The notes beneath the pieces are model-generated. The model was not told the DNA's origin, searched no databases, and worked only from the letters and a program-made list of their open reading frames with translations. A program made the position numbers and the translations under genes. From sequence record OR620964.1: a stretch of DNA of 64,000 bases. The stretch is one strand, 5' to 3'. Positions within the stretch are counted from its first letter, which is position 1; each line of letters starts with the position of its first letter. Shown here one piece after another: positions 1 through 64,000 of the stretch.

Positions 1-8
1 CAGAAATG

Positions 9-34
9 AAAAAGGGCAGCCCGGAGGCCACCCT
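9..34 (-). terminator. Rho-independent terminator
   Basis: Minus strand GGGTGGCC-TCCG-GGCTGCCC followed by T6, just after the stop at 44. Confidence 0.85.
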
Positions 35-43
35 TTGTTTTCG

Positions 44-1186
44 TTACTTGCGACCTTTCGGTTTGATGCCATGGATATGTGCGCGCATCCCGCCGAAGTC
101 ATTAACAGAGAAATCTTTGTCCTCTTCTTCCCCAGCAGAGACTGCCCACTTACCAGTGTCACCTGTGTAGTATGGGCCATCAAAGGTAATGAACACATGC
201 GTGGATCCGACATGGCCGTCCATTTCCCACGGCTCACCTGGCTCTGACGTAAACGGTATTCCGTTATTGGAAATACCATACGTCAGAGCGTCTAAGCCAA
301 GCACTTGCATCAGTCTCTTGGTGAAAGTAACGCGCTGGGAATTGTTCATGCGACGTAGTTCAGTAATTTTATAGGTCTTAGGCATGTCAACAGCTTTGAC
401 TGCATTGAGGACTTTAGCCTTACCGATAACTGCTTTAACTTCTTTTGCTAGAGCTACCGCAGTTGGTTTACGCATGGGGCTACCAAACGCAAACTTGCCT
501 GCTTTCGTTCTGGCGCTGACTACCCAGTCCGAAGAAGATGAATACTCATTGAAGTAGAATGGGGGATCGATATAGACAGCCGTGTACTTGCTGTTTGGAT
601 TCGCAGATTCGAAATTCCAAACAGCAGACTGGCCATTGGCGTTTTCCACAGGCGTGCCAACAAACGTCATGCCAGTTGCGTCGGAGAGCTGTGCAGCAAT
701 GCTGTCGATCTGAGCTTTGCTTGCGAGGCCAATAAACTTAGGCGTGATGCTGGTAATCGTAACCTTTGGCAGAGGCGTCTGTTCATCTGTACGAGTGACG
801 GGCGCGGCTTTGACAGGAGCTTTGGTCTTAGCAGTAGGTGCAGATGCAATGCTTTGCGACATAGCTTTAGGTACTTTAATTCGACGTAGAGAATTAATCA
901 CCTGTACGATAGTTTTAGATGCAGCTAGATCGGCATATGCACTAACAATAGACGTGCCTGTCTTACTCTTAGCAAAAGTCATCACGACATCTTCTTTATT
1001 GCTACTCAAGAAATCAAACAGTGGATTAATCTTGGCTTCTGTGTTCAGCTCTTTTGCTTTGTGGAGAACTTCCAGCGTTGCAAGAATCTTAGCACCCTTT
1101 GTACCGAAGAATGCTTTTGCATTTGCCGTCTGTAACTTAGTTGCAGATTCGGAGGAAATTGTTTCTTTGAATTTTAAAATAGACAT
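44..1186 (-). CDS. Hypothetical protein, 380 aa; N-terminal ~100 aa paralogous to 61815..62624
   Basis: Long ORF with GGAG RBS; visible alignment FFGTKGAKIL...HKAKELN vs LFGKNGAAIV...NKVKEIN. Confidence 0.85.
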   Translation of the reverse strand: MSILKFKETISSESATKLQTANAKAFFGTKGAKILATLEVLHKAKELNTEAKINPLFDFLSSNKEDVVMTFAKSKTGTSIVSAYADLAASKTIVQVINSLRRIKVPKAMSQSIASAPTAKTKAPVKAAPVTRTDEQTPLPKVTITSITPKFIGLASKAQIDSIAAQLSDATGMTFVGTPVENANGQSAVWNFESANPNSKYTAVYIDPPFYFNEYSSSSDWVVSARTKAGKFAFGSPMRKPTAVALAKEVKAVIGKAKVLNAVKAVDMPKTYKITELRRMNNSQRVTFTKRLMQVLGLDALTYGISNNGIPFTSEPGEPWEMDGHVGSTHVFITFDGPYYTGDTGKWAVSAGEEEDKDFSVNDFGGMRAHIHGIKPKGRK

Positions 1187-1201
1187 TTATTGTACTCCAC
1201 C

Positions 1202-1807
1202 TTAGCGGTTCTGTTTCTTCACTTGGTTCCAGTCACGCTGCTTGCGACTGACATTTGTTGTATTTTGTTCTTGGCTTGACTGTAATACTACTTCATCTTC
1301 GTCTACATCCAAGGCAGAACCAGGTTCTCCCATAGCGCCAAGATCAGTACCGATATCACTATCGTTAGGGCCTAGCTCTACAGTTGAGGAGAATGGTTTC
1401 AGAGTAGACACTTGTTGCTGTGCATATACAGGCTCCGGTGCAATATTTAACTCAGGCTCGGGCTCTACTGCATGGATCGCCGCACACTCCTGAAAGACGT
1501 GAGCACGAACTAAACTACATGTTAAAAGTTCGCCCTTATCTTTAAGAATCTCAGCAGCTTTTTCTTCATCCCATCCAGACCAGACAATGCTAAGTCCTTT
1601 ATGTCCCCAGCTCATGCCTTTAGGCAGTTTACCGCGACCAGAGAATGGAAGACCATTAGTGGGAACCGCAGGCTCATAGGCATCAGTAGTTTCCCACAGA
1701 CGCTTTGCTTCAAAGCACTTCGGTCCCCACACACCGTCACACTTACCGTCATAGTAGCCCAATAGGGTCATTATGACTTGTTGCTGCTGGTAGAATTTGT
1801 TCAGCAT
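1202..1807 (-). CDS. Protein with N-terminal peptidoglycan-binding-like (PGBD) motif and acidic low-complexity tail
   Basis: QVIMTLLGYYDGKCDGVWGPKCFEA resembles the PG_binding_1 pattern Q..L..LGY..G..DG.FG..T..A; GAGG RBS. Confidence 0.6.
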   Translation of the reverse strand: MLNKFYQQQQVIMTLLGYYDGKCDGVWGPKCFEAKRLWETTDAYEPAVPTNGLPFSGRGKLPKGMSWGHKGLSIVWSGWDEEKAAEILKDKGELLTCSLVRAHVFQECAAIHAVEPEPELNIAPEPVYAQQQVSTLKPFSSTVELGPNDSDIGTDLGAMGEPGSALDVDEDEVVLQSSQEQNTTNVSRKQRDWNQVKKQNR

Positions 1808-1820
1808 ATAGGTTTTCCTC

Positions 1821-1846
1821 AGATAAGGGACCGAAGTCCCTTATCT
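1821..1846. terminator. Perfect 11-bp hairpin with TTCG loop on the minus strand; terminator or mRNA stabiliser
   Basis: agataagggac-cgaa-gtcccttatct between the SNF2 stop and the next RBS; no U-tract on the minus strand. Confidence 0.5.
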
Positions 1847-1857
1847 TGTTTACACTA

Positions 1858-4800
1858 TTATACGTCTTTCGACTTGGATTGAGAAACTTTGATCTTCTCT
1901 AAGCCTTTAACTACAGACTTCAGGTTGGTAACAGCATAACCTGCTTTGATGATCTTGTTGATAAGTGTCTTAGCCTTAGGCACAGATGACGTAAAGGTAA
2001 TCCACATACCAGCAGACTTCTCAAACGTACCGAACTTACGAGTGTTCGGAATTTTCTTACCTACAAAGGTACGCATTTGTGGGTTAGTGTTCAGGTCAAA
2101 CATGATACGCAGACGGTCTTCCATCACCATTGGATAAGCCTTAACGTGCTTCTTATCCATTGCTGTTTTGTGGCGAACCAAGAAGAATTGCTTCAACTGT
2201 GATTGCAACTTAACAGCCTGACGATAGTTGAAACTCATCATACCTTTATCGGAGAAGCCATCTTGGATGAACTCAAGGCGTTTCAGTGATGGGTTATCAA
2301 ACTCATACTTCTTCTCTACATAGTCTAAGAACTTGGTGAAGTCTGCATAGTAGAAGCAATCGTAATAAACGTAATCACCGAACTCCACGAAGTCAAACTC
2401 TTTCATGGCTTTCGCATCAGGGTCTGTAGCATCCGCGTACAACGCAATAAAGCCGTTGTATATAGTAGGAGTCAGATCCAATGCCATATCGGCGCCACCA
2501 GTATCTTCCGTAGCTTTAGGCTTAGTGCTACGGCGAACTGTGTTATCCAATGGAGGCAATGCTTTAGATACCTTGCGCACTTTGGCAGCGGCTTCTTTAA
2601 CACCGTCGTTCGCTGGCTTACCTTCTTTCTTATTGACAGCACGTTTAGCAGCACGGGCAGCTTCGCGTTCTGTTTGCGCCACTTTGACACGAGTATCAGC
2701 AGTGGTAGAAGTTTCGATTTCGTCTTCAATAGAGTCATCAACAGATACTTTGGTTGTCTCTGTATCGATACGCTTACGATCCTGCTCGGTTGCCCAAGGC
2801 TTACGGACTTTGAAGAACTGATCCAGATCAGCTTTACCTACTTTCCCAGCAACGTGCACCTTAGTAGCAGGGATAGAGATTAACTCTTCTGTTCCAGCCA
2901 TACGAACTCGAACTGTACTGATTGGCGCGTCTACTTTCAACTTGCCATTCACCATACGAACGTTAATGCCTACGATAATACCATTACCAAACTCAGTCAC
3001 AACAGGCATACGATGAAGTGCGTTCTTTAACATTTCACCATCAGAGAAGTTGTGATTACGTGCCCAATCCAACAGTCGAACAAGTCCCCAGCCATGACGG
3101 TCTGGAATGTGCTGGTTAGCAACAACAGGGAACTGGTCAATCGTTTTGAATGAACGCAATGGCGCCACAGGAGTCAATGGTATCATAGCAGCCACAGTAG
3201 ACTTACGCATTTCTGCGAACTCTGAGGTCTCAATGTCATTCAAGTCACGCTTGGCGAGGAAGTAGTCTTGGAAGTCTTCGATGGTATTATTATCCACCAG
3301 CAGACTCTTACTCATCTTGATTGGTTGCAGTTCGTATTCATCGAGTTTGGCATAACGATCATTGCCCTTCTCGTCGAATTGCGTCTTCTCAATTGTCTTC
3401 CACATCAGTCGTGCAACTTTACCAACTTCCAGAGTCTTGTTGGTCATGATCCAGTCGATGAATACCAGTTCACGTTTCATATCACCCGGACGACCATCTT
3501 CATCCAGTTTTGCAGCAGATACATCTGGACGGAAGATACGCGCAGTAGACTGGTCATAAACACCTGGTGACCAAGGAGTATCTACACGAATAATACGACT
3601 ACCCATCTGCATGTTATGGCCTTCACTAATTGCTTGCTCGTTTGCAATCAAGATCTGAACATTTGGGTTCGTCTTAAACGCATCAAGGTTAGCAACTTTA
3701 TCTTGGCCTAACTTACCGACTTCGCCATGGAACAGCACAGCAACTTTCTTGTACTGGTCAGGCAGGGCATTATACACGGCGTTAGCAGCACGGGTATATC
3801 GGGTGAACACAATCAGCTTACCCTGTATTTCTTCTTTCCAGTAATCAGGATCTTCTGGTGGTGGAGTCATGGACGGAGGAAGGTCAAGACGTTTATAGCC
3901 ATCTGACTGCTTACGTGCCATGTACTTGATACCGTTATACATAGCGATATCATACTCACGAGGCGTTACGCCAGGCTTCCACTGGAAAATCTGGTGGGAA
4001 CGTTCTTCGTTATCACGCTCTGACTGTACTTCGAAGTGCTTACGGATACGATCAATAACAGTCAGAACTTTAACAGAGGTGAATTCTTTTACCCCAGCCT
4101 GTTCGAATGTCTCACGCGCTACGTCATCACCCATAGGGTCAGTCAAAAGCATTTCGATACGCTGGAAATACATATTCAGGTCAGCATTGGATGCCAACAG
4201 GCTACCCAGCACATCACCTTCTTCCAACTCATCTTCATCTATATCAGACTCTGCATCATCCTTAGATGAGGAATCATCGTCATCGTCATCACCACTAGAT
4301 TTCTTCTTAGTGTCTTTGGCTGCCTGATCCAACAGTTCTAACATTTCCTTATACATAGCATCATAAACTTGCTGGTGTAGTTCGGAGTTAGGAACAGATG
4401 GATCAGAAATATCAACCGATAAGAACGTATCAATTGGGTTCGGTAACATGAATGCCCAGTTTTTACGCTTATAGCTAATGAATGCTGTATGGTTAGACAG
4501 ACGCGCATGAGCACGACGAATCATAGCCAGACGGCCATCACCCTGATCTGCGATATCCAAGTTATCACCGAAGATAGCTGGTGTTAACAGAGCGGCTTGC
4601 CCAACAACGTCAGATACCAAGTCAGTAACCAATGTACCTGTAGCAAGACGTGCATAACGAATAGACGGAGCAGTGAAGATCGATTTCGTATTGAAGTGAA
4701 CAGCAGAACCAGACTGGCCACCTTGATAGTTCTTAACCTTGTGGCTCTCATCCAGCAGTACATAGCTGAAATTGAAGCGGTTGATAAACTCAACTGCACC

Positions 4801-7800
4801 ACGAATACGAACACGCACACCACCAACGTCAATGTTCATAACAGCATTAGCCAAGAAGCTAAGGCCAGCAACAAAGATAGTGTTCAACGGGGCTTGAGTG
4901 ATAACATCGTACAGACGTTCTTCACCCCAAGTGTTCACTGTATCAGAAGTGATAGGAATAGCATTCCAACCATTCATGATCTTATGCAGGTCATCACACC
5001 AGTTAGCAACAAGGTTTGTAGGACACAGAATCAGAGGACGAATGTTCTCTTCTCCAAGCTCCTCAAGCTCTTGCATCATGGCTGCGATATCAGTCAGACC
5101 AAGGATAGTGTTGTGAGACAGATAACCTTCTGCGTGATAGGTATGCGGACCTGGAACAGAAAGGTCGTACACCCACTTCAAGCCACTTCCATTAACAACA
5201 CGGTCTACCGGTATCCATACTTTGGTCGCAGACTCTTTGATAGCTAACCAGTCACTTTCAACTTCCTGCATAACCGCTTCATACACTTCTGCTCCATAAA
5301 GAGAACAGATAGCATTAAGCATACTGTCAAGTAGCTGGACTTTGTAGTTAGTGAGAACGTTATTCTCACAGTACAGATGGTCGAATCGCTTATTCATGCC
5401 TTTGCGCAGAACATCTTTGAGCGAACACACGCCTGTTGTCTTACGGCCAGTTTCACCTAAACGTAAATACGTATGTCGTGTCAGCGCAGTTGCGATACGG
5501 TCCAGAATTTTATTCGTCAAGTCACCTAAAGGCTTCTTGTTGAAAGGTCCGTGTACAGTACGATTAGTATCCTGCAACATAGTGCTACGAGATTCAGAGT
5601 AGGCAATACCTGCATCCAGTTGACCACGTTTGTGTGCAGATACAAAGCCTACACAGTCGCGGAACATTCTCATGTTCTCTTCGTGTTCCCACAAACCAAG
5701 CACGTAAGCAGTCACTGGTCGTTTTGCTTCTGTGTTGGTAGCATGTTTAATCTTCTTGGTAATAGAGCAATAGATGCCCATATTGTCCAGCAGAGATTTA
5801 ACATCGTACACGAGTTTCTTGCTGATCGAGCAATACGACCCGCGAAGACGACTGCCATTAGAACTTTCGGACAGTCTAATAGAGCCATCACCTTCGAACA
5901 TGGTGGCTAAGAAAGCAGACTGATAAATCTTAGGTGCACGTTTGATGCACTTAGGAATAACATGATCAGCCGATTTAGGATAGCCTATTAACTGATGCAG
6001 CCAATAACCAACAACACGGTGATTACGAACAGCATTAACACGTTCGTCAGAGTAAAGTGTCTCAGGCACATAACCAAACACTTTCTCATATAGAGAAGAA
6101 ACGTTAGCCAAAACGTCAGGACAATCGTTGCTTACAGAACACATACCGTTCGGACCGCAGTTACCTTCCGATACTACGTAACCTAAGAAGGCAGCCAGTT
6201 CTACCGTCATACGTGTAGGCAACTTACCGCCTAAGGCACGGAAGTCCTCAACAGTGCGCTCAAGCATGTTATGGTCGTTCATTAGCTGACGACTATCAAA
6301 CTGAGGAACAGTTGTAGCGTAAAGGTTAGCGCCTACAGTTTTCTGCAAATACATACCAACACGCATCTCATCCATGCGCAGGAACTTCTCTTTCCCGCTA
6401 GTAGGATCGATTGTCCAGAAACGGTGTTCGTTCAACGCATCCAGAATAGTGCCATCGTGCAGCTCAACTTTAGTGCTGGTAGTTGCTTTGCGTCGATACA
6501 CATAGTCCGTAGTGCGCTTACCGTTGTCGGTCATCACTGAGACAGCAAGGGGTCGAAGTTTGCCGCGAGTCTGATCGAAATCGTGGTCTAGAATCTCGTT
6601 CGCACTATCGCCCTCAGACCACAACTCACCTAAGTTAAGAACTCCTAGGTCTGTCGAAATTCGAGTGGTTTTGGTCTGACACTTGCCGCCGCCTGGGGCT
6701 ATAAACAGAACAGCATACTTAGGACGACGACGCAACGTTTGGTGAGCACCCAACTGGTGAGGCATTAACGCAGTACCTTCTTTCAGCCCTGGGATACGAA
6801 TATCGTCAGCACTAATTGAAGTATCAGGTTTCAGTCTCTCAACTTCTTCCTCCGCAGCAGCGAAGATCTCCATGCTACGTGGGATTACGCGAGAGAACAG
6901 CGCACAGAACGGAAGAACGATTTGTTGCACACGCACAGCAGAGGGTGCAGCCGCAGATGCAGCAAGAGAACTGAATACCTTCTTACGATCTGCTTCAAGC
7001 ATAGCAGTACATGCTTGACGGAACACAGCACCACCGAAGTAGTTAGCAAGTTGTCCCATGTTAGCCAGAGTAGATGTCTTACCCATACGGAAATAATGCG
7101 TATGGTTCTCCATTGACTCAGCAGCAGCTTGAACACTACCAAGCTCACGCATAAGGCTTGCGTTCAGGTTAGATCCACGGAAGCCACCAGCATCATTCAG
7201 TGTACGAATCATCGAACGCATTAGCACTTGACTTACAGGGAGTGCTTCTGCAACTGTGAAGTCATTTTCAATAATGCCTGCATACAGATTGTTGTCATAC
7301 TCACTATCAGACAGGTTAGAATCAGGCCCATCGTATCCCATGTCTTTACGTGCATTAGACATCAGAGTTTTTACATCAGGCACAAGTTTCTGATCAAACA
7401 TGTACTGGTAGGTTGCACATACCTGAGACAAGATAGTAAGTAAGTCACCTGAGCCATCAACTTTCTCAAGCGTAACAGATCCTTTACCATCAACAGATGA
7501 GATAAGACGACCGTTACCTGCTTCACCTTTAGCGGAAGTCACATAAAGCTCATCAGCAAGTTCATAGCTTTTCTGGAACAGCCCGTTACCTGCCATCGAC
7601 GTAATAACAGTAGTAACATCACGGAAGTTAGGAGATTCACCAGGCTCTGCAAAATCATAACCTAAGATATCAGCATTATCCAGTGCGGTTGGAGCCTTAG
7701 CACCAACAGTACGTGTAGACGTTACTTTGATACCACCACCGCTTGACGTATTCACAAGCATTGCGAAGTCAGGGTCAACGCCGATGCAGATGTTACTGAA

Positions 7801-9234
7801 ACGAGATAAGGATTTAGCAGTACCTTGCATTTCCTGATCGATATCCAGATTCTCTTCACGGGCAACAAACAGACTTGAACGAAGTGTATCATGCTCGGTG
7901 GATAATGGAATACCACGGTCGAACAGAGTTTCAAGTACACCATTTAGTGTATGCTCATACTCTTTGACCATTTCAACATCAATGTCATCACGCTTAGGCA
8001 AGCAAGCCATTGTACCGTTAGGCATAATGGTAAGCTCATCTGGCCCAGCAAATGTCTCATGCACTGCATAGCCAAACTTCTCACGTAACTGCTTAAGCAT
8101 AGGCAGAACAGTTGCAGAAGTAACATAACGTGGGATGTTAGCACGACGGTTAACACCAGAGCGGGAAGAGCCGCTAACACGCATGTAGTATTCGCCCCAG
8201 GATTGGAACCAACGATAGAGACACATCAAACTAAGGTCTGTGCTACCTTGGCAGATATACTCAACGAATTCCTTTTGTAGGCTTAATACAATGCCGCCTT
8301 CCACACGGACGTCTACTGCTTTTGAAACGTCATTGATTTCAACAGGTACATCTTTACCAATCTTAAGCGCTTGGAGTTTACGATCAAGTAACTGCTTAGA
8401 GGGAACAGAACGCAGACCAAACGAGAAGAAGTCGCCTAATTGTTCAGCGCTCGCTTTATCGAAGTTCTCAAACAGGTTGATCTCAACACGATTCAGTGAT
8501 GGATGGATAGATTGCAGAACGTTATTGAGAGCCTGCCAGTTAAAGTCCAGCGGGATACGAACCATCTTAGCAGCAAACAGATTTGTTTTACCACGAGGCT
8601 GACCGAAGATTGCTTCGTGAATCTGATTGGCAGCGCGAATAGCATTCTGTGCAATATCAGCAGAGTACACAGTGACTTTCATCTTCTCAAAGTCACTACC
8701 TGCTTCCATACGTGGGCGATTGTCACCCTGATCATTCAGTATGTTAAAGTTACCGAACAATGCAGCACTGGATGCAGCACAGGGTGTGCCGGACATGATG
8801 ATATCTTTACCACCATTATACTTACCGCTATTCTCGACGATGATACCAGCAGTGTTACTCATATTGGCACCGAGTAACGCTTTAACTTCTTTCATCATCT
8901 TACCGTCTGCCAGTGTAGCTTCAATCAAGCCAACACGGGATTGCAGTAACGTTTCGAAACGACGTGCGAACTGAGGCTCATCTACTTCCAGAATATCCTC
9001 TAGCTCAGGTGTATTTGCCAGAATCCAGCAAATGATATCAAAACAAGCTGTTACACGAGCAACAGTTCGTGCTTGAAACAAGCCCATCTTTTCAAATACC
9101 CAACGGCCTTTACCTGCTGGATAGATAGATTCAAGTTTCTTCTCTAACTCAGTGGGTAGGCTGTGGATACTCAACGCAGATTGAATAGACTCAACAATCT
9201 CAGCGCTGCCAGTCTTTGAAGTGCTGATTAACAT
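1858..9234 (-). CDS. Large SNF2/SWI2-family SF2 ATPase precursor containing one intein (~1934 aa after splicing)
   Basis: Walker A APGGGK/T split by the intein; motif II LLDESHKVKN; III LATGT; IV KLIVFTRY; V-VI ISEGHNMQ...DTPWSPGVYDQSTARIFR. Confidence 0.9.
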   Translation of the reverse strand: MLISTSKTGSAEIVESIQSALSIHSLPTELEKKLESIYPAGKGRWVFEKMGLFQARTVARVTACFDIICWILANTPELEDILEVDEPQFARRFETLLQSRVGLIEATLADGKMMKEVKALLGANMSNTAGIIVENSGKYNGGKDIIMSGTPCAASSAALFGNFNILNDQGDNRPRMEAGSDFEKMKVTVYSADIAQNAIRAANQIHEAIFGQPRGKTNLFAAKMVRIPLDFNWQALNNVLQSIHPSLNRVEINLFENFDKASAEQLGDFFSFGLRSVPSKQLLDRKLQALKIGKDVPVEINDVSKAVDVRVEGGIVLSLQKEFVEYICQGSTDLSLMCLYRWFQSWGEYYMRVSGSSRSGVNRRANIPRYVTSATVLPMLKQLREKFGYAVHETFAGPDELTIMPNGTMACLPKRDDIDVEMVKEYEHTLNGVLETLFDRGIPLSTEHDTLRSSLFVAREENLDIDQEMQGTAKSLSRFSNICIGVDPDFAMLVNTSSGGGIKVTSTRTVGAKAPTALDNADILGYDFAEPGESPNFRDVTTVITSMAGNGLFQKSYELADELYVTSAKGEAGNGRLISSVDGKGSVTLEKVDGSGDLLTILSQVCATYQYMFDQKLVPDVKTLMSNARKDMGYDGPDSNLSDSEYDNNLYAGIIENDFTVAEALPVSQVLMRSMIRTLNDAGGFRGSNLNASLMRELGSVQAAAESMENHTHYFRMGKTSTLANMGQLANYFGGAVFRQACTAMLEADRKKVFSSLAASAAAPSAVRVQQIVLPFCALFSRVIPRSMEIFAAAEEEVERLKPDTSISADDIRIPGLKEGTALMPHQLGAHQTLRRRPKYAVLFIAPGGGKCQTKTTRISTDLGVLNLGELWSEGDSANEILDHDFDQTRGKLRPLAVSVMTDNGKRTTDYVYRRKATTSTKVELHDGTILDALNEHRFWTIDPTSGKEKFLRMDEMRVGMYLQKTVGANLYATTVPQFDSRQLMNDHNMLERTVEDFRALGGKLPTRMTVELAAFLGYVVSEGNCGPNGMCSVSNDCPDVLANVSSLYEKVFGYVPETLYSDERVNAVRNHRVVGYWLHQLIGYPKSADHVIPKCIKRAPKIYQSAFLATMFEGDGSIRLSESSNGSRLRGSYCSISKKLVYDVKSLLDNMGIYCSITKKIKHATNTEAKRPVTAYVLGLWEHEENMRMFRDCVGFVSAHKRGQLDAGIAYSESRSTMLQDTNRTVHGPFNKKPLGDLTNKILDRIATALTRHTYLRLGETGRKTTGVCSLKDVLRKGMNKRFDHLYCENNVLTNYKVQLLDSMLNAICSLYGAEVYEAVMQEVESDWLAIKESATKVWIPVDRVVNGSGLKWVYDLSVPGPHTYHAEGYLSHNTILGLTDIAAMMQELEELGEENIRPLILCPTNLVANWCDDLHKIMNGWNAIPITSDTVNTWGEERLYDVITQAPLNTIFVAGLSFLANAVMNIDVGGVRVRIRGAVEFINRFNFSYVLLDESHKVKNYQGGQSGSAVHFNTKSIFTAPSIRYARLATGTLVTDLVSDVVGQAALLTPAIFGDNLDIADQGDGRLAMIRRAHARLSNHTAFISYKRKNWAFMLPNPIDTFLSVDISDPSVPNSELHQQVYDAMYKEMLELLDQAAKDTKKKSSGDDDDDDSSSKDDAESDIDEDELEEGDVLGSLLASNADLNMYFQRIEMLLTDPMGDDVARETFEQAGVKEFTSVKVLTVIDRIRKHFEVQSERDNEERSHQIFQWKPGVTPREYDIAMYNGIKYMARKQSDGYKRLDLPPSMTPPPEDPDYWKEEIQGKLIVFTRYTRAANAVYNALPDQYKKVAVLFHGEVGKLGQDKVANLDAFKTNPNVQILIANEQAISEGHNMQMGSRIIRVDTPWSPGVYDQSTARIFRPDVSAAKLDEDGRPGDMKRELVFIDWIMTNKTLEVGKVARLMWKTIEKTQFDEKGNDRYAKLDEYELQPIKMSKSLLVDNNTIEDFQDYFLAKRDLNDIETSEFAEMRKSTVAAMIPLTPVAPLRSFKTIDQFPVVANQHIPDRHGWGLVRLLDWARNHNFSDGEMLKNALHRMPVVTEFGNGIIVGINVRMVNGKLKVDAPISTVRVRMAGTEELISIPATKVHVAGKVGKADLDQFFKVRKPWATEQDRKRIDTETTKVSVDDSIEDEIETSTTADTRVKVAQTEREAARAAKRAVNKKEGKPANDGVKEAAAKVRKVSKALPPLDNTVRRSTKPKATEDTGGADMALDLTPTIYNGFIALYADATDPDAKAMKEFDFVEFGDYVYYDCFYYADFTKFLDYVEKKYEFDNPSLKRLEFIQDGFSDKGMMSFNYRQAVKLQSQLKQFFLVRHKTAMDKKHVKAYPMVMEDRLRIMFDLNTNPQMRTFVGKKIPNTRKFGTFEKSAGMWITFTSSVPKAKTLINKIIKAGYAVTNLKSVVKGLEKIKVSQSKSKDV
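5110..6681 (-). mobile_element. Intein with LAGLIDADG homing endonuclease, 524 aa, in the SNF2 P-loop
   Basis: Starts Cys (CQTKTTRI), ends His-Asn (YLSHN), +1 Thr; endonuclease blocks LGYVVSEGN and FLATMFEGDGS; YDLSVPGPHTY block F. Confidence 0.93.
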
Positions 9235-9734
9235 TATTCGCCACCCAGTTTTCCGTGGTTATCAATGATTGTCTGCCACAGTGGAGGTGGAGACAGCTTG
9301 CGATCTACAGCAAGGTCAAGTAATGCTATTGCCAAACCTTGACGCTGAATAGGGTTCAGTGGAGAAAACACATCAACATTACTCAGGTCTGTGATTTCTG
9401 CGCCACTGGCAAGAGCATATTGCGAACGATACTTGGTGATATAGTCCAGCAACATTCCATCTTCTGCAATATCATCATTCTTGAGTGCAAGCGTATATCC
9501 AATTGTACGGGCAAGCACATCAATAATACGAAGTAAATCACTCTGCTCATAGGCAACAATATCAGGAACGGCAGAGGCTCCCATCAAAGCCAGAACAGAA
9601 TCAGGTAACGTGATAGCCTCACGTTCGGCACTCAAGGACTTTTGTAGTTCACCAGCGACAGCCGAGTAGCTCTTATTCGACTGCGATAGTTCAACCAAAA
9701 GTCCAGAGAGTTTGTCTGTCATTTGTTTAGACAC
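9234..9734 (-). CDS. Hypothetical protein, 166 aa
   Basis: GTG start with GGAG RBS; its TAA overlaps the SNF2 ATG (TAATG). Confidence 0.8.
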   Translation of the reverse strand: MSKQMTDKLSGLLVELSQSNKSYSAVAGELQKSLSAEREAITLPDSVLALMGASAVPDIVAYEQSDLLRIIDVLARTIGYTLALKNDDIAEDGMLLDYITKYRSQYALASGAEITDLSNVDVFSPLNPIQRQGLAIALLDLAVDRKLSPPPLWQTIIDNHGKLGGE

Positions 9735-9743
9735 TCTGATCTC

Positions 9744-10526
9744 CTAGACGTATATTTCATTTACAAGGCGGTTGAGTTTACGTTCCATTTCTGATTTCTT
9801 ATGCGTACCTAAGAACATCAGAAGACGTGGACTCTGAATATGCAGCGCGACAGCATTGCCTCTTATACGAGCACTGGCTATTCCTAGCTTTGTGTTCCAC
9901 TCGTACCATGCACGAGGTCTGTGCATCAAGTTCTGTAGCGGCTGATAGGTATCGGGCGTCACGACAGCTCCACCTTTATCTAACTTCTTGGTCAAATTAT
10001 CAGTTTTGAACAAAGCGGGTGGTTGTTTACCGGAAAACCAGTAAGGTATTTGCTCATGCAGAACCTTTCCTATCTTCGGAATCTTTCCCTTTACTGGCTT
10101 GGGTACGAATACAAGATAGATATTCATCGTGCTGGACATACAATTTGCAACCACATTATAGCTTGAATCAATTGTGGTCTTAACCTCTGCCAGTGATAGT
10201 TGTTCTGTGAAGCGAATACGAGTTAACCATAAATTCAATTCTTTACGCTGCGCATGAATAAGTGATCTCGCCAGCTTTATACTATCCGACTTAAATCCAG
10301 GCACAGCGCGTAGTAGGAATTTGGTGCTGATTGTCGAAAGGCTAGATAAGAATCCCTGAACAGCACGTATCATACCAAGAGGCTGTGGTGCGGAGTTGAA
10401 TAGGTCTTGTGCGGTCTGTGTCGTTACATACGAGGCCCATGCATCTAAAAACTCAGGGTCTACACAATCAGGAAATGATTGTACGTCAAGCACAGTGCCA
10501 GCACCATAATCAGACAATCTTCCCAT
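9744..10526 (-). CDS. Hypothetical protein, 260 aa
   Basis: Tightly packed operonic ORF with RBS-like GGGAAA. Confidence 0.8.
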   Translation of the reverse strand: MGRLSDYGAGTVLDVQSFPDCVDPEFLDAWASYVTTQTAQDLFNSAPQPLGMIRAVQGFLSSLSTISTKFLLRAVPGFKSDSIKLARSLIHAQRKELNLWLTRIRFTEQLSLAEVKTTIDSSYNVVANCMSSTMNIYLVFVPKPVKGKIPKIGKVLHEQIPYWFSGKQPPALFKTDNLTKKLDKGGAVVTPDTYQPLQNLMHRPRAWYEWNTKLGIASARIRGNAVALHIQSPRLLMFLGTHKKSEMERKLNRLVNEIYV

Positions 10527-10528
10527 GT

Positions 10529-10888
10529 TTATTTCCCATGTAACAGTCGAGCACCGCGCTTGTTTGCTGTACCCAGTTTCTTTTTATCGCATGACTCACA
10601 TACCAACATGAGATTGCGCTTTGAATTGGAGCCACCAGCGGCATGAGTCACAATGTGATCAAGAATAAGACTTTGGGTAGACTTACCACACTTCTCACAG
10701 AATGCTCCACGCTCTCGCAGGATATCGGCTTTTAGTTGTGCCCAAGATGTCCTATCCATACGTGCATTGGTACCAACACGAAGACGATCGATACCCGTGC
10801 GTCCGGCTAAGCGTTGTGCTGTGCTAGGCTTTCCCCATCCACCTGAACCAGAACGTGCAGCTATACCACCACGTGGTCTGTACGCCAT
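10529..10888 (-). CDS. HNH endonuclease, small zinc-binding type
   Basis: CEKC...LDHIVTHAAGGSNSKRNLMLVCESCD matches CxxC-DH-GG-NL-CxxC; Arg/Gly-rich N-terminus. Confidence 0.8.
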   Translation of the reverse strand: MAYRPRGGIAARSGSGGWGKPSTAQRLAGRTGIDRLRVGTNARMDRTSWAQLKADILRERGAFCEKCGKSTQSLILDHIVTHAAGGSNSKRNLMLVCESCDKKKLGTANKRGARLLHGK

Positions 10889-10917
10889 TATACTATCCTC
10901 TATTTAGCAATCAAGTG

Positions 10918-10926
10918 TATTTACAG
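10918..10926 (-). promoter_or_regulatory. Putative phage promoter motif CTGTAAATA
   Basis: Exact motif in gene orientation, 30 nt upstream of the HNH ATG. Confidence 0.6.
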
Positions 10927-10928
10927 TT

Positions 10929-11768
10929 TTAGCCAAAGACTTCTACTGTTTTCGTCAAACTATTATGATAGTTCTGCTCCATATCCTTTGCACACTTACG
11001 GACGATTATATCCGATGCCTCACGGAAGTTAGCAATTGTATGCTCAGGCATGTTAGCTTTAGCCCACGCATTGACTGCCTGATGGAATCCTATAAGGCTA
11101 GTTGCATTAGCTTGAGCAAGAGGGCCAAGGACTTCTGCGTTTAGTGTATCACCGAGTTGACCTACGTCTCGGAGTGCCCGCATGTCAGCAATGATCTCAC
11201 GCATCTGGTCATAGATTTTCATCAACGCATACACATCACGGCTCTGTTTCTTGGCGAAGTAGAGACGTTCGCATATACGTGCCATGCGTCGTAGCTTAGT
11301 AAACATCACTTGGTATTCAGTTAACTGGTCGTTCTCTTGCTTGACCGCATCTGGAATAGCAGCAAGAACATCCTGCATCTGTGCATCAAGGTCTCGGCCC
11401 TCATTCGCACTAGGCAGAGCTAATCCTGTTTTCTTCTTTTTCTTCTTCTTAATTGTTTCTTCTACAACATCCTTCTTCTTCTTCTTTTTAGTTTTTACCA
11501 TAGTCTGCTCTTTAGCAGCAGCGATATCCGCATACATGCTGGCAGCATCTAAGGCAATAGCATCTGGATCAAACTTCTCTGTCTTCTTCTTTTTAACTTT
11601 AGAGCTAGTTATTATTTTGACTTTCTTTGCCTTAGTCGGAGTAGATACTGACTTGGCTGGCTTAGCTGTGGACTTGGCCTTTATTGTTTTCTTCTTTTTC
11701 TTAGTGCTTGACTTAGATGCCGTTCTTCCAATAGCATCCAGATCATCGAGACTGATTGATGTGGCCAT
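10929..11768 (-). CDS. Hypothetical protein with Lys-rich N-terminal half and helical C-terminal domain
   Basis: Start refined to ATG 11768 (GGGG RBS); several KKKKK runs. Confidence 0.85.
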   Translation of the reverse strand: MATSISLDDLDAIGRTASKSSTKKKKKTIKAKSTAKPAKSVSTPTKAKKVKIITSSKVKKKKTEKFDPDAIALDAASMYADIAAAKEQTMVKTKKKKKKDVVEETIKKKKKKKTGLALPSANEGRDLDAQMQDVLAAIPDAVKQENDQLTEYQVMFTKLRRMARICERLYFAKKQSRDVYALMKIYDQMREIIADMRALRDVGQLGDTLNAEVLGPLAQANATSLIGFHQAVNAWAKANMPEHTIANFREASDIIVRKCAKDMEQNYHNSLTKTVEVFG

Positions 11769-11788
11769 ATTAATCCCCAAGAAACGAT

Positions 11789-11809
11789 AAAGGGAACCCG
11801 TAGGCTCCC
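11789..11809 (-). terminator. Rho-independent terminator
   Basis: GGGAGCC-TACG-GGTTCCC-TTT on the minus strand. Confidence 0.7.
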
Positions 11810-11823
11810 TTTTGGGTTTGTTG

Positions 11824-12636
11824 TTAGAAGCTATAGTTACGGATGATGCCTTCTACTTTTGCGAAATACTCAGGGCTATAGCTGAATACACGCGCATAGT
11901 AGTTAACCAACTTCTCAACATCAATACCACCAGCAGCAGAAACAGAATCCAGTGCTGGGAATTGCTTCTCATCAAGCTGGTCTGCATCGAGACGACTAAC
12001 CATGCTCTTGCTTGAGATAACTTCTTCTTGTGTTTCGCCTGAGCCAAGAACGACGAAGCCGTGTTGGTCAAGGTCTTGATACTGTGCTACTACGAAGCCT
12101 GTCTTAGCAACACCTGATGCTGATACGTATTGTACCATATCACCACCACGTGCACCTGCCAGATACAGTTCGATTGAATCAACTGCTTGAGCTACTTCTG
12201 GCGCATAGTTACGCAGAGTAGTTGCTTCCAGATTGCTTGAGCATGAGTGAATCATTTCAATCAATGCTGCATTATCATCAACGTCTGAGGTACGAACCAG
12301 TACATCACCTGATTCGGAATGGCGCATAGTCCACAAACGTTCGGTCTTATCCATGTACATGTTGGCGCTAATGCTTGACATGCCTTCACGGGCTTCGGCA
12401 GGCAATACGTCTTGTGTACGGGTCAAGATGGTACGAACGAAAGTGCTAGTTGCACCACTACCAGCATTGATAACAATAGTAGAGCCGGCAACTGGCGCCA
12501 TTTCACGGTTGCAAGACTCAGAAACAGCAGCACCAAAGTTGTCGTTGATAACTTCGCCACGCGCGTGAACGATCTGTGCAATAACAGCACATTGTGTTGG
12601 GCTGATAGATTCAACCTGTTTGATGTAAGCCTTCAT
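11824..12636 (-). CDS. Hypothetical protein, 270 aa, possibly virion structural
   Basis: GGAG RBS; the structural role is inferred from context only. Confidence 0.8.
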   Translation of the reverse strand: MKAYIKQVESISPTQCAVIAQIVHARGEVINDNFGAAVSESCNREMAPVAGSTIVINAGSGATSTFVRTILTRTQDVLPAEAREGMSSISANMYMDKTERLWTMRHSESGDVLVRTSDVDDNAALIEMIHSCSSNLEATTLRNYAPEVAQAVDSIELYLAGARGGDMVQYVSASGVAKTGFVVAQYQDLDQHGFVVLGSGETQEEVISSKSMVSRLDADQLDEKQFPALDSVSAAGGIDVEKLVNYYARVFSYSPEYFAKVEGIIRNYSF

Positions 12637-12684
12637 TGTCTTCTCCTGAATGTTTAGACTGTATGAAATTAGGATATAGAGGTT

Positions 12685-13848
12685 TTAATGCGATACTTTG
12701 TAGCGCGAGTTCACCCAAATATTACGGTTACCTGTGATAGCCCACTTAGTAGTAGGAGCATTGATAATACCTAGGCGTCCCATAGCACGAGAGCCATCAA
12801 TAGCACTTCCTCCTTGTGAACCATCACCATCATTAACTCCAGCTTTGGACAACAATCGCTTCAAGTTAGTGACAGGGCCTTGAATCTGTGTTTCAATACG
12901 TCCTAGCGCTGCTTCGATGCTTGGCGTTCTATCCATGTTCAAGTTAACTACTTGCCCTGTGAAGTCGAAAGCCAATTGTCCCTCAGCCTGTAGCTGTGCG
13001 GCTAGTGCGTAGTAACAGCTACACACAACCCACCCATCAAGGATCGTACCTTGCATATTGGTTCCATTGAAACCAGTAACACGAGGCCCGACTTGGTTGA
13101 ATAGCGCAAGCCCACGATGCAGATAGCCAATAATCTGAGACTGTGTATATTCTAGCTCAGGTATGACGTTAGCGGCACGGGCTTTATCAATGTGGTCTTC
13201 AACCATTGAGGCAGCAACAAGTATCTGAGGGGTTATCGCCCAAAGTTTATAACTATACATTCGGGCTGTCTTACGTTGGTTGCATTCATGTGTAGCGATG
13301 AATGACATTGGTTCCAACTTACGACTAGCAGCCCACAGCGGGACACGAAACGCACACGTCTTGGCCCGGTTAGCCAACATTCGAATGCCCTCTGTTCCTT
13401 GATCCACACGATCCATTAGAACTTGGTTATTCAATGCTAACTGGAAACGCAATTTATCGCCTTGAATGTTGAAGTGAAAGGGCAGCGTTATATCAAACTG
13501 TTCTTCCTCACCAATCATTGTAACGATATCAGACACACGGTTTTCGGTAGAAGGCTCAACAATAATATCTTGCTTTGCACGAACCAAGCCTTCTTCTGAA
13601 TCATAGCGCCAAGAAAGTATGAAGCGCTTATCATCAAACAGTCCGAGATTAGGGATTGCAATATCAGCAGTCCAGCCTCCGGGCGTCTCACTAACAGTTG
13701 CTACTACCTGAACGATTTGGGCATTGTCCTCTGGATCAATAAGAGTAACAATAGGTCCCATATCATCTTTTAAGGGAAATAGCGGGTCATCATGGTCATC
13801 AAGAAATATCTCATCGACCGAGATGATATTACCTTCAACAACGCGCAT
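12685..13848 (-). CDS. Hypothetical protein, 387 aa, possibly virion neck or head-completion protein
   Basis: Long ORF with beta-rich N-terminus and helical C-terminus; function tentative. Confidence 0.75.
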   Translation of the reverse strand: MRVVEGNIISVDEIFLDDHDDPLFPLKDDMGPIVTLIDPEDNAQIVQVVATVSETPGGWTADIAIPNLGLFDDKRFILSWRYDSEEGLVRAKQDIIVEPSTENRVSDIVTMIGEEEQFDITLPFHFNIQGDKLRFQLALNNQVLMDRVDQGTEGIRMLANRAKTCAFRVPLWAASRKLEPMSFIATHECNQRKTARMYSYKLWAITPQILVAASMVEDHIDKARAANVIPELEYTQSQIIGYLHRGLALFNQVGPRVTGFNGTNMQGTILDGWVVCSCYYALAAQLQAEGQLAFDFTGQVVNLNMDRTPSIEAALGRIETQIQGPVTNLKRLLSKAGVNDGDGSQGGSAIDGSRAMGRLGIINAPTTKWAITGNRNIWVNSRYKVSH

Positions 13849-13850
13849 GA

Positions 13851-14954
13851 TTAACCTACCTTAGTCAGTGCGAGATATTCAATCAGCGTTCGAAGTTGAT
13901 CGTTATACGTCCCATTGATAAGAGCGCGAGCCATCATCAATTGATTACTTGATACAAGACGCACGATTTTTGCTTGATACTCAGGGCTGGCTTGCATGTT
14001 CTGCGACAGGATATAAAAGAAACTATTACAGAACGTAGTGCGTGATACTTGGCCGCCTTCTAAATCAGACACATCCTGATGGGCTTTTAACAGGCAATAT
14101 AATGCTGCATGAAGCTCATCACTATTATCAGGCATGTTGGTTGATAGTGCGGCACTGATCTTCATGATACCAGCAGCGAGGAAATCAACAACGTTTTTAT
14201 CTACATACTTCGACGCTTCTGGTGCAAGGTCAGGCAAGTATACCCAGTCCATGAGATAGAGCGTGTAGTATAGTGGGAAAGACTTATCAATAACATCAGG
14301 CATAATGCCAACAGAGAAATCTTTCCACATAGCCAGATTGTAGTGCCACTCGGTGAATGGAACAGTACGCATCAAAGGTGATAGACCGAGTCCCCAATCT
14401 TGTGTTTTGAGACTAGACACATCGGGCAAGTTTGTAATAGGCCCGTATGAAGACTGTGTTACCAGATTTACGTAGTTACGAGTAATGGCACCAATCGTAT
14501 TGTATAGCACATTCAGGATATCTATTCCATTCCCATTCAAGCCGAACATCATGGAACGAGGGATACTGATAGTGATATACTCATTGGCTCTCTCTTGTCC
14601 CCATAATCGCCAATAGCGAGCACGTCCGTTAATGTACAAGGGCTTAGGCAGGTTCTTCCTGACTCTAGGTACCATGCTGAATGTAAACACGATACCTGTA
14701 TCTACCATGATGACAGATTTATCAGGGACGCCCGCGAATCCAATGGACATCTTGTTATCAGGCGCATATGCATTCACAAGAGTAAATGATAGCGACTTAA
14801 CAAACGGTAGTTGCGCCGCAGCAAGGTCGGATATCACTTGCTTGACGATAGGTCCAAGAGAGTATGAGTTGGAGCTACGCATCTGGTTAGGTCTATACAA
14901 ACCAGAGTGTGCTCCTTCCTTAAAGCTCCGAGATACCTTAGTGTGTTGGATCAC
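13851..14954 (-). CDS. Hypothetical protein, 367 aa
   Basis: GTG start overlapping the upstream TGA (GTGA). Confidence 0.8.
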   Translation of the reverse strand: MIQHTKVSRSFKEGAHSGLYRPNQMRSSNSYSLGPIVKQVISDLAAAQLPFVKSLSFTLVNAYAPDNKMSIGFAGVPDKSVIMVDTGIVFTFSMVPRVRKNLPKPLYINGRARYWRLWGQERANEYITISIPRSMMFGLNGNGIDILNVLYNTIGAITRNYVNLVTQSSYGPITNLPDVSSLKTQDWGLGLSPLMRTVPFTEWHYNLAMWKDFSVGIMPDVIDKSFPLYYTLYLMDWVYLPDLAPEASKYVDKNVVDFLAAGIMKISAALSTNMPDNSDELHAALYCLLKAHQDVSDLEGGQVSRTTFCNSFFYILSQNMQASPEYQAKIVRLVSSNQLMMARALINGTYNDQLRTLIEYLALTKVG

Positions 14955-16228
14955 TTCACAGATTGCTTCAAGAGTCGTTTCTGATCAGGATTCAAGCCAA
15001 ACACTTCGGCAACTTGATCAATCTTAGCAAGAGTCAATACGCCCTTAGCTGTACCACCAGATGAAGTCAGTGATACCTCTACGAACTCACGACCACCACG
15101 TCCTTTAACAAGACGATGAATCATGCTGTTCTTACCATTCTTACCAGAGCGCAATACAACGGATGCCATTGCAAGAACTTCTTGAACTGCTTGTTTCTTC
15201 TCGGCAGGAGTAAGGCCGCGAATAAGACGAACATACAGCTTATCGTTCTGCACACGGACGTTATCGAGAATCTCAACTTGACGTCCTGCAACTGTGTGGT
15301 CACGTTGACCAAGCATGGTTGTATTACGAATTGTAGAAGTATCTTTGTTGATAGGCTTACGCTCACTGTAGTTCAAGAAGCCATCTACAGCCAACAGACT
15401 GTTGATTGCTTTCTTAAGTGAAGGTGCTGTTTCAACAATACGACCCATAGGGAATGAGCCAGGTACTTTCTCATCCACAAGCGTAGTCACGTAGTTAGTA
15501 GACAGGCCGGTCGCAAGTGCAATAGACGTAGACAGAACTACTGCATAGTTCTGGTAGTGATCGCCATCTGAGTTAACAAAGTTATCAACAAAGATATAGG
15601 TCTGGAATGTAATTGGATCAACACCAGACGCGATGAATGTACGCATACGGATTTTGCTGAACTGTTCTTTATTAAGAATCTTAGTCAGGTAGTTGGCAAT
15701 TGTAGCAGCCAGCTTGGTATGCTCAGGAGGTGCATCTTTCTTAACATCAATGCTCATCAACTTAACCATCTTAGTCTGCAACTCTTGTGCCTGTTTGATA
15801 ACAGTCAGAAGGTTGGAAGCAGCCTGTGTCTGGTTTTTAAATGAAGCAAATGTCTTGCTGCTTAGAATCTGGTAAGCAACATTCAATTCTGCCAGCGCTT
15901 GATTAAGCTGACCTACTTGTCGATTATACTTGGCTTTAGATTGAACATCTGTGATATCCAGTTTAGAGATATCAATAACAGACGTAAGGTCGATTGTCTT
16001 GGACTGTTTACTTTTGATTGATTCAAGGTCAGATAGCTCTATGGCCTTAGCTGATACGGACGCAAGTTTGGTAGGAATCTTGTATCCCGATACGCTCTCA
16101 ACAATGCCATTCAGTAAGTTGGTAAACTCAGTAGCAGTGCGGGCGCCACGCAATGAATTCATGTTCTTACTACTGTAGTTAATAGAGGTGCTGATAGCAA
16201 CCTCTGTCTTTTTGGCAGTCTTAGCCAT
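14951..16228 (-). CDS. Hypothetical protein, 425 aa, possibly virion structural
   Basis: GAGG RBS; long ORF. Confidence 0.85.
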   Translation of the reverse strand: MAKTAKKTEVAISTSINYSSKNMNSLRGARTATEFTNLLNGIVESVSGYKIPTKLASVSAKAIELSDLESIKSKQSKTIDLTSVIDISKLDITDVQSKAKYNRQVGQLNQALAELNVAYQILSSKTFASFKNQTQAASNLLTVIKQAQELQTKMVKLMSIDVKKDAPPEHTKLAATIANYLTKILNKEQFSKIRMRTFIASGVDPITFQTYIFVDNFVNSDGDHYQNYAVVLSTSIALATGLSTNYVTTLVDEKVPGSFPMGRIVETAPSLKKAINSLLAVDGFLNYSERKPINKDTSTIRNTTMLGQRDHTVAGRQVEILDNVRVQNDKLYVRLIRGLTPAEKKQAVQEVLAMASVVLRSGKNGKNSMIHRLVKGRGGREFVEVSLTSSGGTAKGVLTLAKIDQVAEVFGLNPDQKRLLKQSVK

Positions 16229-16310
16229 GATCGTCCTCTGCTTGTTGGAATTCGGATTACGTTAAAAATTAGATAAAAAGGTGTCAGATGCAGATAATAT
16301 TGCGCAATTG

Positions 16311-16319
16311 TATTTACAG
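16311..16319 (-). promoter_or_regulatory. Putative phage promoter motif CTGTAAATA inside a hairpin loop
   Basis: Exact motif flanked by inverted repeat arms 16290-16304 and 16327-16341. Confidence 0.55.
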
Positions 16320-16367
16320 GAAATCACGCAGTAATATCTGCTCTGGTTGAAATTAGTCACAGAACGT

Positions 16368-16397
16368 AAAAAGGGCAACCCGAAGGCCGCCCTTTTT
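16368..16397 (-). terminator. Rho-independent terminator, possibly bidirectional
   Basis: GGGCGGCC-TTCG-GGTTGCCC with T tracts on both strands, after the histone-like gene. Confidence 0.85.
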
Positions 16398-16427
16398 GTT
16401 TTATAAACTGTGTACTGTTACCGTAGA

Positions 16428-17126
16428 TTATACAGTTACTTTACCAGTCTTTTTGGTACGTGTTGCTTTCTTAGCGCCGGCTTTCTTAGCAGCATCATGC
16501 TTAACTGGTGCTTTCTTGGCGGTAGTTTCTTTACCGTTTTTCAGACGCGGAACTGGCTTCAACGTAGGCTTAATCAGTTTGATTTTAACTGCTTTAGCTT
16601 TAGGAGTCACGATCTTGTTGCCTTTAACAACTGGCTTACGCGCCAGACGTGCTTCCATACGAGCTTTCTGACGCAGTACCAAGTTCTGTTGTGCGGCTTT
16701 CTGTTTAGCGCCCAGGTTCTGACGGACAACTTTCTGGCGTGAAGCCATCAGTTTACGAACAGTCTGTTGAGATTTCTTGGTCGCTTTGATGCCGGCTTTG
16801 TATTTAGCCATACGCTCTTTCAGGCGTTGTTCCAGAGATTTGGTTTTAGCTTTAACACGCGCACCCTTCAGGTGTTTCGCACGTTCGCTATCAAATTTCT
16901 TGTCGGACGCATCTTTCTTAGTTGCTTTAGCTTTGGTAGCTTTTGCTTTAGGAGCAGCAGCGGCTTTTGGCTTAGCAGCCTTTGGTGCTTTGGCAGCTTT
17001 AGGCTTAGCGGCCTTAGGTGCTTTTACGGCTTTTGCCTTGGCAGCTTTTGGTGCTTTAGCCTTAACTTTAGAACCGCCTTTCTTTGGATCTTTAGGGCTG
17101 GTCAACTTACGATTTACTTTAGCCAT
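16428..17126 (-). CDS. Histone H1-like Lys/Ala-rich DNA-binding protein, 232 aa
   Basis: About 64 Lys and about 10 acidic residues by hand count; KAPKAAK/KPKAAK repeats; GAGG RBS; AT-rich upstream region; own terminator. Confidence 0.8.
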   Translation of the reverse strand: MAKVNRKLTSPKDPKKGGSKVKAKAPKAAKAKAVKAPKAAKPKAAKAPKAAKPKAAAAPKAKATKAKATKKDASDKKFDSERAKHLKGARVKAKTKSLEQRLKERMAKYKAGIKATKKSQQTVRKLMASRQKVVRQNLGAKQKAAQQNLVLRQKARMEARLARKPVVKGNKIVTPKAKAVKIKLIKPTLKPVPRLKNGKETTAKKAPVKHDAAKKAGAKKATRTKKTGKVTV

Positions 17127-17269
17127 GATACATTCCTCGTTTCATTTATTGTTGCCTCTCTTTGAGGCGTAGAGAATTAAATTCGTTCTGCACAGGAAAA
17201 TTAGTATATTTATTTTGTTTTAGCAGGTATTTATTTTAAATTTATTTCAAATAGTTTCTACTATATTTC

Positions 17270-18316
17270 CTATGAAGCAGTACCTAATTCAGACCTTATT
17301 TTGGCTATTTCTTTCATGGCTCTATCACGCATATGCTTCTTAATCCCTGACTCTTTTAAGAAAGAACGTAGACCGTCAGTAGGATCTATATCCGATACTT
17401 GTTGCTCCGATACATCGATAGTATCTACATTGTTAATATCTATTTTCTTATTTGTGGCATAGAGCTGGGCAATGTTTGGTACGCGTGTTCTTATATCGCC
17501 AGGTATAGTTATACTATCCTTAACGTAGACACGATATCGTATTGCCGCATTGACATCAAGCTGAGACCATTGCTTCTGGTCTGTAATCATAACAGTCTCG
17601 AAGCGGAAGCCAGGCTTACTATCAACAAACTTGTGTTTGACCACCAGCTTCTTCTTAACGTACTCTGCCTTGAAGTGAATGAATCCTTTAGGCAATCCCT
17701 CACCAAATGTTTTCTGATAAGGACTACCATTGTACAGGAAGCGCTTGGCCTCAAGATACTGGTATAAATGGATATGACCACTAATAGTAAAATCGCGTTC
17801 ATCTACTTTGAGATCTTTCTTAGTGCGTAGTGGACGACCATTATCACCAAGTGCACCTATTGCTTCCGTATGACAGAAGTTTAGACAAGGCTTCTTATGC
17901 TTGATAGACTTACGCGCAGGGAAAGGTAGGAAGTTAACAATCACTCCATCTATCTCTACTTGCTTTGGTCTAAGGAAGATATGAAGTGATTTTAAGAAAT
18001 CCCAATCACAAAAGCGCTTGATCAGATCCATAGACGTTTGGGTATTATCCGCCCAATCATGGTTACCACCACAGTACCACGACTCGATGATACCTTCGTA
18101 CTTACGGAAGTGCTGCAACAGCAACTCTTTCGTAGTATCTGCCATAGTATACTTATCTGTGATATCGCCAGGAATGATTACATGCTTGATTCCATGCTCG
18201 ACTGCATAGTTATAGATTCTATCTATTGTCTCAAGCTGACGTTGAATATGGTCTTGGGGGAAATGATTTGCCAGCGCTTCAAAGTGCCAGTCTGAGGTTG
18301 ATATACCTTCGAACAT
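17270..18316 (-). CDS. sbcD: SbcD/Mre11/gp47-like metallophosphoesterase nuclease
   Basis: Motifs SDWH, PGDITD, GGNHD, FCHT, SGHIH. Confidence 0.9.
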   Translation of the reverse strand: MFEGISTSDWHFEALANHFPQDHIQRQLETIDRIYNYAVEHGIKHVIIPGDITDKYTMADTTKELLLQHFRKYEGIIESWYCGGNHDWADNTQTSMDLIKRFCDWDFLKSLHIFLRPKQVEIDGVIVNFLPFPARKSIKHKKPCLNFCHTEAIGALGDNGRPLRTKKDLKVDERDFTISGHIHLYQYLEAKRFLYNGSPYQKTFGEGLPKGFIHFKAEYVKKKLVVKHKFVDSKPGFRFETVMITDQKQWSQLDVNAAIRYRVYVKDSITIPGDIRTRVPNIAQLYATNKKIDINNVDTIDVSEQQVSDIDPTDGLRSFLKESGIKKHMRDRAMKEIAKIRSELGTAS

Positions 18317-18348
18317 TAGTATTGTCTCTAATTGTTTTCTATATGCCT

Positions 18349-18357
18349 TATTTACAG
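18349..18357 (-). promoter_or_regulatory. Putative phage promoter motif CTGTAAATA
   Basis: Exact motif right after a terminator, 33 nt upstream of the sbcD ATG. Confidence 0.6.
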
Positions 18358-18380
18358 AAATGGGCAGCCGAAGCCACCCA
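18358..18380 (-). terminator. Rho-independent terminator
   Basis: TGGGTGGC-TTCG-GCTGCCCA-TTT. Confidence 0.75.
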
Positions 18381-18387
18381 TTATATT

Positions 18388-18477
18388 CTACTTAACCTGC
18401 TCGCGTAGTTCTTTAATACGATTGACGCTCTTTTCCATTTCGCCAAGAAGGCGAAACACTTCACCATAGTTAATCAT
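18388..18477 (-). CDS. Small 29-aa protein MINYGEVFRLLGEMEKSVNRIKELREQVK, absent from the ORF track
   Basis: ATG overlaps the YspA TGA (ATGA); ends just before a terminator; amphipathic helix pattern. Confidence 0.6.
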   Translation of the reverse strand: MINYGEVFRLLGEMEKSVNRIKELREQVK

Positions 18478-18998
18478 CTTTTGTTCTCCGTTACGAATCT
18501 GCCAGTTTCTTTAAAACTTAACCAGTCGCGCCATAGATACAGGACTCTCTTTTGATTAGCTAGTGCGTAATCAATACAGTTCTGTGTTCCAGAGGGCGCA
18601 CCAGAAGAGAGCGCAAATATCGTATCACTCTCTTTTACTATTGCGTGGTTACGAGTATCCAACGCAATCACGGGCGTTATTAACGCAAGCATTTCTTTAT
18701 CAGTTATAATACGGACTTCAGAGCTTCTGTTTAGGATAGTATCCAAATCTAGAACGCTCGCCAAAGGCCATCGTGCATTAAATCCAAGGTAGGGAATCAT
18801 ACTGATAACCTTATGCCCTTGTTCTATTGCAGCAACAGCCATTGCTTGGTCGAAGCCTAGCGCACATCCTTGTACAATAGTAACATCTGTATCTAACCTG
18901 AGTAGGATACGATGCGCGAAGCGATATAACTTTTTCTTAGCTATCGCTCCATATCCACCTAGGCGATTAGGTCTATGTCCAGTAACACCAACGATCAT
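18474..18998 (-). CDS. YspA/DUF1273 SLOG-family protein
   Basis: IVGVTGHRP, QGCALGFDQ, RNHAIV, SGAPSGTQNCIDYA. Confidence 0.8.
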   Translation of the reverse strand: MIVGVTGHRPNRLGGYGAIAKKKLYRFAHRILLRLDTDVTIVQGCALGFDQAMAVAAIEQGHKVISMIPYLGFNARWPLASVLDLDTILNRSSEVRIITDKEMLALITPVIALDTRNHAIVKESDTIFALSSGAPSGTQNCIDYALANQKRVLYLWRDWLSFKETGRFVTENKR

Positions 18999-19020
18999 AT
19001 ATGTCTCCTTTACCTATATG

Positions 19021-19029
19021 TATTTACAG
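19021..19029 (-). promoter_or_regulatory. Putative phage promoter motif CTGTAAATA
   Basis: Exact motif 23 nt upstream of the YspA ATG. Confidence 0.6.
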
Positions 19030-19040
19030 ATAAAGGTAGT

Positions 19041-19874
19041 CTATAGTGAGGTATAGCTAGTGGTATTTAAGGCAAGCGTGGGCTTGGTTCCAGGCACAGT
19101 AGGCTGCTGATAACTGCCATTGACAAGTATCTCATGGTCGCTAAACTTAATGAGGAGATTTGCACTAGGGCTTGTCACAGCGTCCGTGAATATAGGCTGC
19201 TCATCCACGCCTGCTTGAACAGTATAGGTATTTATTGGTGCCGCTCTTTGTGAGAACCAACCGCCGGATCCCGCTGCTGTATGGTACAAATCTGACATTC
19301 CTCTAAGGACCGTACCAACATTGGACACTGGAGTATTGACTGTAGGTCGTGCGTAGGCGTAAGCATCTCTTGCTGGATGTGTTCCAGAATAGACTGATAA
19401 TGAAACCTCACTGGTAGTATAGGAATATATTGTAGCTTGGGAATCGCCTGCCCGATACGCGCCTTTCTGACCGAACTCAGGCATGACAATATCTAATGTA
19501 GCGGATGAACATAAAGACAAAGGAACAAGGAAACTAAACACTTTTGTAGACGATGGTAAATAAGGAGATACGTCTTGTCCATTAGATCCATTGGATAACT
19601 CAGTTTGTCCCATAACAGGATTATCTATAATAGATGCTAATGTTGTTCCTCCTCGGTATTTAAAATTGGTCAAATAGTATTTACCATCCATTCGGCCTGA
19701 CACACAATTCACAACACCTATACCTGCAATTCCCCGTGCGCGAAGTACGGCAGTCTTTAACGTTGTACGATCTACTATTTGATCTATATCTATCCCATCA
19801 GCACGATCAAAAAGAAAGATTTCTGGCATTGTTGCACTAACAGCTAGATGATTGGCTGTGGATATAAACTGCAT
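19041..19874 (-). CDS. Hypothetical protein, 277 aa; N-terminal domain paralogous to 19886..20779
   Basis: PEIFLFD and YYLTNFKYRG vs PEAFLFD and YRYTNLKYKA. Confidence 0.75.
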   Translation of the reverse strand: MQFISTANHLAVSATMPEIFLFDRADGIDIDQIVDRTTLKTAVLRARGIAGIGVVNCVSGRMDGKYYLTNFKYRGGTTLASIIDNPVMGQTELSNGSNGQDVSPYLPSSTKVFSFLVPLSLCSSATLDIVMPEFGQKGAYRAGDSQATIYSYTTSEVSLSVYSGTHPARDAYAYARPTVNTPVSNVGTVLRGMSDLYHTAAGSGGWFSQRAAPINTYTVQAGVDEQPIFTDAVTSPSANLLIKFSDHEILVNGSYQQPTVPGTKPTLALNTTSYTSL

Positions 19875-19885
19875 AAGATGATTCC

Positions 19886-20779
19886 TTATAATCCAATAGA
19901 AAAGGACTTAGTAGAGATCGCTTTGTATCCGTATCGCTCTCCGGGTGTAAGTGATAGGCCATCGTTAACGGTGAATCCAGATAGATCCATAGAGAATACT
20001 GTATCACCCTTTGGAACGACCAACAGATTTGGCCTAACAACATCGGTGCTTTGTACAGAGAGCCCTGACACCATCTGTGCAAATCGAGCGCCGCTTTGAT
20101 TTAATGCTGGATTAGGATCTGTTACTCCTCCAGTGCGTTCAACTTTATCGTAGGATAAGAGAATAGGAGGTGCTCTGTGGCTACTAATAAGATCTGCGTA
20201 TGCAATTCTAGAATCAACTATACCCAGTGCTACTGTTCCTACTACGGTATTCGTTTTATTAAAGGAAAGGAGCTTCGATACCTGTATAGGCGTAGACTGT
20301 ACAGATGAGGTCTGTGTTACGTAAGTTCTAGAGTCACAGTGGTTAGTATTATCTACTACCTCACCCATAAGCTGCCAACTAATTATGCCATTACTAGAGT
20401 TTTCACCATTGACGAATGGTTGCTGCCAAGAGTTTATGATAAAGATAAGTCTATTATCTTGTCCCATTGACCAGTCAGCATATGAAGCTAGTTGGCCAGA
20501 ACTTCTTGTCAGTCGCTCACGGTAGGTAAGCGACTCTTCTGTTGCTTTGTACTTTAGGTTTGTATACCTATACGCATACCCACCATTGCCCCGAACAATC
20601 GTTGTTTTACCGTCATGGCCAATGCAAGCACGAGCTAGGTGGGCAAACTGTATGAAATGATCGACAGACGTAAACACTTTAGGCACAGTAGGATCAAGCA
20701 CTGTATCAAACAGAAATGCCTCAGGCAGTTGGTCTATTGGATCATCGAAGTTAAAGTTATTCCCATTCACATACATCAT
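19886..20779 (-). CDS. Hypothetical protein, 297 aa; paralog of 19041..19874
   Basis: GGAG RBS; shared motifs with the neighbour. Confidence 0.8.
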   Translation of the reverse strand: MMYVNGNNFNFDDPIDQLPEAFLFDTVLDPTVPKVFTSVDHFIQFAHLARACIGHDGKTTIVRGNGGYAYRYTNLKYKATEESLTYRERLTRSSGQLASYADWSMGQDNRLIFIINSWQQPFVNGENSSNGIISWQLMGEVVDNTNHCDSRTYVTQTSSVQSTPIQVSKLLSFNKTNTVVGTVALGIVDSRIAYADLISSHRAPPILLSYDKVERTGGVTDPNPALNQSGARFAQMVSGLSVQSTDVVRPNLLVVPKGDTVFSMDLSGFTVNDGLSLTPGERYGYKAISTKSFSIGL

Positions 20780-20807
20780 AATGATTTACTCCTGCTTTAG
20801 AAACGAC

Positions 20808-20830
20808 AAAGGGCCGCACTAAGGCAGCCC
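20808..20830 (-). terminator. Rho-independent terminator
   Basis: GGGCTGC-CTTAGT-GCGGCCC-TTT. Confidence 0.65.
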
Positions 20831-20837
20831 TAAGGGA

Positions 20838-21203
20838 TTACGCAACTACTTCAAGCTCCCTATCACCTGAGTTCCAGATCAATTCACGAATAGTACGTGG
20901 TAAGATAATGCATCCACTAGAGGCAGTGCCTGGAGCTTTAACACTATCACCATGTATCTGGAAAGCAGATCTGCCATACATAGTATTACTCTTGGCCGGG
21001 AGTAAGTTCATTGCATACGGGCCTGTCTTAGCACTTGTATGTGGCTCACATACGGTATAGTGTCCTACTGGCAGAGGGCCTTCTCCAACCATACTTGTCG
21101 AGTCAGCACGATTCTTATACTGACCTTTGCCACTATAGCCAGTGGCAACAATCTTACCGTTCTTATCAAACATCTTACCCGATGTTATCTCATATCGCCA
21201 CAT
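20838..21203 (-). CDS. Tlde1/DUF2778-family L,D-transpeptidase-fold peptidoglycan peptidase
   Basis: GYSG, GPLPVGHY, GRSAFQIHGD...ASSGCII with the catalytic His/Cys pair. Confidence 0.8.
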   Translation of the reverse strand: MWRYEITSGKMFDKNGKIVATGYSGKGQYKNRADSTSMVGEGPLPVGHYTVCEPHTSAKTGPYAMNLLPAKSNTMYGRSAFQIHGDSVKAPGTASSGCIILPRTIRELIWNSGDRELEVVA

Positions 21204-21212
21204 GGTTATCTC

Positions 21213-21608
21213 CTATTCCGGTTCGTAGGTAGCAGCAGATTTGTACCGCATGTTCAAGCTCTCATTTTTCTTAAACATGGATACAGTTTCTGGCAGGCTA
21301 GCAGTAGGTTTAACGTAGGGTCTGAATCCCATTGCATAGAACAGACGTGTACTTTCAACACTACTTGTTTGCGCGCCAATATCTGCACGATAGCGACGAA
21401 TCACTTCTTTTATTAGTCCGGCACCTACCCCTTGCTTACGGTATTTATCCTCAACAAAGAAATCTGTGACAGAGTGCTTGGTAGGACTGTATGGGCCGTC
21501 AGTTAGAACAGCGATACGTCCGCGCTCTTGTGGATCAACAATGACAGTACCAAATCCTGATTGCTGGCGAGTGATGAATCCAGATGATAGACTGATTGTA
21601 ATAATCAT
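21213..21608 (-). CDS. GNAT-family acetyltransferase with N-terminal ISLS tag
   Basis: Acetyl-CoA motif A FFVEDKYRKQGVGAGLI and LFYAMGF; begins MIITISLS. Confidence 0.8.
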   Translation of the reverse strand: MIITISLSSGFITRQQSGFGTVIVDPQERGRIAVLTDGPYSPTKHSVTDFFVEDKYRKQGVGAGLIKEVIRRYRADIGAQTSSVESTRLFYAMGFRPYVKPTASLPETVSMFKKNESLNMRYKSAATYEPE

Positions 21609-21796
21609 ACAATGATGAACCTATGATGGTTACGATTTGTTTTTGGACAGAACCAGATTTCCCAGAATGTCTTTCCCATACCAAAGTTAATCATTCGTTC
21701 GTTATAGCGACGAACAAACACCATACCCTTTGGTTGGTTAGGATAGCCATAGCAGTAGTCCCAGAACGAATTAAATGCGTCTAAGATACTCTTCAT
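21605..21796 (-). CDS. Hypothetical protein, 63 aa
   Basis: GGAC RBS; TGA overlaps the GNAT ATG. Confidence 0.65.
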   Translation of the reverse strand: MKSILDAFNSFWDYCYGYPNQPKGMVFVRRYNERMINFGMGKTFWEIWFCPKTNRNHHRFIIV

Positions 21797-21813
21797 GGTG
21801 CTTGTCCTATCAG

Positions 21814-23487
21814 TTATTTTCGAACGCGAATCGCTGGGTCTTTAGACTTGTCATATCGATCTGGGCGAACGATGACAACTCCGGTAGGCCCTGTCTTAAT
21901 CTCAAGAAGGCCGGGGACTTCAAAACCTTTAGCTGTGTCCACCACTGTGAATTTCTTCGCCAGCTTCTCACGCATCTTAGCAAGCCCTTCATTGGACTTA
22001 GCGATCTTTCCGCCTTTAAGATTTCGAATCAGACCAGCATCACGGCCAACGTTGAATTTGAAGCCAACAGAGTTCAGAATTTCAGGTAGTGCCTTGTCAA
22101 TCTTTTCAGCCGTGTCACTACCTTGAGGCTTTTTTACAGCAGCAGCCTTTGCTTTTGTTCTATCTTGCTTCATTTCCTTTTTGGCGGCTATACGCGCTTT
22201 ATGCGTAGGACGCGCAATCTTACCTTTAGCCAGAACTTTAGATCGTGCTGTTTCTGCTTTCTCTCTTGCTGCCTTACTCGCAGGAGTCTGTACTTTAACC
22301 CCTACGGAATCAAAAGCTGATTGCTTAACAAACTTAGGCTTAAATGTACCACGTTTACCTGTAGCACCGAACTCAGTCAGCTTGATCGCACGAACAGCTT
22401 TCAAGGCTTTGACAACACCTGGGCCTGTAGCAATGTCCGTAGAGGACATAGGCATGTTCAAGCCCGACAGGCCGTGTTTCTTGGCATGAGAGTTTGCTTC
22501 TTTAAGCAGTGCTTTAGCTTGTTTGATATCCGCAGCACTTTTGGTTTTCTCAGTAACATACGTCGCACGTAAGGCTACTCTACGTGGGCCTGCTGGCACT
22601 TGTTTACTTTTAGCAAGCGTAGTATCTGCCTTAACGCGAGAAGTCATACCGCTGATAGCAGCAACTTTAGCTTTCTTTAACAGACCGAGGATGGCAGTAA
22701 GCTCTGGTTTCTTTGTATCTGGAATGATCAGGGTTCGAACACCAGATACTTTAGCAAATTTATAGCTAGGTGTCTTAGCAGACTCCGAGATAACGTCGGA
22801 GCATAGGGAGAGCGTGATTTTCATATTTGATTTCCGTACAATGTTTGGGTTCTCAGATGGATCAGACCTATCAAGATCATCTGATCGGAAGTTTTCTTGT
22901 GTCTCAATAGGTACGGTTAGACCTAACCCATAAGAAGCAAATATCTGCTTGAGTGACTTATGGACTTGTTCCTGTAACCATATCTCATTATCCCGACTTG
23001 GGTCTATCAAAGAGACTTCAATGATATTCTGCCTTGGGTCTACACAGGCATATTGAACACGCGCTATCTTCTGTGTGTTTAGCCACTCATTGAGAATCAT
23101 GTCTAGCTCTGGACTAAACTTAATCCCTAGGTCAGACAGCCAGAACTGAAAAGAAGATAGAGGAGGAGGTGCAGAGAGAGACGTAAACTCACCAGTAGGA
23201 TTCAGCTTTTCCATGGCAGAAGAAGCCTCGTACACGGACTGGAAGTTCTCGGCAATCGTAGCGATGTTCTTGAGCTTATAGCTATTTGTTGCCAGTCCCT
23301 TACGGATCAACTTGGCTACTTTAAGTTCGTAGTCACCAGTATCACCCTGAGAGTAGGCTACAAATGCATAGAGAGCAATACCATTATCTTCACGCAGGAG
23401 TCGATGGTCAAGTACACGGAACCCAACTATCTTTGTTAATGCCTGTGCGCTCATCTGGATTGCTGATAGAGAAATGGAGATTCTCAT
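21814..23487 (-). CDS. Two-part protein, 557 aa: N-terminal domain plus Lys/Ala-rich C-terminal part, with a probable internal start at 22824
   Basis: Begins MRISISLS; second tag MKITLSLC at aa 222; basic K/A-rich C-terminal part. Confidence 0.8.
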   Translation of the reverse strand: MRISISLSAIQMSAQALTKIVGFRVLDHRLLREDNGIALYAFVAYSQGDTGDYELKVAKLIRKGLATNSYKLKNIATIAENFQSVYEASSAMEKLNPTGEFTSLSAPPPLSSFQFWLSDLGIKFSPELDMILNEWLNTQKIARVQYACVDPRQNIIEVSLIDPSRDNEIWLQEQVHKSLKQIFASYGLGLTVPIETQENFRSDDLDRSDPSENPNIVRKSNMKITLSLCSDVISESAKTPSYKFAKVSGVRTLIIPDTKKPELTAILGLLKKAKVAAISGMTSRVKADTTLAKSKQVPAGPRRVALRATYVTEKTKSAADIKQAKALLKEANSHAKKHGLSGLNMPMSSTDIATGPGVVKALKAVRAIKLTEFGATGKRGTFKPKFVKQSAFDSVGVKVQTPASKAAREKAETARSKVLAKGKIARPTHKARIAAKKEMKQDRTKAKAAAVKKPQGSDTAEKIDKALPEILNSVGFKFNVGRDAGLIRNLKGGKIAKSNEGLAKMREKLAKKFTVVDTAKGFEVPGLLEIKTGPTGVVIVRPDRYDKSKDPAIRVRK

Positions 23488-23819
23488 TACTTCATCTTGC
23501 GTAATGCGTCTTTGGCTTTTGCCAGAGTCGATTGGTTATCAGAGTCACCAAACACACAACTAATCTTGATACCGACTTCAATCACGTTGAAGCCTTCATC
23601 CTCATCAGCCATGAGAACACCAAATCGGGCAGTATCACCGTTATAGTTGAGGAAACGGAAGTCCAGAATATCATTTGGGCCTGAGATATCAGAAGGCATG
23701 CCATCGGATACAAGCATGGCGTACAGAGATTTCTTATCCAATGCTTTCATAAAGAATGCAGTAGGAACACTTGATTCGGACTTAACATTCTTACCTAAGT
23801 TCAATTTAATTGCGGTCAT
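23487..23819 (-). CDS. Hypothetical protein, 110 aa
   Basis: GGAG RBS; TAATG coupling to the next gene. Confidence 0.8.
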   Translation of the reverse strand: MTAIKLNLGKNVKSESSVPTAFFMKALDKKSLYAMLVSDGMPSDISGPNDILDFRFLNYNGDTARFGVLMADEDEGFNVIEVGIKISCVFGDSDNQSTLAKAKDALRKMK

Positions 23820-23821
23820 GA

Positions 23822-24391
23822 TTATACTCCAACCTGTTTGGTGATTGTGATAACACGCTGGTACCAGCCGTAGATGTTATCTTCTTGTGTCGCGTCTGCC
23901 TTAGCGATGTTCTTTAGTTTCGCAATACGGCAGCCATTAAAAGCATATGCAAGGATTTTGATATCACGGACCTTACAGTAAGCAGCAAGAGCAGCCAACG
24001 TCTTAGGGCCAATGTTAGCAGCAGGCGCAAAGTCTGGATATAGTTTGCCACGTTGATTCAGGATGTTCAACTGGTCTTGCAGTTCAGCAATAGCAGCAGG
24101 TGGGCCTGAGTTAACAGCGTAATCGAACATCCACAGCGCAAGCTCTTGGCTGTACTTGGCAATCTCGTCACACTTGCAGAAGTCCCAGAAGTTGGCGCTG
24201 TAGATAGCATAAGCAATATCATAAGGCAGGTCTTTCATATCACCTTTATAGCCATATGCACGAGCATTACGCTCAGTAACGCCCCAACGAGTTGGACCAC
24301 CACGGTCAGCAGCGCGGTTTGTATACTTCTCACCACCTTCACGCTCTATTACTTCGGCAATGGCTTTCTTTCTGAATGTTAAGGCATCCAT
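23822..24391 (-). CDS. Endolysin, glycoside hydrolase family 108 with C-terminal PG_binding_3-like region
   Basis: EREGGEKY...DRGGPTRWGVT catalytic motif; C-terminal YGWYQRV. Confidence 0.9.
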   Translation of the reverse strand: MDALTFRKKAIAEVIEREGGEKYTNRAADRGGPTRWGVTERNARAYGYKGDMKDLPYDIAYAIYSANFWDFCKCDEIAKYSQELALWMFDYAVNSGPPAAIAELQDQLNILNQRGKLYPDFAPAANIGPKTLAALAAYCKVRDIKILAYAFNGCRIAKLKNIAKADATQEDNIYGWYQRVITITKQVGV

Positions 24392-24443
24392 AGATCATTC
24401 CTCAATATCGGGTTTACTCATCGAAATTATCATTAGAACGAAG

Positions 24444-24466
24444 AAAGGGCAGCCCGGAGGCCACCC
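24444..24466 (-). terminator. Rho-independent terminator, identical to the one at 15-34
   Basis: aaagggcagcccggaggccacccttt is identical at 12-37 and 24444-24469. Confidence 0.8.
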
Positions 24467-24471
24467 TTTAG

Positions 24472-24570
24472 TTAGTTCTTTTTCTTGTCTTTGTTCTCTC
24501 TGATTCGCTGTATCCAATAGATAACGGCGCAGATAAGTAATACGATAAGAACAATTGTATCAACACTCAT
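24472..24570 (-). CDS. 32-aa single-pass membrane peptide MSVDTIVLIVLLICAVIYWIQRIRENKDKKKN, absent from the ORF track
   Basis: GAGG RBS, ATG, 16-residue hydrophobic helix, basic tail, TAA just before a terminator. Confidence 0.75.
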   Translation of the reverse strand: MSVDTIVLIVLLICAVIYWIQRIRENKDKKKN

Positions 24571-24580
24571 ATTAAGCCTC

Positions 24581-24910
24581 TCAGATGTATTTAATACAGA
24601 GATAGGCCATTCCAGCCTGAGCCAGACCAACGTCCAGCACAAACAATTTACGCAATATCCAGCCTACAGAAGATATCACGTAAAGATAAATTAGCTGTGC
24701 TGCGGTAAATATCAACATTGAAGCAACAAGCATCCAGATCAATATATCCGTGTTAGATATAAAGAACGTGCAAACTACAGGAGCAATAATAGAACCAATT
24801 AACGAGTCCGACCATGCGAGTTGTTGTAGTTTGAACACAGGTGATATTAGCCCATATGCAGTTGTTGCACAACACACTGACCAAAAGAGAAGCATATAAT
24901 CCAATGGCAT
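24581..24910 (-). CDS. Multi-pass membrane protein, 109 aa; holin candidate
   Basis: Three to four hydrophobic segments; close to the endolysin gene; holin role is inference. Confidence 0.65.
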   Translation of the reverse strand: MPLDYMLLFWSVCCATTAYGLISPVFKLQQLAWSDSLIGSIIAPVVCTFFISNTDILIWMLVASMLIFTAAQLIYLYVISSVGWILRKLFVLDVGLAQAGMAYLCIKYI

Positions 24911-24934
24911 TTTTATACGTCCAACATTAGAAAA

Positions 24935-25651
24935 TCAAACACCTTGGTTACCAACGTATTTATCTGTGGCATTATCCACTTTCTCTACGTTACCTTTTAT
25001 GTATCCGAGTTCAAATATCTGAACACGATGCTTAACAACAGCCTGACCCATTGTCTCACACATACCAAGACGTAAGTCACGGAAGGCAGCACGTAGTCTA
25101 GAACACACAGGCTTACGTAATATGCGCAGTAAGTTCTCTCTGTGTGCGGCTGTGATACGAATAGACAGCTTATCGAAATTGGCTTCGAGTTCCATTTCCG
25201 TACCACCTTCATATATCCAATGGCAGATTATGCTTGTGATAGGTTTCTGGTGTGTCTTCGAAGGTAACTTATAGATATAAGTCATTAGCTCATGGAACAA
25301 GCTACCTTCAATAGACTGCGCAATCAAATCATCCAAGTAGCTACCAATAGGAACTGCTTTTGGTTTGATAGGTGCTACAGTTCCTAACTCGCGATCTACC
25401 TCAAGTCCATATCGCTCAAGACTTTCAGTATGACCAAATACAAATACGTTATATAGTGGCATGTTTCGTATCGCCACTACATTCCTATCAAACTCGCGAG
25501 TGCCTACAATAAATATATTCTTTCGATACTTCTTAGATGGATCAAGGAATCCACCAAGAGGCACAAAAGTTATCTGAGGATTCTTTCGCTTTGATTTAAG
25601 CCAAGCATATACTTGCTCTGGGCTGTGGCGTGTAATTGCTATTACTGGCAT
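24935..25651 (-). CDS. Hypothetical protein, 238 aa
   Basis: Long ORF overlapping the upstream stop. Confidence 0.8.
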   Translation of the reverse strand: MPVIAITRHSPEQVYAWLKSKRKNPQITFVPLGGFLDPSKKYRKNIFIVGTREFDRNVVAIRNMPLYNVFVFGHTESLERYGLEVDRELGTVAPIKPKAVPIGSYLDDLIAQSIEGSLFHELMTYIYKLPSKTHQKPITSIICHWIYEGGTEMELEANFDKLSIRITAAHRENLLRILRKPVCSRLRAAFRDLRLGMCETMGQAVVKHRVQIFELGYIKGNVEKVDNATDKYVGNQGV

Positions 25652-25941
25652 AGCTTACCCTTAATCAAATCTAGATGGTCTGAGATAAAGCTCTTAATCA
25701 ATGTATGAACCTGATCTTCTCTATCCGCACCAAACTCTCTTTCATCCAGAACGATTGGCTCACCGCCATCCATAGACGAACGCAAGCTAAGTGTAACACT
25801 ACCTGTCCACTTGCCTGCATGGGGACCTAAGATTGTATAGTGTGGAGGCCAGATACGGGAATCAACAGAAACAAGAATTGCATCTATGCTTGACTTACAT
25901 TGGCAGTCAGGTTCAACTACAATAGGATCGTCTATGCACAT
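25642..25941 (-). CDS. Hypothetical protein, 99 aa
   Basis: TAATG coupling with the upstream ORF. Confidence 0.7.
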   Translation of the reverse strand: MCIDDPIVVEPDCQCKSSIDAILVSVDSRIWPPHYTILGPHAGKWTGSVTLSLRSSMDGGEPIVLDEREFGADREDQVHTLIKSFISDHLDLIKGKLCQ

Positions 25942-26321
25942 TAGGTAGCATCCTCTTTTCTGCCTTTCGGTATACTTTTAATTGCAGCCAGTGTAAGTAC
26001 AGTTTGTAGTGTTGAGACAAACTCTGGATGGCAATAGATTGTATCATAGCCGATGTTCACCGATGTTGATGGTCGGGTTAGCGTGACCATGCGAGTTCGT
26101 TTTTTACCAAACAGCCGTTCGAGGATAGTTGGCGTTACAGGAACTTCCACATCAACTTCCTGAACCATATGCGGGCAGGAATGAACGTTGTAGCAACAAA
26201 ACATATGCGCGTGCTCAATAATAACATTGAGTTCTACGTCAGTTTGGTGATCAATCTTGTGCTCACATATGGCATTGACATGCTTACGGATACGATGCTT
26301 ACTCTTTCTCATTATAATCAC
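25941..26321 (-). CDS. Hypothetical protein, 126 aa
   Basis: Abuts the sbcC stop. Confidence 0.7.
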   Translation of the reverse strand: MIIMRKSKHRIRKHVNAICEHKIDHQTDVELNVIIEHAHMFCCYNVHSCPHMVQEVDVEVPVTPTILERLFGKKRTRMVTLTRPSTSVNIGYDTIYCHPEFVSTLQTVLTLAAIKSIPKGRKEDAT

Positions 26322-28634
26322 CTATATGGTTTTGACACTAAGCGTAGACACGCCATTCTGTTTTGTTACTAACCACTGCTTATCAGAGAAGTGCTCAACA
26401 GCTAATGGTGTAATCCAGTATATGTTGGGTACAGTCTGCTTTAACAATGGTAGATAGTTTTCTATCAGATGATCTTTCATTGCATCACTACACCCTTGAT
26501 CAGGCTCATCAAGGATGATGAAGTCTGTTCTGCGATCAGCTGGGATAAATGGTATTATAGCAAACGCATACAACAAGCGGAAACAACTGGATTCAGATCC
26601 ACTCATGATACTAATGTCAGTTGTTGACTTAGACGTCAGGCGGGTTATTGTGGCTGTAACACCTTGTGCGCTAGTGCCAAGAGTAAAATGCATAGGCTCG
26701 GCAAACACACGACCACTATTCTCATTCAGCCTGTTCTCAATTAACTTGAGGCGTGATTCAAGTGCCTTAAGTTTTAACGCATTGTTACTATACGCCTTGT
26801 AAAGAATCTCAAATATTTGACGACTCTCAATCAGCGGAGCTAGCTTACTAAGTTTTGCATCTAGCTCTGATATGGTTGAAGCATAGTGATCAAACTCTTG
26901 GCAACGGGACTGTAACTTCTGTGCCTTAGTATCAGTATCAGATATTTCAATAGCAAGGTCTTTAATCTCTTTATCAAGATCCTTATACTTTTTGTTTAGT
27001 TGCTTGTGCGACATCGAAGGCTTTTTAAACGCTTTCAATGTTTGATTCAGTTCTTGCAGTTCCTCCAACTCACCTATTCTGGCTTTAGTCTTCTTACGAC
27101 TACGCTTAGGCTGTTCAACCTTCTTAGGCTTCTTAAGGGATTCAAGTTTTGCACTTAGCTTATCATACTTCTTAGCTTGCTCGAACTCTTTAGTCAGGCG
27201 ATCAATTTTCTTACCCAAGGCAGAAAGTTCTGTCTTTAGTTCCTTACGACTACGCTTAGGCTGCTTAACAGGTGACTTAAGCAAATCATTAAGGTACTTG
27301 TTAGACGTAAGCCATTCAATATCCTTTGTCGCCTGATCAATCGTAGCAGAAGCACCTTGCGCCGCACGTTTCATACTCTTCATATCAACGTCTTGGCTGC
27401 AAGTAGGGCACGTAGTTCCATCAACATGCTTTACGAGTTTTTCGTAGGCACTAACAATGGCTTTAGATTGCGCTCTGATGTCGGCAGCTTCCTCAATAGT
27501 TCGTTTAGGACTTTTTGACTTAGATAGCTTTGATTTGAGGTGTTTGATTTGTTCTTGGTATTCGGCATATAGGTCTTCCTGTTCTTCCAGCGCTTCTAAT
27601 TCTGCCTCAAGTTCCTCTTCTTCTTTGACGAGCTTTGAGTGCCGCTTGACAAGTTTCTTTGTATCAACATCACCAGACGATGATAACTCAGCCAGTTCTT
27701 TTTCCCAGCGTTTCTTTTGCTCGGAATACTCTTGGCTATCAGCTTCATACTCAGCAAAGTCTGCATGTTGCTGTAGCTCTTTACGCAGAGTCTTTAACTC
27801 GGACTTGATATCTTTTGATACAACACCAAGCTCGGCAATCAACTGCAATGTTTGCTCATACTGCTTGGCTTCGTTACGCAATGTGCTTACAGTAACAAAC
27901 TGCTCATACAATTCATTACGCAATGCCTTACGTGTATCAGATAGCTCGATCAGTTTCTTTAGATTCTTTCTGTCTCCCTTGGTTACACCTAATGCTTTTT
28001 GTTTACGCTGTGTAACATCAAGAATATCAGCCAGTCCCTTAGATTCTGTTTCAGCATCTTTGGCTGCATCAAGGTTCTGTTTCACCTTGGCTCTGATCAA
28101 ATCAAACTCATCCAACTTAAAGAAGTCAGACATATACTTTAAGCGTTCCGCAGGTCGAGCACGTTGGAACGGATGAGGTATCTGGCTCTGTAGGTAGCAG
28201 TAGCTATAGAACTCATCGGCAGATAGTGGAAAGTGTTTCTTGATCCAGCTTCGAGCAACGTCTTGACGCTCTATCTTTTGATCTTCTCCGTTATAGGACA
28301 CTTTATACTTGCTAGCCGTTTGCTGTACTTTTATGATCCCACCTTGAGGCGATCGCCACTCAAGTGATATCTCACTTCCCTTAGCAAGCATATTAGTCTT
28401 TGCTTTCTTGGCAAGTGCGAGAGGATCTGCTTCAAACAATAAGTTTGGGATAGTACCGAACATCATACTCTTGCCAGCGCCGTTGCTGTTCTTCTTAACA
28501 TCGAGGCTGTCATTATTAAGACCGCTTACCGTTACAAATCCCTGCTCATCAAGGTCGGTAAGTTCAAGGTCTTTATATACTCCAACATTTTTCAATTGGA
28601 TTGATTTGAGGCTGATGCCTGAATGTTCTGTCAC
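26322..28634 (-). CDS. sbcC: SbcC/Rad50/gp46-like SMC-type ATPase
   Basis: Walker A NGAGKS, coiled coil with CPTC zinc hook, signature MSGSE, Walker B FIILDEPD. Confidence 0.92.
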   Translation of the reverse strand: MTEHSGISLKSIQLKNVGVYKDLELTDLDEQGFVTVSGLNNDSLDVKKNSNGAGKSMMFGTIPNLLFEADPLALAKKAKTNMLAKGSEISLEWRSPQGGIIKVQQTASKYKVSYNGEDQKIERQDVARSWIKKHFPLSADEFYSYCYLQSQIPHPFQRARPAERLKYMSDFFKLDEFDLIRAKVKQNLDAAKDAETESKGLADILDVTQRKQKALGVTKGDRKNLKKLIELSDTRKALRNELYEQFVTVSTLRNEAKQYEQTLQLIAELGVVSKDIKSELKTLRKELQQHADFAEYEADSQEYSEQKKRWEKELAELSSSGDVDTKKLVKRHSKLVKEEEELEAELEALEEQEDLYAEYQEQIKHLKSKLSKSKSPKRTIEEAADIRAQSKAIVSAYEKLVKHVDGTTCPTCSQDVDMKSMKRAAQGASATIDQATKDIEWLTSNKYLNDLLKSPVKQPKRSRKELKTELSALGKKIDRLTKEFEQAKKYDKLSAKLESLKKPKKVEQPKRSRKKTKARIGELEELQELNQTLKAFKKPSMSHKQLNKKYKDLDKEIKDLAIEISDTDTKAQKLQSRCQEFDHYASTISELDAKLSKLAPLIESRQIFEILYKAYSNNALKLKALESRLKLIENRLNENSGRVFAEPMHFTLGTSAQGVTATITRLTSKSTTDISIMSGSESSCFRLLYAFAIIPFIPADRRTDFIILDEPDQGCSDAMKDHLIENYLPLLKQTVPNIYWITPLAVEHFSDKQWLVTKQNGVSTLSVKTI

Positions 28635-28840
28635 ATCAACTCCATGAATTCTTCTTGCCGGATAGTCTGATCGTTGTATTTGAGTTTCAACGCTTCCATT
28701 TCTTCTTCTGTGTATTCAGAAAAAGACTGCTCTAACACTTCATGCTCATTTTCAAAATCACGGCTTATATCAGACCAGTATTCAATTGATTTGATTACTC
28801 GCCAAACAGGTATCTGCTGATAATCAATTTTGATTGTCAT
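28631..28840 (-). CDS. Hypothetical protein, 69 aa
   Basis: ATGA overlap with sbcC. Confidence 0.7.
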   Translation of the reverse strand: MTIKIDYQQIPVWRVIKSIEYWSDISRDFENEHEVLEQSFSEYTEEEMEALKLKYNDQTIRQEEFMELM

Positions 28841-28845
28841 GGCTA

Positions 28846-29061
28846 TTACATCCAGATGGTTGACTCACGTACCCAAATACCAGGGTCATTATATTGTTTT
28901 TGAAAACTGCCCAATTGCTTGTCGTCAACTGGTGACATTACTTGCTGGATAACTTCCATATATACCTCAGGTTCAGATGTATATGGATTGATATCACTTG
29001 TCATACGGCATATTTCAAAACAGGGAACTGATTTCATTCGGTACTGTGCTAGCATAGCCAT
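28846..29061 (-). CDS. Hypothetical protein, 71 aa
   Basis: First ORF after a promoter motif; tightly packed. Confidence 0.65.
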   Translation of the reverse strand: MAMLAQYRMKSVPCFEICRMTSDINPYTSEPEVYMEVIQQVMSPVDDKQLGSFQKQYNDPGIWVRESTIWM

Positions 29062-29098
29062 GATTTATACTCTAAGATTAATGGTAGATTATAGTCTA

Positions 29099-29107
29099 TA
29101 TTTACAG
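29099..29107 (-). promoter_or_regulatory. Putative phage promoter motif CTGTAAATA
   Basis: Exact motif after a terminator, heading the sbcC operon. Confidence 0.6.
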
Positions 29108-29125
29108 ATTTGGTACCAGAATAGG

Positions 29126-29147
29126 AAAAGGGCAGCCTAAGCCACCC
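29126..29147 (-). terminator. Rho-independent terminator
   Basis: GGGTGGC-TTAG-GCTGCCC-TTTT. Confidence 0.8.
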
Positions 29148-29152
29148 TTTGG

Positions 29153-29584
29153 TTATTTCTTCTTGGAGTTCTGTACGGTAGATTTAGGGCGCTTGATTTT
29201 ACGCAAGGCTACTCTTGCCTCAACTATCTTCTTACCTAGTTCTGCACGACGTGTCTTGGTCTGCTCTGTGTCCTGATCAGTACCTTTGAGTTTATCAAGT
29301 CTATTCCACTCAGTGACAAGACGATCAACAACCTGAGCGCGACCAACACGCTGTTGTTGCATACGAACAATATCCTGATTGGTCTTCCTACTTACCTGAG
29401 CACCTTTAAGTTTCTCTCTGGCTGTTTTAACACCGCTCTCATTTTGAGTTGCTTTGGTAAGCAGACTTCTGCGGGTCTGCTCATTGCGTACGGCTTTCTT
29501 GAGATTGTCTTTTGAGTTATCAAGTACAGTCTGTGCTTCCTGTAGTGGGCTATTACGCATACTCAGGCTGATTACAATTTCCAT
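29153..29584 (-). CDS. Basic coiled-coil protein with N-terminal MEIVISLS tag, 143 aa
   Basis: Start refined to ATG 29584 (GGAG RBS); the ORF-track start 29611 lies inside a terminator. Confidence 0.8.
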   Translation of the reverse strand: MEIVISLSMRNSPLQEAQTVLDNSKDNLKKAVRNEQTRRSLLTKATQNESGVKTAREKLKGAQVSRKTNQDIVRMQQQRVGRAQVVDRLVTEWNRLDKLKGTDQDTEQTKTRRAELGKKIVEARVALRKIKRPKSTVQNSKKK

Positions 29585-29600
29585 ACTCACTCCAGAAATG

Positions 29601-29629
29601 AAAAAGGGCACACCGATTAAGGCACGCCC
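29601..29629 (-). terminator. Rho-independent terminator
   Basis: GGGCGTGCC-TTAATC-GGTGTGCCC-TTTTT. Confidence 0.8.
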
Positions 29630-29734
29630 TTTTGTTTAAGCGCACTATGCACTCGGCCTAATGTAGCACCTACCACAATCTTTTAGCACTCCCGTGGTCA
29701 GGAGTGAGATTTAGGATCACCTCACGTGGGACTA

Positions 29735-30253
29735 CTACTCTTCGTCTAATTCTTCTTCTTCCTCTACATCTGATGTAGAACGCAGTATTGATGGCCCTCG
29801 GTAGCCCTTACTTAAGATTTTATAAGCAGGACGTACGGGCGTATTTTCATAGTATTCTTTCAGTTCTTCAATATTACGGAACCATTGCAGGTCTTGACTT
29901 TTAAACGGAATAATCAAGAATTGTTGCTCACCGTAGACATTGATAGCTAAGAATACGTCACCGCTGAATGTAGGAGTTGCAAGTGGTAGTGGTTTCATAA
30001 GATTCTTAAAGTCATTAGTATCCTTTAAAACCTTATCACCTACAATCCACGACGCGCCGTCGGTTCCACTTTTAACAATGCGAACAGTTTTGCTACCAGA
30101 AGTGAACTGGCCAAATTCGTCAGCATGAAAGCGCCCTGCACCAAACATATAACGTGCAAGTCCTTTCAGGTCGATCGTAGAGTACGGATGCGTTACAGTG
30201 CAGCGGTCTTTGTTTTGAACAGTTAGACCGGACATAGAGACGAAAATCCTCAT
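29735..30253 (-). CDS. Hypothetical protein, 172 aa, with MRIFVSMS tag and acidic tail
   Basis: Clean ORF between terminators. Confidence 0.75.
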   Translation of the reverse strand: MRIFVSMSGLTVQNKDRCTVTHPYSTIDLKGLARYMFGAGRFHADEFGQFTSGSKTVRIVKSGTDGASWIVGDKVLKDTNDFKNLMKPLPLATPTFSGDVFLAINVYGEQQFLIIPFKSQDLQWFRNIEELKEYYENTPVRPAYKILSKGYRGPSILRSTSDVEEEEELDEE

Positions 30254-30331
30254 TTGTGAAATCTCGCATTGTTATCATTAATTGTCGTGTATTGAAATTA
30301 GAAAGAAAGTTCAAATTATGCCATAAATAAG

Positions 30332-30352
30332 AAAGGGAACCCGAAGGCTCCC
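30332..30352 (-). terminator. Rho-independent terminator
   Basis: GGGAGCC-TTCG-GGTTCCC-TTT. Confidence 0.8.
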
Positions 30353-30359
30353 TTTTACG

Positions 30360-31649
30360 TTATTTCTTCTTTTTCTTCTTAGGTGTATCGCTCTCAATAG
30401 GTGATACTGAAATATCAATCTTGCCTGCATAGATATCAGCCATCAGTTTACAGATGGAAGTTTCCAACATGATATCAGGCGGCACACTTGAACTGTTGAA
30501 CGCTACTTCACAATCATTCAATACCGACTGCAAGTTGATTAGCTTAGGCAGGTTAACATCAACATCTTTATTCAGACGTGCCAGATTCAGGAACATCTTA
30601 AGGCCAGCAGACTGCCACTTATTGGTCTGAGTAAGGTGGCCAATGATACTATGGATAGTCCAACGTGCTTTCTGCATGATGCCTCTTGGGTCACCAGCTT
30701 CACGCAAGAACTGAATGACTGATAACAGATCCATTGAGAGAAACGCGCCAATCATTTGCACTGCCTTCTCTTCTAATTGAACTTCTGGATCAGCGGCAGC
30801 AATCGTCATAATAAGAGAAGAGTCGAATGTCTCACCTCCTAGTACCGCACTATACACGTTCTGCAATGTACCGATTGCACCACGCATCTGGCCACCAGCA
30901 AGATTAGCAATTTGTTTGATTGCTTTCTCTGAGGCATTACGTGCTTTCTCTTTCTTCACAGAAGGTAGGATTGATTCTGCTTCTGCTATCTGAGTCAAGC
31001 GTTTAGCAATCACATCTGCCTCAATCGGCATGATGTTAAGTCTGGTACAACGTCCAACCAGAGGTGATTTCAATTTCTCTGGGTTAGTCGTTATGAGAAT
31101 CCATACAACATGCGCAGGTGGCTCTTCCGTAGTTACCAGTAACTTGGATTCGGCTGCACTTGACATAAGATGCACTTCGTCCAATAGATAAACACGGCGC
31201 TTGAACATAGGACTAAGTAAGGAGCTATCAATGATGGCTTGTGTTCCATCAACCTTACCATGAACGTCTCCCATATCACGCTGCATAATATCTGGATGTG
31301 CATCCGGGCCTGAATCAGCCATCTGACAGGAGCGACATTTCCCACAAGCACTGAACGTATCGCAGTTGATATACTTTGCCAGCATACGTGCGAACGTCGT
31401 CTTACCTGCACCTGTGTGACCGCTAATCAGAATAGTGGAAGGGACGATTCCACTCTTTTGCCAGCCTTTAAATATCTTCGCAATGTGATCTTGACCAACA
31501 TAGTCTTCGATACGACGCGGTCTATACTTTGCAGGAAAGTTAACAGTCTGTAGTTCTACGTAGTCACTACCTTTCTTAGACTTCTTTGTACTTGGTTCAG
31601 AAGAATCGGTAAACGCACGTTTCTTCTTTTTCTTCTTCTCATCTGCCAT
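30360..31649 (-). CDS. dnaX: Clamp-loader AAA+ subunit, DNA polymerase III gamma/tau (DnaX) type
   Basis: KYRP...YVGQ, Walker A GHTGAGKTT, zinc module C..CGKCRSC, Walker B LLDEVH, GRC arginine finger; start refined to 31649 (GGAG RBS). Confidence 0.92.
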   Translation of the reverse strand: MADEKKKKKKRAFTDSSEPSTKKSKKGSDYVELQTVNFPAKYRPRRIEDYVGQDHIAKIFKGWQKSGIVPSTILISGHTGAGKTTFARMLAKYINCDTFSACGKCRSCQMADSGPDAHPDIMQRDMGDVHGKVDGTQAIIDSSLLSPMFKRRVYLLDEVHLMSSAAESKLLVTTEEPPAHVVWILITTNPEKLKSPLVGRCTRLNIMPIEADVIAKRLTQIAEAESILPSVKKEKARNASEKAIKQIANLAGGQMRGAIGTLQNVYSAVLGGETFDSSLIMTIAAADPEVQLEEKAVQMIGAFLSMDLLSVIQFLREAGDPRGIMQKARWTIHSIIGHLTQTNKWQSAGLKMFLNLARLNKDVDVNLPKLINLQSVLNDCEVAFNSSSVPPDIMLETSICKLMADIYAGKIDISVSPIESDTPKKKKKK

Positions 31650-31688
31650 GTTAACTCCAAACAATATTTATCGTGTGTTCCTATTGCT

Positions 31689-31697
31689 TATTTACAG
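31689..31697 (-). promoter_or_regulatory. Putative phage promoter motif CTGTAAATA
   Basis: Exact motif between a terminator and the dnaX start. Confidence 0.6.
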
Positions 31698-31714
31698 TTT
31701 TGCTGTATTTAAAC

Positions 31715-31749
31715 AAAAAAAAGGGACGCCCAGATCCGTGGGCAGTCCC
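31715..31749 (-). terminator. Rho-independent terminator
   Basis: GGGACTGCCCA-CGGATC-TGGGCGTCCC followed by T8. Confidence 0.85.
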
Positions 31750-31817
31750 GTATATTGCGAAAGGATGATAAGATATTATTTTTGGGTAATATCCGCAGTG
31801 GCAAATTGCGAATCTGG

Positions 31818-32015
31818 TTATAAGGAAAATCCGACTTCAAAGCGAGGACTTACCTTAAGAAAACGTTCATACTCTTTTGGTGGGTTAGTGCGTATGCGGG
31901 CAATCTCTTTTTCAACTTCCCTATACGCTTTAATATCCGTGCGAACGACGTGCGTTACACAGGAGCCATCGGCACCGAACAAGTCGGCGACTACACGAAA
32001 GCTGCTCTTTAACAT
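31818..32015 (-). CDS. Hypothetical protein, 65 aa
   Basis: GGAG RBS; preceded by the motif variant CTGTAAAG at 32046-32053. Confidence 0.7.
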   Translation of the reverse strand: MLKSSFRVVADLFGADGSCVTHVVRTDIKAYREVEKEIARIRTNPPKEYERFLKVSPRFEVGFSL

Positions 32016-32057
32016 AAATGCTCCGAGGTATAATATCTAATATCTCTTTACAGTTTA

Positions 32058-32340
32058 GGCATACTCCAATGGCTGCATGGTTAACAATCATTGGAGTATG
32101 CCCAGATGGCTGCGCATCGGCTGCTCGGTGGCATACTCCCCGCCTCTCTTTTATAAAGCGCTAGAGGTGGTTGGCGCTTACGTGAGGCTGACACACGCAC
32201 AAATGACGACTGGGTAGCAAGCAGCCGGGTTTGTTTCAATCGTGCATGACGCTCACATGTCCCACGGCGGGATTCTGATCGACCCACTAATTAGCCCTCA
32301 ACACATACTGACGTGAGCCACGGATTATCTGTATGCTGGC
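32058..32340. ncRNA. Candidate structured non-coding RNA or cis-regulatory element
   Basis: No credible ORF; perfect 14-bp stem 32058-32071/32089-32102, an alternative partner at 32130-32139 and several further complementary pairs. Confidence 0.3.
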
Positions 32341-32350
32341 ACTGGCGTTT

Positions 32351-32392
32351 AAAAAGCTCTAGTGCCAAGAGGGATTAGTTCTGGCACTAGAG
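32351..32392 (-). terminator. Rho-independent terminator
   Basis: Perfect 11-bp stem CTCTAGTGCCA/TGGCACTAGAG followed by CTTTTT on the minus strand. Confidence 0.75.
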
Positions 32393-32448
32393 AAAAACGC
32401 GAAGTACAACTCCTTTGCACTCTCAATGTCTCTATAATATTATCATTT

Positions 32449-33057
32449 TTATGGCTTTTTAGGAATATTCCTAAGAGTCATTTTATCAATGGTATCATAA
32501 AATTGATCTGTATCAAATCCAGTAAATCGGTTAGGTGCTTCAAAATGTTTGTTCCATGGCTTATCACAGATAAGAACATTTTTGAAACATTCGATCTTAC
32601 TATTGAACGCTGGCTTATCATCCAGAATGATATACTCATCCCGTGAGCCAAATATCATATCTAGGTATTCCATTTTATTAGGAGTGACAGTTGGATCAAT
32701 CACATGAATACTTGTAAGCATATTCATCATGCACAGGCCAGTGTTCGGAATAGGCTTGGACAGTAGCTTGCGCGTAAACGCCTCACCTAACTTTGTGTAT
32801 CCACGGTGTGTACAGATATGGAGTTTATATCCCATATCAAACAGGCGGATCGCAGCACGGTAGAATAAATGAGCAGGCTCAACATTATACATGAATGTCG
32901 CGTCTTCGAGCATATCAATAAATGCCTGCCCACCATTCTTCGGCGTGATGTACTCATTCTTAACATCGATATTCTTTTCAGCAAGAGCACGAACAAAGAA
33001 TGGGTAGGTATCATAGCCTGTGTCATCGATGTCGATAACAATGTTTTTAATAGTCAT
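32449..33057 (-). CDS. HAD-superfamily 5'(3')-deoxyribonucleotidase-like phosphatase
   Basis: IVIDIDDT (DxD), ICTHRG, IILDDKP, ICDKPWN. Confidence 0.8.
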   Translation of the reverse strand: MTIKNIVIDIDDTGYDTYPFFVRALAEKNIDVKNEYITPKNGGQAFIDMLEDATFMYNVEPAHLFYRAAIRLFDMGYKLHICTHRGYTKLGEAFTRKLLSKPIPNTGLCMMNMLTSIHVIDPTVTPNKMEYLDMIFGSRDEYIILDDKPAFNSKIECFKNVLICDKPWNKHFEAPNRFTGFDTDQFYDTIDKMTLRNIPKKP

Positions 33058-33473
33058 TAGTGCTCCACATTACTACAAGGAATTGGTATCCCGCTGACTG
33101 TTGCCAATCCTAGCGTGAGTTTTGGGAAAGTACGGAATAGGTCATCTTGATTATGAATTGGATATGAGACTAAGCCATCAAGAATAAAATTGGTTTCGAT
33201 AGACGTTAAGATTCTTTCGCCTGTATCTTTGCTGTAGGTCAACACATGCGGGTTGAACATCCAATCAGCTCCGTTAAAGCGGACGACATATCCTAAGTAG
33301 GTATAGCCTTGGAGATCTACGCTTCTGATCTCAGGGCCGATAGACTCATGGGTATAATCATCTTGGTAATCTTCTTCGTCCTCTTCCTCACCATCATATT
33401 CTACTTCTGGCTGATTCTCTGCAACCTCATCATCGTCATTGAACTCAAGATCAAAGTCTAAGGGTTCGCGCAT
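33057..33473 (-). CDS. Hypothetical protein with acidic N-terminus, 138 aa
   Basis: TAATG coupling on both sides. Confidence 0.8.
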   Translation of the reverse strand: MREPLDFDLEFNDDDEVAENQPEVEYDGEEEDEEDYQDDYTHESIGPEIRSVDLQGYTYLGYVVRFNGADWMFNPHVLTYSKDTGERILTSIETNFILDGLVSYPIHNQDDLFRTFPKLTLGLATVSGIPIPCSNVEH

Positions 33474-34054
33474 TACGATGCTCCTTGTAACGCTCGTATT
33501 ACATCGGGACCAATAGCATTCAGCATCAGTCTTCCCATACGAGTGTACATACGTTGGCTCATTGCGATTTGCGTAAGGCTGGATATCGTATCATCACGAG
33601 TCCGTCCTGTTCTTTTCTGCGCGTAATCAACAATGACTGAGGCAGGCTGCTGCAAGAATGTTAAGACTTCCGCATCATGCAGCGTCATGCCTGGATTTGA
33701 TAGTGGTGCGAAGTTTGTTTCCTGATCTGCCATGTACGATATTACTTTGGCCGGATTCAATCGAACTGTATGTGCGCCTAGAAAAACGTTGGCGCTAGAC
33801 AGTGCTTGCTTTATCTGATAGTCATTTACATTACATACCATACGCAAGAACAATGCAGATACAAGTAGGTCATTTGAGATTACCTTACTCGCTGTAAGTA
33901 ATGAGATATCATGGACAAGACTGACAATATTCAGCGAATAATTTCGCGTATAAAGAGGGTGCTGCCTGTTGAAGCGCTCAAAGTGATCTAGGGCAGAAGT
34001 TAACCCAGCATTATTCAACAGGTGTTCCGCCCTAACGACATTGATATTACTCAT
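33473..34054 (-). CDS. Hypothetical protein, 193 aa, possibly a degenerate HD-domain fold
   Basis: LVHDI and LHDAEVL segments; weak. Confidence 0.75.
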   Translation of the reverse strand: MSNINVVRAEHLLNNAGLTSALDHFERFNRQHPLYTRNYSLNIVSLVHDISLLTASKVISNDLLVSALFLRMVCNVNDYQIKQALSSANVFLGAHTVRLNPAKVISYMADQETNFAPLSNPGMTLHDAEVLTFLQQPASVIVDYAQKRTGRTRDDTISSLTQIAMSQRMYTRMGRLMLNAIGPDVIRALQGAS

Positions 34055-34060
34055 CGCGTT

Positions 34061-35023
34061 TTAGGCAATCTCTTTCAAACTATTCTTCATGGCCTTACGC
34101 AGAGTCTTACCTACGTCTACACCATTTACATGTCGAGCAAACGTATGAGCAAATAAAGTCTGTGGAGATTTTAATACAGCCTTATCCATGTCTGGTCGGC
34201 CCTCAACAACTTCAATCTCGCCTGGCCACATATCTGCGACTGCTTCTGGTTTAGCTTCGGCCAGTAGCTCAAGCTCTCGTACACTTACCTGACGCTGACG
34301 TGCAATCGTTCGGAAGATAAGATCGACAAAAGGAAGCATGTCTTCCGATACTACGTTCTTAACATCTTTGGCATCACCAGACCGTAGAAAGTCTTGAAGG
34401 AGATCTGCCAGAGTAGCTTTATCCAGACGATGCACATTACGCAGTTTATTAAATAGTACAATCCACTTAGCCTTACGACTGGTAGCAACCAAGTGAGTAT
34501 AAACCGATTCGCCAAGTGCAATCAGAAGACGTTGATATACGTCCTCGATAACATTGTCTTGGTCTAAGAAGATATTGATCTCATCTGCCCATTCTTCTTT
34601 ACGGAACTTAGAACGGAACGTATGTGTCTTTGTGCCAGACTGCTGAACAAAACTGATTCTGGTGCAGCGACGGACAGCTTCTTTAAGTCGGTACTTATCG
34701 ATAATCTTGGGCAGTCGCTTAAGCGCTTTACGGCTTGTCTTTTTAATATCTTCTGGCCGTCCTAGGCATACGAGTTTTGGCATGCCTGAGATTTCACCCA
34801 TGTCATGTACTGGACGAACAGTGCATCCGAAAGCAGAACTACCAGGCTCAGGGTCAGGGCCGAGAACACAAAGCAAGTCAGTATCTGGACTGAACTTAAT
34901 TGTCTCAACTTCTTTGTTCATCATGGTATTTACCAAGATGCCGACAGTCTTACCTGTAGCGAGAACAAGCATATTTTTATTGCCTACACGGACAATAAGA
35001 TAATCACTCTCAATATGTTTCAT
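34061..35023 (-). CDS. Hypothetical protein, 320 aa
   Basis: GAGG RBS; long ORF. Confidence 0.85.
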   Translation of the reverse strand: MKHIESDYLIVRVGNKNMLVLATGKTVGILVNTMMNKEVETIKFSPDTDLLCVLGPDPEPGSSAFGCTVRPVHDMGEISGMPKLVCLGRPEDIKKTSRKALKRLPKIIDKYRLKEAVRRCTRISFVQQSGTKTHTFRSKFRKEEWADEINIFLDQDNVIEDVYQRLLIALGESVYTHLVATSRKAKWIVLFNKLRNVHRLDKATLADLLQDFLRSGDAKDVKNVVSEDMLPFVDLIFRTIARQRQVSVRELELLAEAKPEAVADMWPGEIEVVEGRPDMDKAVLKSPQTLFAHTFARHVNGVDVGKTLRKAMKNSLKEIA

Positions 35024-35031
35024 AATCGCCT

Positions 35032-35292
35032 CTAGCTTTGCTTATCATCAAGATTGCCATTAACAGGTGTGTTGGATTGTGTGCGAGCACATTCCATAGC
35101 CCGACGAACCACATCTTGTATTTCGGCATCACCAGACTTCAAATCACTGCCTGTCATAACAAGCTCAACACGAAGAATATTGTCTTCGATATCCTGCGGA
35201 CCGTTTGGCGCAAGGTGATGATGGGCTGCTTTCATTTGTTCTGCAATTGAATCTTGGCACTTGCATTGAGCGCATTTATTCGTACACGTCAT
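35032..35292 (-). CDS. Hypothetical protein, 86 aa, with N-terminal Cys cluster
   Basis: AAGGA RBS; CTNKCAQCKC. Confidence 0.75.
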   Translation of the reverse strand: MTCTNKCAQCKCQDSIAEQMKAAHHHLAPNGPQDIEDNILRVELVMTGSDLKSGDAEIQDVVRRAMECARTQSNTPVNGNLDDKQS

Positions 35293-35355
35293 TTTATTTC
35301 CTTAATGATCGGTATGACAATCTATTGTTTAAGCAACGTAGCTATGTCATAAAAA

Positions 35356-35658
35356 TTACAGTGATCCGTTTGGCAACATACCTAACCTAACAAGACGTTG
35401 CTCCAACTTAACATAGTCGGCATTGGCCAGTGGGAAATGTGGTACAGCATCCTTGTATATTTCTCTAGACTCATGCGTAGATGCGGTGCTTGTATTAACA
35501 TCGGCGATGCTCATTAAATACTGAGCCATGCGTCTATCTAAATCACGGCCAGTAGGAGAAGTAACCTTAGCTACTTTAGGCTTTGCTGGAACGGTTAGAT
35601 CTTTTGCAGATTGTTTGAATCGACGTTTCTTTTCTGCTAGGCTTAATTTCTTTTTCAT
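35356..35658 (-). CDS. Basic hypothetical protein, 100 aa
   Basis: Starts MKKKLSLAEKKRRFK; operonic packing. Confidence 0.7.
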   Translation of the reverse strand: MKKKLSLAEKKRRFKQSAKDLTVPAKPKVAKVTSPTGRDLDRRMAQYLMSIADVNTSTASTHESREIYKDAVPHFPLANADYVKLEQRLVRLGMLPNGSL

Positions 35659-35664
35659 ATATGT

Positions 35665-36141
35665 TTATGACCCATTAGATTCGATTGACTCTCTGCATCC
35701 AATTTTATTGAGTATAATGATTCCCTGATCAAGCCACATGTCTTCATCAACAATAGAAGATATCAGATTACTTAGGCGATCTCGATTATTCGCGCCTACA
35801 AGGAATTCACCATCAAGTAAAACATACTGAGGTCCTGTGCCAAGGTTGATCTCATTCAACTCATAGTGAAAATGAGTATGATTGTTTTCTACCTTGTGGT
35901 AATCAACATCTGCGTTGTCTTTCTGATCCTGCGTAGAAAGCACAGTTACAACCTCAGGTGGGATACCCATAAGGGAACAGAATAATGCAGGGAAGCCTAC
36001 GTAGTTACTTGGCGTAATATCCATCTGAATAACAGATACCTGATTAGTTTCAAGCATTGTTTTAAAGCTGGAAGCAGTAAGGTGACTCAGACTATCAATG
36101 ATATTCTTGGTGAAGTCTTTGTTCATGATCGGGGATTCCAA
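35665..36141 (-). CDS. Hypothetical protein, about 153-158 aa
   Basis: Start may be ATG 36126; preceded by the motif variant CTGTAAATG at 36159-36167. Confidence 0.75.
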   Translation of the reverse strand: MESPIMNKDFTKNIIDSLSHLTASSFKTMLETNQVSVIQMDITPSNYVGFPALFCSLMGIPPEVVTVLSTQDQKDNADVDYHKVENNHTHFHYELNEINLGTGPQYVLLDGEFLVGANNRDRLSNLISSIVDEDMWLDQGIIILNKIGCRESIESNGS

Positions 36142-36183
36142 TAAGTAGGTATATCTAGCATTTACAGATATACATACAAATAC

Positions 36184-36208
36184 AAAAAGGAGCAGCCTAA
36201 GCCACTCC
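36184..36208 (-). terminator. Rho-independent terminator
   Basis: GGAGTGGC-TTAG-GCTGCTCC-TTTTT. Confidence 0.85.
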
Positions 36209-36219
36209 TTTCATTCCTA

Positions 36220-36837
36220 CTAGGATATGCGCACAATATGCTGCAATGGTCGCAGGGTTGGATCTGACATTGCCTTGATAAGGCTTTCCATATGGATATC
36301 GTTACCAATAATCCAGTTAGCAGGATCGACAACGACAAGACTAGGCTTGTGTGCAACTTGTTTTGCTATGGTACCGCAAACACGTCCATAGGTTGCGGCA
36401 TCACGGACTTGGTAAGTTGTGATATGTTTTAACACATCTTGTTCCCCAAGTGATTCGCCAATACTATCAATTGTCTGCCGATCGATATCTGACGCCAGAA
36501 GAGTAACGTTAATAACGCTATGCGCAATCTTACCCTGGATCATCATCAGCTTCATTGCTTTGATGTACTCAATACACATCGCTATAGACAGAATTGTATT
36601 ACCACTACGCTGGGGTAATTGCAGTCCGATAACTCGGTAATCGCGTAGCCAAAGCCAATCGTATTTAATACTGTCACTACACTTGATTTGTTTTATAAGC
36701 TCAGGCAATTCTGATTTATTGTCTGTCATATCCCCTGCGATTCGCGCGGCGGCTTCATCAAATTCGTTATACGACAAAGAAAGAAATTCTTTAAACAAAG
36801 TGATGGAGGCGGCTTGCAGTGCGTTTGGAACAAACAT
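36220..36837 (-). CDS. Hypothetical protein, 205 aa, with degenerate P-loop-like motifs
   Basis: LPQRSGNT and LVVVDP resemble Walker A and B. Confidence 0.75.
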   Translation of the reverse strand: MFVPNALQAASITLFKEFLSLSYNEFDEAAARIAGDMTDNKSELPELIKQIKCSDSIKYDWLWLRDYRVIGLQLPQRSGNTILSIAMCIEYIKAMKLMMIQGKIAHSVINVTLLASDIDRQTIDSIGESLGEQDVLKHITTYQVRDAATYGRVCGTIAKQVAHKPSLVVVDPANWIIGNDIHMESLIKAMSDPTLRPLQHIVRIS

Positions 36838-36848
36838 ATTTATACCTC

Positions 36849-37052
36849 TTAGTCTATTGGTTTATCGGTATCTACTCTATCTTTAGGATAATAGTAGGGT
36901 ACTGTTTTATACAGGAAGGTACTATCATGATTCTTTTTATCTTGCTTCTTCTTTTCTAATCTAGATCTTTGATCAATAGCATCAAAGATACCTACACATC
37001 GGCAGTAACGAAACTTTGGATGTACAGAAATATGTTTTACAATTGCCGTCAT
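36849..37052 (-). CDS. Hypothetical protein, 67 aa
   Basis: GGAG RBS. Confidence 0.65.
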   Translation of the reverse strand: MTAIVKHISVHPKFRYCRCVGIFDAIDQRSRLEKKKQDKKNHDSTFLYKTVPYYYPKDRVDTDKPID

Positions 37053-37067
37053 ACATTCTCCTTACGG

Positions 37068-37592
37068 TCAATCATCCGTGCTGCTGATTCGCTCAAGTTC
37101 ATATGCCAAGTAATCCTCCCAAGAATAAAATCCATCTTGAGCCAGAACAGGATCGTACTGACGATTTATCTTAGACCCTTTAGGAAAGCGAATACGATTA
37201 GATATTCGTTGGATCTTATCGTACATATATGTCGCATGCCGAACAACAAGGTGAGACATAGGCAAATGTTTCTGCAAAAACTTACAACTGAACATTAGTG
37301 GGAAGTCTGGCAGTAGTGTAACTGACGCTCTCTGTTTCTCTACTCTTGGTATATAGTTATCAACTTTGATCTTACCCTCTGGCTTAGTGTAGTACCACTC
37401 ATCCAGTGACTCCAATCCATAGGTTTCCTCATAGACCATAGCTTCATACATGACCATGAGAACGGGCTTCTCTTCCTTTTTATTCTTATAGGCCAGTAGT
37501 ATCTCGGCATACGTGCCAAACTTCTCTTCCATGACTGCTTCTAGAATTGAGGCGTAGCGCAGAATTTCAAATTCAGCAAGAACATTACTCAT
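37068..37592 (-). CDS. Hypothetical protein, 174 aa
   Basis: GGAG RBS. Confidence 0.8.
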   Translation of the reverse strand: MSNVLAEFEILRYASILEAVMEEKFGTYAEILLAYKNKKEEKPVLMVMYEAMVYEETYGLESLDEWYYTKPEGKIKVDNYIPRVEKQRASVTLLPDFPLMFSCKFLQKHLPMSHLVVRHATYMYDKIQRISNRIRFPKGSKINRQYDPVLAQDGFYSWEDYLAYELERISSTDD

Positions 37593-37597
37593 ACGTT

Positions 37598-39193
37598 TTA
37601 CTCCGGGAATATTTCTTTTTCAGAAAACTTCTTAGCAACGAACACAGCATCTGGGCTATGTAACTCGTCACCGTCTAATAACAATAGTGCTCCATCATGC
37701 TCAAGGGAATAAACACCCTTAACATTCGGGCAGTTTAAAATCGCATCGAATAAAAACTTACTCTCCCAACCTGCTAGCATATGGTTGAGTATTCGCCTAC
37801 TGATCTTTTTACGCTTCTCACTAAGATTAGGATCGTAGCTAGAACCAGTGGCACACGTTAGCACACCATACTCGGCACGATTAGAATTTATGTTCTTGCG
37901 GAACTTAGAATGGTATACGCGCAGCAATTCGTTAATGCCGTAGAACAAAGGTGTTACGCGTGTATTCCAATCAATAATTCTATTTTTAATCGTGTGCTTT
38001 GGATAGTGCTTTAGGAATTCCTTATAGGCATTTCCATACGGGCTTGCTTCTAGTTGTCCAGCCGAGAAGATCGTTGAATATAAAAGTACCTTAGCAGATG
38101 ATTTAGGTAATTCAAATATTCGAGCAACGTCCTCAACAGAGGCAAACGTATCAAAGAATTTAAGATCAATATTGTTTAGTTCAAACTCTTTTCGCAATAC
38201 GTTGAACTGGCTTGACTGCATATCCCAATTCGTACCTACCGTATAGCAAACTTGCTTTAATGCTGAGGGTAGGTTCTGGAATCCACCGCCTATCTCAAAC
38301 AATCTACCACCAAGTCTGGACAATCTATATCTAGGCCAGTATCTTATGACCAGAGGACTTGTGCTAACAATTTGTACAGGGCCAGCGACTAACGTATCAA
38401 GTAGCGTCTTGACCTGCAGGTATTGTTTCTTAGCACGATGATTGGCAATCAACGACCTATCTTCCAAGTAAGCAAGTATAGGTTCTATGTTCACTTCATT
38501 TGGTAATAGCTTATTAAGGATTTTTGTGTAGTTTCGTCTAGCCTCCCTATCCCTACTTCGATGCAGTGATTTTAAATCATGCGTAGGTCGGTTAAAAGGT
38601 AGTTTAGAATTCTTTTCAATTTGAGACCACACCGTTATACCATAATCGTCTCTTAATATCTTTAACGGACTATAGAATCGTATACGGTGTAGAATATCCT
38701 CCGACGTGTGAGGTTTAATATGACCATACATGCCGTCTAAGACTTCTTGCCTGAGCCTAAACTCACGACTCTTTCCCTTAGCCTTATTGTATGGCTTGGT
38801 TTCTATTATATTGTCTTTCAGCCACTCTAGAGACCGACTAAATGTTCCCTCACTCTTAGAATATTTACCTACGGCAGTTGATTTACGTGCACCTAGATGC
38901 CCAAACACCATAGGAAGTTTATCGTGACCCAATTCACTAGAAAAAGGTACCCAAACACGTCCAAACTTCTTTTTCTTATCTTTTCTTGCAGGATAAAGAC
39001 TGCATTGTAGAATATGCCAGAAGAACAGGTTGAGTTGTGCGCGGAATTCACGTAGATCCGACGCTGACCCATTGTACGGACACGCATTTATAACATTATC
39101 GCGCACCCAAATAACGACCTCTTTCTCCTGGTAGGATGGGCTAGTGATTAATACAGCCCCTTGCCCGGAAACGATTCGTTTTTTCATATACAC
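37598..39193 (-). CDS. PolA-superfamily polymerase-like protein (TV-Pol-like), no exonuclease domain
   Basis: GGRLF..GGGFQNLP, motif A NWDMQSSQ, motif B AKVLLYSTIF, GWES, motif C LEHDG in the correct order. Confidence 0.6.
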   Translation of the reverse strand: MYMKKRIVSGQGAVLITSPSYQEKEVVIWVRDNVINACPYNGSASDLREFRAQLNLFFWHILQCSLYPARKDKKKKFGRVWVPFSSELGHDKLPMVFGHLGARKSTAVGKYSKSEGTFSRSLEWLKDNIIETKPYNKAKGKSREFRLRQEVLDGMYGHIKPHTSEDILHRIRFYSPLKILRDDYGITVWSQIEKNSKLPFNRPTHDLKSLHRSRDREARRNYTKILNKLLPNEVNIEPILAYLEDRSLIANHRAKKQYLQVKTLLDTLVAGPVQIVSTSPLVIRYWPRYRLSRLGGRLFEIGGGFQNLPSALKQVCYTVGTNWDMQSSQFNVLRKEFELNNIDLKFFDTFASVEDVARIFELPKSSAKVLLYSTIFSAGQLEASPYGNAYKEFLKHYPKHTIKNRIIDWNTRVTPLFYGINELLRVYHSKFRKNINSNRAEYGVLTCATGSSYDPNLSEKRKKISRRILNHMLAGWESKFLFDAILNCPNVKGVYSLEHDGALLLLDGDELHSPDAVFVAKKFSEKEIFPE

Positions 39194-39220
39194 ATCATGT
39201 TTACCTGAATTCCTATCGTA

Positions 39221-39229
39221 TCTTTACAG
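39221..39229 (-). promoter_or_regulatory. Putative phage promoter motif variant CTGTAAAGA
   Basis: 28 nt upstream of the polymerase-like ORF. Confidence 0.5.
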
Positions 39230-39672
39230 AATTTTAGACAAAACTTAGATCCGGCTGATCTTTTGACTCAAACAGCTTTTTTCTTCTTTCGATCCAAAAA
39301 TACATAGCTACACATCTTAAACAACATAGCTTGATCATAGCTACATAGAGATATACAGCTACGGCATACAACGCTACATACATGCTCATTGAACGCTGGC
39401 ATTGATATAACGCAGGTACATCTTTAGGCATTAAATAAATTTTAAGGGAGAATCGCGGGATTAGGGTACCTAGGCAGCCTATAGCAGCCAATACATAGCT
39501 CATGGCGCAAAACAGCCGGAAAATTTAGGTCGACTAAACCGTGCAAATAATTTTTTAAAAACACCCTTTTTTCCGAAATCCACCTGATTTTTAGGATTGA
39601 AAAACGCTGAATTCTCTAAAACCATGAAAAAACAGCGGTTTAACGCACTTTTACGAGGGTATAATTTTTGTG

Positions 39673-40272
39673 TTATTTTTTCCTTTTCACACGATTCGCC
39701 AATTTCTTTCCAATTTGTCTAAAAATACGCTCTACAGTTTCGCTATCATGCGATTGCATTGCATTCATTAGCTGTTCACCTTGGGCAGAACTTAGCTCAG
39801 GCATCACCATTTTAAGCATTTGTGACCGTGCTTTAGCAGCTGGGCTCTTAGAACGTGAAACAGAGCACTGTTCACCATGATTCTGTCGTTCTACTAACAG
39901 AACCCGTCGCTTATCTCCGAATATCTCATTGAATATGTCGCCAAATATATCTTTTAGATGGTTTTGGTGCTCAGGACTGCATTTTACGAATTTGCTGACG
40001 CTATCATGAGTGAAAGGATCTGACCCCTCTGCGGAGCCGTCTACGGCCTGTGTGGCTGTCTCCCTGACCAGATCCTCCGGCAAGGATTTGAACCCTTTCT
40101 TCGCAGGACGCTTCGCCGGAACATACGATCCGTTGTCCTCAAACGGAACCTTACCTGTTAACTCATTGGGCTTTGTTTCATCCAAAGGTGGCATATCTTG
40201 ACGGGCATCATCCGTTGTCCGTGTGAAGCGCCGCGTAATAAGGCCGTCATTTAAGCTGATTGATATCTTCAT
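39673..40272 (-). CDS. Hypothetical protein, 199 aa, with MKISISLN tag
   Basis: GGGG RBS; charged low-complexity sequence. Confidence 0.8.
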   Translation of the reverse strand: MKISISLNDGLITRRFTRTTDDARQDMPPLDETKPNELTGKVPFEDNGSYVPAKRPAKKGFKSLPEDLVRETATQAVDGSAEGSDPFTHDSVSKFVKCSPEHQNHLKDIFGDIFNEIFGDKRRVLLVERQNHGEQCSVSRSKSPAAKARSQMLKMVMPELSSAQGEQLMNAMQSHDSETVERIFRQIGKKLANRVKRKK

Positions 40273-40280
40273 TAAAACCC

Positions 40281-41384
40281 CTATTTGATTGCATAGCCTT
40301 TGCCAATATTGTACTGTGGCTCTTTACGTTGAACAGCACGGGTAGTAACAACCCATTCCCAACTTTGATTCTTAGCAGTACGCTTTTTAGGCGCCTCTGT
40401 TACTTTAAGCACATACTTCTTAAACGGAATGATCAACAAGTCTTCTGGCTCTATCATTCCGGTACGCGCAGGTAGAACAACTGTGATATTACCGACAGTA
40501 AGTTCCTGATCGTAGTTTAATGTATTGGCCTCTTCACTTATGTTGCCGTTTGTGATAGCCACACCTAAATCGAATACCATTACGCAGTGGGTGAATTGCT
40601 CAATATCCTTAATACGAATAGTAATATGCTTACCGCGATGCTGATCCAATAATTCTTTTGTCAGTTCTGTCTCAGTTCCATTGATGACAGCAATTGGCTT
40701 TGGATAGGCTGGCATTATATTCTCATTCAGGCGAATACTATATTCAGCCTTTTGGAAATATTTAGGAATCAACTGATCGAAATCAACATAGCCACCTTTA
40801 TCCTGCTGTTCAAATAGCAGTGGTGCGGCTGCACGATTCATGTGGTATCCCACCAGCGCCTTAACGTGATGGTGTGTCATGACGTTATAGATAAAGCCTG
40901 TTGCTTGGAACCCAGGTTGAATGCCCTGACGATAACAGATACCACAGTTAACTACGTTACCACCATCATAGCGAACATCCGTATTTTCACCATCTGTCAT
41001 CAAGTCTGCTGCATCAAGCAAGACACGCTCACCCTCTGTCATATCATCAAGAGATATGATTTGGTGCGCACCACCAAACATTGTACGACCAGATGTATTA
41101 AGAGTTACACCTGCTGATTGTGGATCGTGGTCTGTGCTTAAACTTTTACCTGCACCTGTTTCAATATCAAGTGCATCGTTGGCAACTACGTTACAGCTAC
41201 ATGTCAGACCAAACTTGGCTTTCTTGTATATGATAACCTGAGTGCTGTCTACGGCAAGTGCCTGTTCCACCTTAGACTGCACGACTTCAATAACACTATC
41301 CAATCTTTTTTGGACACGGTCATGTTCATATGTTTTATGACGACTATAGGTGTTACGGGGTTTCCCGTTATTAAGCCAGCTCAT
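40281..41384 (-). CDS. Hypothetical protein, 367 aa, probably virion structural, with CxC and CxxC motifs
   Basis: GGAG RBS; LTCSC and CGICY; a head-closure role is speculative. Confidence 0.8.
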   Translation of the reverse strand: MSWLNNGKPRNTYSRHKTYEHDRVQKRLDSVIEVVQSKVEQALAVDSTQVIIYKKAKFGLTCSCNVVANDALDIETGAGKSLSTDHDPQSAGVTLNTSGRTMFGGAHQIISLDDMTEGERVLLDAADLMTDGENTDVRYDGGNVVNCGICYRQGIQPGFQATGFIYNVMTHHHVKALVGYHMNRAAAPLLFEQQDKGGYVDFDQLIPKYFQKAEYSIRLNENIMPAYPKPIAVINGTETELTKELLDQHRGKHITIRIKDIEQFTHCVMVFDLGVAITNGNISEEANTLNYDQELTVGNITVVLPARTGMIEPEDLLIIPFKKYVLKVTEAPKKRTAKNQSWEWVVTTRAVQRKEPQYNIGKGYAIK

Positions 41385-41486
41385 AGATAGATCTCCTTTG
41401 TCTGCTCAAAATTACTAAATAGCACAATTCTCACCTTTTGCCCTTAAAATGATTATTTATAAGCAGACAATAAAAGGATAATTAAA

Positions 41487-42035
41487 ATGCGCATTCTAGC
41501 GGGCGACCCAGGTAAGGTAAACTTCGCGCTATCGATTATCGAAGTAAACGGAACAAAGATAGAGTTCCTTGGTACTCGCATGTTTAACCGACCTATACAA
41601 AATCTTACTGGCGATATGCGTCAAGTAACAAAAGAGTTTTTGGATGAGATACGCAAAATCGATAAGCAATACGGACCGTTTGACGGCATGTGCTTTGAGC
41701 GTTTCCAATCTCGTGGCTTAGGCGGTAACACCATAGAAGCAATCAGTTTGATGCTTGGTGTACTGTGCTCTTATGCATTGACTAAGAAAATACCAATAGA
41801 TATCATTACCGCCAGCCAGTGGAAGAACGCATTCAATAGGACTATGGATTTAAAAGGTCTTTATGAAGAGTTTAAACTCACTTCGAAGAAAAGCCCGAAA
41901 GCTATTCATGAGTTTGATGCATCGCTTATTGGTGTGTATAAGTTTTATAAACAATCGAACATAAAGCCGTTTGTTGGTATGAATAAAGTAATATACCCTA
42001 TGATTGAAAAGTTCTTAACGTGCCCAACGCTCTAA
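41487..42035 (+). CDS. ruvC: RuvC-like Holliday junction resolvase
   Basis: ILAGDPG, MCFERFQ, HEFDASLIG acidic triad pattern. Confidence 0.8.
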   Translation: MRILAGDPGKVNFALSIIEVNGTKIEFLGTRMFNRPIQNLTGDMRQVTKEFLDEIRKIDKQYGPFDGMCFERFQSRGLGGNTIEAISLMLGVLCSYALTKKIPIDIITASQWKNAFNRTMDLKGLYEEFKLTSKKSPKAIHEFDASLIGVYKFYKQSNIKPFVGMNKVIYPMIEKFLTCPTL

Positions 42036-42075
42036 TAGTTTTATTTAGGTAGTGCCTAATATCAGGCCATACAAT

Positions 42076-42084
42076 CTGTAAATA
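42076..42084 (+). promoter_or_regulatory. Putative phage promoter motif CTGTAAATA
   Basis: Exact motif on the plus strand, 35 nt upstream of ATG 42119. Confidence 0.6.
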
Positions 42085-42118
42085 CCAGATAAGTGTAAAT
42101 GAATAGGTTCTAACTAAA

Positions 42119-42754
42119 ATGGTCGCTAAGAAAAAGAAACTCATTCCTATAAAAACAGTCACGGTCCTAGAGGCAGATAAAGGGCCAGTGGCTACATGTC
42201 CTGAAATGGAAGAACAGAACTTCCAATTTCATTTTCGTGGTAAGTGTCCTATGGTACGCTGCCAATATTGTACTACTGTTACACCTAATGGTTGCATGGC
42301 ACTAGACAGAAAAGAAAGTGCCGAGCGTACAATCAGCAACAAGGAGATTTATCATTACAAGAAAGGCTTGTTCCCTGAACTCGAAGACAGCGACCAAAAG
42401 CAACTGGACGCTCTCGTCCGTAAGTCACAAACTCGTGCCCGTGTTGCTATCTGCCTTGATATGTTTATCCATTCCCTTGATGGTTCTAATGTTGATAAGT
42501 CATTTCAATATATTCCCCATCGGCATACAACGGTAGACCATGTTCATGAGTACCTGATACAGACATTCCCTGCGTACTTACCTTGGATGCTTGTTCACTT
42601 ATCTGATGTTGATAAGTTCAATGAGGTTGTAAGTCAAGTAACGCAATCAGAACTTAACCTAGGTACAGCACTTAAATTAACGCCTAAGAAGTATCAGACG
42701 TTTTGCCAAGCGCTGCGCCAGATGAAAGACTCTTCTGGAGAAACCAATGAGTGA
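42119..42754 (+). CDS. Hypothetical protein, 211 aa, with Lys run and Cys cluster
   Basis: MVAKKKK; CP...CPMVRCQYC...GC. Confidence 0.8.
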   Translation: MVAKKKKLIPIKTVTVLEADKGPVATCPEMEEQNFQFHFRGKCPMVRCQYCTTVTPNGCMALDRKESAERTISNKEIYHYKKGLFPELEDSDQKQLDALVRKSQTRARVAICLDMFIHSLDGSNVDKSFQYIPHRHTTVDHVHEYLIQTFPAYLPWMLVHLSDVDKFNEVVSQVTQSELNLGTALKLTPKKYQTFCQALRQMKDSSGETNE

Positions 42755-44486
42755 ACTTACATTCGAACAGTACAAGATGCTGCTCACGCGTAACGTTCTG
42801 ACTGACGCATCTTTAATGGTGCGTAATAGTAGTCAGCCACGCGGTGACCTAGCATTTGAAGTGCTGGGCGACAACTTTAAAATGAAGCAGATCATTCTGC
42901 CTGGTCAACCTGCTATTCATGACTTGACCTATTTTGCTCCACTGCAAAACCTGCTAGCATCAAGCGCATTGAAAAAGCTGGTCGATACACACCAGCTTGT
43001 TATTCTCAATCCAGATGATCTGCCTGATGTAACTATACCTCTGCCAGAAACAACAATCACAGCCGCTCATGCAGGTGATGTTGTTATTGCTGGTCGTACT
43101 GCTCCTAACGCTACTGTAGTTATCATGCAGGGTGAAAATTCATGGACTGGTGTGTCTGGCGTTGGTGGTACATTCAGTATCCCTGTGTCAGGTTTGGTCG
43201 AAGGACAAGTAACACTGTTTGTGTCTGCTACTGGTTACGTTAGTGAGACATTCCAGTTTACTATTGCTGCTAAAATTGATTCTGATTATCCAGTACCTAC
43301 TGTTACCAAGGCCGAATATCTTGGTACAGAGATCACAGGCCAAACTGTTCCGAATGCTACTATTGCACTTGGTCAAGATACTACTGATGCAAATGAAGAT
43401 GGTGAGTTTACTCTTGCCTTGTCTACGCCTCTGGGTCTGACAGAAGTCAATCTGACTTTCTCTGCTGCTGGCTACAAGCCTTACGGTATGTTGATTACTC
43501 CATCAACAATTCCAATGAATGTTAGTCTGGATGAAGTTGCGTTCTTTGCAACTACTGTATCTGGTACTGCCGTCGCTGGTGCTGTGGTTAATATTCAGAT
43601 CACAGGGCAGACCGATGTTGCTGCCGAAGTAGATGTCACTGGTAACTATACTGCTACTGTTCTTCCTATTAAGGGAACTGTTACAGTCACTGCTACTGCC
43701 GCCGGTTATCAGAATGATAGCGCAGTCGGTACTCCTGCCAAGTTAGTTCTTGGCGCAATCACAGTTAATCCAGTTACACAGGGCAATACTTCTGTTTCTG
43801 GATCTGTTGCAGGCGTCAATGCTAATGCCGATGATTTGACTGTTCAAGTTATCACCCCGAGCAATGAAGTTACTGGTAACGTTGTTACTGGCAACTTTAA
43901 CGTTAGTGGTGTTAATACTTCCGTCGCTGGCTCAGCTAGTGTCACAGTCAAATCGGCATACTATGCAGATAAGACTCAGGCTTTCACCATTGTAGCGCTT
44001 CAAGAAATCCCTGATCCTACAGTAGAACCATTAGTTGAAGGTGCTGTATTAGTTTCGGGAACCACTATTGCGAATGCTAATATTACGTTAACGCAGAATG
44101 TTACTACTGCGACTGGCCTGTCAAATGGCGTAGGTGCTTTTGATATTGATATTGCTGCACTCTCTGCTGGTGAGTTAGAGATTGAAATCGCAGCACCTGG
44201 TTATATCACAGAAGTGTTTGCGGTTAATGTTTCTCAATTACCTACTGTGCCTGCACCAACTATCACACAAGTGACAGCGGGTGACGAGTCCGTCAGTGGT
44301 ACTACGGTAGCTAATGCTACAGTGACTGTAGAACAGGGCGCTATTACTGGATCTGTTGTTGCTGGGCCAGACGGCTTGTTCACAGTACCTATTAGTGGCC
44401 CGATTGCCTTAGGTGATTATACAGTTAGTTTGACTGCACCTAACTATCGTCCAGCTACACATACATTCCAAGCAATCCCTGCTTAA
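42747..44486 (+). CDS. Virion-associated protein: N-terminal module plus six tandem Ig-like repeats
   Basis: Six ~80-aa beta-rich repeats with G-T-x-x-N-A-T-V and A-x-G-Y motifs; GGAG RBS. Confidence 0.8.
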   Translation: MSELTFEQYKMLLTRNVLTDASLMVRNSSQPRGDLAFEVLGDNFKMKQIILPGQPAIHDLTYFAPLQNLLASSALKKLVDTHQLVILNPDDLPDVTIPLPETTITAAHAGDVVIAGRTAPNATVVIMQGENSWTGVSGVGGTFSIPVSGLVEGQVTLFVSATGYVSETFQFTIAAKIDSDYPVPTVTKAEYLGTEITGQTVPNATIALGQDTTDANEDGEFTLALSTPLGLTEVNLTFSAAGYKPYGMLITPSTIPMNVSLDEVAFFATTVSGTAVAGAVVNIQITGQTDVAAEVDVTGNYTATVLPIKGTVTVTATAAGYQNDSAVGTPAKLVLGAITVNPVTQGNTSVSGSVAGVNANADDLTVQVITPSNEVTGNVVTGNFNVSGVNTSVAGSASVTVKSAYYADKTQAFTIVALQEIPDPTVEPLVEGAVLVSGTTIANANITLTQNVTTATGLSNGVGAFDIDIAALSAGELEIEIAAPGYITEVFAVNVSQLPTVPAPTITQVTAGDESVSGTTVANATVTVEQGAITGSVVAGPDGLFTVPISGPIALGDYTVSLTAPNYRPATHTFQAIPA

Positions 44487-44544
44487 TCTGATCTTAAAAA
44501 CGGGCATCTTTTAGGTGCCCTAAAACAATCTATGGAGCCTTATC

Positions 44545-45177
44545 ATGAGTAGCGCATCTTTTAAAGTTACCCCAATCACACTGACAGAATACAACACACA
44601 GTACGGAGCAGATCCAGTAGCACCGTTATACGTTCTAAACCGTACTGTTCCTCGCGGTGATATCGCTTTTAACTGCCAGAACGATATGGGCCAGACTGTT
44701 CCTGTTATCATTCCTGCTACCTTTATTCCAATCGATTTGACTACTCTGGTACCTCGTGAAAACTTGATCAAGTCAAGTTTCTTCCGCGGTATCTTGCAGA
44801 AGAACTCTCTGGTGATCATTGATAATAAAGCGGCCGAGAATTTCTTGAGCACTAACAGCAATGCTCGTCGTGAGTACGGCCGTTTAAATAAAATGACCGA
44901 AGAGCAATTGAAAGCTGCATACGTTGATCTGGGCGAAGAGTCTGCTGCGCGTAGCAGTGCACCACGTCTGGAAAATGAATCTCTGTCTACCAATAACTTT
45001 GTCAATGCGTTGATTGAACGTGCTGCTGGCGGCGAAGATTCAGATGATAACTTAGAGCGTGAATTCCTGTCTAAGTACGATACACTTAGCCGTGCAGATC
45101 TCGAAGTATTACGTGCAAACATAAGTCATCCTGCGCTGGTCAGCCTGATCATTGATGCTATCGAAGACCTCGCATAA
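44545..45177 (+). CDS. Hypothetical protein, 210 aa, sharing the N-terminal module of the Ig-repeat protein
   Basis: PRGDIAF...IIP...DLT...NLIKSS vs PRGDLAF...ILP...DLT...NLLASS. Confidence 0.85.
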   Translation: MSSASFKVTPITLTEYNTQYGADPVAPLYVLNRTVPRGDIAFNCQNDMGQTVPVIIPATFIPIDLTTLVPRENLIKSSFFRGILQKNSLVIIDNKAAENFLSTNSNARREYGRLNKMTEEQLKAAYVDLGEESAARSSAPRLENESLSTNNFVNALIERAAGGEDSDDNLEREFLSKYDTLSRADLEVLRANISHPALVSLIIDAIEDLA

Positions 45178-45193
45178 GTACAAGATTTAAACC

Positions 45194-45234
45194 AAAAAAA
45201 AGGGGAGACGCCAATTAAGGTGCCTCCCCTTTTT
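45194..45234. terminator. Bidirectional Rho-independent terminator between convergent genes
   Basis: A8-GGGGAGACGCC-AATTAA-GGTGCCTCCCC-T5. Confidence 0.88.
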
Positions 45235-45248
45235 CATATCTATGCGAG

Positions 45249-46313
45249 TTATTTTCTCTTCTGTTGCGTTACCTTTTCTATACGATTCCATCCTAACTTC
45301 TTTGCAGGAATAAGACATTTACTTCCGTGCTTATCCTTTAGTGCCAGACGTACTTCTTTAATTATTTCTTTAGGTGCGTTATCCGGGTCCATCTTTACTA
45401 ACTTGCCTCTATCATCTTTCTCTCTAGGCAGTTTAAAATGTAGAACGCGAATATGACCATTAGATGCACCAAACGAAGCAGTGATATTATTACGAAGTAG
45501 TTTACCACCACCATCATTGTCTGTCATTGTATAGACTGTATGCACACCTAGAAGCTCTATCGATCGTCGCTTAACATCACCGAACTGCTCGGCTCCCAGG
45601 ACAGCAAGTGCTGGTATTCCTTGCGAGATAAGAGCGAGTGCATCACGCGGACCTTCAACAATAACAACATAGTTGAGTGCATACTTTCGAAGTAAGTCTT
45701 TTACTAGCTGTAGTGGAAACAGACCTTTCTCTTTGGCCCAATCACCTTGTGAGTTAACATAACTCGTACCAGTAAACTGTTTTGATAAGTATGCAGCAAT
45801 ACCACCTACATACTTTGTACCACTCTTGCAAGGGAAGAAGCAAATGTTTGTGCCTGTTCGCTGTGCGTTTAGAAGACCACCGGCCGCACGAACAAGAGAG
45901 CCAGGATAACCACGCCAGTCAACATCATCAGGCCATTCCATATAGCTTGGTCTACCTAGTGCTTTCATCAATGATACTAACGATGGATATGTACCAATCT
46001 TTGTACCCATCTTATCATAGATGGTGCGCAATGCTGATAGTGAGTTCTCACCAGCATCTTTCAAGCGCCACTCTTTGATTTCTGCTAGCCCTACTTTTCT
46101 GGCCAACACATTCCAATGGCCTTTCTCTCCGCAGCCGAAGCAATGGAAGCTGCCAAGAGGTATTTCCATACCTACCGCAGTATAGATACCACAGCTAGGA
46201 CTTCCATCTGCATGGAAAGGACAACACACCATAACAGAGTCACCCGCAAACTTCTTATCGCCTTCTATCTTTCCTATCTCATCCATTATGAGTTGGTGAA
46301 CATCTTCTGCCAT
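45249..46313 (-). CDS. dnaG: DnaG-type DNA primase (zinc finger plus TOPRIM)
   Basis: CCPFH...FHCFGC zinc finger; VVIVEGPRDALAL; MTDNDGGG. Confidence 0.9.
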   Translation of the reverse strand: MAEDVHQLIMDEIGKIEGDKKFAGDSVMVCCPFHADGSPSCGIYTAVGMEIPLGSFHCFGCGEKGHWNVLARKVGLAEIKEWRLKDAGENSLSALRTIYDKMGTKIGTYPSLVSLMKALGRPSYMEWPDDVDWRGYPGSLVRAAGGLLNAQRTGTNICFFPCKSGTKYVGGIAAYLSKQFTGTSYVNSQGDWAKEKGLFPLQLVKDLLRKYALNYVVIVEGPRDALALISQGIPALAVLGAEQFGDVKRRSIELLGVHTVYTMTDNDGGGKLLRNNITASFGASNGHIRVLHFKLPREKDDRGKLVKMDPDNAPKEIIKEVRLALKDKHGSKCLIPAKKLGWNRIEKVTQQKRK

Positions 46314-46352
46314 ACCCTATCTCCACACTAATTTCATCATGTATATAGCTAG

Positions 46353-46361
46353 TATTTACAG
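46353..46361 (-). promoter_or_regulatory. Putative phage promoter motif CTGTAAATA
   Basis: Exact motif oriented toward the lone minus-strand primase gene, 40 nt upstream. Confidence 0.65.
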
Positions 46362-46384
46362 TAAAACAAGCGGCGGAGCCCACT

Positions 46385-46705
46385 ATGAAACAGCGCTATG
46401 TAGAAAAAGCTATTCGTCAATTCTATGCACCCCATTGGTTGCGACTGAGTGATGAATTAGGCGTAGACCCAAGAACCTGTGGCCACTTCAATCGTCAAGG
46501 CGATATGATTGGTCTGAATATAACGACAAGCACAGAACTACCTGTGGTATTAAAGCTCGCCCATCTGGAGCTTATTAGGACTGTAAATGAAGGAGAGGAA
46601 GGTGAGATTCCCGTAGTTCGTACTACTTATAAATTTGGTGCTCACTTTTATGAATTCATTTACTTCGCGAACAATATTGCGATAGGCGAGAAGACCAGTG
46701 AGTAG
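46385..46705 (+). CDS. Hypothetical protein, 106 aa
   Basis: GGAG RBS. Confidence 0.75.
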   Translation: MKQRYVEKAIRQFYAPHWLRLSDELGVDPRTCGHFNRQGDMIGLNITTSTELPVVLKLAHLELIRTVNEGEEGEIPVVRTTYKFGAHFYEFIYFANNIAIGEKTSE

Positions 46706-47774
46706 ATCCTTTGATTCAATACCGCCGGCGTTCAAACGAGACTTATCGCGTATTGGGCGTCTGATAGATGCGGCTCTTGATGTATCAGTTCAAGAAAAGC
46801 GTTATCCAAAGAAGCGTGTTAGCCCGTCTATGTTTCCTATCTGTAGTGTGCAAGAGTACGCCAAGCAGATATACCAGAAGCATCGTGGTTACATGACAGG
46901 CTCGGCAGGTACCATGCTGAATATATTTGCTAAAGCAGGTACTGGTATGCATGAGTCTGTGCAGAACGCGCTAGGTCATAGTGGTCAGATGGTTGGCCAC
47001 TGGAAGTGTACCAATCGTGATTGTCCTAAACACGCTTTAACTAAAGATGTTTGGGCTAACGGTAAGCGCGTAAAGAGAGGAAAGTTCACACGGACGTTCA
47101 GCACAGACAACATGTGCCCAAGCTGCAAGAAGCCTATGGCGTATAGTGAGCTTAAGGTTCTATACAAAACGTTAAAGGGATATGTCGATGGATTGATAGA
47201 TAACCTTGATGGCACCTATAGCCTGATAGATTTAAAATCAACAACTATCACTAAGGGCGAAGACGGTACCTTCTTTGTTAAGTATCACCGTTTCCAGATT
47301 GCTACGTATGCGTACCTGTTGAAGAAACGATATGGGTTTAACATTGTAGATTATACTCTTGTCTATGTACCTAGAGACAACCCGAAGAAGTTTGTTGAAA
47401 AGTCTTTTCGTTTTGATGATCAAGAATCAAAGGCAGCATTTGACTTTATGAAAGTTCAGATCGATGCTTGGGATGCAGTTCTTGATGCGACTAAAAAGAA
47501 AGACCCGCACATCGCTATGGCGAAAAAGCCGTGCAAGAACGAGGACTATTACTGGAATGAGTTTCATGGCTACGATACGTGCCCGTTTGTCGATCATTGT
47601 TTTATTGATACACGGCTCACTGAATTTCTTGAACAAATGGAACAGCGGATACTTGCTAATCCTGAGTTCACGTATGCCGAAGTAGTTAAGCCTGTTAGGG
47701 AAAAGAAACAACAAGGCTTAATGCCCAGTAAGAAACCTCAGAAGCACAAGTCAGTCAAACAATTCCAGCTTTGA
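46698..47774 (+). CDS. Cas4/AddB-like PD-(D/E)XK exonuclease with Fe-S cysteines and an inserted zinc ribbon
   Basis: SPSMFPIC, GTGMH, KGYVDGL...IDLKS, QIATYAY, C-terminal PC...TCPFVDHC; insert CTNRDC...CPSC. Confidence 0.8.
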   Translation: MSRSFDSIPPAFKRDLSRIGRLIDAALDVSVQEKRYPKKRVSPSMFPICSVQEYAKQIYQKHRGYMTGSAGTMLNIFAKAGTGMHESVQNALGHSGQMVGHWKCTNRDCPKHALTKDVWANGKRVKRGKFTRTFSTDNMCPSCKKPMAYSELKVLYKTLKGYVDGLIDNLDGTYSLIDLKSTTITKGEDGTFFVKYHRFQIATYAYLLKKRYGFNIVDYTLVYVPRDNPKKFVEKSFRFDDQESKAAFDFMKVQIDAWDAVLDATKKKDPHIAMAKKPCKNEDYYWNEFHGYDTCPFVDHCFIDTRLTEFLEQMEQRILANPEFTYAEVVKPVREKKQQGLMPSKKPQKHKSVKQFQL

Positions 47775-47781
47775 GGCAACT

Positions 47782-48195
47782 ATGCTGCGAGACTACCGAC
47801 GTTCTGTCTACCGCATACAAGAAGCAATAAGTTTGATGCTATGTGCTGGGCAGGACACCACTGAAATGGAAAACCTGATGCTGGCGCTAAAGAAACCACA
47901 TCAGGTAGAAGATAAATCATATTGCGTTACTGTTATGTTGTGCTCTCATACATGCTTGTCACTAGCTAGGTATTATGATGGCCAGAGAGCACTGCGTAAT
48001 AAGCAGCGTGTTCTGATCGATAAGTTCAAGACACCTGAGATAACGCTGAAAATAAAAGATCTAGAGCATTCTGATCTTGCAGTTGCGTCCAATATTGAAA
48101 ACTACTCACGTCTGCTTAGTTATCGGATAGGTATTATTGATGCTATCGTCCAAAACAAGCAGACAAATAATAGATACTATCGTCAGGAGCCCTAA
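47782..48195 (+). CDS. Hypothetical protein, 137 aa
   Basis: GAGG RBS; TAATG coupling. Confidence 0.75.
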   Translation: MLRDYRRSVYRIQEAISLMLCAGQDTTEMENLMLALKKPHQVEDKSYCVTVMLCSHTCLSLARYYDGQRALRNKQRVLIDKFKTPEITLKIKDLEHSDLAVASNIENYSRLLSYRIGIIDAIVQNKQTNNRYYRQEP

Positions 48196-48602
48196 TGGAA
48201 ATCGTAATCAGCCTGAGTGCTACCACTGCGGATAAGAGCCGCACTAAGTTGAATAGTCAGGAGTCAAACACTGGCCATGCAGATTTGAGTGAGTATACAA
48301 ATCTAGAGAAGAAACTGCGCCTGCTCAAAGAAGATAAAGAGCGGGAGAAGATGACAAAAGAAGCTAATCCGGGTGATACTGTAAAGGATAAGAAGAAAGC
48401 TAAACCCGAAAAACCAGCGGCAGATGATACAGGAGATTCGGAAGATGATGATACCTCAACAGATGACGCTGGATCTAGTGATAAGGATGGATCAGGTGGA
48501 AAACCTAAGCCCAAAAAATCAGGAGCAGATGATGAGGCAGACGGGGATGAATTTGGAGACGAGGACTTTGGCGACGAAGACTTCGGAGACGAGGACGCCT
48601 AA
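48195..48602 (+). CDS. Acidic, disordered protein with MEIVISLS tag, 135 aa
   Basis: GGAG RBS; D/E/G-rich tail ending in DFGDE repeats. Confidence 0.8.
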   Translation: MEIVISLSATTADKSRTKLNSQESNTGHADLSEYTNLEKKLRLLKEDKEREKMTKEANPGDTVKDKKKAKPEKPAADDTGDSEDDDTSTDDAGSSDKDGSGGKPKPKKSGADDEADGDEFGDEDFGDEDFGDEDA

Positions 48603-48630
48603 CCGTGAGCCTTGCTTTACCTGTAAGGGT

Positions 48631-49059
48631 ATGGAATGTTATGAGCCTCTAATGCACGACATGATTGCTCTTTGGCGCGAGATCAAAGACTATCACAGAT
48701 GCATAAATGTACCTAAGATAACAAGGATGAATGACTATCTTGTTCTCGACGGTATCTGGCTGCCAGGCAATGCCCAACAGCAATTAGTCAAAGCTGGGTA
48801 TCCAGATACTCAACGGTCATTGATTTGGCTATATACCAAGTTCCGTGCTATGGCACTACGCTATGATCTCAAGCCTGTGATTATCGGACGCTACTTCTTC
48901 AATGCTCTTATTGGAGATCGGCTTTCACAGATGCGTAGTGTTAGTTCACACGAACATGAATTCTATCGAGCACGTCATCCTGATCTAATAAATAAGCTAT
49001 CCATACTGCCCATCACTAAGTCTGATGCGCTGTATGTGATTTCGGGAGTACGATACTGA
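48631..49059 (+). CDS. Hypothetical protein, about 142 aa
   Basis: Start refined to ATG 48631, after the upstream stop; TGATG coupling downstream. Confidence 0.7.
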   Translation: MECYEPLMHDMIALWREIKDYHRCINVPKITRMNDYLVLDGIWLPGNAQQQLVKAGYPDTQRSLIWLYTKFRAMALRYDLKPVIIGRYFFNALIGDRLSQMRSVSSHEHEFYRARHPDLINKLSILPITKSDALYVISGVRY

Positions 49060-49712
49060 TGGCATATAAATCCCTAGCCAAGGCGCCTAAGAAAAGTCCT
49101 GCTGCTAAGAGAGCAGAGATTCGCGCTAAGGTATCACGGCAGATAAAAGCCGGAAAATATGGAGCTGCAATTAAAACAATGAGCGCTGCAAATAAGTCAC
49201 GGCGTATGACAAAAGGTGAAAAGCGCGCAGTCTTAATAGTTCCATTTACTGCTAAGATTGTTCCTCAGCCACCACGCACACCGAAGATGGATGCTGGTGT
49301 TAGCTTAACAAAGTTGATGCGTAATACACCAAGACTGATGCATGAGAATGCCTCAGAGTGTTATGTGTCTGGAGTTAAGAAAGCTAAGACGAAGAAAGGT
49401 CTGCCTATAATTAAGGCCGATGTTCGTCACAAAGATCCTCTGCGTCCTAACAAAACAGTTCGCATTCATGAATGTATGTTTGTTGGGCTGGATGATCCAA
49501 ATAAGCCTATCAGCAAACAGAAGCGCGTTATGGCAACTTGTGCTTGCGAAAACTGGGTGTTCATGTGGGAGTATGCTTGTGCAGAGCATGGCGCTGCCCG
49601 TATCATCTACGGTAACGGTGAACCTCCCACTATGACTAACCCATCGAAGACGCCTGGTCTATGCAAACATTTAATGGCACTTGCTGTTAAGATAAAGGCC
49701 AATGGTGATTAG
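49059..49712 (+). CDS. SWIM zinc-finger protein with basic N-terminus
   Basis: TCACENW...NPSKTPGLCKHL (CxC...CxH). Confidence 0.75.
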   Translation: MAYKSLAKAPKKSPAAKRAEIRAKVSRQIKAGKYGAAIKTMSAANKSRRMTKGEKRAVLIVPFTAKIVPQPPRTPKMDAGVSLTKLMRNTPRLMHENASECYVSGVKKAKTKKGLPIIKADVRHKDPLRPNKTVRIHECMFVGLDDPNKPISKQKRVMATCACENWVFMWEYACAEHGAARIIYGNGEPPTMTNPSKTPGLCKHLMALAVKIKANGD

Positions 49713-49777
49713 TATTTCCTCTATTTGAAAAATATGTAAAGTAGTGTTATACATTCTCTACAATAGGAATCGCAATA

Positions 49778-50002
49778 ATGAAGAATACCTGCATCGTAAC
49801 AATTGGTGTTGCTATGAATCAGACTGTTCAGGCTAACATTGACCGTGCGCTAAAAGCTGGCGCAACTGTGACTGCGGTTCAAGACTCTTACCAAGTAGAA
49901 CTCCCACAGGGAACTGACGTGACCTATGGATCTGATGGTTCAATGTCTTTCCACAAACATATCGGCCCTGAGTTCGATGCAGGCTATTCCTTACCTATGT
50001 AG
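49778..50002 (+). CDS. Hypothetical protein, 74 aa
   Basis: AGGA RBS. Confidence 0.65.
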   Translation: MKNTCIVTIGVAMNQTVQANIDRALKAGATVTAVQDSYQVELPQGTDVTYGSDGSMSFHKHIGPEFDAGYSLPM

Positions 50003-50011
50003 GTATTGATT

Positions 50012-50458
50012 ATGGATCGCGTAATCTTTAACAAAGACTTATTGAAACCTGTTACGACTGTTGATGATATATTAAGAGAGCGTGAGGCTGCTGAGATACA
50101 GAAACACCTCATGGAAATACAAGCGCAGTCTTTCTACGGTGCTGTTACCAATTGTATTTCCAAGCCCACATCATTTAGCATGGAGGATATGCTTAAGGCT
50201 GTAGAGTCAGTAACGAACGCTATTGCTGAATCACATTCAATCCTACTTGATTCAGGACTTGATCTTGATATCGAATATCCATTAACACGGAATGATCTGC
50301 ATCTGGCTATGCGTCGAAACAATATGCCAGAAGACCAGATAGAAAGATCATTTCCAATATCCAAGAAGATAAGCATTGAAGGTTGTGAGAAATTTATCAC
50401 ATACAAATATGTTATTTTCTCTGACCTAGCAAATGTAGGAACTAAGTATGGGATGTAG
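50012..50458 (+). CDS. Hypothetical protein, about 148 aa
   Basis: Start refined to ATG 50012; operonic. Confidence 0.75.
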   Translation: MDRVIFNKDLLKPVTTVDDILREREAAEIQKHLMEIQAQSFYGAVTNCISKPTSFSMEDMLKAVESVTNAIAESHSILLDSGLDLDIEYPLTRNDLHLAMRRNNMPEDQIERSFPISKKISIEGCEKFITYKYVIFSDLANVGTKYGM

Positions 50459-50660
50459 CTCATGTGGACGACGAGTACAGAGAATAACGTATGGTGGTCA
50501 ACGGGAAGTAATGCCTGATCCTACACCAACTGATTCGCTATCTGCCGCTCGACTTACTCCTATGGGATGGGTTAGTACCTGCACCAAGTGTGGTACACAA
50601 TCATTGCCTCAACCCTTCCCTGATTCTATCACTCCTGCCTGTATGTGTAAACGGGATTAA
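50448..50660 (+). CDS. Small Cys-rich protein, 70 aa
   Basis: MGCSSCG...CTKCG...CMC; AGGA RBS. Confidence 0.7.
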   Translation: MGCSSCGRRVQRITYGGQREVMPDPTPTDSLSAARLTPMGWVSTCTKCGTQSLPQPFPDSITPACMCKRD

Positions 50661-50663
50661 GCA

Positions 50664-51443
50664 ATGAAAAGAACGTATGTGAGTTATAACCAGCACAATC
50701 ATGTGCAACAACTACGGTATATCGCTTTTTATCTGGATTGTTTAAAGGCGATTAAGTCTGGTCTCTTGTTACCAGAATGCCCTGACTACTATCTGAGTAG
50801 CGAATCTGAGGACACAGAAGAGTACATGATCCGATTGCATGTGCTTGCTGATAACTATAACAAAGTTGTGCGCCAACATAAAACAAGCGGTGCATTTGGT
50901 GTAGAGTATCAAAACATCTTCAAGTTATATGCCTATATCTCGGGTAGCTTCGATACTCTCTATACTGGCCAGCAGTTAGAATATGTTACGCAGATTGCGG
51001 CACTACGCGAACAAATGCCAGAACTTGATAGTATTGTCGTTCCTGAAATCTATGCACGGGCAGAAGACCAAAGTGCTTATGATTACGCACTACAGGTTAT
51101 GGCGATACTCTCTAAGCAAGAACATTCTCTTGCATACTTTGCATGCCTGACTAGCTACATCATGGAGGATAGCGATTGTTGGATGCCACAGCCTCCTCCA
51201 CCAGTAATCAGTTCCTTCCGTGATATGCCTTACACATTAGCTCAATGGTATGATGCTGTCGTAGCATCAATCACACGCACCGTAAGTAATCTATACCGAG
51301 ATATGGATACTCGTTTTGATGAATTTCGCTATTACGGTACTCATAACATTCAAGCCAAGGCACATGCACTAAATTCTCAACTTGAGCAAGCCTTGTTAGA
51401 TAATAATGGAACACTCCCTTACATGAACGAGGACAAGGCATAA
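50664..51443 (+). CDS. Hypothetical protein, 259 aa
   Basis: Long operonic ORF; TAATG coupling. Confidence 0.8.
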   Translation: MKRTYVSYNQHNHVQQLRYIAFYLDCLKAIKSGLLLPECPDYYLSSESEDTEEYMIRLHVLADNYNKVVRQHKTSGAFGVEYQNIFKLYAYISGSFDTLYTGQQLEYVTQIAALREQMPELDSIVVPEIYARAEDQSAYDYALQVMAILSKQEHSLAYFACLTSYIMEDSDCWMPQPPPPVISSFRDMPYTLAQWYDAVVASITRTVSNLYRDMDTRFDEFRYYGTHNIQAKAHALNSQLEQALLDNNGTLPYMNEDKA

Positions 51444-52363
51444 TGTCTATCGCACGTTTTATCGAAGAGAAACAACTACAAGCACTGTCTGATAAGATTC
51501 AGAAAGAGACTGGTCTCCTTATTCAGTGGCAGGTACTTCGTGGTACTACTATCCCTACCAAAGTAGATTCCGTGAAAGCCAATGTTGAAGAACTCCTTGG
51601 CAGGAAAGTACCTGTGACTGCAAATAACTCAAGGCCTACGGTTACGTACTCTAACTTGCTTGGGGATACTGTTCTTCGTAAGGCACCAAACGTGTTGGAT
51701 ATTCACATTGCTAAACTCCATGGCATCCAATACACGCAGTCGGCATTTGATGATGCTCGTAATTCAATACGAGATCTTATTATTAGTGATCCTAACTATC
51801 ACGGCCAATCTGTCATAAGCAGCAACGAGGACGCAGTGCTATATCGTGTGTTCTATTCGAGTGAATGGTCATGCAAGGAACATCCAGAACTTAACGTTGG
51901 GCGTCCAGTCGGTATGTATCATTGCCAACTTTGTAACAAGCTGCAGGTAGCTGGAATTCTACATAGCAATGCTATCAAAGACCCTATCACGCCATTTGAA
52001 AAAATAACCGAAAATGCCTGGGCTGCTCTTTCTGGATGGGAATATATTAATTATTCCGTATCAGATTCCTGTTTATCTAAGTACCCAACTGCTTTGGTGT
52101 TAGCCGAAGATGGTTTAAACTTCTACATCACATATGAGGATCAGATTCATCCAGAAGTACCGTGTATCGATCTTGAGATCCACTATGATGCTAGACGAGC
52201 ATATGGAAAGACTATCAGACAGCATGTAGAATCTGTGGTGACAGGCTGCCTTACTGACCTTGGTGCTAAGTATACGAACAGTATAATCTCATACGTACCT
52301 GGCCCAATTGACTGTGTTATGATTCGTTTCTTTGAGAAGGCAGCAAATGAAGCCAAACAATAA
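51443..52363 (+). CDS. Hypothetical protein, 306 aa, with a small Cys/His metal-binding motif
   Basis: CKEHP...GRPVGMYHCQLC...AGILH. Confidence 0.8.
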   Translation: MSIARFIEEKQLQALSDKIQKETGLLIQWQVLRGTTIPTKVDSVKANVEELLGRKVPVTANNSRPTVTYSNLLGDTVLRKAPNVLDIHIAKLHGIQYTQSAFDDARNSIRDLIISDPNYHGQSVISSNEDAVLYRVFYSSEWSCKEHPELNVGRPVGMYHCQLCNKLQVAGILHSNAIKDPITPFEKITENAWAALSGWEYINYSVSDSCLSKYPTALVLAEDGLNFYITYEDQIHPEVPCIDLEIHYDARRAYGKTIRQHVESVVTGCLTDLGAKYTNSIISYVPGPIDCVMIRFFEKAANEAKQ

Positions 52364-52994
52364 TCAATTCCTAATCGTTCGGCAGCATCTTATGGCGCTA
52401 CTGTTTTATGTACGTTGCTATACATACGCGCCAAGCAATACCTTATTACCTGTTCCCTATGTGAAAGATTTGCCTACGCTGGAACCAACTGCTATTCGAA
52501 ATATGGCGCAGCGGGCATACTGTGATCTTATCTCATATGGAGCGCCTGAGTTCGTATTGCATCAAGCATTTAGTCTTTTGTTGCTTATCAATCCACAGGC
52601 AGATAAGCAACAATTAAGCGGTATATACGGACTGCGTGGTGCTGTTGGTGAATACTTTATTCAATCACCTTTGTCTGGAAATAATCACGTATGTGATAGC
52701 ACTGTTAGACTTCGGCTTGTTGAGACAGCAACAGCTATCGCCTCTGCGCATTATCTTGTGCAACTACATGCCCAGATTATAAAGTTGCATTCGTATATTC
52801 CCCTGCCTGCTGAGGCATTACCTTTCGATTCTATGACATTCCAAGATATACAATCTTGGTCTTCATCTGAACTTGTCCGAATCAACCAAGAAGCTATTGC
52901 TGTAGGCATGAAATTCCCACAACTTGCTGTGTTAGACTCGCACTATGCCCATGCTGATAGATACTTCGCTACTTATGGATATGAAAATGAATAA
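52347..52994 (+). CDS. Hypothetical protein, about 215 aa
   Basis: Start refined to ATG 52347 (AAGG RBS). Confidence 0.75.
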   Translation: MKPNNNQFLIVRQHLMALLFYVRCYTYAPSNTLLPVPYVKDLPTLEPTAIRNMAQRAYCDLISYGAPEFVLHQAFSLLLLINPQADKQQLSGIYGLRGAVGEYFIQSPLSGNNHVCDSTVRLRLVETATAIASAHYLVQLHAQIIKLHSYIPLPAEALPFDSMTFQDIQSWSSSELVRINQEAIAVGMKFPQLAVLDSHYAHADRYFATYGYENE

Positions 52995-53433
52995 AGCTCG
53001 TGGTGGATACTGGTATTGCGTACCTGATGAGAAATCCTTGTCAATGCTTCGTGGACTGGCCTCAGCGGTTTCTGAACCAGATGACATGGAAGGACTACAT
53101 GTAACTCTGGCCTATGATAATCGAAATCCTTTATCTTCTGTTCAGGTTAATGAAGAAGGTAGCTGGGATGCACGAATTGTAGGAACGGCAATGTTTGGGC
53201 AGGATAAGGACACACTGGTGCTTCTTCTTGAATCGGATGAACTTCAGGCAGAGCATAAGCGTATACACTCTGATGGTGCAAAGTTTGACTTTACTCCGTA
53301 TGCACCACACATTACCCTTGTTACGAATGCACGGGAACTTGAGCGTGAGTGTATTCAAGATATTCTGGATCATCCGAAATGCCCACCATTGATTATTCGT
53401 CTTATTGATCAATGCCGAGAGCTGATCGACTAA
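52987..53433 (+). CDS. acb1: 2H phosphoesterase, Acb1 (T4 57B)-like anti-CBASS nuclease
   Basis: Two HxT motifs, LHVTLAY and PHITL; LVLLLES...GAKFDFTPYAPHITL closely resembles the Acb1 C-terminus as I recall it; start 52987 or 52981. Confidence 0.7.
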   Translation: MNKARGGYWYCVPDEKSLSMLRGLASAVSEPDDMEGLHVTLAYDNRNPLSSVQVNEEGSWDARIVGTAMFGQDKDTLVLLLESDELQAEHKRIHSDGAKFDFTPYAPHITLVTNARELERECIQDILDHPKCPPLIIRLIDQCRELID

Positions 53434-53441
53434 ACATATAA

Positions 53442-53464
53442 GGGAGCCTTAGCGTTCCCTTTTT
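53442..53464 (+). terminator. Rho-independent terminator
   Basis: GGGAGC-CTTAGC-GTTCCC-TTTTT. Confidence 0.75.
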
Positions 53465-53483
53465 CCAATTCTAGGAGCAAACA

Positions 53484-53765
53484 ATGCATATCTTAATCAG
53501 TTTGTCTAAAGACCAAACGCTTGCAGAGAAAGCAGAAGAAGCTGCTTCCCGTAAGGCTACTATGTTGATTCAAGGCCCGGATGACCTTGAGAATATGCAG
53601 GAAACGGAGAGCACCAAAGAAAGTGCTAAAAAGACAGAGCAAGAGAAGAAGTTAGAAGATCAGGAAAAACGGTTGTCTGGACTAGGTAAGCCTGACCCGG
53701 AGAAAGATCCAACGCACAGCGGCTCCGATATTCAAGATGAGCATGACCAAAGAATTCAACTATAA
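53484..53765 (+). CDS. Acidic, charged protein with MHILISLS tag, 93 aa
   Basis: GGAG RBS; lies between a terminator and a promoter motif. Confidence 0.8.
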   Translation: MHILISLSKDQTLAEKAEEAASRKATMLIQGPDDLENMQETESTKESAKKTEQEKKLEDQEKRLSGLGKPDPEKDPTHSGSDIQDEHDQRIQL

Positions 53766-53766
53766 T

Positions 53767-53775
53767 CTGTAAATA
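53767..53775 (+). promoter_or_regulatory. Putative phage promoter motif CTGTAAATA
   Basis: Exact motif 33 nt upstream of the sigma gene. Confidence 0.6.
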
Positions 53776-53807
53776 GAGAGTACGAGCTACCAGAGGTCTT
53801 TATCTCT

Positions 53808-54848
53808 ATGAAGAACAAGTCTAACCTTACTGGCGGCCAGATAGAATATGTGATGGATACATTGCTCTACGATTGCTTGCGTGAGGTCGTTGAGAATACT
53901 GATGTATTTGATGTCCAACTCACGTACCTTCTTGGCCTTATTACTTCAAACAAAAAGCGAAAGCCATACAACGCTGAATCCCGCGAACGTGCGATCAGTC
54001 TTTTGATAAAAGCGCTTACAGTTCCGCGTGATCAAAAGATGCAATACGTGATGGAAATAAAAATGGAGCGCAATTTTATCTATGTGTTCCTGACAAATGT
54101 AATTGACCGATACTACGCGACATATGTCGGTCTGTATAGAACATTCATCGGCACTAACGATGACCTTGTTCGTAAAACAAAAGCCAAGCAACTTGATGCT
54201 ATCGTCAGGTCACTTGGTGGTTCGTCTCGGTCTAGCTTGTTTGTTGCACTTAATCGCCTGCATGATATGCTTCCTCAGTTTCAGGAATACTTCCAGACTG
54301 TTGTTGAAGACTTCTATCGCCTGTGTACGCAACAAGCAAAGTTCTATGTTGATACGAACAAGAGTAAGCAGTATGATACATCTGATGTTAAGCAGAACTT
54401 CTTGCGTAACGTCTTAGTTGCAATAAACAAGTATGACGCCTCACGCGGAGCAATCGTCTCATATGTGAAGTGGTGGATCTTGAATGCTCAAACATGCAGT
54501 AGCAGTGAGCATGAATATGGCATTGCCTACACCATACCTCAGACGCAACGTAAGCGACTGGCTACAGGTGAAGATCCGACGACAATAAATTTCTCAATAA
54601 GTCTTGATGCGCCGTCTTCTGAATCCGATGAAGGTTCGGACGCGAGTCTCCATCATAAGGTGAGTGAGTCTGGTCATCTAGAGGATTCGGTTGATAGCGA
54701 AAGACGTGCTGAGAAACTGGGGCTATTGGTTAAACGTATCGACCCATATGGCATCGCAAGGCTCACGTTGGATATTAAAGAGTCGTTCGAGCCGGAAGAG
54801 TTGAAGTTTATGAAAACATATATGCGCCAGCAGGGCCTGATAAACTAA
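53808..54848 (+). CDS. Phage sigma70-family RNA polymerase sigma factor, region 4 apparently absent
   Basis: Region 2 DVKQNFL...AINKYDASRG...SYVKWWILNA; region 3.2 ISLDAP; short C-terminus with no clear HTH. Confidence 0.8.
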   Translation: MKNKSNLTGGQIEYVMDTLLYDCLREVVENTDVFDVQLTYLLGLITSNKKRKPYNAESRERAISLLIKALTVPRDQKMQYVMEIKMERNFIYVFLTNVIDRYYATYVGLYRTFIGTNDDLVRKTKAKQLDAIVRSLGGSSRSSLFVALNRLHDMLPQFQEYFQTVVEDFYRLCTQQAKFYVDTNKSKQYDTSDVKQNFLRNVLVAINKYDASRGAIVSYVKWWILNAQTCSSSEHEYGIAYTIPQTQRKRLATGEDPTTINFSISLDAPSSESDEGSDASLHHKVSESGHLEDSVDSERRAEKLGLLVKRIDPYGIARLTLDIKESFEPEELKFMKTYMRQQGLIN

Positions 54849-54855
54849 CTGGAAA

Positions 54856-54864
54856 CTGTAAACA
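54856..54864 (+). promoter_or_regulatory. Putative phage promoter motif variant CTGTAAACA
   Basis: 41 nt upstream of the SSB gene. Confidence 0.55.
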
Positions 54865-54904
54865 AGAAGTATACAGCAACCTACTCAATATTGAGGATTT
54901 ATAA

Positions 54905-56137
54905 ATGGGACGTGGTTTCGATTCCGTTCAAGATAAGCAGCAACGTGATAATCTACGTGAGACTGATATCTTTGAAATTTTATCGCTTTCTCAGAAAGCA
55001 AATAACCAGTGGGTTTCACTGCGTTTCCTTCCCGGTGATTTGCTTCCTATTAAAAAGCACTGGATTAAAATTATGGGTGGTAAGGATAAGGATAAACCAA
55101 TCACTATCCCCCGCATGTGTGTTAGCTTTGACCCTGATAACCAAGAGAAGCCTCTTGAGGGACGTGATTGTCCTTACTGTGGTATTCAACATGGTAATGA
55201 TGAGACAGGCGCTCCTGCCCGTGTAGACTTCAAATACTTAGCTCAGGCGATTAGCCGTGATGCTCAGGAATCTAAGCCACGTAAACTCAAGCCAATGACT
55301 AAGAAAGAAAAGTCAACTGGCAAGAAAGAAATGACTTCTGATTCATGGACTCCTGTAGTAGTCGTGCCTTTAACACCAGGCGTAGCGCGTAAGATCAAAG
55401 AATACAGTGAACGTAACTTCCACGAAGTCAAAGATAAAAAGACTAAGAAGAAAACTAAAACTGCATTCCCACTGTCTCACGCGAAATATGGCCTTGATGT
55501 TGATATCAAGTACAACCCAAAAGCTGCTGGTGCGGAGAAGTATTCTGTCGATAAAGGTGCGCATACGCCTCTGACAGAAGAAGAGTTAGAATATCTGACT
55601 TGGGACTTCGAAGACTGGAATGAGATCTACGACCTGTTAGGCCGTCTGGATACTCAGGGTGCATTGAAAGACTTTAAATCAATGGACGTTCAGGGCCAAG
55701 ACTCTGAATCCGATGATGAAGATGATGACGATGACGATGGCATGTCTCTTGGCAAGAAAAAGAAAGGCGCTAAGGCAGATAAAAAGAAACGTCGTTCAAT
55801 GAAAGATGATGATGATGATGATGACGACGAAGACGAAGATGATGAGCCTAAGAAAAAGGCCAAGAAAACTAAGTCTCGCCGCATGATTGCAGATGACGAT
55901 GAAGAAGACGATGAACCTAAGAAGAAAAAGAAATCTTCAAAGGTGAAGTCTAAGAAATCTTCTAAGTCAGACGACGATGATGAAGACGAAGACGATGAAC
56001 CTAAGAAGAAAAAGAAATCTTCAAAGGTGAAGTCTAAGAAGTCAAAGTCTGATGATGACGAAGACGACGATGCGCCTAAGAAGAAGAAGAAAAAGAAATC
56101 TTCTGACGATGCACCGAAGAAAAAGAAAAAGAAGTAA
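54905..56137 (+). CDS. gp32-like single-stranded DNA-binding protein with long Asp/Lys block tail
   Basis: LRFLPG...HWI...CVSF...CPYC core; directly upstream of recA; ~130-aa charged tail. Confidence 0.7.
   Translation: MGRGFDSVQDKQQRDNLRETDIFEILSLSQKANNQWVSLRFLPGDLLPIKKHWIKIMGGKDKDKPITIPRMCVSFDPDNQEKPLEGRDCPYCGIQHGNDETGAPARVDFKYLAQAISRDAQESKPRKLKPMTKKEKSTGKKEMTSDSWTPVVVVPLTPGVARKIKEYSERNFHEVKDKKTKKKTKTAFPLSHAKYGLDVDIKYNPKAAGAEKYSVDKGAHTPLTEEELEYLTWDFEDWNEIYDLLGRLDTQGALKDFKSMDVQGQDSESDDEDDDDDDGMSLGKKKKGAKADKKKRRSMKDDDDDDDDEDEDDEPKKKAKKTKSRRMIADDDEEDDEPKKKKKSSKVKSKKSSKSDDDDEDEDDEPKKKKKSSKVKSKKSKSDDDEDDDAPKKKKKKKSSDDAPKKKKKK
55904..56040 (+). repeat. Perfect 53-bp direct repeat, two copies, 84-bp period, in the SSB tail
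   Basis: 55904-55956 and 55988-56040 are identical and encode EDDEPKKKKKSSKVKSKK. Confidence 0.85.
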
Positions 56138-56153
56138 TCTGAAATAATACACG

Positions 56154-56181
56154 GGGTGGCAATCGCCGCCCTTTGTTTTTT
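56154..56181 (+). terminator. Rho-independent terminator
   Basis: GGGTGGC-AATC-GCCGCCC-TTTGTTTTTT. Confidence 0.8.
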
Positions 56182-56204
56182 CTCAAGCGGATTATACCAA
56201 ACAA

Positions 56205-59200
56205 ATGGCAAAAGCAAAGAAAGAAAAGAAAAGCAAAGCTACAGAGCTTGCTGACGTTGGTATTGTTGCAGCCCTAGCATTCGATATGAGTGCTATGATG
56301 GATGAACAACTTGACCAGATCGAAAAGAAAACAAAAATCAGTAGCCAGAGCATGATGCGTCATGCTGAGCGTGTGTCTACTGGTGCCCTTGCTCTTGATA
56401 TGTATTTGGATGGCGGTATTGTACCAGGCGGCTGGTATACTTTCAGCGGCGGTGAGCAATCTTGTAAGTCAACCATGACAATGAGTATCATGGCTACGCT
56501 TATCAAACTTGCATACTCTGGTATTGCCGCTGTGTTTGACTTTGAAGGCTCGACTGATGCCGATTACGTAGCTGGCCAGTTGAAGACTCACGGCGTAACT
56601 GTTGATCCTAAGACCATATTTGGTGTTAAGGATGATGAGACAGGTGAATGGCTAATCAAGCCTCGTATTCGTTACTACTCTCCAGATAACGGTGAGAAAT
56701 TCTTTGACTACATGAGCATGTTGCGTATCCGCCTGCCTGAGAAAGTTGTAGAGAAAGACGGTTCCGCTTATCTGCTATTTGAGAACACTAACGATAACCG
56801 CAAGAAAGTTGGCGATAAGTACGATAAGAAATGGTTCAGCAAGCACAACCAGTTTAAGGTTCCTGCTGCTGATGGTCATATGCAAGCAATTGCTCTTGTC
56901 GATTCCTATCCAGCAATGTTGCCCGATGCTCTGGATGATGACGATGCTTCTAAAGCAATGGCGATTCAAGCTCGTATGTTCTCTGATGGTATCAAGCGTA
57001 TTCGTGGTGGCATGCGTCGTAAGATGATTACGATTGTTGGTGTTAACCAATTACGCCAGAAGCCTGCTACTATGTTCGGCTGCTTGCATGGATCTACGCA
57101 GGTACAGTTCGTTGACGGTCGTGTCCATACCATGAAAGACATAGTTGATCAACGCATTGAAGGTCAAGTGTGGTCTATCAATGAAGAGACACGCGCTATT
57201 GAAGCACGTTCAATCATTGATTGGCATTACAATGGTGATGTTGAGCATAAAGACCATTGGATGAAGATCGTTACTCGCTGCCCTGAGACAGGCAACGGTC
57301 AAGCCTTCGTTATCTGTACTCCTAACCATGAAGTCCTGACAGACAGTGGTTGGAAACGCGCAGACGAGGTTACGTTAACTGATCGCATGGTATCTAAGTT
57401 CACTTCTGTTCGTCGTGGTACTGTTTCGCAATTCCTAAATGCCATGGCTGTTGGTGATAGTTCGATTGTATCGGATAGCCCGAATAGCGGTCTGATGAAA
57501 TTGCAGGATAACCTAAACCCTGACTACGTGCAGTGGAAGATGGATAAGCTCGAACCATTCTTTACGTTTGATTCTTACTCTGCTTCGCATAACGGTGAGT
57601 GTTATATTGCTCGTGGCAGCGACTTCGTTGCGTACTCTAAACATGTGCCTGAACGTGAGCCATGGAAAGTTAAGTTTGATGATATGTCGTTTGCTGTGTT
57701 CTACATGGACGACGGTACATTACACGCAGGCTCTTCGGCCAGATTTAGTGTTAAGCGATTCAAGGGTAACGCCAAAGCACTAGCTAAAATAGCTCAGATG
57801 TGGCAGGAACATGGATTTACCGTGAATCATAGCCACGACGATGGTTGTTTCTGGCTGACGAAAGAAGATAGTATTGAGTTCTTCGAGCGCATTCGCAAGT
57901 ACGTGCCTGACTGTATGCAGTATAAACTACCTACTGAGCATCAAGGCTTCTACAAAGAGTTTGAACTGACAGGCGAAGAACACCAACGTCCTGTATATGT
58001 CGAAGTGATTCGTACTGAAAATGGTAGCGACCGTGCTTTCCGAATGAAAGGTAAGTATGATATCTCGGTTGAGCATAATCATAACTACATGGTTGGCAAT
58101 AGTAAGAACGGAATCGTGGTACATAACAGTCCCGAATACGAGCCATGTGGGGACGCCTTGAAGTTCTACTGTTTTGCGGAAGATACTCTCATTCGCACAG
58201 ACTGTGGCCTGATGACTGCGCCTCAGATGATGAACGTAATCGATCAAGGTGGTAGTTTTGAGATCGAGACGTTGAATGGATTCAGCCCTGCTGCCAAAGT
58301 CTGGCGTGTTGAAGATGCACCGTATCCAATTCTTATTGATGCATCTGGTCATACATATACAGGCAGTGCGCAACATCGCCAGCTTGTGTTTGTTGCAGAT
58401 ACAACGGATAAGAATGAAAGCGTAATGCGCACAGAGTGGCTAACGCTTGAGAAAATGGCTACAGAAGATCGTCCGTACTTCGCTGCAATGCGTTTCGCTT
58501 CTCTGGAAGAACTGCAACAAAATTGCCCAGATGATTATGATGAAGCCCGTGCTCTGATCCTTTCACTGCTTCTGAGTGTTGCACAAATATCGACTCGGTC
58601 TATCTCTATCGGAACAACTCTTGATGGGCGTGTTCTGGAAGAGAAAGGTACTGTTGTTTCTTTCCGTGACGTTAGCACAAACCTTGTTGTACGTGCATTC
58701 TCTAACATCGGCATCATCGCACTGGCACAAGAAGAGAGTGTATTAATTCCTGCGCTAGACGCGACTGAGTTAGGTACGATTGTATCAAACGGTATCACTC
58801 CTGAACAAAGTTCAATGCAGCGTAGTCTAATGATGCAATTGGCTATTATGGATTCTATGCCTGAGTTGGCTCGATTCATTACTGACTTCAATCAGAACAT
58901 ATTCCCTAATGCGCCTGTGTATCTTGATGATAACGAGCGTCTGGCATTTGTGCTTGATGAAATTCGTATGCATGAATATGTGTTTAACGAATATGCAGCG
59001 GCGTATGATGCGATCCAGTTCCAGTTGGCTTATGTAGAAGATTTCTATCAGTTCTGTGGTAACATGGTTCCTGTATCGTGCTCTCTGCGTGTACTGGAGA
59101 AACCTACTGTCTTCTATGATGTGAACGTACCAGAGACAAGTGTTGTTATCACTAATGGCTTTGTTTCGCATAACAGTGATGTTCGTGTTCGTCTGGCTTC

Positions 59201-59708
59201 ACGCGCTGTGCCTGAGGGCTGGACTAAACTGAAAGACGCGCCTGGTATTGTTGGTGAAGATTCAGTAACCGTTGAAGGTGGTACAGACCGTTACCGTTTC
59301 ATCGCAGGCAAGACTATCAAGAACAAGATGGGTGGTATTCCTAACCAACAGACTTGGTTCCGTCTGTGGGAATCTGATGGTGATGGTGTAGCGCGTGGGT
59401 TCGACCCAGTGTTTGACACATGGCACTACATGAAAACTATCGGTCTTGTTGCAGGTCCGCGTAAGAAGATCAAGTTCCTCAAGCCGTGCCCATTAGCTTC
59501 TGAGAAAGCAGTTGATTGGCAGGAATTCAGAACGTTGATTAACGGTGATAAGAAACAGATCACTGATATCTGTAAGAAACTAGGTGTTAAGCCACAAGGC
59601 TTGCGTCTATGGTGCTTCAAGTTCTTGCGCTCCGCTCAAGGTAAAGAACGACTTAAGGCAAGTATTAGCCGTAGTGCCAAGAAAGCACAACATGAAGACG
59701 ACGAGTAA
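56205..59708 (+). CDS. recA: RecA/UvsX recombinase precursor with two inteins (~483 aa after splicing)
   Basis: STGALALD, Walker A GGEQSCKS, FDFEG, Walker B LVDS, QAR, VNQLRQK..MFG/SPEYEPCGDALKFY/SDVRV. Confidence 0.93.
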   Translation: MAKAKKEKKSKATELADVGIVAALAFDMSAMMDEQLDQIEKKTKISSQSMMRHAERVSTGALALDMYLDGGIVPGGWYTFSGGEQSCKSTMTMSIMATLIKLAYSGIAAVFDFEGSTDADYVAGQLKTHGVTVDPKTIFGVKDDETGEWLIKPRIRYYSPDNGEKFFDYMSMLRIRLPEKVVEKDGSAYLLFENTNDNRKKVGDKYDKKWFSKHNQFKVPAADGHMQAIALVDSYPAMLPDALDDDDASKAMAIQARMFSDGIKRIRGGMRRKMITIVGVNQLRQKPATMFGCLHGSTQVQFVDGRVHTMKDIVDQRIEGQVWSINEETRAIEARSIIDWHYNGDVEHKDHWMKIVTRCPETGNGQAFVICTPNHEVLTDSGWKRADEVTLTDRMVSKFTSVRRGTVSQFLNAMAVGDSSIVSDSPNSGLMKLQDNLNPDYVQWKMDKLEPFFTFDSYSASHNGECYIARGSDFVAYSKHVPEREPWKVKFDDMSFAVFYMDDGTLHAGSSARFSVKRFKGNAKALAKIAQMWQEHGFTVNHSHDDGCFWLTKEDSIEFFERIRKYVPDCMQYKLPTEHQGFYKEFELTGEEHQRPVYVEVIRTENGSDRAFRMKGKYDISVEHNHNYMVGNSKNGIVVHNSPEYEPCGDALKFYCFAEDTLIRTDCGLMTAPQMMNVIDQGGSFEIETLNGFSPAAKVWRVEDAPYPILIDASGHTYTGSAQHRQLVFVADTTDKNESVMRTEWLTLEKMATEDRPYFAAMRFASLEELQQNCPDDYDEARALILSLLLSVAQISTRSISIGTTLDGRVLEEKGTVVSFRDVSTNLVVRAFSNIGIIALAQEESVLIPALDATELGTIVSNGITPEQSSMQRSLMMQLAIMDSMPELARFITDFNQNIFPNAPVYLDDNERLAFVLDEIRMHEYVFNEYAAAYDAIQFQLAYVEDFYQFCGNMVPVSCSLRVLEKPTVFYDVNVPETSVVITNGFVSHNSDVRVRLASRAVPEGWTKLKDAPGIVGEDSVTVEGGTDRYRFIAGKTIKNKMGGIPNQQTWFRLWESDGDGVARGFDPVFDTWHYMKTIGLVAGPRKKIKFLKPCPLASEKAVDWQEFRTLINGDKKQITDICKKLGVKPQGLRLWCFKFLRSAQGKERLKASISRSAKKAQHEDDE
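57081..58127 (+). mobile_element. RecA intein 1, 349 aa, with LAGLIDADG endonuclease
   Basis: CLHGSTQV...VVHN, +1 Ser; CTPNH block B; NAMAVGDSS and AVFYMDDG endonuclease blocks. Confidence 0.92.
58170..59174 (+). mobile_element. RecA intein 2, 335 aa, endonuclease motifs apparently degenerate
   Basis: CFAEDTLI...FYDVNV...FVSHN, +1 Ser; GSAQH block B; no clear LAGLIDADG motif. Confidence 0.9.
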
Positions 59709-59745
59709 CAGTCAATTGGGCAAGGATGCCCTATATTTAACTAAT

Positions 59746-59754
59746 CTGTAAACA
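59746..59754 (+). promoter_or_regulatory. Putative phage promoter motif variant CTGTAAACA
   Basis: Follows a small hairpin at 59718-59731, upstream of ATG 59821. Confidence 0.5.
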
Positions 59755-59820
59755 TAACATAGAGTGAGAGATTTACTCTCACTCATCCCACTCGATAGAC
59801 CATAAGGTCAGGAGTATTAA

Positions 59821-60537
59821 ATGATGAAGAAAATTCACGTACAGACGCTACCACTAGAAGCACTCAATGGACTTGTTCATGGTTTCCATCACCACGAACG
59901 TCACAACGATCCTGCTCAATGTTCTTTGTATTACATTGACGTGACCGCCCAAGCAGCGCAGCACTCCTTGTACGCTATTCTGAAAAAAGAAAAACACAAC
60001 ATCAAACCTGCTGGTTACGATAGTATTAGTTCTATCCGAGGTACAACTCTGCCCGAAATATCTGGTGCTGTATTATCGACGAACCTTCTACACGTTGACC
60101 GTGCATCTATCGCATCTAATCTAAACGAAATGTTTGGCAGTATGATCCGTTCAGGAATCACTAAACAAAGTACCATAACAATTTATGGTGAGCCTGGGAT
60201 TGAGAAGCTCATACGCATGGCGAACGATATTGCATACGAATCATATAAGCATGATGGGCCTGCTTATCTTAAATCAGGTCACTCTGAGCTTACATCAAAT
60301 ATGCCGATCGAGAATCTGACGAAATTGTATCTCGATACAGAGAAAAACATCTGCGATACTCTACGCAACTCTCATACTAACGTATACACATTCGGCCCTG
60401 AGATTGGACTCTTGGACATTACGTGGCTGGCTAAGTTTCTTTCGTGTGTTAGGCGAACAGGTAAGAGTGTAATGCTTCACCCAGAACTTCATCGTAAGTT
60501 CTACGAAGCTGAAATTTCAATCTACGAATCCTTATAA
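59821..60537 (+). CDS. Hypothetical protein, 238 aa
   Basis: GGAG RBS. Confidence 0.8.
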   Translation: MMKKIHVQTLPLEALNGLVHGFHHHERHNDPAQCSLYYIDVTAQAAQHSLYAILKKEKHNIKPAGYDSISSIRGTTLPEISGAVLSTNLLHVDRASIASNLNEMFGSMIRSGITKQSTITIYGEPGIEKLIRMANDIAYESYKHDGPAYLKSGHSELTSNMPIENLTKLYLDTEKNICDTLRNSHTNVYTFGPEIGLLDITWLAKFLSCVRRTGKSVMLHPELHRKFYEAEISIYESL

Positions 60538-60583
60538 CCTAACACCACGCAGTGTGTAGTTATCCACTGTGCGAGAGAGTATT

Positions 60584-61291
60584 ATGAAAATACATGCCTA
60601 CCGTAGCGATCAGGACGTACCCTACTACGAACCTGGTTTCCATGTTATGTCACACACTGCGACACCTGAATCAGTTAAGCAGATGCTACACGCATGGACG
60701 TGGAACTCGGCCCTTGCTTTTACTCTAGCAGCACTGCCAAATGACCAACTATTTCTCATATCACCAGATAGCGAGAGCCGCTTTGTTACACAGGCCCAAC
60801 GTGACGACCTGTTATTTCGATCTAAGTTGGATCAGTACAATGTTATCGAGAATATATCATCCAGAGATTCCCGATATCGATTCCTATCAGTACCTCAGTA
60901 TCGTGTACCAGTAGATGCAGAGTATATGATGGAATCTCTGCCTCTGCACATGGCAGCATATCTGGCAGCCGCTTTGACAGTCGGTAAGCTGCGAGAAAAA
61001 CTGAATGCCATATTCAGTGATGTGCTGTATTCAAATGACCAACGTGATACTAGGGCACATGCCATATGTATGGATACGTTAACGTCTATGATGCAGGCAG
61101 AGTCAAACACGCGATTAGGACTTGGCATAGAGCTTACCACACAGCTTGACGAGCTTCTAATTGGTACAAAAGGTACAGACCTACAGTTCGCCATCTGTTT
61201 GTCAAGGCCACGAGAAGTACACCTGCTAAATGGAAAGTTACGAAACGTGGTTGACGAGAATTACCTGATTAATGATCTAGGCTTGAAATAG
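60584..61291 (+). CDS. Hypothetical protein, about 235 aa
   Basis: Start refined to ATG 60584. Confidence 0.8.
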   Translation: MKIHAYRSDQDVPYYEPGFHVMSHTATPESVKQMLHAWTWNSALAFTLAALPNDQLFLISPDSESRFVTQAQRDDLLFRSKLDQYNVIENISSRDSRYRFLSVPQYRVPVDAEYMMESLPLHMAAYLAAALTVGKLREKLNAIFSDVLYSNDQRDTRAHAICMDTLTSMMQAESNTRLGLGIELTTQLDELLIGTKGTDLQFAICLSRPREVHLLNGKLRNVVDENYLINDLGLK

Positions 61292-61295
61292 TAAT

Positions 61296-61335
61296 ATAAG
61301 GGAACAGAGAGATCAAACGTCTCCTGTTCCCTTAT
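61296..61335 (+). terminator. Long hairpin, probable terminator
   Basis: ATAAGGGAACAG...CTGTTCCCTTAT arms after the stop at 61291. Confidence 0.65.
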
Positions 61336-61432
61336 TGCGTTTATGGCAGGAAAGAGTAGCAGAAACGTTCCTTGTGACTAATTTTAAACGTCGGCAAGAA
61401 GTGCTGACTTACAATTAATCTTTGGGACAATA

Positions 61433-61687
61433 ATGATGTGTATACGCAGCCGGATACGATTGCAGTATGGTGAAAGAACTAGGGCGCTCTGCTCTACTCT
61501 GACTGACACGCAGGCTATCGCGCTTCATGCTGAGGTAGTAGATTGCTCAACATTTACTTCTGTTACAAAACATTGCCGAACGGTTCAGCACTCGCCCAAT
61601 CTTGTCTCATTCTTTATGGATGATATGCTTATTGGTCAGACTGTCTGGAACGAGGAAGACCTACACTTCCGACTTATGGCATCTTGA
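61433..61687 (+). CDS. Hypothetical protein, 84 aa
   Basis: GGGA RBS; bounded by two terminators. Confidence 0.55.
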   Translation: MMCIRSRIRLQYGERTRALCSTLTDTQAIALHAEVVDCSTFTSVTKHCRTVQHSPNLVSFFMDDMLIGQTVWNEEDLHFRLMAS

Positions 61688-61693
61688 CTAAAT

Positions 61694-61724
61694 GGGACAT
61701 TCCTTAACAGGGTGTCCCTTTCTT
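61694..61724 (+). terminator. Rho-independent terminator
   Basis: GGGACATTCCT-TAAC-AGGGTGTCCC-TTTCTT. Confidence 0.75.
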
Positions 61725-61814
61725 CGTAGATTGTAACCAAGTATTGATTCTACTGGCATGATTGTGGAAGAGATTGCCGATCGGATATTAAACCAAGAAC
61801 AAAGAGGACTACTA

Positions 61815-62624
61815 ATGAAAACTGTCTCAATCTCTGCCGCAACTGCTGCACAAAAGGATGCGGGTAATTATCTATTCGGTAAGAATGGTGCTGCTATCGT
61901 TATTGCACTGGATAAGCTGAATAAAGTAAAAGAAATCAATATGCCGCATCTTGATGGTTTCTTAAACATGATCAAGAATGCACCAGATGAGGATATCATC
62001 AAGTTTAGAGGATCGCCATCGGGTAAGAAGTCTATTGCTGCATTGCGCACCTTTGCCACAGCGAAGACATTGATCACTGCCTTGACTGCAATTAAAAGCA
62101 TTCGTGTTCCTGCACAATGGATTAATACACATGAGGCAACTGTGGTTGTTGCTGAAACTACAGCGATACGCGCAAGCAAAACATCAGGTAAGAAACCTGC
62201 TAAGCCTGACGAGCAAGCTAATCCCCATGCACCTGATGCTGTTACAGTAGTTGAAGATACGCCTAACGCCAAGCCTAAGACCGATGTTGCTTTGGTAGAT
62301 GAGATGGCTGATATCAATGTATCGAAGTTCGGTCGTATGGACGTCACCAAACGTTGTAATTACTTTGAAGCATTCGCCAGAGTCTTAGGCAAAGCGCTTG
62401 TTACTTCCGTAAGTGATGGCATATATACAACTGCCGTCCTTGCACAAAAGCCTCTGATTCGTGCATCTGAAAATGGCCTGGCATTTGAGATTACCTACGA
62501 AGGTAAAGCCTGGCAGTTACGCAAGATGCTTAGTAAGAAAGCTCTTGTTGTATTCGGCGAAACACTGGATGTATCTGTTGTCTTTGAAGAACTTGTAAAA
62601 CGTTTCAACAAGGCTCGCAAATAA
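61815..62624 (+). CDS. Hypothetical protein, 269 aa; N-terminal domain paralogous to 44..1186
   Basis: Start refined to ATG 61815 (GAGG RBS). Confidence 0.85.
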   Translation: MKTVSISAATAAQKDAGNYLFGKNGAAIVIALDKLNKVKEINMPHLDGFLNMIKNAPDEDIIKFRGSPSGKKSIAALRTFATAKTLITALTAIKSIRVPAQWINTHEATVVVAETTAIRASKTSGKKPAKPDEQANPHAPDAVTVVEDTPNAKPKTDVALVDEMADINVSKFGRMDVTKRCNYFEAFARVLGKALVTSVSDGIYTTAVLAQKPLIRASENGLAFEITYEGKAWQLRKMLSKKALVVFGETLDVSVVFEELVKRFNKARK

Positions 62625-62637
62625 ATATAGTACCTAA

Positions 62638-62661
62638 GGGTGGCCTAATGGCTGCCCTTTT
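62638..62661 (+). terminator. Rho-independent terminator
   Basis: GGGTGGCC-TAAT-GGCTGCCC-TTTT. Confidence 0.85.
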
Positions 62662-62816
62662 CTGATCTTGTGGTGGAATTGCTACGGATGCCAGACCTAA
62701 ACAAAATAGCGGCTAAAATAGATTGTCGAAATGCCTTGCATTATATCACTAGGTATGATATTCGCGCATACGTGCGTTTCTTTTCACACAACATATAAAA
62801 ATAAATGAGAAAAACG

Positions 62817-62844
62817 TTGCATTGTATTTGATATCTGTTAAGCT
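62817..62844 (+). promoter_or_regulatory. Host sigma70-type (early) promoter
   Basis: -35 TTGCAT, 16-nt spacer with TG extension, -10 TAAGCT, A-rich UP-like element upstream. Confidence 0.5.
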
Positions 62845-62921
62845 GATTGTGTTGTCTAGCAACGCAGACAACAACGCTCTTTAAAAACTTAAATTCTAAA
62901 CTCAATATAAGAGAGATCAAT

Positions 62922-63179
62922 ATGTCTAAATTTAATTCTGTAGCTGTAGAACTTGATATCGTCGCTGACAATGCAAAAACTGTGCCTAATGATATTGTAG
63001 AATATTGTGAAGCAAACAACATCGGCTTTTTCGTAGCAACGCGCCCTGATGTTGATAATCTGCCTGTGCTTTTCACAGCGGCAAAAGCAGAAGATCTGAA
63101 AGAAATGATCAACGCAGTTTACGAGACGCAAGATAAAGAACAGCAAGAATTCTATGCTAGTATGATCGCTGAAATCTAA
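62922..63179 (+). CDS. Small acidic protein, 85 aa
   Basis: Start refined to ATG 62922 (AGAGAG RBS); own terminator. Confidence 0.8.
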   Translation: MSKFNSVAVELDIVADNAKTVPNDIVEYCEANNIGFFVATRPDVDNLPVLFTAAKAEDLKEMINAVYETQDKEQQEFYASMIAEI

Positions 63180-63189
63180 ATCACTCCAA

Positions 63190-63216
63190 GGGCCGCTCGC
63201 AAGAGTTGGCCCTTTT
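63190..63216 (+). terminator. Rho-independent terminator
   Basis: GGGCCGCTC-GCAA-GAGTTGGCCC-TTTT. Confidence 0.8.
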
Positions 63217-63342
63217 CATTTGTGCTGTGGCATGTATCTCAGCAAATACGTGGTCAAAATAGCCGTGTGATCGTTAGTAGATATATGTTAATATGAAGAG
63301 GCAGCACTATCGCTGTTTTGACTACAACATTGAGAGTTCAAA

Positions 63343-63654
63343 ATGACTGCATCTACGCAAGAATCACAAGCACGCTTGAAAGCTGAATTAGAGGCATACG
63401 CAGCCCGTATCAATCCACTATTGCCCGATGATCGCCGTATCGTTGTGTATGACGATATAGAAAACGAATCAGCGTACATGATGATCATCGAGTTAAAGGA
63501 TGGCGAGTGTTCTGGTGAAATAGGTTATTTTATTTCGAATCTCCGTACAGGCACTTTTTGTTCGTATGCAGGCGCAGGCGATTATCCTAATATCGCACTG
63601 TTTGGCGAAACTGATGAAGAAGTTGCTTCCAAGATCGCAACGTTGGAGTTTTGA
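63343..63654 (+). CDS. Small acidic protein, 103 aa
   Basis: GAGAG RBS. Confidence 0.75.
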   Translation: MTASTQESQARLKAELEAYAARINPLLPDDRRIVVYDDIENESAYMMIIELKDGECSGEIGYFISNLRTGTFCSYAGAGDYPNIALFGETDEEVASKIATLEF

Positions 63655-63661
63655 GGACCAT

Positions 63662-63922
63662 ATGACAATTTTAAAACTTTCTACAGAAGATCGCCAAACA
63701 CTTAAATCTCTTTCTTCTGGCATGGTATCAGTCACTGAGGCTGTTATCAGTTTGGCAGAACGTGGCATTCATATTCGTGCTATCACAACGATGAACCTTC
63801 ACAATGAACCTATTGAAGTCTTATCGAAGAATGGTAAAATGTTTTATGACCTGACGTATGATGCAGGTGCTGTTGATGAGAGCAACTGGCCGATCTTAGA
63901 ATCAATCATCGTACAACTGTAA
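63662..63922 (+). CDS. Hypothetical protein, 86 aa
   Basis: Start refined to ATG 63662 (GAGG RBS). Confidence 0.75.
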   Translation: MTILKLSTEDRQTLKSLSSGMVSVTEAVISLAERGIHIRAITTMNLHNEPIEVLSKNGKMFYDLTYDAGAVDESNWPILESIIVQL

Positions 63923-63938
63923 ATCAAAACTAACCAAC

Positions 63939-63961
63939 AGCCCTGCATGTGTGGGGTTTTT
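63939..63961 (+). terminator. Rho-independent terminator
   Basis: AGCCCTGC-ATGT-GTGGGGTT-TTT. Confidence 0.6.
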
Positions 63962-63978
63962 CTGATCTGGAGAATGCT

Positions 63979-64000
63979 ATGATCTATGAACGTGAAGATC
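63979..64000 (+). CDS. 5' fragment of a gene running off the window
   Basis: GGAG RBS then ATG ATC TAT GAA CGT GAA GAT. Confidence 0.5.

What the first reader, a model, noticed from the sequence alone, without database searches (positions are those of the whole stretch)
1858..23487. Possible phage chromatin system: H1-like condenser, SNF2 remodeller and lysine acetyltransferase
Seen: within 22 kb on one strand lie a SNF2 ATPase (1858..9234), an H1-like protein (16428..17126), other Lys-rich proteins (10929..11768 and the C-terminal part of 21814..23487) and a GNAT (21213..21608). The GNAT sits ~200 bp from the K/A-rich gene, and both carry the ISLS tag. Established: SNF2 motors displace DNA-bound proteins, lysine acetylation weakens H1/protamine-type DNA binding, and bacterial H1-like proteins (Chlamydia Hc1/Hc2) condense nucleoids. 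Inference, speculative: basic proteins compact or shield phage DNA and are released by acetylation and ATP-driven remodelling. I know of no such described phage system.
Basis: inference. Interest (0 to 1): 0.7.

Follow-up and report, generated by a model that had tools for sequence, protein, structure and literature searches.

The report
Packaged H1-like protein and SNF2 motor
In this jumbo Yersinia phage, a histone-H1-like basic protein and a giant SNF2 ATPase are conserved core genes whose counterparts are found in purified particles of a related phage, so they are probably packaged with the DNA, whereas the nearby acetyltransferase is a rare accessory gene that does not travel with them.

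Summary
The "SNF2" gene encodes a 2458-aa precursor with a 524-aa LAGLIDADG intein in its Walker A loop. An intein-less 1934-aa allele exists in a near-identical phage.

The K/A-rich "H1-like" gene lies directly downstream of the SbcD-like gene in 33 of 35 related loci. It matches no H1, Hc1 or Hc2 domain. In the relative PaBG, published virion SDS-PAGE/MALDI identified both the syntenic K/A-rich protein (PaBG_00191) and the giant helicase (PaBG_00202). They are therefore most likely packaged proteins: a DNA-neutralising internal protein and a co-packaged DNA motor.

The GNAT is absent from all 37 related loci and occurs in only one other phage record. Its "ISLS tag" is not a link to the K-rich gene. 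It is an N-terminal octapeptide carried by about ten unrelated ORFs in this genome, lies outside the predicted GNAT fold, and changes form with lineage.

Verdict: the three-part acetylation-controlled chromatin system is not supported. A packaged basic protein plus SNF2 motor is plausible but untested. The tag is the most novel item.

The parts
1858..9234 (-). Giant SNF2-family ATPase precursor (2458 aa; 1934 aa after splicing). Residues 1-851 have no recognisable fold. The SNF2 core spans the intein. There is a basic linker and a C-terminal domain.
   Evidence: Pfam. PDB 1Z63 match. Homology to PaBG gp284/PaBG_00202, E 2e-175, which is a virion protein. N-terminal AF2 model has pLDDT 80 with no fold match.
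5110..6681 (-). 524-aa LAGLIDADG intein (residues 852-1375) inserted between K and T of the Walker A motif GGGK|T. It starts with Cys, ends with His-Asn, and the +1 residue is Thr.
   Evidence: Alignment with the intein-less Y3 and PaBG homologues. The natural 1934-aa intein-less allele P0006 joins residue 851 directly to 1376. Pfam LAGLIDADG_3 and Intein_splicing.
9234..10888 (-). Two conserved ORFs of unknown function (166 and 260 aa) and an HNH endonuclease, lying between the promoter motif at 10918 and the helicase, with no terminator-like hairpin between that motif and the end of the helicase gene.
   Evidence: ORFs and Pfam HNH. The same order occurs in Y3, PaBG and Lu11. Promoter motif at 10918-10926. 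Hairpin after the helicase.
10918..10926 (-). CTGTAAATA, the core of the 'middle/late promoter' annotated in Lu11. Further copies lie at 16311, 18349 and 19021 within the finding.
   Evidence: 9 matches in the window against 0.78 expected. 24 in the genome, always on the coding strand upstream of genes. Lu11 annotation.
10929..11768 (-). 279-aa protein with a poly-Lys N-terminal half and a conserved helical C-terminal domain. Function unknown.
   Evidence: Composition. PHROG 23026, unknown function. C-terminal domain conserved in 64 phage records including PaBG and Lu11. Not among the 14 identified PaBG virion bands.
12685..13848 (-). Head-tail connector protein.
   Evidence: PHROG 17327, E 7e-173.
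16428..17126 (-). H1-tail-like K/A-rich protein (232 aa, net charge +68). It has a conserved N-terminal motif, variable K/A/P repeats, a conserved basic helical centre and a conserved C-terminal tail. It has its own 143-nt AT-rich leader and a hairpin after the gene.
   Evidence: A K/A-rich ORF sits at this position in 33 of 35 related loci. The PaBG positional counterpart PaBG_00191 is a virion protein seen in several gel bands. No Pfam hit at E<=1.
17270..18316 (-). SbcD/Mre11-like nuclease, used here as the anchor for comparing loci.
   Evidence: Pfam Metallophos_2. Alignment A1 and 37 related loci.
21213..21608 (-). Minimal GNAT acetyltransferase (131 aa). Residues 1-8 form the ISLS tag and lie outside the fold.
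   Evidence: Pfam. AF2 model pLDDT 82, with residues 1-8 below 50. Foldseek matches are generic GNATs. Only 4 homologues among 5.8 billion proteins and one other phage record.
21814..23487 (-). 557-aa ORF that corresponds to two separate genes in relatives. The acidic N-terminal domain (22825..23487) carries the ISLS tag. The basic K/A-rich half (21814..22824) starts at an internal Met with a tag-like leader ending in SES.
   Evidence: The N-terminal part is 59% identical to Y3 gp195. The C-terminal part is 42% identical to Y3 gp187.
23487..23819 (-). 110-aa protein with the N-terminal leader M-T-A-I-K-L-N-L...SES, the same leader type as the basic half of the 557-aa ORF.
44..1186 (-). 380-aa basic protein (pI 9.6) with the same SES-type N-terminal leader, two genes downstream of the helicase.

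Best explanation
The stretch belongs to the conserved core of a PaBG/Lu11/Y3-type ('Lupandier') jumbo myovirus. It is not a dedicated chromatin operon.

(1) The K/A-rich H1-tail-like protein (16428..17126) is made in quantity, packaged in the head with the 249-kb genome, neutralises or organises the DNA by charge, and is trimmed by proteolysis. (2) The giant SNF2-family ATPase (1858..9234) becomes active after its intein splices out. It is also packaged, enters the cell with or on the DNA, and acts there as a double-strand-DNA translocase. Possible roles are pulling in the genome, clearing proteins from it or protecting it.

What is shown: conservation, synteny, composition, SNF2 motifs, the intein anatomy, and virion association of both counterparts in PaBG. 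What is inferred: packaging in this phage, DNA binding by the basic protein, and any action of the ATPase on it.

The GNAT is an unrelated, rare accessory gene in a plastic interval between the SbcD-like and Rad50/SbcC-like genes. Its target is unknown. Host proteins are the published expectation for jumbo-phage GNATs.
For: - Identity and synteny.
- PaBG virion gel (PMC7412058, Table 1). Band 1 is 221,161.95 Da, gp202. This is PaBG_00202, CDS 148541..154450, computed mass 221,159 Da, the homologue of the window helicase at E 2e-175. Band 8 is 35,272.92 Da, gp191. This is PaBG_00191, CDS 139631..140629, computed mass 35,272.5 Da, K 26%, A 25%, pI 11.3, lying directly after the SbcD gene. gp191 was seen in several bands, which the authors read as proteolysis.
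- A K/A-rich ORF lies directly downstream of the SbcD gene in 33 of 35 loci, with SbcD identity falling to 39%.
- In phiRSL1 and Motura the helicase homologue sits inside the head module, between the connector and the prohead protease and major capsid genes.
- SNF2 assignment.
- Intein.
- GNAT rarity and lack of co-occurrence.
- Published expectation for jumbo-phage GNATs, modifying host proteins such as RNA polymerase in the way phiKMV Rac does: PMC7824862.
Against: - There is no virion proteome for this phage or its close relatives. The Y3 paper with such data could not be read.
- Homology between the window's H1-like protein and PaBG_00191 cannot be shown: BLASTP E 12 and hhalign E 0.13. 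The link rests on position and composition only.
- Very basic and DNA-binding proteins can co-purify with CsCl-banded phage through stray DNA.
- The helicase operon and the SbcD gene carry the CTGTAAATA motif, which also precedes the DNA polymerase, clamp loader and primase genes but not the capsid, sheath or portal genes examined. This expression class fits replication and recombination genes at least as well as structural genes.
- The helicase lies next to the DNA polymerase I gene.
Confidence: 0.55

Rival explanations
1. One reading: an integrated phage chromatin system in which the K-rich proteins condense phage DNA and are released by GNAT-catalysed lysine acetylation together with SNF2 remodelling.
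For: All components exist on one strand within 22 kb. The basic protein and the SNF2 counterpart are both virion-associated in PaBG. The GNAT fold is real.
Against: The GNAT is absent from 37 of 37 related loci that keep the H1-like gene, the K-rich 279-aa gene and the start of the helicase gene where the flank reaches it. It occurs in 2 phage records, against 58 for the H1-like gene and 99 for the helicase. The shared tag is genome-wide, not specific to this pair. The genes lie in separate transcription units among lysis and recombination genes. The nearest GNAT structures are a mix of small-molecule, N-terminal and tRNA acetyltransferases.
Confidence: 0.05
2. Intracellular reading. The SNF2 protein is a replication or recombination helicase (a UvsW-like role) and the K/A-rich protein is a nucleoid-associated protein that organises replicating phage DNA or compacts host DNA. 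Their presence in PaBG particles would then be co-purification with DNA.
For: The helicase lies next to the DNA polymerase I gene and is annotated as a DNA helicase. The H1-like gene follows the SbcD-like gene. Both units use the CTGTAAATA motif that is shared with replication genes. Iyer et al. propose that jumbo-phage Snf2 helicases can stand in for UvsW, although they say this of phage groups 1 and 3, not of PaBG's subgroup 2.2 (PMC7824862).
Against: Both PaBG proteins gave Coomassie-visible bands from CsCl-purified particles, and the basic one shows maturation-like proteolysis. In phiRSL1 and Motura the helicase lies inside the head gene module. A 1934-aa protein with an 851-aa N-terminal region of unknown fold is unlike known recombination helicases.
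Confidence: 0.25
3. Counter-defence reading. The giant ATPase is a packaged, ejected 'polyvalent' protein like P1 DarB that protects incoming DNA from restriction, and the basic proteins are co-ejected shields.
For: Virion association in PaBG. Very large multidomain architecture. Precedents are DarB and the injected polyvalent proteins cited in PMC7824862.
Against: No methyltransferase, nuclease or other effector domain was detected. P1 was not among the 99 phage records with tblastn hits to the ATPase half. PADLOC matches cover only the generic helicase lobes.
Confidence: 0.15

Closest known systems
T4 internal proteins IPI-IPIII and Alt, with their capsid-targeting sequence
   Same: Small basic proteins packaged with the DNA and ejected with it. 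A short conserved N-terminal peptide sits on otherwise unrelated cargo encoded in plastic loci. They are processed by the prohead protease. This description of T4 is from my own knowledge.
   Different: There is no sequence similarity. The basic protein here is far more Lys/Ala-rich and repetitive. The tag here (M-E-I-x-V-S-L-S) has not been shown to target anything, and the H1-like protein itself does not carry it.
phiKZ inner-body and other packaged head proteins, including a predicted helicase
   Same: A jumbo phage that packages abundant internal proteins and a predicted helicase, many of which are ejected with the genome (review PMC13282480).
   Different: It is a different lineage. The phage studied here has no virion RNA polymerase or nucleus genes annotated in the portion read, it carries a sigma factor instead, and no homology was tested or seen.
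P1 DarB
   Same: A virion-packaged SF2 helicase-containing protein of about 2000 aa or more (own knowledge).
   Different: DarB carries a methyltransferase and is not of the SNF2 family. P1 was not among the tblastn hits.
Eukaryotic linker histone H1 C-terminal tail, Chlamydia Hc1/Hc2 and Pseudomonas AlgP-type proteins
   Same: K/A/P-rich low-complexity repeats and an extreme pI. The nearest named ESM Atlas clusters carry Pfam HC2, but at scores of 0.70 or less, which is below the noise level.
   Different: There is no winged-helix globular domain and no Pfam Linker_histone, Hc1 or HC2 hit, even at E<=1. The resemblance is compositional.
phiKMV Rac and other phage GNATs that acetylate host proteins
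   Same: A small phage-encoded GNAT with no partner domain. Iyer et al. predict host-protein targets for jumbo-phage GNATs (PMC7824862).
   Different: No specific similarity to Rac was tested. The substrate is unknown.
SNF2/Rad54 ATPases (Sulfolobus SSO1653, RapA, DISARM DrmD, Zorya ZorD)
   Same: Motifs I and II (DExH followed by KN), and Pfam SNF2-rel_dom plus Helicase_C.
   Different: An 851-aa N-terminal region and a roughly 500-aa C-terminal region without known folds. Virion association. An intein in the P-loop.

Membership tests
SNF2/Rad54-like ATPases (SF2) | Pfam SNF2-rel_dom (N lobe) at or above the gathering score, plus Helicase_C (C lobe) | tested here: met
   The precursor scores 24.8 bits against a 24.9 cut-off because the intein splits the domain. 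The natural intein-less allele P0006 scores 31.7 bits, and Helicase_C scores 29.7 bits. PaBG scores 34.2 bits.
SNF2/Rad54-like ATPases (SF2) | Walker A GxGKT and motif II DExH followed by x-x-K-N | tested here: met
   GGGK|T, interrupted by the intein, and DESHKVKN.
SNF2/Rad54-like ATPases (SF2) | SNF2-specific helical insertions between the RecA lobes, and dsDNA translocation without strand separation | not tested
Activity needs biochemistry.
Linker histone H1/H5 | Winged-helix globular domain (Pfam Linker_histone) | tested here: not met
   No Pfam family at E<=1. The ESM Atlas model has low confidence, pLDDT 0.58.
Linker histone H1/H5 | K/A/P-rich basic tail | tested here: met
   K 28%, A 20%, a repeat of 11 aa (33 nt), pI 11.6.
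Chlamydial Hc1/Hc2 histone-like proteins | Match to Pfam Hc1 or HC2 | tested here: not met
   No hit at E<=1. There is only a sub-threshold language-model resemblance to HC2-bearing clusters.
GNAT acetyltransferases | GNAT fold with the acetyl-CoA motif R/Q-x-x-G-x-G/A | tested here: met
   Pfam Acetyltransf_10, _7 and _1. The motif RKQGVGAG. AF2 model with Foldseek probability 1.00 against many GNATs.
Protein lysine acetyltransferases acting on the K-rich proteins | Substrate specificity for protein lysines | not testable with these tools
   The nearest structures span small-molecule, N-terminal and tRNA acetyltransferases.
Inteins with a LAGLIDADG homing endonuclease | Cys/Ser at position 1, a C-terminal His-Asn, a nucleophile at +1, an insertion in a conserved host motif, and an intein-less allele | tested here: met
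T4-type capsid-targeting sequence | A short N-terminal peptide shared by unrelated proteins | tested here: met
   10 N-terminal occurrences against 0.24-0.58 expected. The tag lies outside the GNAT and Nudix folds.
T4-type capsid-targeting sequence | Tagged proteins are found in proheads or virions and the tag is cleaved by the prohead protease | not testable with these tools
   No proteome is available for a tag-bearing phage.

The most novel reading that the evidence does not exclude
The phage packages its genome as a nucleoprotein coated with the H1-tail-like protein, together with a giant SNF2 motor that strips or translocates this 'virion chromatin' on entry. The pair would be conserved across a whole jumbo-phage lineage. 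In addition, the M-E-I-x-V-S-L-S octapeptide would be a lineage-specific sorting signal that loads a changeable set of enzymes (GNAT, Nudix and others) for co-delivery.
Probability: 0.2. Interest if true: 0.75.

Novelty: new variant of a known kind. Interest (0 to 1): 0.5.

Why it matters
How 250 kb of DNA is charge-neutralised in a jumbo phage head, and how it is handled in the first minutes after ejection, is largely unknown outside the phiKZ group. An abundant H1-tail-like virion protein paired with a packaged 220-kDa SNF2 motor, conserved from Yersinia phages to Pseudomonas phages, would be a tractable second model.

The two proteins were listed in the PaBG virion table as 'unknown' and 'RuvB helicase-like' without interpretation.

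Separately, an N-terminal octapeptide shared by about ten unrelated proteins, which changes form with phage lineage, looks like a sorting, processing or degradation signal that has not been described. If so, it would allow a whole functional class of jumbo-phage proteins to be predicted from sequence.

Tried and rejected
- Homology of the H1-like protein to PaBG_00191 could not be shown: BLASTP E 12 and hhalign E 0.13. I therefore call it a positional and compositional counterpart only.
- The helicase N-terminal 851 aa gave a good AF2 model but no fold match: Foldseek best E 0.5, VIA-align best Z 4.5, and the ESM Atlas was uninformative.
I removed it and did not send it elsewhere.
- The Y3 virion-proteome paper is not held. 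The GenBank notes for Y3 and Lu11 carry no proteomic flags.
- No infection RNA-seq exists among the runs that hold this sequence, only metagenomes.
- I rejected a DNA-level explanation of the tag (a promoter or a leader RNA). Codons differ between copies and the upstream regions are unrelated.
- I rejected a Sec signal peptide because the tag is too short and too polar.
- I rejected significant clustering of K-rich genes.
- PADLOC gave nothing beyond generic helicase lobes.
- Pfam and PHROGs gave no function for the 279-aa, 557-aa, 110-aa or 380-aa proteins, or for the large tagged proteins of relatives.


Full report
**Identity and layout.** The window is 100% identical to Yersinia phage fHe-Yen9-02 (OR620964.1, 248,678 bp, host Y. 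enterocolitica O:9). Window position 1 is record position 62001. Its relatives are the Erwinia phages Y3, Alexandra and Yoloswag, the Dickeya JA and AD1 phages and, more distantly, Pseudomonas PaBG and Lu11. This is the 'Lupandier' group of PMC7412058. All genes in 1..46,000 are on the minus strand. In order of transcription, the stretch holds:

- endolysin (GH108)
- a 110-aa ORF
- the 557-aa ORF
- a 63-aa ORF
- the GNAT
- a Tlde1/DUF2778 protein
- two ORFs of unknown function
- a SLOG/DprA-like protein
- the SbcD-like nuclease
- the H1-like protein
- two ORFs of unknown function
- the head-tail connector
- one ORF of unknown function
- the K-rich 279-aa protein
- an HNH endonuclease
- two ORFs of unknown function
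- the giant ATPase
- a protein annotated as a putative lysozyme in Y3 and PaBG
- a 380-aa basic protein

The same order holds in Y3, PaBG and Lu11.

**Check of the observation.** One correction concerns significance. Lys-rich ORFs are scattered over the genome, including a KAEK-repeat protein at record 164343..164864 and the tail of the SSB. The local 'cluster' is therefore not statistically notable.

**The ATPase.** The 2458-aa ORF is a precursor. Aligning it with the Y3 (1951 aa) and PaBG (1969 aa) homologues shows one 524-aa insertion, residues 852-1375 (window 5110..6681). It lies between the Lys and Thr of the Walker A motif, begins with Cys, ends with His-Asn and is followed by Thr. It contains a LAGLIDADG domain. 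A natural allele of exactly 1934 aa, 98-99% identical over the two aligned halves and joining residue 851 directly to 1376, exists on a 40-kb assembly contig.

That intein-less allele passes the Pfam SNF2-rel_dom threshold (31.7 against 24.9 bits), as does Helicase_C. Motif II reads DESHKVKN. The only PDB sequence matches are the Sulfolobus SWI2/SNF2 core. SNF2 membership is therefore met at the domain and motif level.

The N-terminal 851 aa fold confidently (pLDDT 80, pTM 0.62) but match nothing known.

Homologues occur in 99 phage records, nearly all from jumbo phages. In phiRSL1 and Motura the gene lies inside the head module, between the connector and the prohead protease and major capsid genes.

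**The H1-like protein.** It has 232 aa, K 28%, A 20%, pI 11.6 and net charge +68, the most positive in the genome. Its architecture in close relatives is a conserved N-terminal motif, a variable K/A/P repeat region (here a 33-nt tandem repeat), a conserved basic helical centre of about 120 aa and a conserved tail.

It has no Pfam hit even at E<=1, so it is not a linker histone or an Hc1/Hc2 member. The likeness is compositional.

Using the SbcD-like gene as an anchor, I fetched 37 related loci from IMG/VR. A K/A-rich ORF (K 21-29%) lies immediately downstream of the SbcD gene in 33 of the 35 loci that extend that far, with SbcD identity falling to 39%. Across the deep split (the PaBG-like branch) sequence homology cannot be shown. 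Position and composition are conserved rather than sequence.

The gene has its own 143-nt AT-rich leader and a hairpin after it, as expected for a strongly and separately expressed gene.

**Experimental anchor.** PMC7412058 separated CsCl-purified PaBG particles by SDS-PAGE and identified 14 Coomassie bands by MALDI.

- Band 1 (221,161.95 Da, gp202, 'RuvB helicase-like') is PaBG_00202, CDS 148541..154450. I computed 221,159 Da for this ORF, and it is the homologue of the window ATPase.
- Band 8 (35,272.92 Da, gp191, 'Unknown') is PaBG_00191, CDS 139631..140629. I computed 35,272.5 Da for this ORF (K 26%, A 25%, pI 11.3), and it lies directly after the SbcD gene.

The paper's supplementary annotation confirms both locus tags. 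The authors also note that gp191 appeared in several bands, which indicates proteolysis. This is the strongest evidence available. It shifts the interpretation towards packaged proteins rather than an intracellular regulatory system.

**The GNAT.** It is a real but minimal GNAT. It is absent from all 37 related loci. It is present in only one other phage record, the 314-kb Pseudomonas phage HRDY3 at 43% identity, and has four homologues among 5.8 billion proteins.

The GNAT lies in a plastic interval between the SbcD-like gene and a gene with a Rad50-type CxxC zinc hook, whose positional counterpart in Y3 is annotated as the SbcC exonuclease (window 26322..28634). In Y3 that interval holds an unrelated tagged 170-aa protein rather than a GNAT, at an adjacent rather than identical position.

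**The 'ISLS tag'.** It also begins a Nudix hydrolase (gene 008c) and genes 049c, 100c, 102c, 130, 140 and 306c. That makes about ten N-terminal occurrences, against 0.24-0.58 expected.

- Codons differ between copies and the upstream DNA is unrelated, so selection acts on the peptide.
- The tag lies outside the folds. The Nudix domain starts at residue 20, and GNAT residues 1-8 have pLDDT below 50.
- In Erwinia and Dickeya relatives the tag heads other, unrelated proteins of 169 to 760 aa.
- In HRDY3, 10 of 19 genes in a 12-kb stretch around the GNAT homologue begin M-E-[LMV]-x-[LI]-[AT]-[LVI]-A, mostly M-E-[LM]-x-L-A-[LV]-A. The tag therefore changes form with lineage.

So the tag does not link the GNAT to the K-rich gene. 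It marks a class of proteins whose common fate is unknown. Packaging, processing and degradation are all possible.

A second, related leader (M-x-[IL]-K-[LF]-x... ending in S-E-S) heads the 110-aa ORF, the 380-aa ORF, the basic half of the 557-aa ORF and their Y3 paralogues. The major capsid protein has V-S-E-S at about residue 65. This is about where the roughly 20% maturation loss reported for PaBG's capsid protein would fall, and PaBG has I-I-E-Q at that point. S-E|S is thus a candidate prohead-protease site. This is inference only.

**Transcription.** CTGTAAATA is the core of the sites annotated in Lu11 as middle/late promoters. It occurs 9 times in the window against 0.78 expected and 24 times in the genome, always upstream of genes on the coding strand. 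Examples are the HNH-to-helicase block, the block of two unknown ORFs, the connector and a further unknown ORF, the SbcD gene and the SLOG gene. It also precedes the DNA polymerase, clamp loader, primase and sigma factor genes, but not the capsid, sheath or portal genes. G+C-rich hairpins separate the units. The 22 kb is therefore several units, and the promoter class is shared with replication genes. This is the main point in favour of the intracellular rival.

**Verdict.** The best-supported reading (confidence 0.55) is that the H1-tail-like protein and the SNF2 ATPase are packaged core proteins of this lineage, and that the GNAT is an unrelated accessory gene. Whether the motor acts on the basic protein is open; I give it about 0.2. 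The acetylation link is unlikely, at about 0.05. The intracellular replication and nucleoid reading retains about 0.25.

Packaged basic proteins and packaged helicases are known in other phages, so this is a new variant of a known kind. The N-terminal tag is the most novel observation.

Noticed in passing
window 21585-21608, 23464-23487, 29561-29584, 30230-30253 (all minus strand), 48195-48218 and 53484-53507 (plus strand); also record 4459, 48781 and 216182 outside the window: The N-terminal octapeptide M-[EKRQH]-I-x-[IVL]-S-[LM]-S heads about ten unrelated ORFs (GNAT, Nudix, a PGDYG-domain protein and small unknowns). There are 10 occurrences against 0.24-0.58 expected. Conservation is at the peptide level, not the DNA level, and the tag lies outside the GNAT and Nudix folds. 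In Pseudomonas phage HRDY3 the equivalent tag, mostly M-E-[LM]-x-L-A-[LV]-A, sits on 10 of 19 neighbouring genes. Its function is unknown.
   Followed up: partly
window 23487-23819, 44-1186 and 21814-22824 (minus strand); L003 (Y3) gp174, gp187, gp194, gp196: A second N-terminal leader of 13-18 aa ending in S-E-S is shared by several basic or small proteins. The major capsid protein (record 19958-21061) has V-S-E-S near residue 65, about where maturation cleavage is expected. This is a candidate prohead-protease site and propeptide.
   Followed up: partly
window 5110-6681 (minus strand): A 524-aa LAGLIDADG intein sits in the Walker A loop of the giant ATPase. An intein-less allele (P0006, 1934 aa), 98-99% identical over the two aligned halves, occurs on a 40-kb assembly contig. 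The GNAT homologue P0001 (98% identical) also has a longest contig of 40,241 bp.
   Followed up: yes
window 56205-59708 (plus strand): The UvsX/RecA-like recombinase is 1167 aa and also carries an intein (Pfam Intein_splicing, residues 301-641), so the window encodes at least two intein-bearing DNA enzymes.
   Followed up: partly
window 10918, 16311, 18349, 19021, 29099, 31689 and 46353 (minus strand); 42076 and 53767 (plus strand): CTGTAAATA occurs 9 times in the window against 0.78 expected and 24 times in the genome, upstream of replication, recombination and connector units. It is identical to the core of the sites annotated as middle/late promoters in Lu11.
   Followed up: partly
window 26322-28634 (minus strand): The 770-aa 'hypothetical protein' has a CxxC zinc-hook motif (CPTC) of the Rad50/SbcC type. 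Its positional counterpart in Y3 is annotated as the SbcC exonuclease. It lies 8 kb from the SbcD-like gene, and the interval between the two is filled with variable accessory and lysis genes.
   Followed up: no
record 164343-164864 (outside the window; locus L044 22343-22864): A second K/A-rich repeat protein (173 aa, K 28%, KAEK-type repeats, net charge +27) is encoded far from the finding.
   Followed up: no
window 20838-21203 (minus strand): A Tlde1/DUF2778 (L,D-transpeptidase-like) protein is conserved next to the GNAT slot in most close relatives, near the GH108 endolysin.
   Followed up: no
window 21814-23487 (minus strand): The 557-aa ORF is a read-through fusion of what are two separate genes in Y3 and many relatives. 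The second part keeps its own Met and leader at residue 222.
   Followed up: partly
L049 (phiRSL1) 6034-7476: phiRSL1 has the helicase homologue but no K/A-rich ORF within 20 kb on either side of it. It encodes a homospermidine synthase 12 kb upstream, a possible alternative polyamine route to DNA charge neutralisation.
   Followed up: no

Follow-up and report, generated by a model that had tools for sequence, protein, structure and literature searches.

A strand-oriented, promoter-like motif ahead of replication and recombination genes accompanies a truncated sigma factor in fHe-Yen9-02 and related jumbo phages

The motif CTGTAAATA is genuine: a promoter-like, strand-oriented signal that stands ahead of replication and recombination genes in Yersinia phage fHe-Yen9-02. 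It probably acts as a single-element middle promoter to which a phage-encoded sigma factor would direct the host core RNA polymerase, with positive feedback on the sigma gene itself. The DNA analysed here, referred to as the window, is a stretch of 64,000 nucleotides spanning positions 62001-126000 of record OR620964.1. It holds nine exact copies of CTGTAAATA where 0.78 are expected, and 0 of 100 shuffles gave nine. All nine had been located, with correct coordinates and strands, in a preliminary description of this DNA. The five variants named there are likewise real one-mismatch copies, one of them with its position off by one (32046 for 32045-32053), and a further gene-proximal variant at 63917 had been overlooked. 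The sites and the sigma gene are as follows.

10918..10926, minus strand: CTGTAAATA, 29 nt upstream of an HNH endonuclease gene (10529-10888) that heads a unit continuing into an SNF2 helicase
16311..16319, minus strand: CTGTAAATA, 82 nt upstream of gene 078c (14951-16228), with CTAATTT motifs on either side (16350, 16266)
18349..18357, minus strand: CTGTAAATA, directly 3' of a terminator hairpin and 32 nt upstream of sbcD (17270-18316)
19021..19029, minus strand: CTGTAAATA, 22 nt upstream of a DprA/SLOG-like gene (18474-18998), the shortest spacing
29099..29107, minus strand: CTGTAAATA, after a terminator, 37 nt upstream of 28846-29061, the head of a unit with sbcC (26322-28634)
31689..31697, minus strand: CTGTAAATA, after a terminator, 39 nt upstream of the clamp-loader gene (30360-31649)
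32045..32053, minus strand: variant CTGTAAAGA, 29 nt upstream of 31818-32015
36159..36167, minus strand: variant CTGTAAATG, after a terminator, 32 nt upstream of 35665-36126
39221..39229, minus strand: variant CTGTAAAGA, 27 nt upstream of 37598-39193
42076..42084, plus strand: CTGTAAATA, 34 nt upstream of 42119-42754
46353..46361, minus strand: CTGTAAATA, 39 nt upstream of the primase gene (45249-46313), kept in Yoloswag and AD1
53767..53775, plus strand: CTGTAAATA, 32 nt upstream of the sigma gene, with transcription predicted to begin around 53782
53808..54848, plus strand: gene for a sigma70-family factor of 346 aa, sigma1.2-NCR-sigma2 at residues 3-234
54856..54864, plus strand: variant CTGTAAACA, 40 nt upstream of an SSB-like gene (54905-56137)
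59746..59754, plus strand: variant CTGTAAACA, after a terminator-like hairpin and 66 nt upstream of 59821-60537, with a perfect hairpin next (59762-59784)
63917..63925, plus strand: variant CTGTAAATC, 53 nt upstream of a gene starting at 63979

The intergenic placement claimed earlier agrees with the GenBank annotation, in which every copy lies between real genes and is directed at the next one; the sole overlap with an ORF is at 16311, where the annotated 38-aa ORF (16262-16378) is probably spurious. The distance to the start codon is 22-40 nt throughout, except at 16311, 59746 and 63917, and the smallest of these spacings, at 19021, rules out an upstream or -30-type activator box. Terminator-like hairpins with T-runs precede six of the motifs (18349, 29099, 31689, 36159, 46353 and 59746), as the preliminary description had remarked of many sites. 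The reversal of the motif for the minus-strand primase gene is equally real, and this copy stands back-to-back with CTAATTTCA at 46328 on the plus strand. One supposed target has to be struck out: the gene at 56205-59708, taken for Pol-like, encodes RecA/UvsX with an intein (1167 aa) and has no motif directly upstream.

The distribution of CTGTAAATA extends past the window. The whole genome contains 24 exact copies against 2.6±1.4 in simulations, all 24 of them co-oriented with gene direction and most lying 22-40 nt upstream of the start codon of a DNA-metabolism gene, and CTGTAAAT is the top oriented 8-mer of its intergenic DNA. The full signal is WWW-CTGTAAATA-N5-TA. In a profile of 30 sites, information is confined to positions -3 to 9 and to positions 15 and 16 (T in 21 and A in 22 of the 30), with none in the -35 region. 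The consensus register is CTG-TAAATA, with no spacer base and with A at the last hexamer position. A pyrimidine-purine pair, Y15-R16, is conserved in relatives (31 of 41 sites, p=1.5e-11), and its position 6-7 nt 3' of the motif would be compatible with a transcription start, in agreement with the start some 6-8 nt downstream that the preliminary description had predicted. A mobile repeat or chance was rejected as the origin of the motif, since conservation in the flanks ends within about 20 bp and shuffled sequence gives far lower counts.

The genes that follow CTGTAAATA encode a ligase, two DNA polymerases, a helicase, SbcD, the sbcC unit, the clamp loader, the primase, SSB, a dUTPase, a methyltransferase and the sigma factor. 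This regulon is the middle, DNA-metabolism class and not the entire non-early programme. Structural genes carry a second oriented motif, (C)TAATTT, which is also gene-proximal and conserved in the clade. Structural-module sites make up 3 of 29 in the CTGTAAATA class versus 13 of 25 in the TAATTT class (Fisher p=0.001). CTAATTT is co-oriented in 28 of 29 cases, and about 25 copies of TAATTT are situated 24-60 nt upstream of genes, among them two tail-sheath genes, a virion protein gene, the portal and PAAR/baseplate units and the endolysin gene. The class is kept upstream of the sheath and capsid-region genes of Lu11 and of the head-tail connector of PhiXhv-12. With two motif classes and a single recognisable sigma, one class is left without a known reader. 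(C)TAATTT could be an equally orphan candidate target of the phage sigma, instead of CTGTAAATA or as well as it.

The motif accompanies the sigma across great evolutionary distances. At the sigma-SSB junction of six phages (of Yersinia, Erwinia, Dickeya, Pseudomonas, Xanthomonas and Vibrio), whose hosts span four bacterial orders, TGTAAA is the sole invariant block. Copies occupy orthologous positions in the Erwinia and Dickeya phages, and the one ahead of the sigma gene is kept in AD1 and, as CTGTAAAGA, in Yoloswag. Only the Yersinia, Erwinia and Dickeya phages have the motif directly upstream of the sigma gene; in other lineages the motif stands at the head of an operon that includes this gene. 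The Xanthomonas and Vibrio phages retain the motif with a sigma only 25-27% identical. Distant viral contigs with the sigma, 32 in number, together have 124 copies of CTGTAAA on the strand of the sigma gene versus 22 on the opposite strand, with 37±6.5 expected, and 30 of the 32 loci have at least two copies. PaBG-like contigs carry CTGT(C/T)AATA at the sigma-SSB junction and CTGTAAAC(A/G) elsewhere. Some copies overlap the end of the sigma ORF, in differing reading frames, and the association holds across hosts of 32 to 57% GC. Covariation between sigma residues and motif variants was sought and none was clean, the CTGTAAA core being essentially invariant. An oriented, gene-proximal, single conserved element with an invariant core and no -35 information strongly supports the promoter reading put forward in the preliminary description.

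By profile comparison and structural modelling, the sigma factor carries sigma70 regions 1.2 to 2: its profile matches SigA region 2 (E=0.004), and residues 3-234 of an AF2 model align to E. coli sigma70 111-446 (Z 12-15.6). Pfam Sigma70_r2 matched 34 of 40 homologues, the fHe-Yen9-02 sigma itself being unmatched. Within the family the Y..WW..N..T motif is kept, and invariance is highest in the 2.3-2.4-3.0 reading head. The C-terminal part has a conserved 3.0-like helix ('EHEYGIAYTIPQ'), a 3.2-like 'NFSISLD' and a 4.1-like helix bundle, and the protein probably retains remnants of regions 3.0, 3.2 and 4.1. The invariant 'HEYGIAYTIPQ' and 'NFSxSLD' resemble sigma70 'TIRIPVH' and 'SLD/E' by eye, in segments of low pLDDT. 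The region 4.2 helix-turn-helix, the -35 reader, has no detectable counterpart. Neither Sigma70_r4 nor r4_2 matched any of the 40 homologues at E<=1, Pfam r3 matched none of them, the modelled C-terminus consists of only three short helices, and the Vibrio-phage homologue terminates straight after the 4.1-like 'ADPLGYAREALNID'. The label of region-4-less sigma given earlier is broadly correct. The protein is, however, of sigma70 type over sigma1.2-sigma2 and not a relative of gp55.

The idea that sigma has a small partner encoded just upstream was rejected, no such gene being kept across the clade. In the Xanthomonas and Vibrio phages the gene at this place encodes a Cys/His-rich protein, SWIM zinc finger-like by eye, and in the enterobacterial phages an acidic low-complexity protein.

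These features suggest a model in which CTGTAAATA is the core of a -10-type promoter, WWW-CTGTAAATA-N5-Y-R, for replication, recombination and nucleotide-metabolism genes. It would serve fHe-Yen9-02 as well as every other member of the clade of jumbo phages that lack an RNA polymerase and encode a sigma of this family. The phage sigma (53808-54848) likely reads CTGTAAATA and would direct the host core RNA polymerase to it. It retains the sigma2 head for melting and -10 reading, and the 3.0-like helix could read the TG; with the -35-reading region 4.2 lost, there would be no need for an upstream element. The predicted first transcribed base is the conserved purine 7 nt past the motif, which would put TAAATA at -12 to -7. 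Lying behind a promoter of its own class, the sigma gene would be under positive feedback once some sigma had been made by read-through. A point against the model is that, if sigma is required at its own promoter, its first molecules would depend on transcription running through the terminator near 53440-53470; a scan upstream of the sigma gene revealed no evident sigma70-type promoter. The proposed A at -7 and the TG one base off the register of an extended -10 depart from what is usual in recognition by the sigma70 family and speak against this explanation. The regulator of a cascade is usually made in the class preceding the one that it switches on. By this ordinary logic a sigma made as a middle-gene product would act on late genes, which too counts against the model.

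On a rather unlikely alternative, CTGTAAATA is a middle promoter read by a host sigma70 holoenzyme that an early phage factor has modified or by a gp55-like minimal sigma, and the phage sigma serves the late (C)TAATTT class (compare T4 and SPO1). In favour of this, all lineages have the sigma gene itself under CTGTAAATA, either immediately behind the motif or as part of an operon that follows it. The (C)TAATTT motif, oriented and structural-gene-proximal, is kept in Lu11 and PhiXhv-12, and TAATTT retains T-12, A-11 and T-7, positions read by sigma70-type region 2. TGTAAATA, for its part, matches the gp55-read T4 late motif at 7 of 8 positions, and minimal sigmas and gp33 orthologues have been reported in group-2 jumbo phages (Iyer et al., PMC7824862), which favours the same arrangement. 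However, HMM and phmmer searches, including six-frame ORFs, did not find gp55, gp33, DsbA or a second sigma, although these searches were sequence-based and could miss a gp55- or gp33-like protein. For gp55, phmmer and a 25-member HMM against six-frame ORFs gave best E values of 0.16 and 1.5, and gp33 and DsbA gave no match in a weak single-sequence test. No second sigma was found with a sigma-family HMM against the proteome or when the ten genes preceding sigma were compared with Pfam and PHROGs, and the 'possible second sigma' of the PaBG paper has no detectable counterpart in fHe-Yen9-02. As CTGTAAATA lacks a -35 and is a poor sigma70 -10, the host enzyme would need a specificity factor as conserved as the motif, and no transcription factor other than the phage sigma was identified across the clade. 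The conserved TG suits the retained 3.0-like helix of this sigma, and phiEco32 sets the precedent of a middle-gene sigma able to serve its own class.

It is also conceivable, with a similarly low probability, that one truncated sigma reads two -10 variants in a three-tier, clade-wide programme on the host core. The TG-extended CTGTAAATA would be read unaided, for replication genes, and the bare (C)TAATTT with a late co-activator, for example a replication-coupled one such as the syntenic SSB or clamp. The clade would comprise RNAP-less jumbo phages of Enterobacterales, Pseudomonas, Xanthomonas and Vibrio, and the strategy would be a hybrid of those of phiEco32 and T4 (or N4).

Recognition by the unmodified host sigma70 holoenzyme, with the motif as an unusual extended -10 promoter and no phage factor, is very unlikely. 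A single A/T-rich element with TG and a Y-R start about 7 nt on is indeed extended -10-like, and a conserved sigma70 is common to the hosts of all these phages. The hexamer that follows TG, however, is not TAnnnT in the canonical register, none of the motif sites is picked up when the region is scanned for the sigma70 consensus, and the region shows no enrichment of sigma70-like sites (29 versus 40 expected). The evident sigma70-type early promoters of the phage, AAATAnnCGGCTAAAAT-N28-TATAAT, look quite unlike the motif, which tracks the phage sigma over the whole range of host GC content. A phage RNA polymerase, brought to mind by the T7-like '...TATAG' 3' of the motif, was rejected as the reader, nothing RNAP-like being annotated in the genome; of the two large proteins considered, that of 2458 aa is an SNF2 helicase carrying a LAGLIDADG intein and that of 1167 aa is the intein-bearing RecA.

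Also very unlikely is a post-transcriptional mRNA processing or stability signal, or an operator of a phage DNA-binding regulator: the motif is strand-specific and located in leaders, hairpins follow immediately at 59762-59784 of the window and after motifs at record positions 31551 and 51526, and CTGCAAATA-like sequences lie about 50 nt upstream of early -10 boxes, but the motif commonly follows a terminator, where a new start is needed, its fixed 7-nt Y-R, W-rich upstream flank and want of a conserved partner sequence are promoter-like, and it is conserved at the DNA level across 25%-identical sigma lineages, even over the end of the sigma ORF in different frames.

To our knowledge, transcription has never been studied in any phage of this clade. 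A literature search found no paper on fHe-Yen9-02 transcription, and the motif string returned nothing relevant among the papers listed. Public sequence runs matching the phage comprise DNA metagenomes and one wastewater 'RNA-Seq' run, which over 53400-59399 yielded dispersed contigs of related, probably DNA-derived sequence that lacked usable ends. Most jumbo phages lack an RNA polymerase of their own. A 16-bp promoter model with a predicted start, a middle regulon and a candidate sigma make the temporal programme directly testable, and several phages of the clade are candidates for the therapy or biocontrol of Yersinia, Erwinia and Dickeya. The motif gives annotators a simple operon-start rule for more than 50 genomes, and a natural sigma70-family protein with sigma1.2-sigma2 and without region 4.2 helps in understanding minimal promoter recognition. 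Since the same motif occurs in sigma-bearing relatives and had been annotated in Lu11, this is a solid but largely expected case of host-RNAP re-programming. Phage sigmas with single-element promoters are already established in T4 and phiEco32, so no new principle is involved.

The T4 late promoter, TATAAATA, is an 8-bp A/T-rich element with no -35 that is read by the region-4-less gp55 on the host core, and it is identical to TGTAAATA at 7 of 8 positions. Unlike gp55, to which it bears no family-level resemblance (hhalign family-versus-family probability 0.3%), the fHe-Yen9-02 sigma retains sigma1.2, a full sigma2 and remnants of 3.x and 4.1. The targets of CTGTAAATA are replication rather than structural genes, and no gp33 homologue was found. 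The extended -10 promoter (TGnTATAAT) shares with CTGTAAATA a TG abutting an A/T-rich, -10-like hexamer, independence of a -35 and a putative start about 7 nt on. In CTGTAAATA, however, TG lies one base nearer the hexamer, which is TAAATA with A for the final T, so that the consensus departs from the canonical TGnTAnnnT register; it also has an invariant C before TG and is confined to phages with this sigma.

A functional parallel is phiEco32. Its gp36 is a sigma70-family protein without region 4 that reads the single element tAATGTAtA with a start 6-8 bp downstream, is a middle-gene product and uses the host core RNAP (PMC8948821). Both systems have a -10-type element of about 9 bp with no -35, as in the 30-site profile, and a region-4-less sigma. 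The motifs differ, as do the phages, phiEco32 being a small podovirus with a helper protein, gp79. In addition, phiEco32 uses one motif for middle and late genes, whereas the structural genes of fHe-Yen9-02 carry another. No phiEco32-like phage appears among the 81 tblastn matches, and there is no detectable sequence relationship.

The genome of Pseudomonas phage Lu11 was reportedly described by Adriaenssens et al. in 2012 (J Virol 86:6369). Its record (GenBank JQ768459) annotates the same 16-mers as 'putative middle/late promoter'. Its CTGTAAATACATAGTA, CTGTAAATACAGTGTA and CTGTAAATGGTGAGTA conform to CTGTAAAT(A/G)-N5-TA, as in fHe-Yen9-02, and are co-oriented ahead of replication-type genes, one of which is the SSB-like gene that follows the homologue of sigma. 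The two phages belong to the same clade and their homologous sigmas are 35% identical. They differ in host and GC content, and the sigma gene of Lu11 has no copy of the motif immediately ahead of it; the promoter features of Lu11 are predictions only, and the record draws no tie to sigma. As a 16-mer co-oriented with non-early genes in a phage with a homologous sigma, CTGTAAATA falls by these sequence features into the Lu11-type class of putative middle/late promoters.

The window is 100% identical to positions 62001-126000 of the record of Yersinia phage fHe-Yen9-02 (OR620964.1, 248,678 bp), a jumbo myovirus of Y. enterocolitica O:9 whose whole genome has no annotated RNA polymerase gene. Its relatives are the Erwinia/Dickeya phages Yoloswag, Y3, Alexandra, AD1 and JA11 and, farther away, Pseudomonas phages Lu11 and PaBG, phage NCTB, and Xanthomonas and Vibrio jumbo phages. 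All nine exact copies of the 9-mer CTGTAAATA (core CTGTAAA) reported in the preliminary description are present in the window, against 0.78 expected, and none of 100 shuffles reached nine. The five reported variants are one-mismatch copies, but one begins at 32045 and not 32046, and CTGTAAATC at 63917 had been left out. The whole genome holds 24 exact copies, where Markov simulations give 2.6±1.4, and all 24 follow local transcription. When oriented 8-mers of intergenic DNA are counted unsupervised, CTGTAAAT and TGTAAATA rank highest. The GenBank gene table places window copies 22-40 nt before the start codon, close to the spacing first given, except for three at 82, 66 and 53 nt, and confirms that the motif is inverted at the lone minus-strand primase gene. 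Terminator-like hairpins precede six window copies, agreeing with the earlier remark that the motif often follows a terminator. CTGTAAATA is very probably a promoter core.

An alignment of 30 gene-proximal, co-oriented CTGTAAA sites defines the signal. Information is limited to three upstream A/T positions, the 9-mer, and positions 15 (T in 21/30) and 16 (A in 22/30); there is none at the expected place of a −35 element. In relatives, 31 of 41 sites carry a pyrimidine-purine pair at positions 15-16 (p about 1e-11). Such a pair, a fixed 7 nt past an A/T-rich element, has the look of a bacterial-RNAP start site and is the probable start here. TAAATA would then span −12 to −7, and CTG −15 to −13. 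A −30-type activator box is ruled out because only 22 nt, the minimum spacing, separate the copy at 19021 from its ATG. Perfect hairpins lie at the predicted start of some of these promoters (59762-59784; record ~31520 and ~51500) and may act as 5'-leader stabilisers or attenuators.

The targets first listed stand for sbcD, the sbcC-containing unit, the clamp loader, primase, the SSB-like gene and the sigma gene, but not for the "Pol-like" gene (56205-59708), which is RecA/UvsX with an intein and lacks its own motif. This plus-strand gene encodes 1167 aa and is ~1 kb longer than the RecA genes of Yoloswag and AD1; the 2458-aa SNF2-type helicase gene (1858-9234, minus) also carries an intein, with a LAGLIDADG domain. 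In the window the motif also precedes an HNH endonuclease gene at the head of the SNF2-helicase unit, a DprA/SLOG-like gene and several unknowns. Outside the window it stands before a helicase unit and the genes for DNA ligase, dUTPase, a DNA methyltransferase and a ParB-like protein, as well as both DNA-polymerase genes. CTGTAAA is depleted from both structural modules, with 3 of 29 sites there versus 13 of 25 for TAATTT (Fisher p=0.001).

Two further promoter-like classes were found:

12666-12672, minus, (C)TAATTT
16266-16272, minus, (C)TAATTT, within fHeYen902_079c
16350-16356, minus, (C)TAATTT, within fHeYen902_079c
17198-17204, minus, (C)TAATTT
24424-24429, minus, (C)TAATTT
30295-30301, minus, (C)TAATTT
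41409-41414, minus, (C)TAATTT
46328-46334, plus, (C)TAATTT, heading the 46385 operon
61378-61384, plus, (C)TAATTT
~62700-62765, plus, AAATAnnCGGCTAAAAT-N~28-TATAAT
record 128.5, 133.7, 141.9, 150.3, 152.7, 153.3, 165.7 and 169.6 kb, AAATAnnCGGCTAAAAT-N~28-TATAAT

The 7-mer CTAATTT occurs 29 times genome-wide, 28 of them co-oriented, and about 25 TAATTT copies each lie 24-60 nt 5' of a gene. They cluster ahead of structural and lysis genes, among them both tail-sheath genes, the endolysin gene and units for virion protein, portal and PAAR/baseplate; one stands before the operon from 46385. The motif is kept in Lu11 (sheath and capsid-region genes) and Xanthomonas phage PhiXhv-12 (head-tail connector), and it shows no enrichment in the replication neighbourhoods. 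It is probably a late promoter class. At 46313-46385, a divergent pair within 34 bp combines CTAATTTCA (plus) for the 46385 operon with CTGTAAATA (minus) for primase; Vibrio phage GR7B has a comparable pair beside its primase gene. The last gene of the operon headed by CTAATTT at 46328, annotated "RNA ligase" (52951-53433, plus), matches Pfam Acb1, an anti-CBASS 2H phosphoesterase (E=2e-14). One CTGTAAATA and two CTAATTT motifs cover the annotated 38-aa ORF fHeYen902_079c (16262-16378, minus), which probably has a regulatory role and is no gene.

The AAATAnnCGGCTAAAAT class, about nine copies 5' of small-gene blocks at record 124.7-169.6 kb, likely represents early promoters read by host sigma70 that include an UP-like or factor-binding element; certain copies start CTGCAAATA, a single base off the middle motif. 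The programme thus looks three-tiered, and CTGTAAATA would mark its middle, DNA-metabolism tier and not the whole non-early regulon.

The middle motif is retained 5' of the sigma, primase and SSB genes in Yoloswag and AD1. Lu11, whose sigma is 35% identical, carries GenBank "regulatory/promoter" features labelled "putative middle/late promoter" that read CTGTAAATACATAGTA, CTGTAAATACAGTGTA, CTGTAAATGGTGAGTA and similar. In PhiXhv-12 (GC 55%) the core lies ahead of genes for DNA-polymerase III, a DNA polymerase and a DnaA-like protein, and in GR7B ahead of many genes. At the junction between the sigma gene and the downstream SSB-like gene, TGTAAA is the sole invariant block among six aligned phages, and the (C)TGTAAA 9-mer lies at most about 30 nt from the sigma stop codon in 42 of 53 sigma-family viral contigs. 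The 32 distant contigs (26-47% identity, 404 kb) hold 124 CTGTAAA copies on the sigma strand versus 22 opposite (37±6.5 expected), with at least two in 30 of the 32 sigma loci. Four PaBG-like contigs (L047, L050, L052, L058) carry CTGT(C/T)AATA at the junction instead and use CTGTAAAC(A/G) elsewhere. Their junction motif overlaps the last sigma codons in varying reading frames, which shows selection at the DNA level.

The sigma (346 aa, 53808..54848, plus) has no Pfam match of its own and matches PHROG 17569 only. Sigma70_r2 was found in 34 of 40 diverse homologues, whereas region 3 or 4 models match none of the 40, even at E<=1, broadly upholding its description as region-4-less. The family profile finds region 2 in SigA structures. 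In an AlphaFold model (pLDDT 82), residues 3-234 align to E. coli sigma70 111-446 (Z up to 15.6), spanning region 1.2, the non-conserved region and domain sigma2. The most invariant stretch runs from the 2.3-2.4 head (Y219, W223, N226, T229) into HEYGIAYTIPQ, by eye the putative counterpart of the sigma70 3.0 helix, reader of the extended −10 TG. NFSxSLD resembles region 3.2 and DPxGxARLxLDI region 4.1. There is no 4.2 recognition helix, and a Vibrio homologue ends directly after the 4.1-like segment. Kinship with T4 gp55 was rejected, the proteins being unrelated; gp55, gp33, DsbA and a second sigma were not detected in the genome.

The phage sigma is the best-supported candidate reader of CTGTAAATA. 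No other clade-wide transcription factor was found, and sigma and motif co-occur down to 25% identity in hosts of very different GC. The absent region 4.2 fits the absent −35, the conserved TG fits the retained 3.0-like helix, and the A at the putative −7 makes a poor sigma70 site; phiEco32 provides a precedent that such an arrangement can work. Against this, the (C)TAATTT class, a candidate target too, keeps T-12, A-11 and T-7, and a sigma expressed from a middle promoter would classically activate the next, late class. Autoregulation is a candidate from motif placement: the motif lies directly 5' of the sigma gene only in Yersinia, Erwinia and Dickeya phages, and elsewhere the gene sits inside an operon headed by it. 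Were the sigma required at its own promoter, its first copies would need read-through of the strong terminator at 53440-53470, which counts against the sigma as reader of CTGTAAATA; no sigma70-type promoter is evident upstream of the gene. That terminator separates the Acb1-like gene from an acidic, low-complexity 93-aa gene (53484-53765) that lacks its own motif and lies directly 5' of the sigma promoter. The latter is conserved in enterobacterial phages only (clearly in Yoloswag-AD1, weakly in fHe-Yen9-02), and Xanthomonas and Vibrio relatives have in its place a Cys/His-rich protein that is SWIM zinc-finger-like by eye.

Region-4-less sigmas with single-element promoters are established for T4 and phiEco32. 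The phiEco32 gp36 lacks region 4, uses the single element tAATGTAtA with a start 6-8 bp downstream, and is itself a middle-gene product (PMC8948821). Reviews presume that the sigma homologues of RNAP-less jumbo phages guide host RNAP to phage promoters (PMC13282480, PMC7824862). The same motif is already carried as a putative promoter in the Lu11 annotation. New here are its extension to fHe-Yen9-02, the 16-bp extended architecture with a probable start site, its clade-wide footprint, its confinement to DNA-metabolism genes, a second, separate motif of late type and the domain dissection of the sigma, which make an unstudied transcription programme immediately testable.

Follow-up and report, generated by a model that had tools for sequence, protein, structure and literature searches.

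The DNA analysed here, which we call the window, is a 64,000-nucleotide stretch of Yersinia phage fHe-Yen9-02 (OR620964.1, 62001-126000; the whole genome is 248,678 bp, with 342 genes), in which seven genes start with versions of the same octapeptide tag, with the consensus (f)Met-x-[I/V/L/M]-x-[V/I]-Ser-[Leu/Met/Thr]-Ser. Five of these genes are on the minus strand, namely, 087c (21213..21608; tag MIITISLS at 21585-21608), a small GNAT acetyltransferase, as originally predicted (Pfam E 2e-6); 089c (21814..23487; MRISISLS at 23464-23487), a 557-aa Lys-rich protein; 100c (29153..29584; MEIVISLS at 29561-29584), a basic, K/R/E/Q-rich protein encoded next to the SbcC gene; 102c (29735..30253; MRIFVSMS at 30230-30253), which adjoins the clamp loader gene; and 120c (39673..40272; MKISISLN at 40249-40272). 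The remaining two are on the plus strand: 130 (48195..48602; MEIVISLS at 48195-48218), with a very acidic C-terminus, and 140 (53484..53765; MHILISLS at 53484-53507), a 93-aa acidic protein. All seven tags lie where the original prediction placed them, each at the start of an annotated GenBank CDS. The eighth, internal sequence of that prediction, MKITLSLC (22801..22824, minus strand; followed by SDVISESAKTPSY), is indeed in frame within 089c, at residue 222, and aligns with the N-termini of the separate Y3 genes gp187, gp194 and gp206, so 089c, the N-terminal half of which is orthologous to Y3 gp195 (start MKIFVSLA), appears either to have arisen by fusion of two tagged genes or to contain an internal start.

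The enrichment of the tag at gene starts is genuine and far above chance. The pattern M-x-I-x-[IVL]-S-[LM] opens 9 of the 342 genes, the seven in the window and two outside it, 008c (Nudix) and 049c (PGDYG), against 0.03 expected from either composition or the internal rate of the core; the shuffled null that had been proposed as a check, run here as 20,000 column shuffles, yielded a mean of 0.17 tagged starts and a maximum of 4. A six-frame search of the whole 248,678-bp genome returned 11 matches, which comprise the nine annotated starts, the internal sequence and one out-of-frame match. Scores of a PSSM over gene starts were bimodal, with the nine tagged genes at 15-21 bits and the next best at 6.2, and of the 20 matches to a relaxed core in the fHe-Yen9-02 proteome, 10 were at residues 1-3, compared to 0.13 expected. 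Past the tag, the bearers are unrelated, as had been claimed: a Pfam scan of the tagged proteins detected no domain common to them. The enzyme types represented are Nudix, GNAT, PGDYG and ART-PolyVal (the latter in JA11_190, Pfam E 2e-27), and the other bearers are highly charged; overall, tagged proteins are more charged and less hydrophobic than the other proteins (Mann-Whitney p about 0.001), in line with the earlier description.

About 10 otherwise unrelated proteins are tagged in this 249-kb Yersinia phage and its Erwinia/Dickeya relatives, the jumbo phages Y3, Alexandra, AD1, Yoloswag and JA11, which keep the tag at gene starts. Clustering by BLAST of the tagged proteins of this clade, with the tag removed, produced 19 clusters that represent at least 15 sequence-unrelated families. 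Orthologs of 100c are tagged throughout (Y3, AD1, Alexandra, Yoloswag, JA11), and metagenomic homologs of 087c likewise bear it; orthologs of 120c start with MRVMISLN in Y3 (gp220) and MKVKISLN in Alexandra, and those of 130 with MIVFISLS in Y3, MEIYVSLS in AD1 and Alexandra, and MHVLISLG in JA11; Y3 gp240, in the same position as 140, starts with MEMLISLS. The Yoloswag ortholog of 102c (gp200) has lost the tag, so at least one family tolerates its absence. The tag-bearing sub-clade of the 'Lupandier-group' jumbo myophages consists of fHe-Yen9-02, Sasquatchvirus, Alexandravirus, Yoloswagvirus and Salmondvirus; in the 41 kb of Pseudomonas phage Lu11 that are syntenic, the tag is essentially absent. 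The tag is located strictly at residue 1. The idea of a mobile unit is supported by its gain and loss among orthologs, by paralogs with and without it, and by the near-identical DNA of the two MEIVISLS tags (100c and 130), which match at 23 of 24 nucleotides, as first reported, while the other 20 pairs in the window match at 10-17.

As anticipated, it is the peptide rather than the nucleotide sequence that is conserved. Among 60 distinct 24-nt tags, Ser6, Leu7 and Ser8 are each encoded by all six codons, with both AGY and TCN used for either serine, which indicates that selection acts at the peptide level. Some tagged genes start with TTG, and the upstream context ranges from a strong SD to no SD, an ATGA overlap or a TAATG overlap. 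Residue 2 is never small (0/60 tags, compared to 41% in the genome as a whole; p about 4e-5 across 19 families), so Met1 is probably retained; acidic or neutral residues predominate at position 2 (E in 31 and Q in 10 of the 60 tags), and position 4 is usually aromatic or hydrophobic. In the AF2 models of 087c and 102c, residues 1-8 have no defined structure and are detached from the fold (in 087c, with pLDDT below 50 and a confident core from near residue 12). Across the tagged families, we saw no universal cleavage motif after the tag, and in several of them, the tag runs directly into the conserved domain.

Two promoter-like motifs mark the genomic context. CTAATTT precedes the sheath gene, the 029c-MCP unit, the 242-portal unit, the PAAR/baseplate genes and tail genes, and CTGTAAATA precedes replication genes (classes 21L/5M for CTAATTT versus 2L/17M for CTGTAAATA; Fisher p = 3e-6). 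A CTAATTT motif of this late or structural class lies 48 nt upstream of 102c (30295..30301, minus strand), which also has its own terminator upstream (30332-30352), and another, 57 nt upstream of gene 127 (46328..46334, plus strand), heads the tightly packed run 127-128-129-130; the unit 009c-008c is headed by the motif as well. In Y3, the motif stands ahead of gp121-gp120, of the endolysin gene followed by gp195/gp193, of gp208, and of the two-gene unit gp221-gp220. In fHe-Yen9-02, 087c, 089c and 120c have only one-mismatch variants of CTAATTT, and no late-type motif was found upstream of 049c and 140. Most of the bearers lie behind a promoter-like motif of the late class; both classes of motif were assigned from position only.

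The looser S-x-S starts listed in the original prediction fared unevenly: MATSISL (11768) is not conserved as S-x-S, whereas the short variant MLISTS (9217-9234) of the 2458-aa helicase 070c (1858..9234, minus strand) is conserved as x-I-S-T-S, with the starts MLISTS in Yoloswag, MINISTS in Y3, MMNQIISTS in SNUABM_7 and MQIFSTS in JA11. I-S-T-S is also a tag variant within the Nudix family. In PaBG, gp202 is the ortholog of this helicase and was detected as a virion band (PMC7412058 Table 1), and the Lu11 ortholog, Lu11_0099, lacks such an S-T-S start, so in relatives, the helicase family does not need the tag. Variant tags are present also in 035c, a head-module gene adjoining the prohead protease, in the Yen, Yoloswag and SNUABM_5 versions only, where the codon-position differences in the N-terminal extension (18:5:9) support its translation, and in 022c, a tail-module gene between the tail-tube genes (Y3 gp133 starts with MLIFLSES).

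The tag, then, is discrete, peptide-selected, position-specific, modular, clade-wide and attached to late-context genes, and could be an N-terminal address label on a changing set of unrelated late proteins. The likeliest address would be the virion as it assembles, and especially the inside of the prohead: we assign a probability of roughly 0.5 to a virion-targeting tag analogous to the T4 CTS and the P1 DarB signal, possibly doubling as a protease site. Conceivably, the exposed hydrophobic/Ser strand docks on one common partner, the scaffold or core, the prohead protease or the inner capsid surface, and may itself be, or abut, a prohead-protease site (S-x-S); the cargo, with the Nudix, GNAT and ART enzymes, PGDYG proteins, charged DNA-associated proteins and the giant helicase as candidates, would be enclosed in the particle and later delivered with the DNA. 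Indirect support comes from the late-class promoter context, the variant tags on head-module and tail-module genes, the virion location of the PaBG helicase ortholog, and the resemblance of the ART and GNAT cargo to polyvalent proteins, in which these domains are injected with phage DNA (PMC5512222, PMC7824862). In the literature, we found no virion proteome or N-terminome for any tag-bearing phage. With 022c, a tail-module gene, carrying a variant, the tag may direct proteins to the tail instead of the head; a different late assembly is conceivable as well.

The alternative that fares best, although we consider it unlikely, is that the tag docks proteins on a common non-virion partner late in infection, which would give them a shared fate, such as timed destruction or co-localisation, without packaging. 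The tag could act as a degron recognized by a protease of the host or the phage, such as the phage 'peptidase' 110c (34061-35023), or else chaperones or an assembly associated with replication or lysis could use it as a handle. A short exposed hydrophobic N-terminal strand with Met retained also looks like an element recognized by proteases or adaptors, the peptidase gene is conserved amid the tagged genes in all relatives, and some tagged genes adjoin replication and repair genes, as 102c and 100c do. However, the terminator and structural-class motif insulate 102c from the clamp loader gene, head-module and tail-module genes bear variant tags, and the kinds of domain in the cargo match injected effectors. 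ClpX N-motif 2 reportedly requires a basic residue (Flynn et al. 2003), unlike the mostly acidic or neutral residue 2 of the tag.

It is quite improbable that the tag is merely a prohead protease substrate site (phi-x-S-x-S) located at the N-terminus, with targeting performed by other parts of the proteins. The clade's MCP does retain [LI]-V-[HQ]-S-x-S around residues 61-68; removal there would correspond to the roughly 20% mass loss reported for the PaBG MCP (PMC7412058). In fHe-Yen9-02, this site reads LVQVSES, and among 79,626 residues, the relaxed core matches only 10 places away from the N-termini, of which it is one; furthermore, V-R-S-Q-S or F-V-S-E-S occurs in portals, x-S-E-S|A lies 12-18 residues into several other proteins, and Y3 gp133 has S-E-S at tag positions 6-8. 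Nevertheless, cutting off eight residues would have no obvious use unless they had acted first, the N-terminal enrichment of the general motif is only about 2-fold, canonical tags counted, and Lu11 and NCTB do not retain the MCP motif.

We also doubt strongly that what the bearers share, by inheritance or recombination, is a structural beta-strand without a signalling role, for example, one for homo- or hetero-dimerisation similar to the N-terminal strand in ribbon-helix-helix (RHH) proteins. The phi-x-phi-S-phi-S pattern resembles RHH strands, and in some cases, the similarity extends beyond eight residues: SLS-A-x-x-P-S-Y is common to gp206, JA11_180 and Alexandra gp189, G[FL]ITR[QR] occurs in both 087c and 120c, and I-S-L-S-S-G-F directly adjoins the core in GNAT homologs. 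However, Pfam detects neither RHH nor any other shared domain in any bearer, the folds of the bearers (Nudix, GNAT, ART, PGDYG) are unrelated, AF2 leaves the strand outside the fold, and the strict residue-1 position and retention of Met would be unexplained. That the conserved feature acts in translation, as an mRNA operator or enhancer at the start codon or through an effect of the nascent peptide, is largely refuted: AATCAG recurs in several fHe-Yen9-02 tags, and T4 RegA-type operators overlap start codons, but the use of every synonymous codon, including AGY/TCN switches, and the variable start codons and upstream contexts speak against it. Finally, reading of a Ser/Ile-rich amphipathic N-terminus by a type III export apparatus of the host, be it injectisome or flagellar, is exceedingly improbable, given that, although all hosts of the clade have such systems and type III signals reportedly tolerate synthetic Ser/Ile sequences (Lloyd et al. 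2002), the resemblance is compositional only, known signals are degenerate whereas the tag is a nearly fixed [VI]-S-L-S with a usually aromatic or hydrophobic position 4 and an often acidic residue 2, virion-module genes bear variant tags, and export of late phage enzymes has no biological rationale.

Among known systems, the virion-targeting reading finds its closest counterpart in the CTS of the T4 internal proteins IPI-IPIII, likewise a short peptide, located at the very N-terminus, that is the sole part common to a diverse, fast-changing set of small charged proteins. In T4, it encapsidates these proteins into the scaffolding core (PMC3012670) and makes it possible to load foreign proteins (PMC3012670, PMC9024508). 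The comparison is by analogy. The tag-bearing phages belong to another lineage and use another sequence code, and the bearers described here include enzymes and reach 717 aa (2458 aa with the helicase variant). The leader in T4 terminates in the gp21 consensus, with Glu at P1, whereas the fHe-Yen9-02-type tag is followed by no Glu-type site. The large tagged or variant-tagged proteins are reminiscent of P1 DarB, a large anti-defence enzyme in which the N-terminal 30 residues suffice for capsid targeting, including that of a reporter (PMC9024508). The DarB signal, however, is about 30 residues long, is known from a single protein and requires other Dar/Hdf proteins, unlike the 8-residue motif repeated on about 10 proteins per genome. 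In phiKZ-like phages, the propeptides of ejection and head proteins are long and mutually unrelated, and the element they share is reportedly the cleavage motif S/A/G-x-E rather than an N-terminal label. Like the tag-bearing phages, phiKZ and SPN3US are jumbo myophages, with many packaged proteins that a prohead protease cuts at a short motif (PMC5694885, PMC7411985). With the polyvalent proteins (Iyer et al. 2017), the tagged set shares the same early-infection enzymes, ART-PolyVal, GNAT and nucleotide-signal hydrolases. Polyvalent proteins, however, fuse their domains in one polypeptide, often with a MuF-type virion anchor (no MuF domain was found among the proteins scanned), whereas in the tagged set, every domain comes as a small protein in its own right that carries a tag. 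N-terminal cargo signals of the PVC, an extracellular contractile injection system, consist of about 50 disordered residues and load cargo into the tail tube lumen, and encapsulin peptides, usually C-terminal, load it into an HK97-fold shell; beyond an S-L dipeptide, both differ from the tag, but in each case, as proposed here, a short terminal peptide loads unrelated cargo into a phage-derived particle.

The window matches record positions 62001-126000 of Yersinia phage fHe-Yen9-02 (OR620964.1) at 100% identity. This jumbo myophage of Y. enterocolitica O:9, with a genome of 248,678 bp, and its relatives, namely, Erwinia phage Y3, the Alexandra-like and Yoloswag-like Erwinia phages, and Dickeya phages AD1 and JA11, belong to the 'Lupandier group', which was defined around Pseudomonas phages Lu11 and PaBG (PMC7412058). 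When the whole proteomes of fHe-Yen9-02 (342/342 annotated coding sequences re-derived and validated) and Y3 were searched for the tag, an N-terminal octapeptide that begins M-x-I-x-[IVL]-S-[LM], each of the seven N-terminal sites of the original prediction turned out to be an annotated gene start with the predicted residues (genes 087c, with a GNAT domain, 089c, 100c, 102c, 120c, 130 and 140). Across all six frames of the genome, M.I.[IVL]S[LM] matched 11 times: at nine annotated starts (these seven and, outside the window, 008c, a Nudix hydrolase, and 049c, a PGDYG-domain protein), once in frame within 089c, which is the eighth predicted case, and once out of frame. Tagged starts are thus found in 9 of the 342 genes, whereas 0.03 would be expected, whether the estimate is based on amino-acid composition or on how often the core occurs internally. 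The comparison with a shuffled null, set beforehand, gave the same picture: in a column shuffle that kept the composition of each N-terminal position, the mean was 0.17 and the maximum 4 tagged starts in 20,000 trials, compared with the nine observed. A position matrix built from the tags scored the nine genes at 15-21 bits and the next best at 6.2 bits, a gap that marks the tagged genes as a discrete class rather than the tail of a distribution. Placement at the extreme N-terminus matters: only 20 matches to a relaxed version of the core, [ILVM].[IVL]S[LMTEQ]S, were counted in 79,626 residues, and 10 of them begin at residues 1-3, where 0.13 were expected. Pfam domains were detected in three bearers only (GNAT, Nudix and PGDYG), the remaining ones having no match, and the high charge ascribed to the bearers was borne out, in that they are more charged and less hydrophobic than the other proteins (p about 0.001).

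The observation of the tag is hereby confirmed, and the relatives extend it. Y3 has nine tagged starts, mostly in orthologs of the Yersinia bearers, with position 3 substituted in MMLNVSLS, MIVFISLS, MEMLISLS and MRVMISLN, and its tags are also found on other families (gp193 and gp206; gp numbers denote Y3 genes unless another phage is named). With TTG starts included, tags at gene starts were found in AD1, Alexandra, Yoloswag, relatives from IMG/VR and the more distant JA11, in which at least nine tagged genes lie within 41 kb. The consensus of 60 distinct tags is M-[E/K/Q]-I-[F/L/Y/M]-[V/I]-S-L-S, and BLAST comparison of the tagged proteins without their first ten residues yielded 19 clusters, in agreement with the claim that the bearers are unrelated. 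Among Nudix homologs, the tag drifts to SMS and STS and, in Salmondvirus phage JA29, to a degenerate TLD; metagenomic GNAT homologs are tagged, one of them with a 60-residue insert between the tag-like start and the core. Homolog searches with 102c and the GNAT protein returned few matches, from close relatives alone, and IMG/VR pattern scans with the clamp loader and 102c reached the same clade alone. In the syntenic 41 kb of Lu11, no start exceeded 10 bits by the tag matrix, so the tag, on this sample, looks confined to the enterobacterial sub-clade. The literature searched nowhere described this motif.

Two upstream motifs provide a putative regulatory context for the tagged genes. The 9-mer CTGTAAATA, annotated in the Lu11 record as a 'middle/late promoter', occurs in 24 copies in fHe-Yen9-02, nearly all of which have a gene about 40 nt downstream. 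These are genes for replication, repair and the phage sigma factor, so the 9-mer resembles a conserved middle-class promoter (window positions 10918-10926, 16311-16319, 18349-18357, 19021-19029, 29099-29107, 31689-31697 and 46353-46361 on the minus strand; 42076-42084 and 53767-53775 on the plus strand). A k-mer screen of intergenic regions yielded the second motif, CTAATTT[T/C], with 29 sites in the genome. At 19 of these, a gene in the same orientation follows after 20-100 nt (mostly 31-57 nt); among the genes concerned are both sheath genes, the unit of 029c and the major capsid protein (MCP), the 242-portal unit, 334c, the PAAR/baseplate unit, 316c and 323c; in the window, CTAATTT is found at 12666-12672, 16266-16272, 17198-17204 and 30295-30301 on the minus strand and at 46328-46334 and 61378-61384 on the plus strand. 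When genes were classed by the nearest upstream motif, CTAATTT versus CTGTAAA, the annotated structural genes split 21 to 5 and the replication genes 2 to 17 (Fisher p = 3e-6). CTAATTT is located 48 nt before the tagged 102c, which a terminator hairpin separates from the upstream clamp-loader gene; it precedes 009c, whose stop overlaps the start of the tagged 008c, and gene 127, the head of a packed run that ends in the tagged 130. The motif is retained in Y3, where it precedes gp121 followed by gp120 (the tagged Nudix gene), the endolysin gene followed by gp195/gp193, gp208, and gp221 followed by gp220, which makes five families. In fHe-Yen9-02, CTAATTT is present only with one mismatch before the endolysin unit (087c, 089c) and the 121c-120c unit, and no motif of this type was found upstream of 049c and 140. 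From motif positions alone, most tagged genes look co-regulated with virion genes. Near-identical, GC-rich, terminator-like hairpins (GGGAGCC-loop-GGTTCCC followed by a T-run) were also observed directly upstream of the Shine-Dalgarno (SD) sequences of 074c (11789-11808, minus strand), 100c (29601-29629, minus), 102c (30332-30352, minus) and 140 (53442-53464, plus).

Several tags and variant tags point indirectly to the virion. The 2458-aa helicase 070c (1858-9234, minus strand) starts with MLISTS, its orthologs keep x-I-S-T-S at the start, and I-S-T-S is also a tag variant among the Nudix orthologs. This protein is the ortholog of PaBG gp202, a 221-kDa 'RuvB helicase-like' protein reported as one of the 14 Coomassie-visible virion bands (PMC7412058, Table 1). 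The Lu11 ortholog has no MLISTS-like start, so the tag is not needed by this helicase family everywhere. Gene 022c, located between two tail-tube genes, starts with MLLLLSTS (MLIFLSES in Y3). The head-module gene 035c (record positions 26553-27590, minus strand, outside the window, in the analysed locus L003), located three genes away from the prohead protease 032c, apparently has a mis-annotated start: the reading frame can be followed upstream for a further 73 codons, as far as an ATG that has an SD at suitable spacing, so that the protein would begin with MLISLSQTPVWWNELT, and the extension is kept in Yoloswag (MLISLSQNQDWW) and pEa_SNUABM_5 (MLLSLSNSPDWW). A single-protein scan with 035c found nothing; the alignment-based scan succeeded. 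The extension overlaps the 3' end of the glycosyltransferase gene 036c by 218 nt and, among the three phages, differs mainly at third codon positions (18:5:9, 16:9:5 and 20:5:9), so about 200 nt seem to be dual-coding. The Y3-type and Alexandra-type orthologs lack the extension. With the predicted start, 035c, a head-module gene, carries a shortened form of the tag. Finally, the tagged JA11_190 (MELLISLS...; 225 aa; 21835-22512, plus strand, of the analysed JA11 locus L049), recorded only as hypothetical, is an ART-PolyVal ADP-ribosyltransferase (PF18760, E 2e-27). Proteins that enter the host with phage DNA, the prototype being T4 Alt, have been described as containing ART and GNAT domains (PMC5512222, PMC7824862). 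For none of fHe-Yen9-02, Y3, AD1, JA11, Alexandra and Yoloswag did the literature searched contain a virion proteome.

The reading that we prefer, at a probability of roughly one half, is that the tag targets proteins to the virion, with or without cleavage; this interpretation is plausible and has some support from indirect evidence. Alternatively, the tag might bind another partner shared by the bearers or serve as a degron, which we consider unlikely but worth keeping in mind. That the tag is a protease site with no targeting role appears rather improbable. The tagged families were also compared for signs of processing. No single cleavage motif and no common Glu-type site follow the tag; acidic sites are kept after it in family 130 (S-x-E-S-[NT]-T-G) and family 100 (P-L-[QE]-[ED]), and in some tagged families, the tag directly adjoins a conserved domain. 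The propeptide region of the MCP contains [LI]-V-[HQ]-S-x-S at residues about 61-68, a position consistent with the loss of roughly 20% of its mass by the PaBG MCP, portal N-termini carry S-x-S, and x-S-E-S|A is found 12-18 residues from the start in 068c, 090c, the second half of 089c and gp187/gp194. Conceivably, S-x-S could be a protease site, in which case the tag would combine a docking strand with a scissile site; we regard this as a lead. A general S-x-S cleavage code is not claimed, since S-x-S is only about 2-fold enriched near N-termini and the motif is kept in neither the Lu11 nor the NCTB MCP. A search of PDB sequences returned no match for either 032c, the prohead protease, or 110c, the peptidase. 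We also observed a second N-terminal pattern, M-[ST]-x-I-K-L-...-S-E-S-[AS]-x-x-[KP], on several proteins (e.g., MSILKFKETISSESATK and MTAIKLNLGKNVKSESSVPT), namely, 068c (44-1186, minus strand), 090c (23487-23819, minus strand), gp174, gp187, gp194, gp196 and gp249; it may be a longer leader that ends in S-x-S.

A purely structural strand with no signalling role is likewise improbable. AlphaFold2 placed residues 1-8 of the GNAT protein at pLDDT <50 (overall 81) and residues 1-7 of 102c likewise at pLDDT <50, the latter model being poor (mean pLDDT 48) and usable solely for this point; hence the strand is not confidently part of either fold. Little credence is due to translational or secretion readings. 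The original prediction was to fail if the nucleotide sequence rather than the peptide proved to be conserved, and it is the peptide that is conserved, with all synonymous codons in use at the three most conserved positions: Ser6 is encoded by AGT, AGC, TCA, TCC, TCT and TCG, all six Leu codons are used for residue 7, and Ser8 employs both AGY and TCN. The upstream contexts vary as well, from strong SD to no SD and ATGA or TAATG overlaps. An mRNA operator or translation element is ruled out by the codon tables, there being no nucleotide conservation beyond the needs of the peptide. A Sec or lipoprotein signal was rejected because it calls for a hydrophobic h-region of ~10-15 residues after a basic n-region; the tag has no more than 3-4 hydrophobic residues, after which come Ser-Leu-Ser and charged sequence. 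Residue 2 is small in 0 of the 60 tags compared with 41% of all starts, so the initiator Met should remain, as part of the motif.

The tag has been gained and lost among orthologs. Yoloswag gp200, the ortholog of 102c, has lost it and begins instead at the Met that corresponds to residue 7 of its relatives; upstream (19990-20010 of the analysed locus L016) are an out-of-frame ATG AGG remnant and then 8 nt compared with 12 in the relatives, that is, 4 nt fewer. The 557-aa 089c (21814-23487, minus strand) is represented in Y3 by at least two separate genes: it corresponds to gp195 over residues 1-189 and, from about residue 222, to the gp187/gp194/gp206 paralog family, with its internal MKITLSLC aligned to the N-termini of these separate Y3 genes; 089c is likely to be a gene fusion in which the N-terminus of the second gene is kept internally. 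The notion of the tag as a mobile cassette received only modest support, from these gains and losses and from the MEIVISLS pair. This pair is identical at 23 of 24 nt, while all other tag pairs in the window share 10-17 nt and the Y3 orthologous pair has 17 nt in common by hand count, which fits short-patch exchange without proving it; the MEIVISLS pair has no flanking similarity beyond the 24 nt. As a separate observation, the long reading frame that includes gene 131 (from 48424; annotated start 48445) overlaps the acidic C-terminal tail of the tagged 130, which ends at 48602, by about 160-180 nt (48424-48602, plus strand), another long overlap that involves a low-complexity tail. Whatever its function, the motif corrects annotation, as with the 035c start, and flags gene fusions, as with 089c.

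Virion targeting can be elaborated into a fuller scheme, which we offer tentatively and with more doubt than confidence. The octapeptide strand would dock into the prohead protease or core and would then be cleaved at S-x-S, the regular expression thus naming the whole injected proteome. The injected set would amount to a 'distributed polyvalent protein', in which ART, GNAT, Nudix and PGDYG enzymes stand as separate proteins alongside charged DNA-associated proteins and the 270-kDa helicase, re-assorted through short-patch exchange of the tag, and the tag itself would be an 8-residue handle for loading chosen proteins into the capsid of a 250-kb genome. Should the tag be a virion address, a single-line regular expression would name the proteins that this unstudied clade of jumbo phages delivers with its DNA; about ten 'hypothetical proteins' per genome would become candidate first-strike effectors against host defence, transcription or nucleotide signalling; and a compact protein-loading handle would become available for large-capsid phages of Enterobacterales. 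A capsid-packaged, replication-type helicase of 2458 aa would merit study in itself.

Among known classes, a ribbon-helix-helix domain was rejected, with no match for any bearer at E <= 1 or in later scans (E <= 0.01-0.05), as were any other shared domain, with no commonality among the bearers by Pfam or PHROG, and a ClpX-type N-motif, judged by the composition of residues 2 and 4 and by length; no MuF match was found by Pfam in the proteins scanned. The tagged set resembles polyvalent and other injected effectors in the presence of ART-PolyVal in JA11_190, GNAT in 087c and Nudix in 008c, but the tagged proteins are single-domain or of unknown fold, without virion-anchored multi-domain fusions. 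[quoted passage not shown] Since the phages represent unrelated lineages, we assume analogy rather than homology with the T4 leader. In phage P1, the first 30 residues of DarB play a role similar to that of the T4 sequence (PMC9024508). If it is indeed a virion address, the tag would be the third independent N-terminal packaging code after those of T4 and P1, and by far the shortest, and its near-absence from the Lu11 region that was examined would allow the origins of such codes to be compared.
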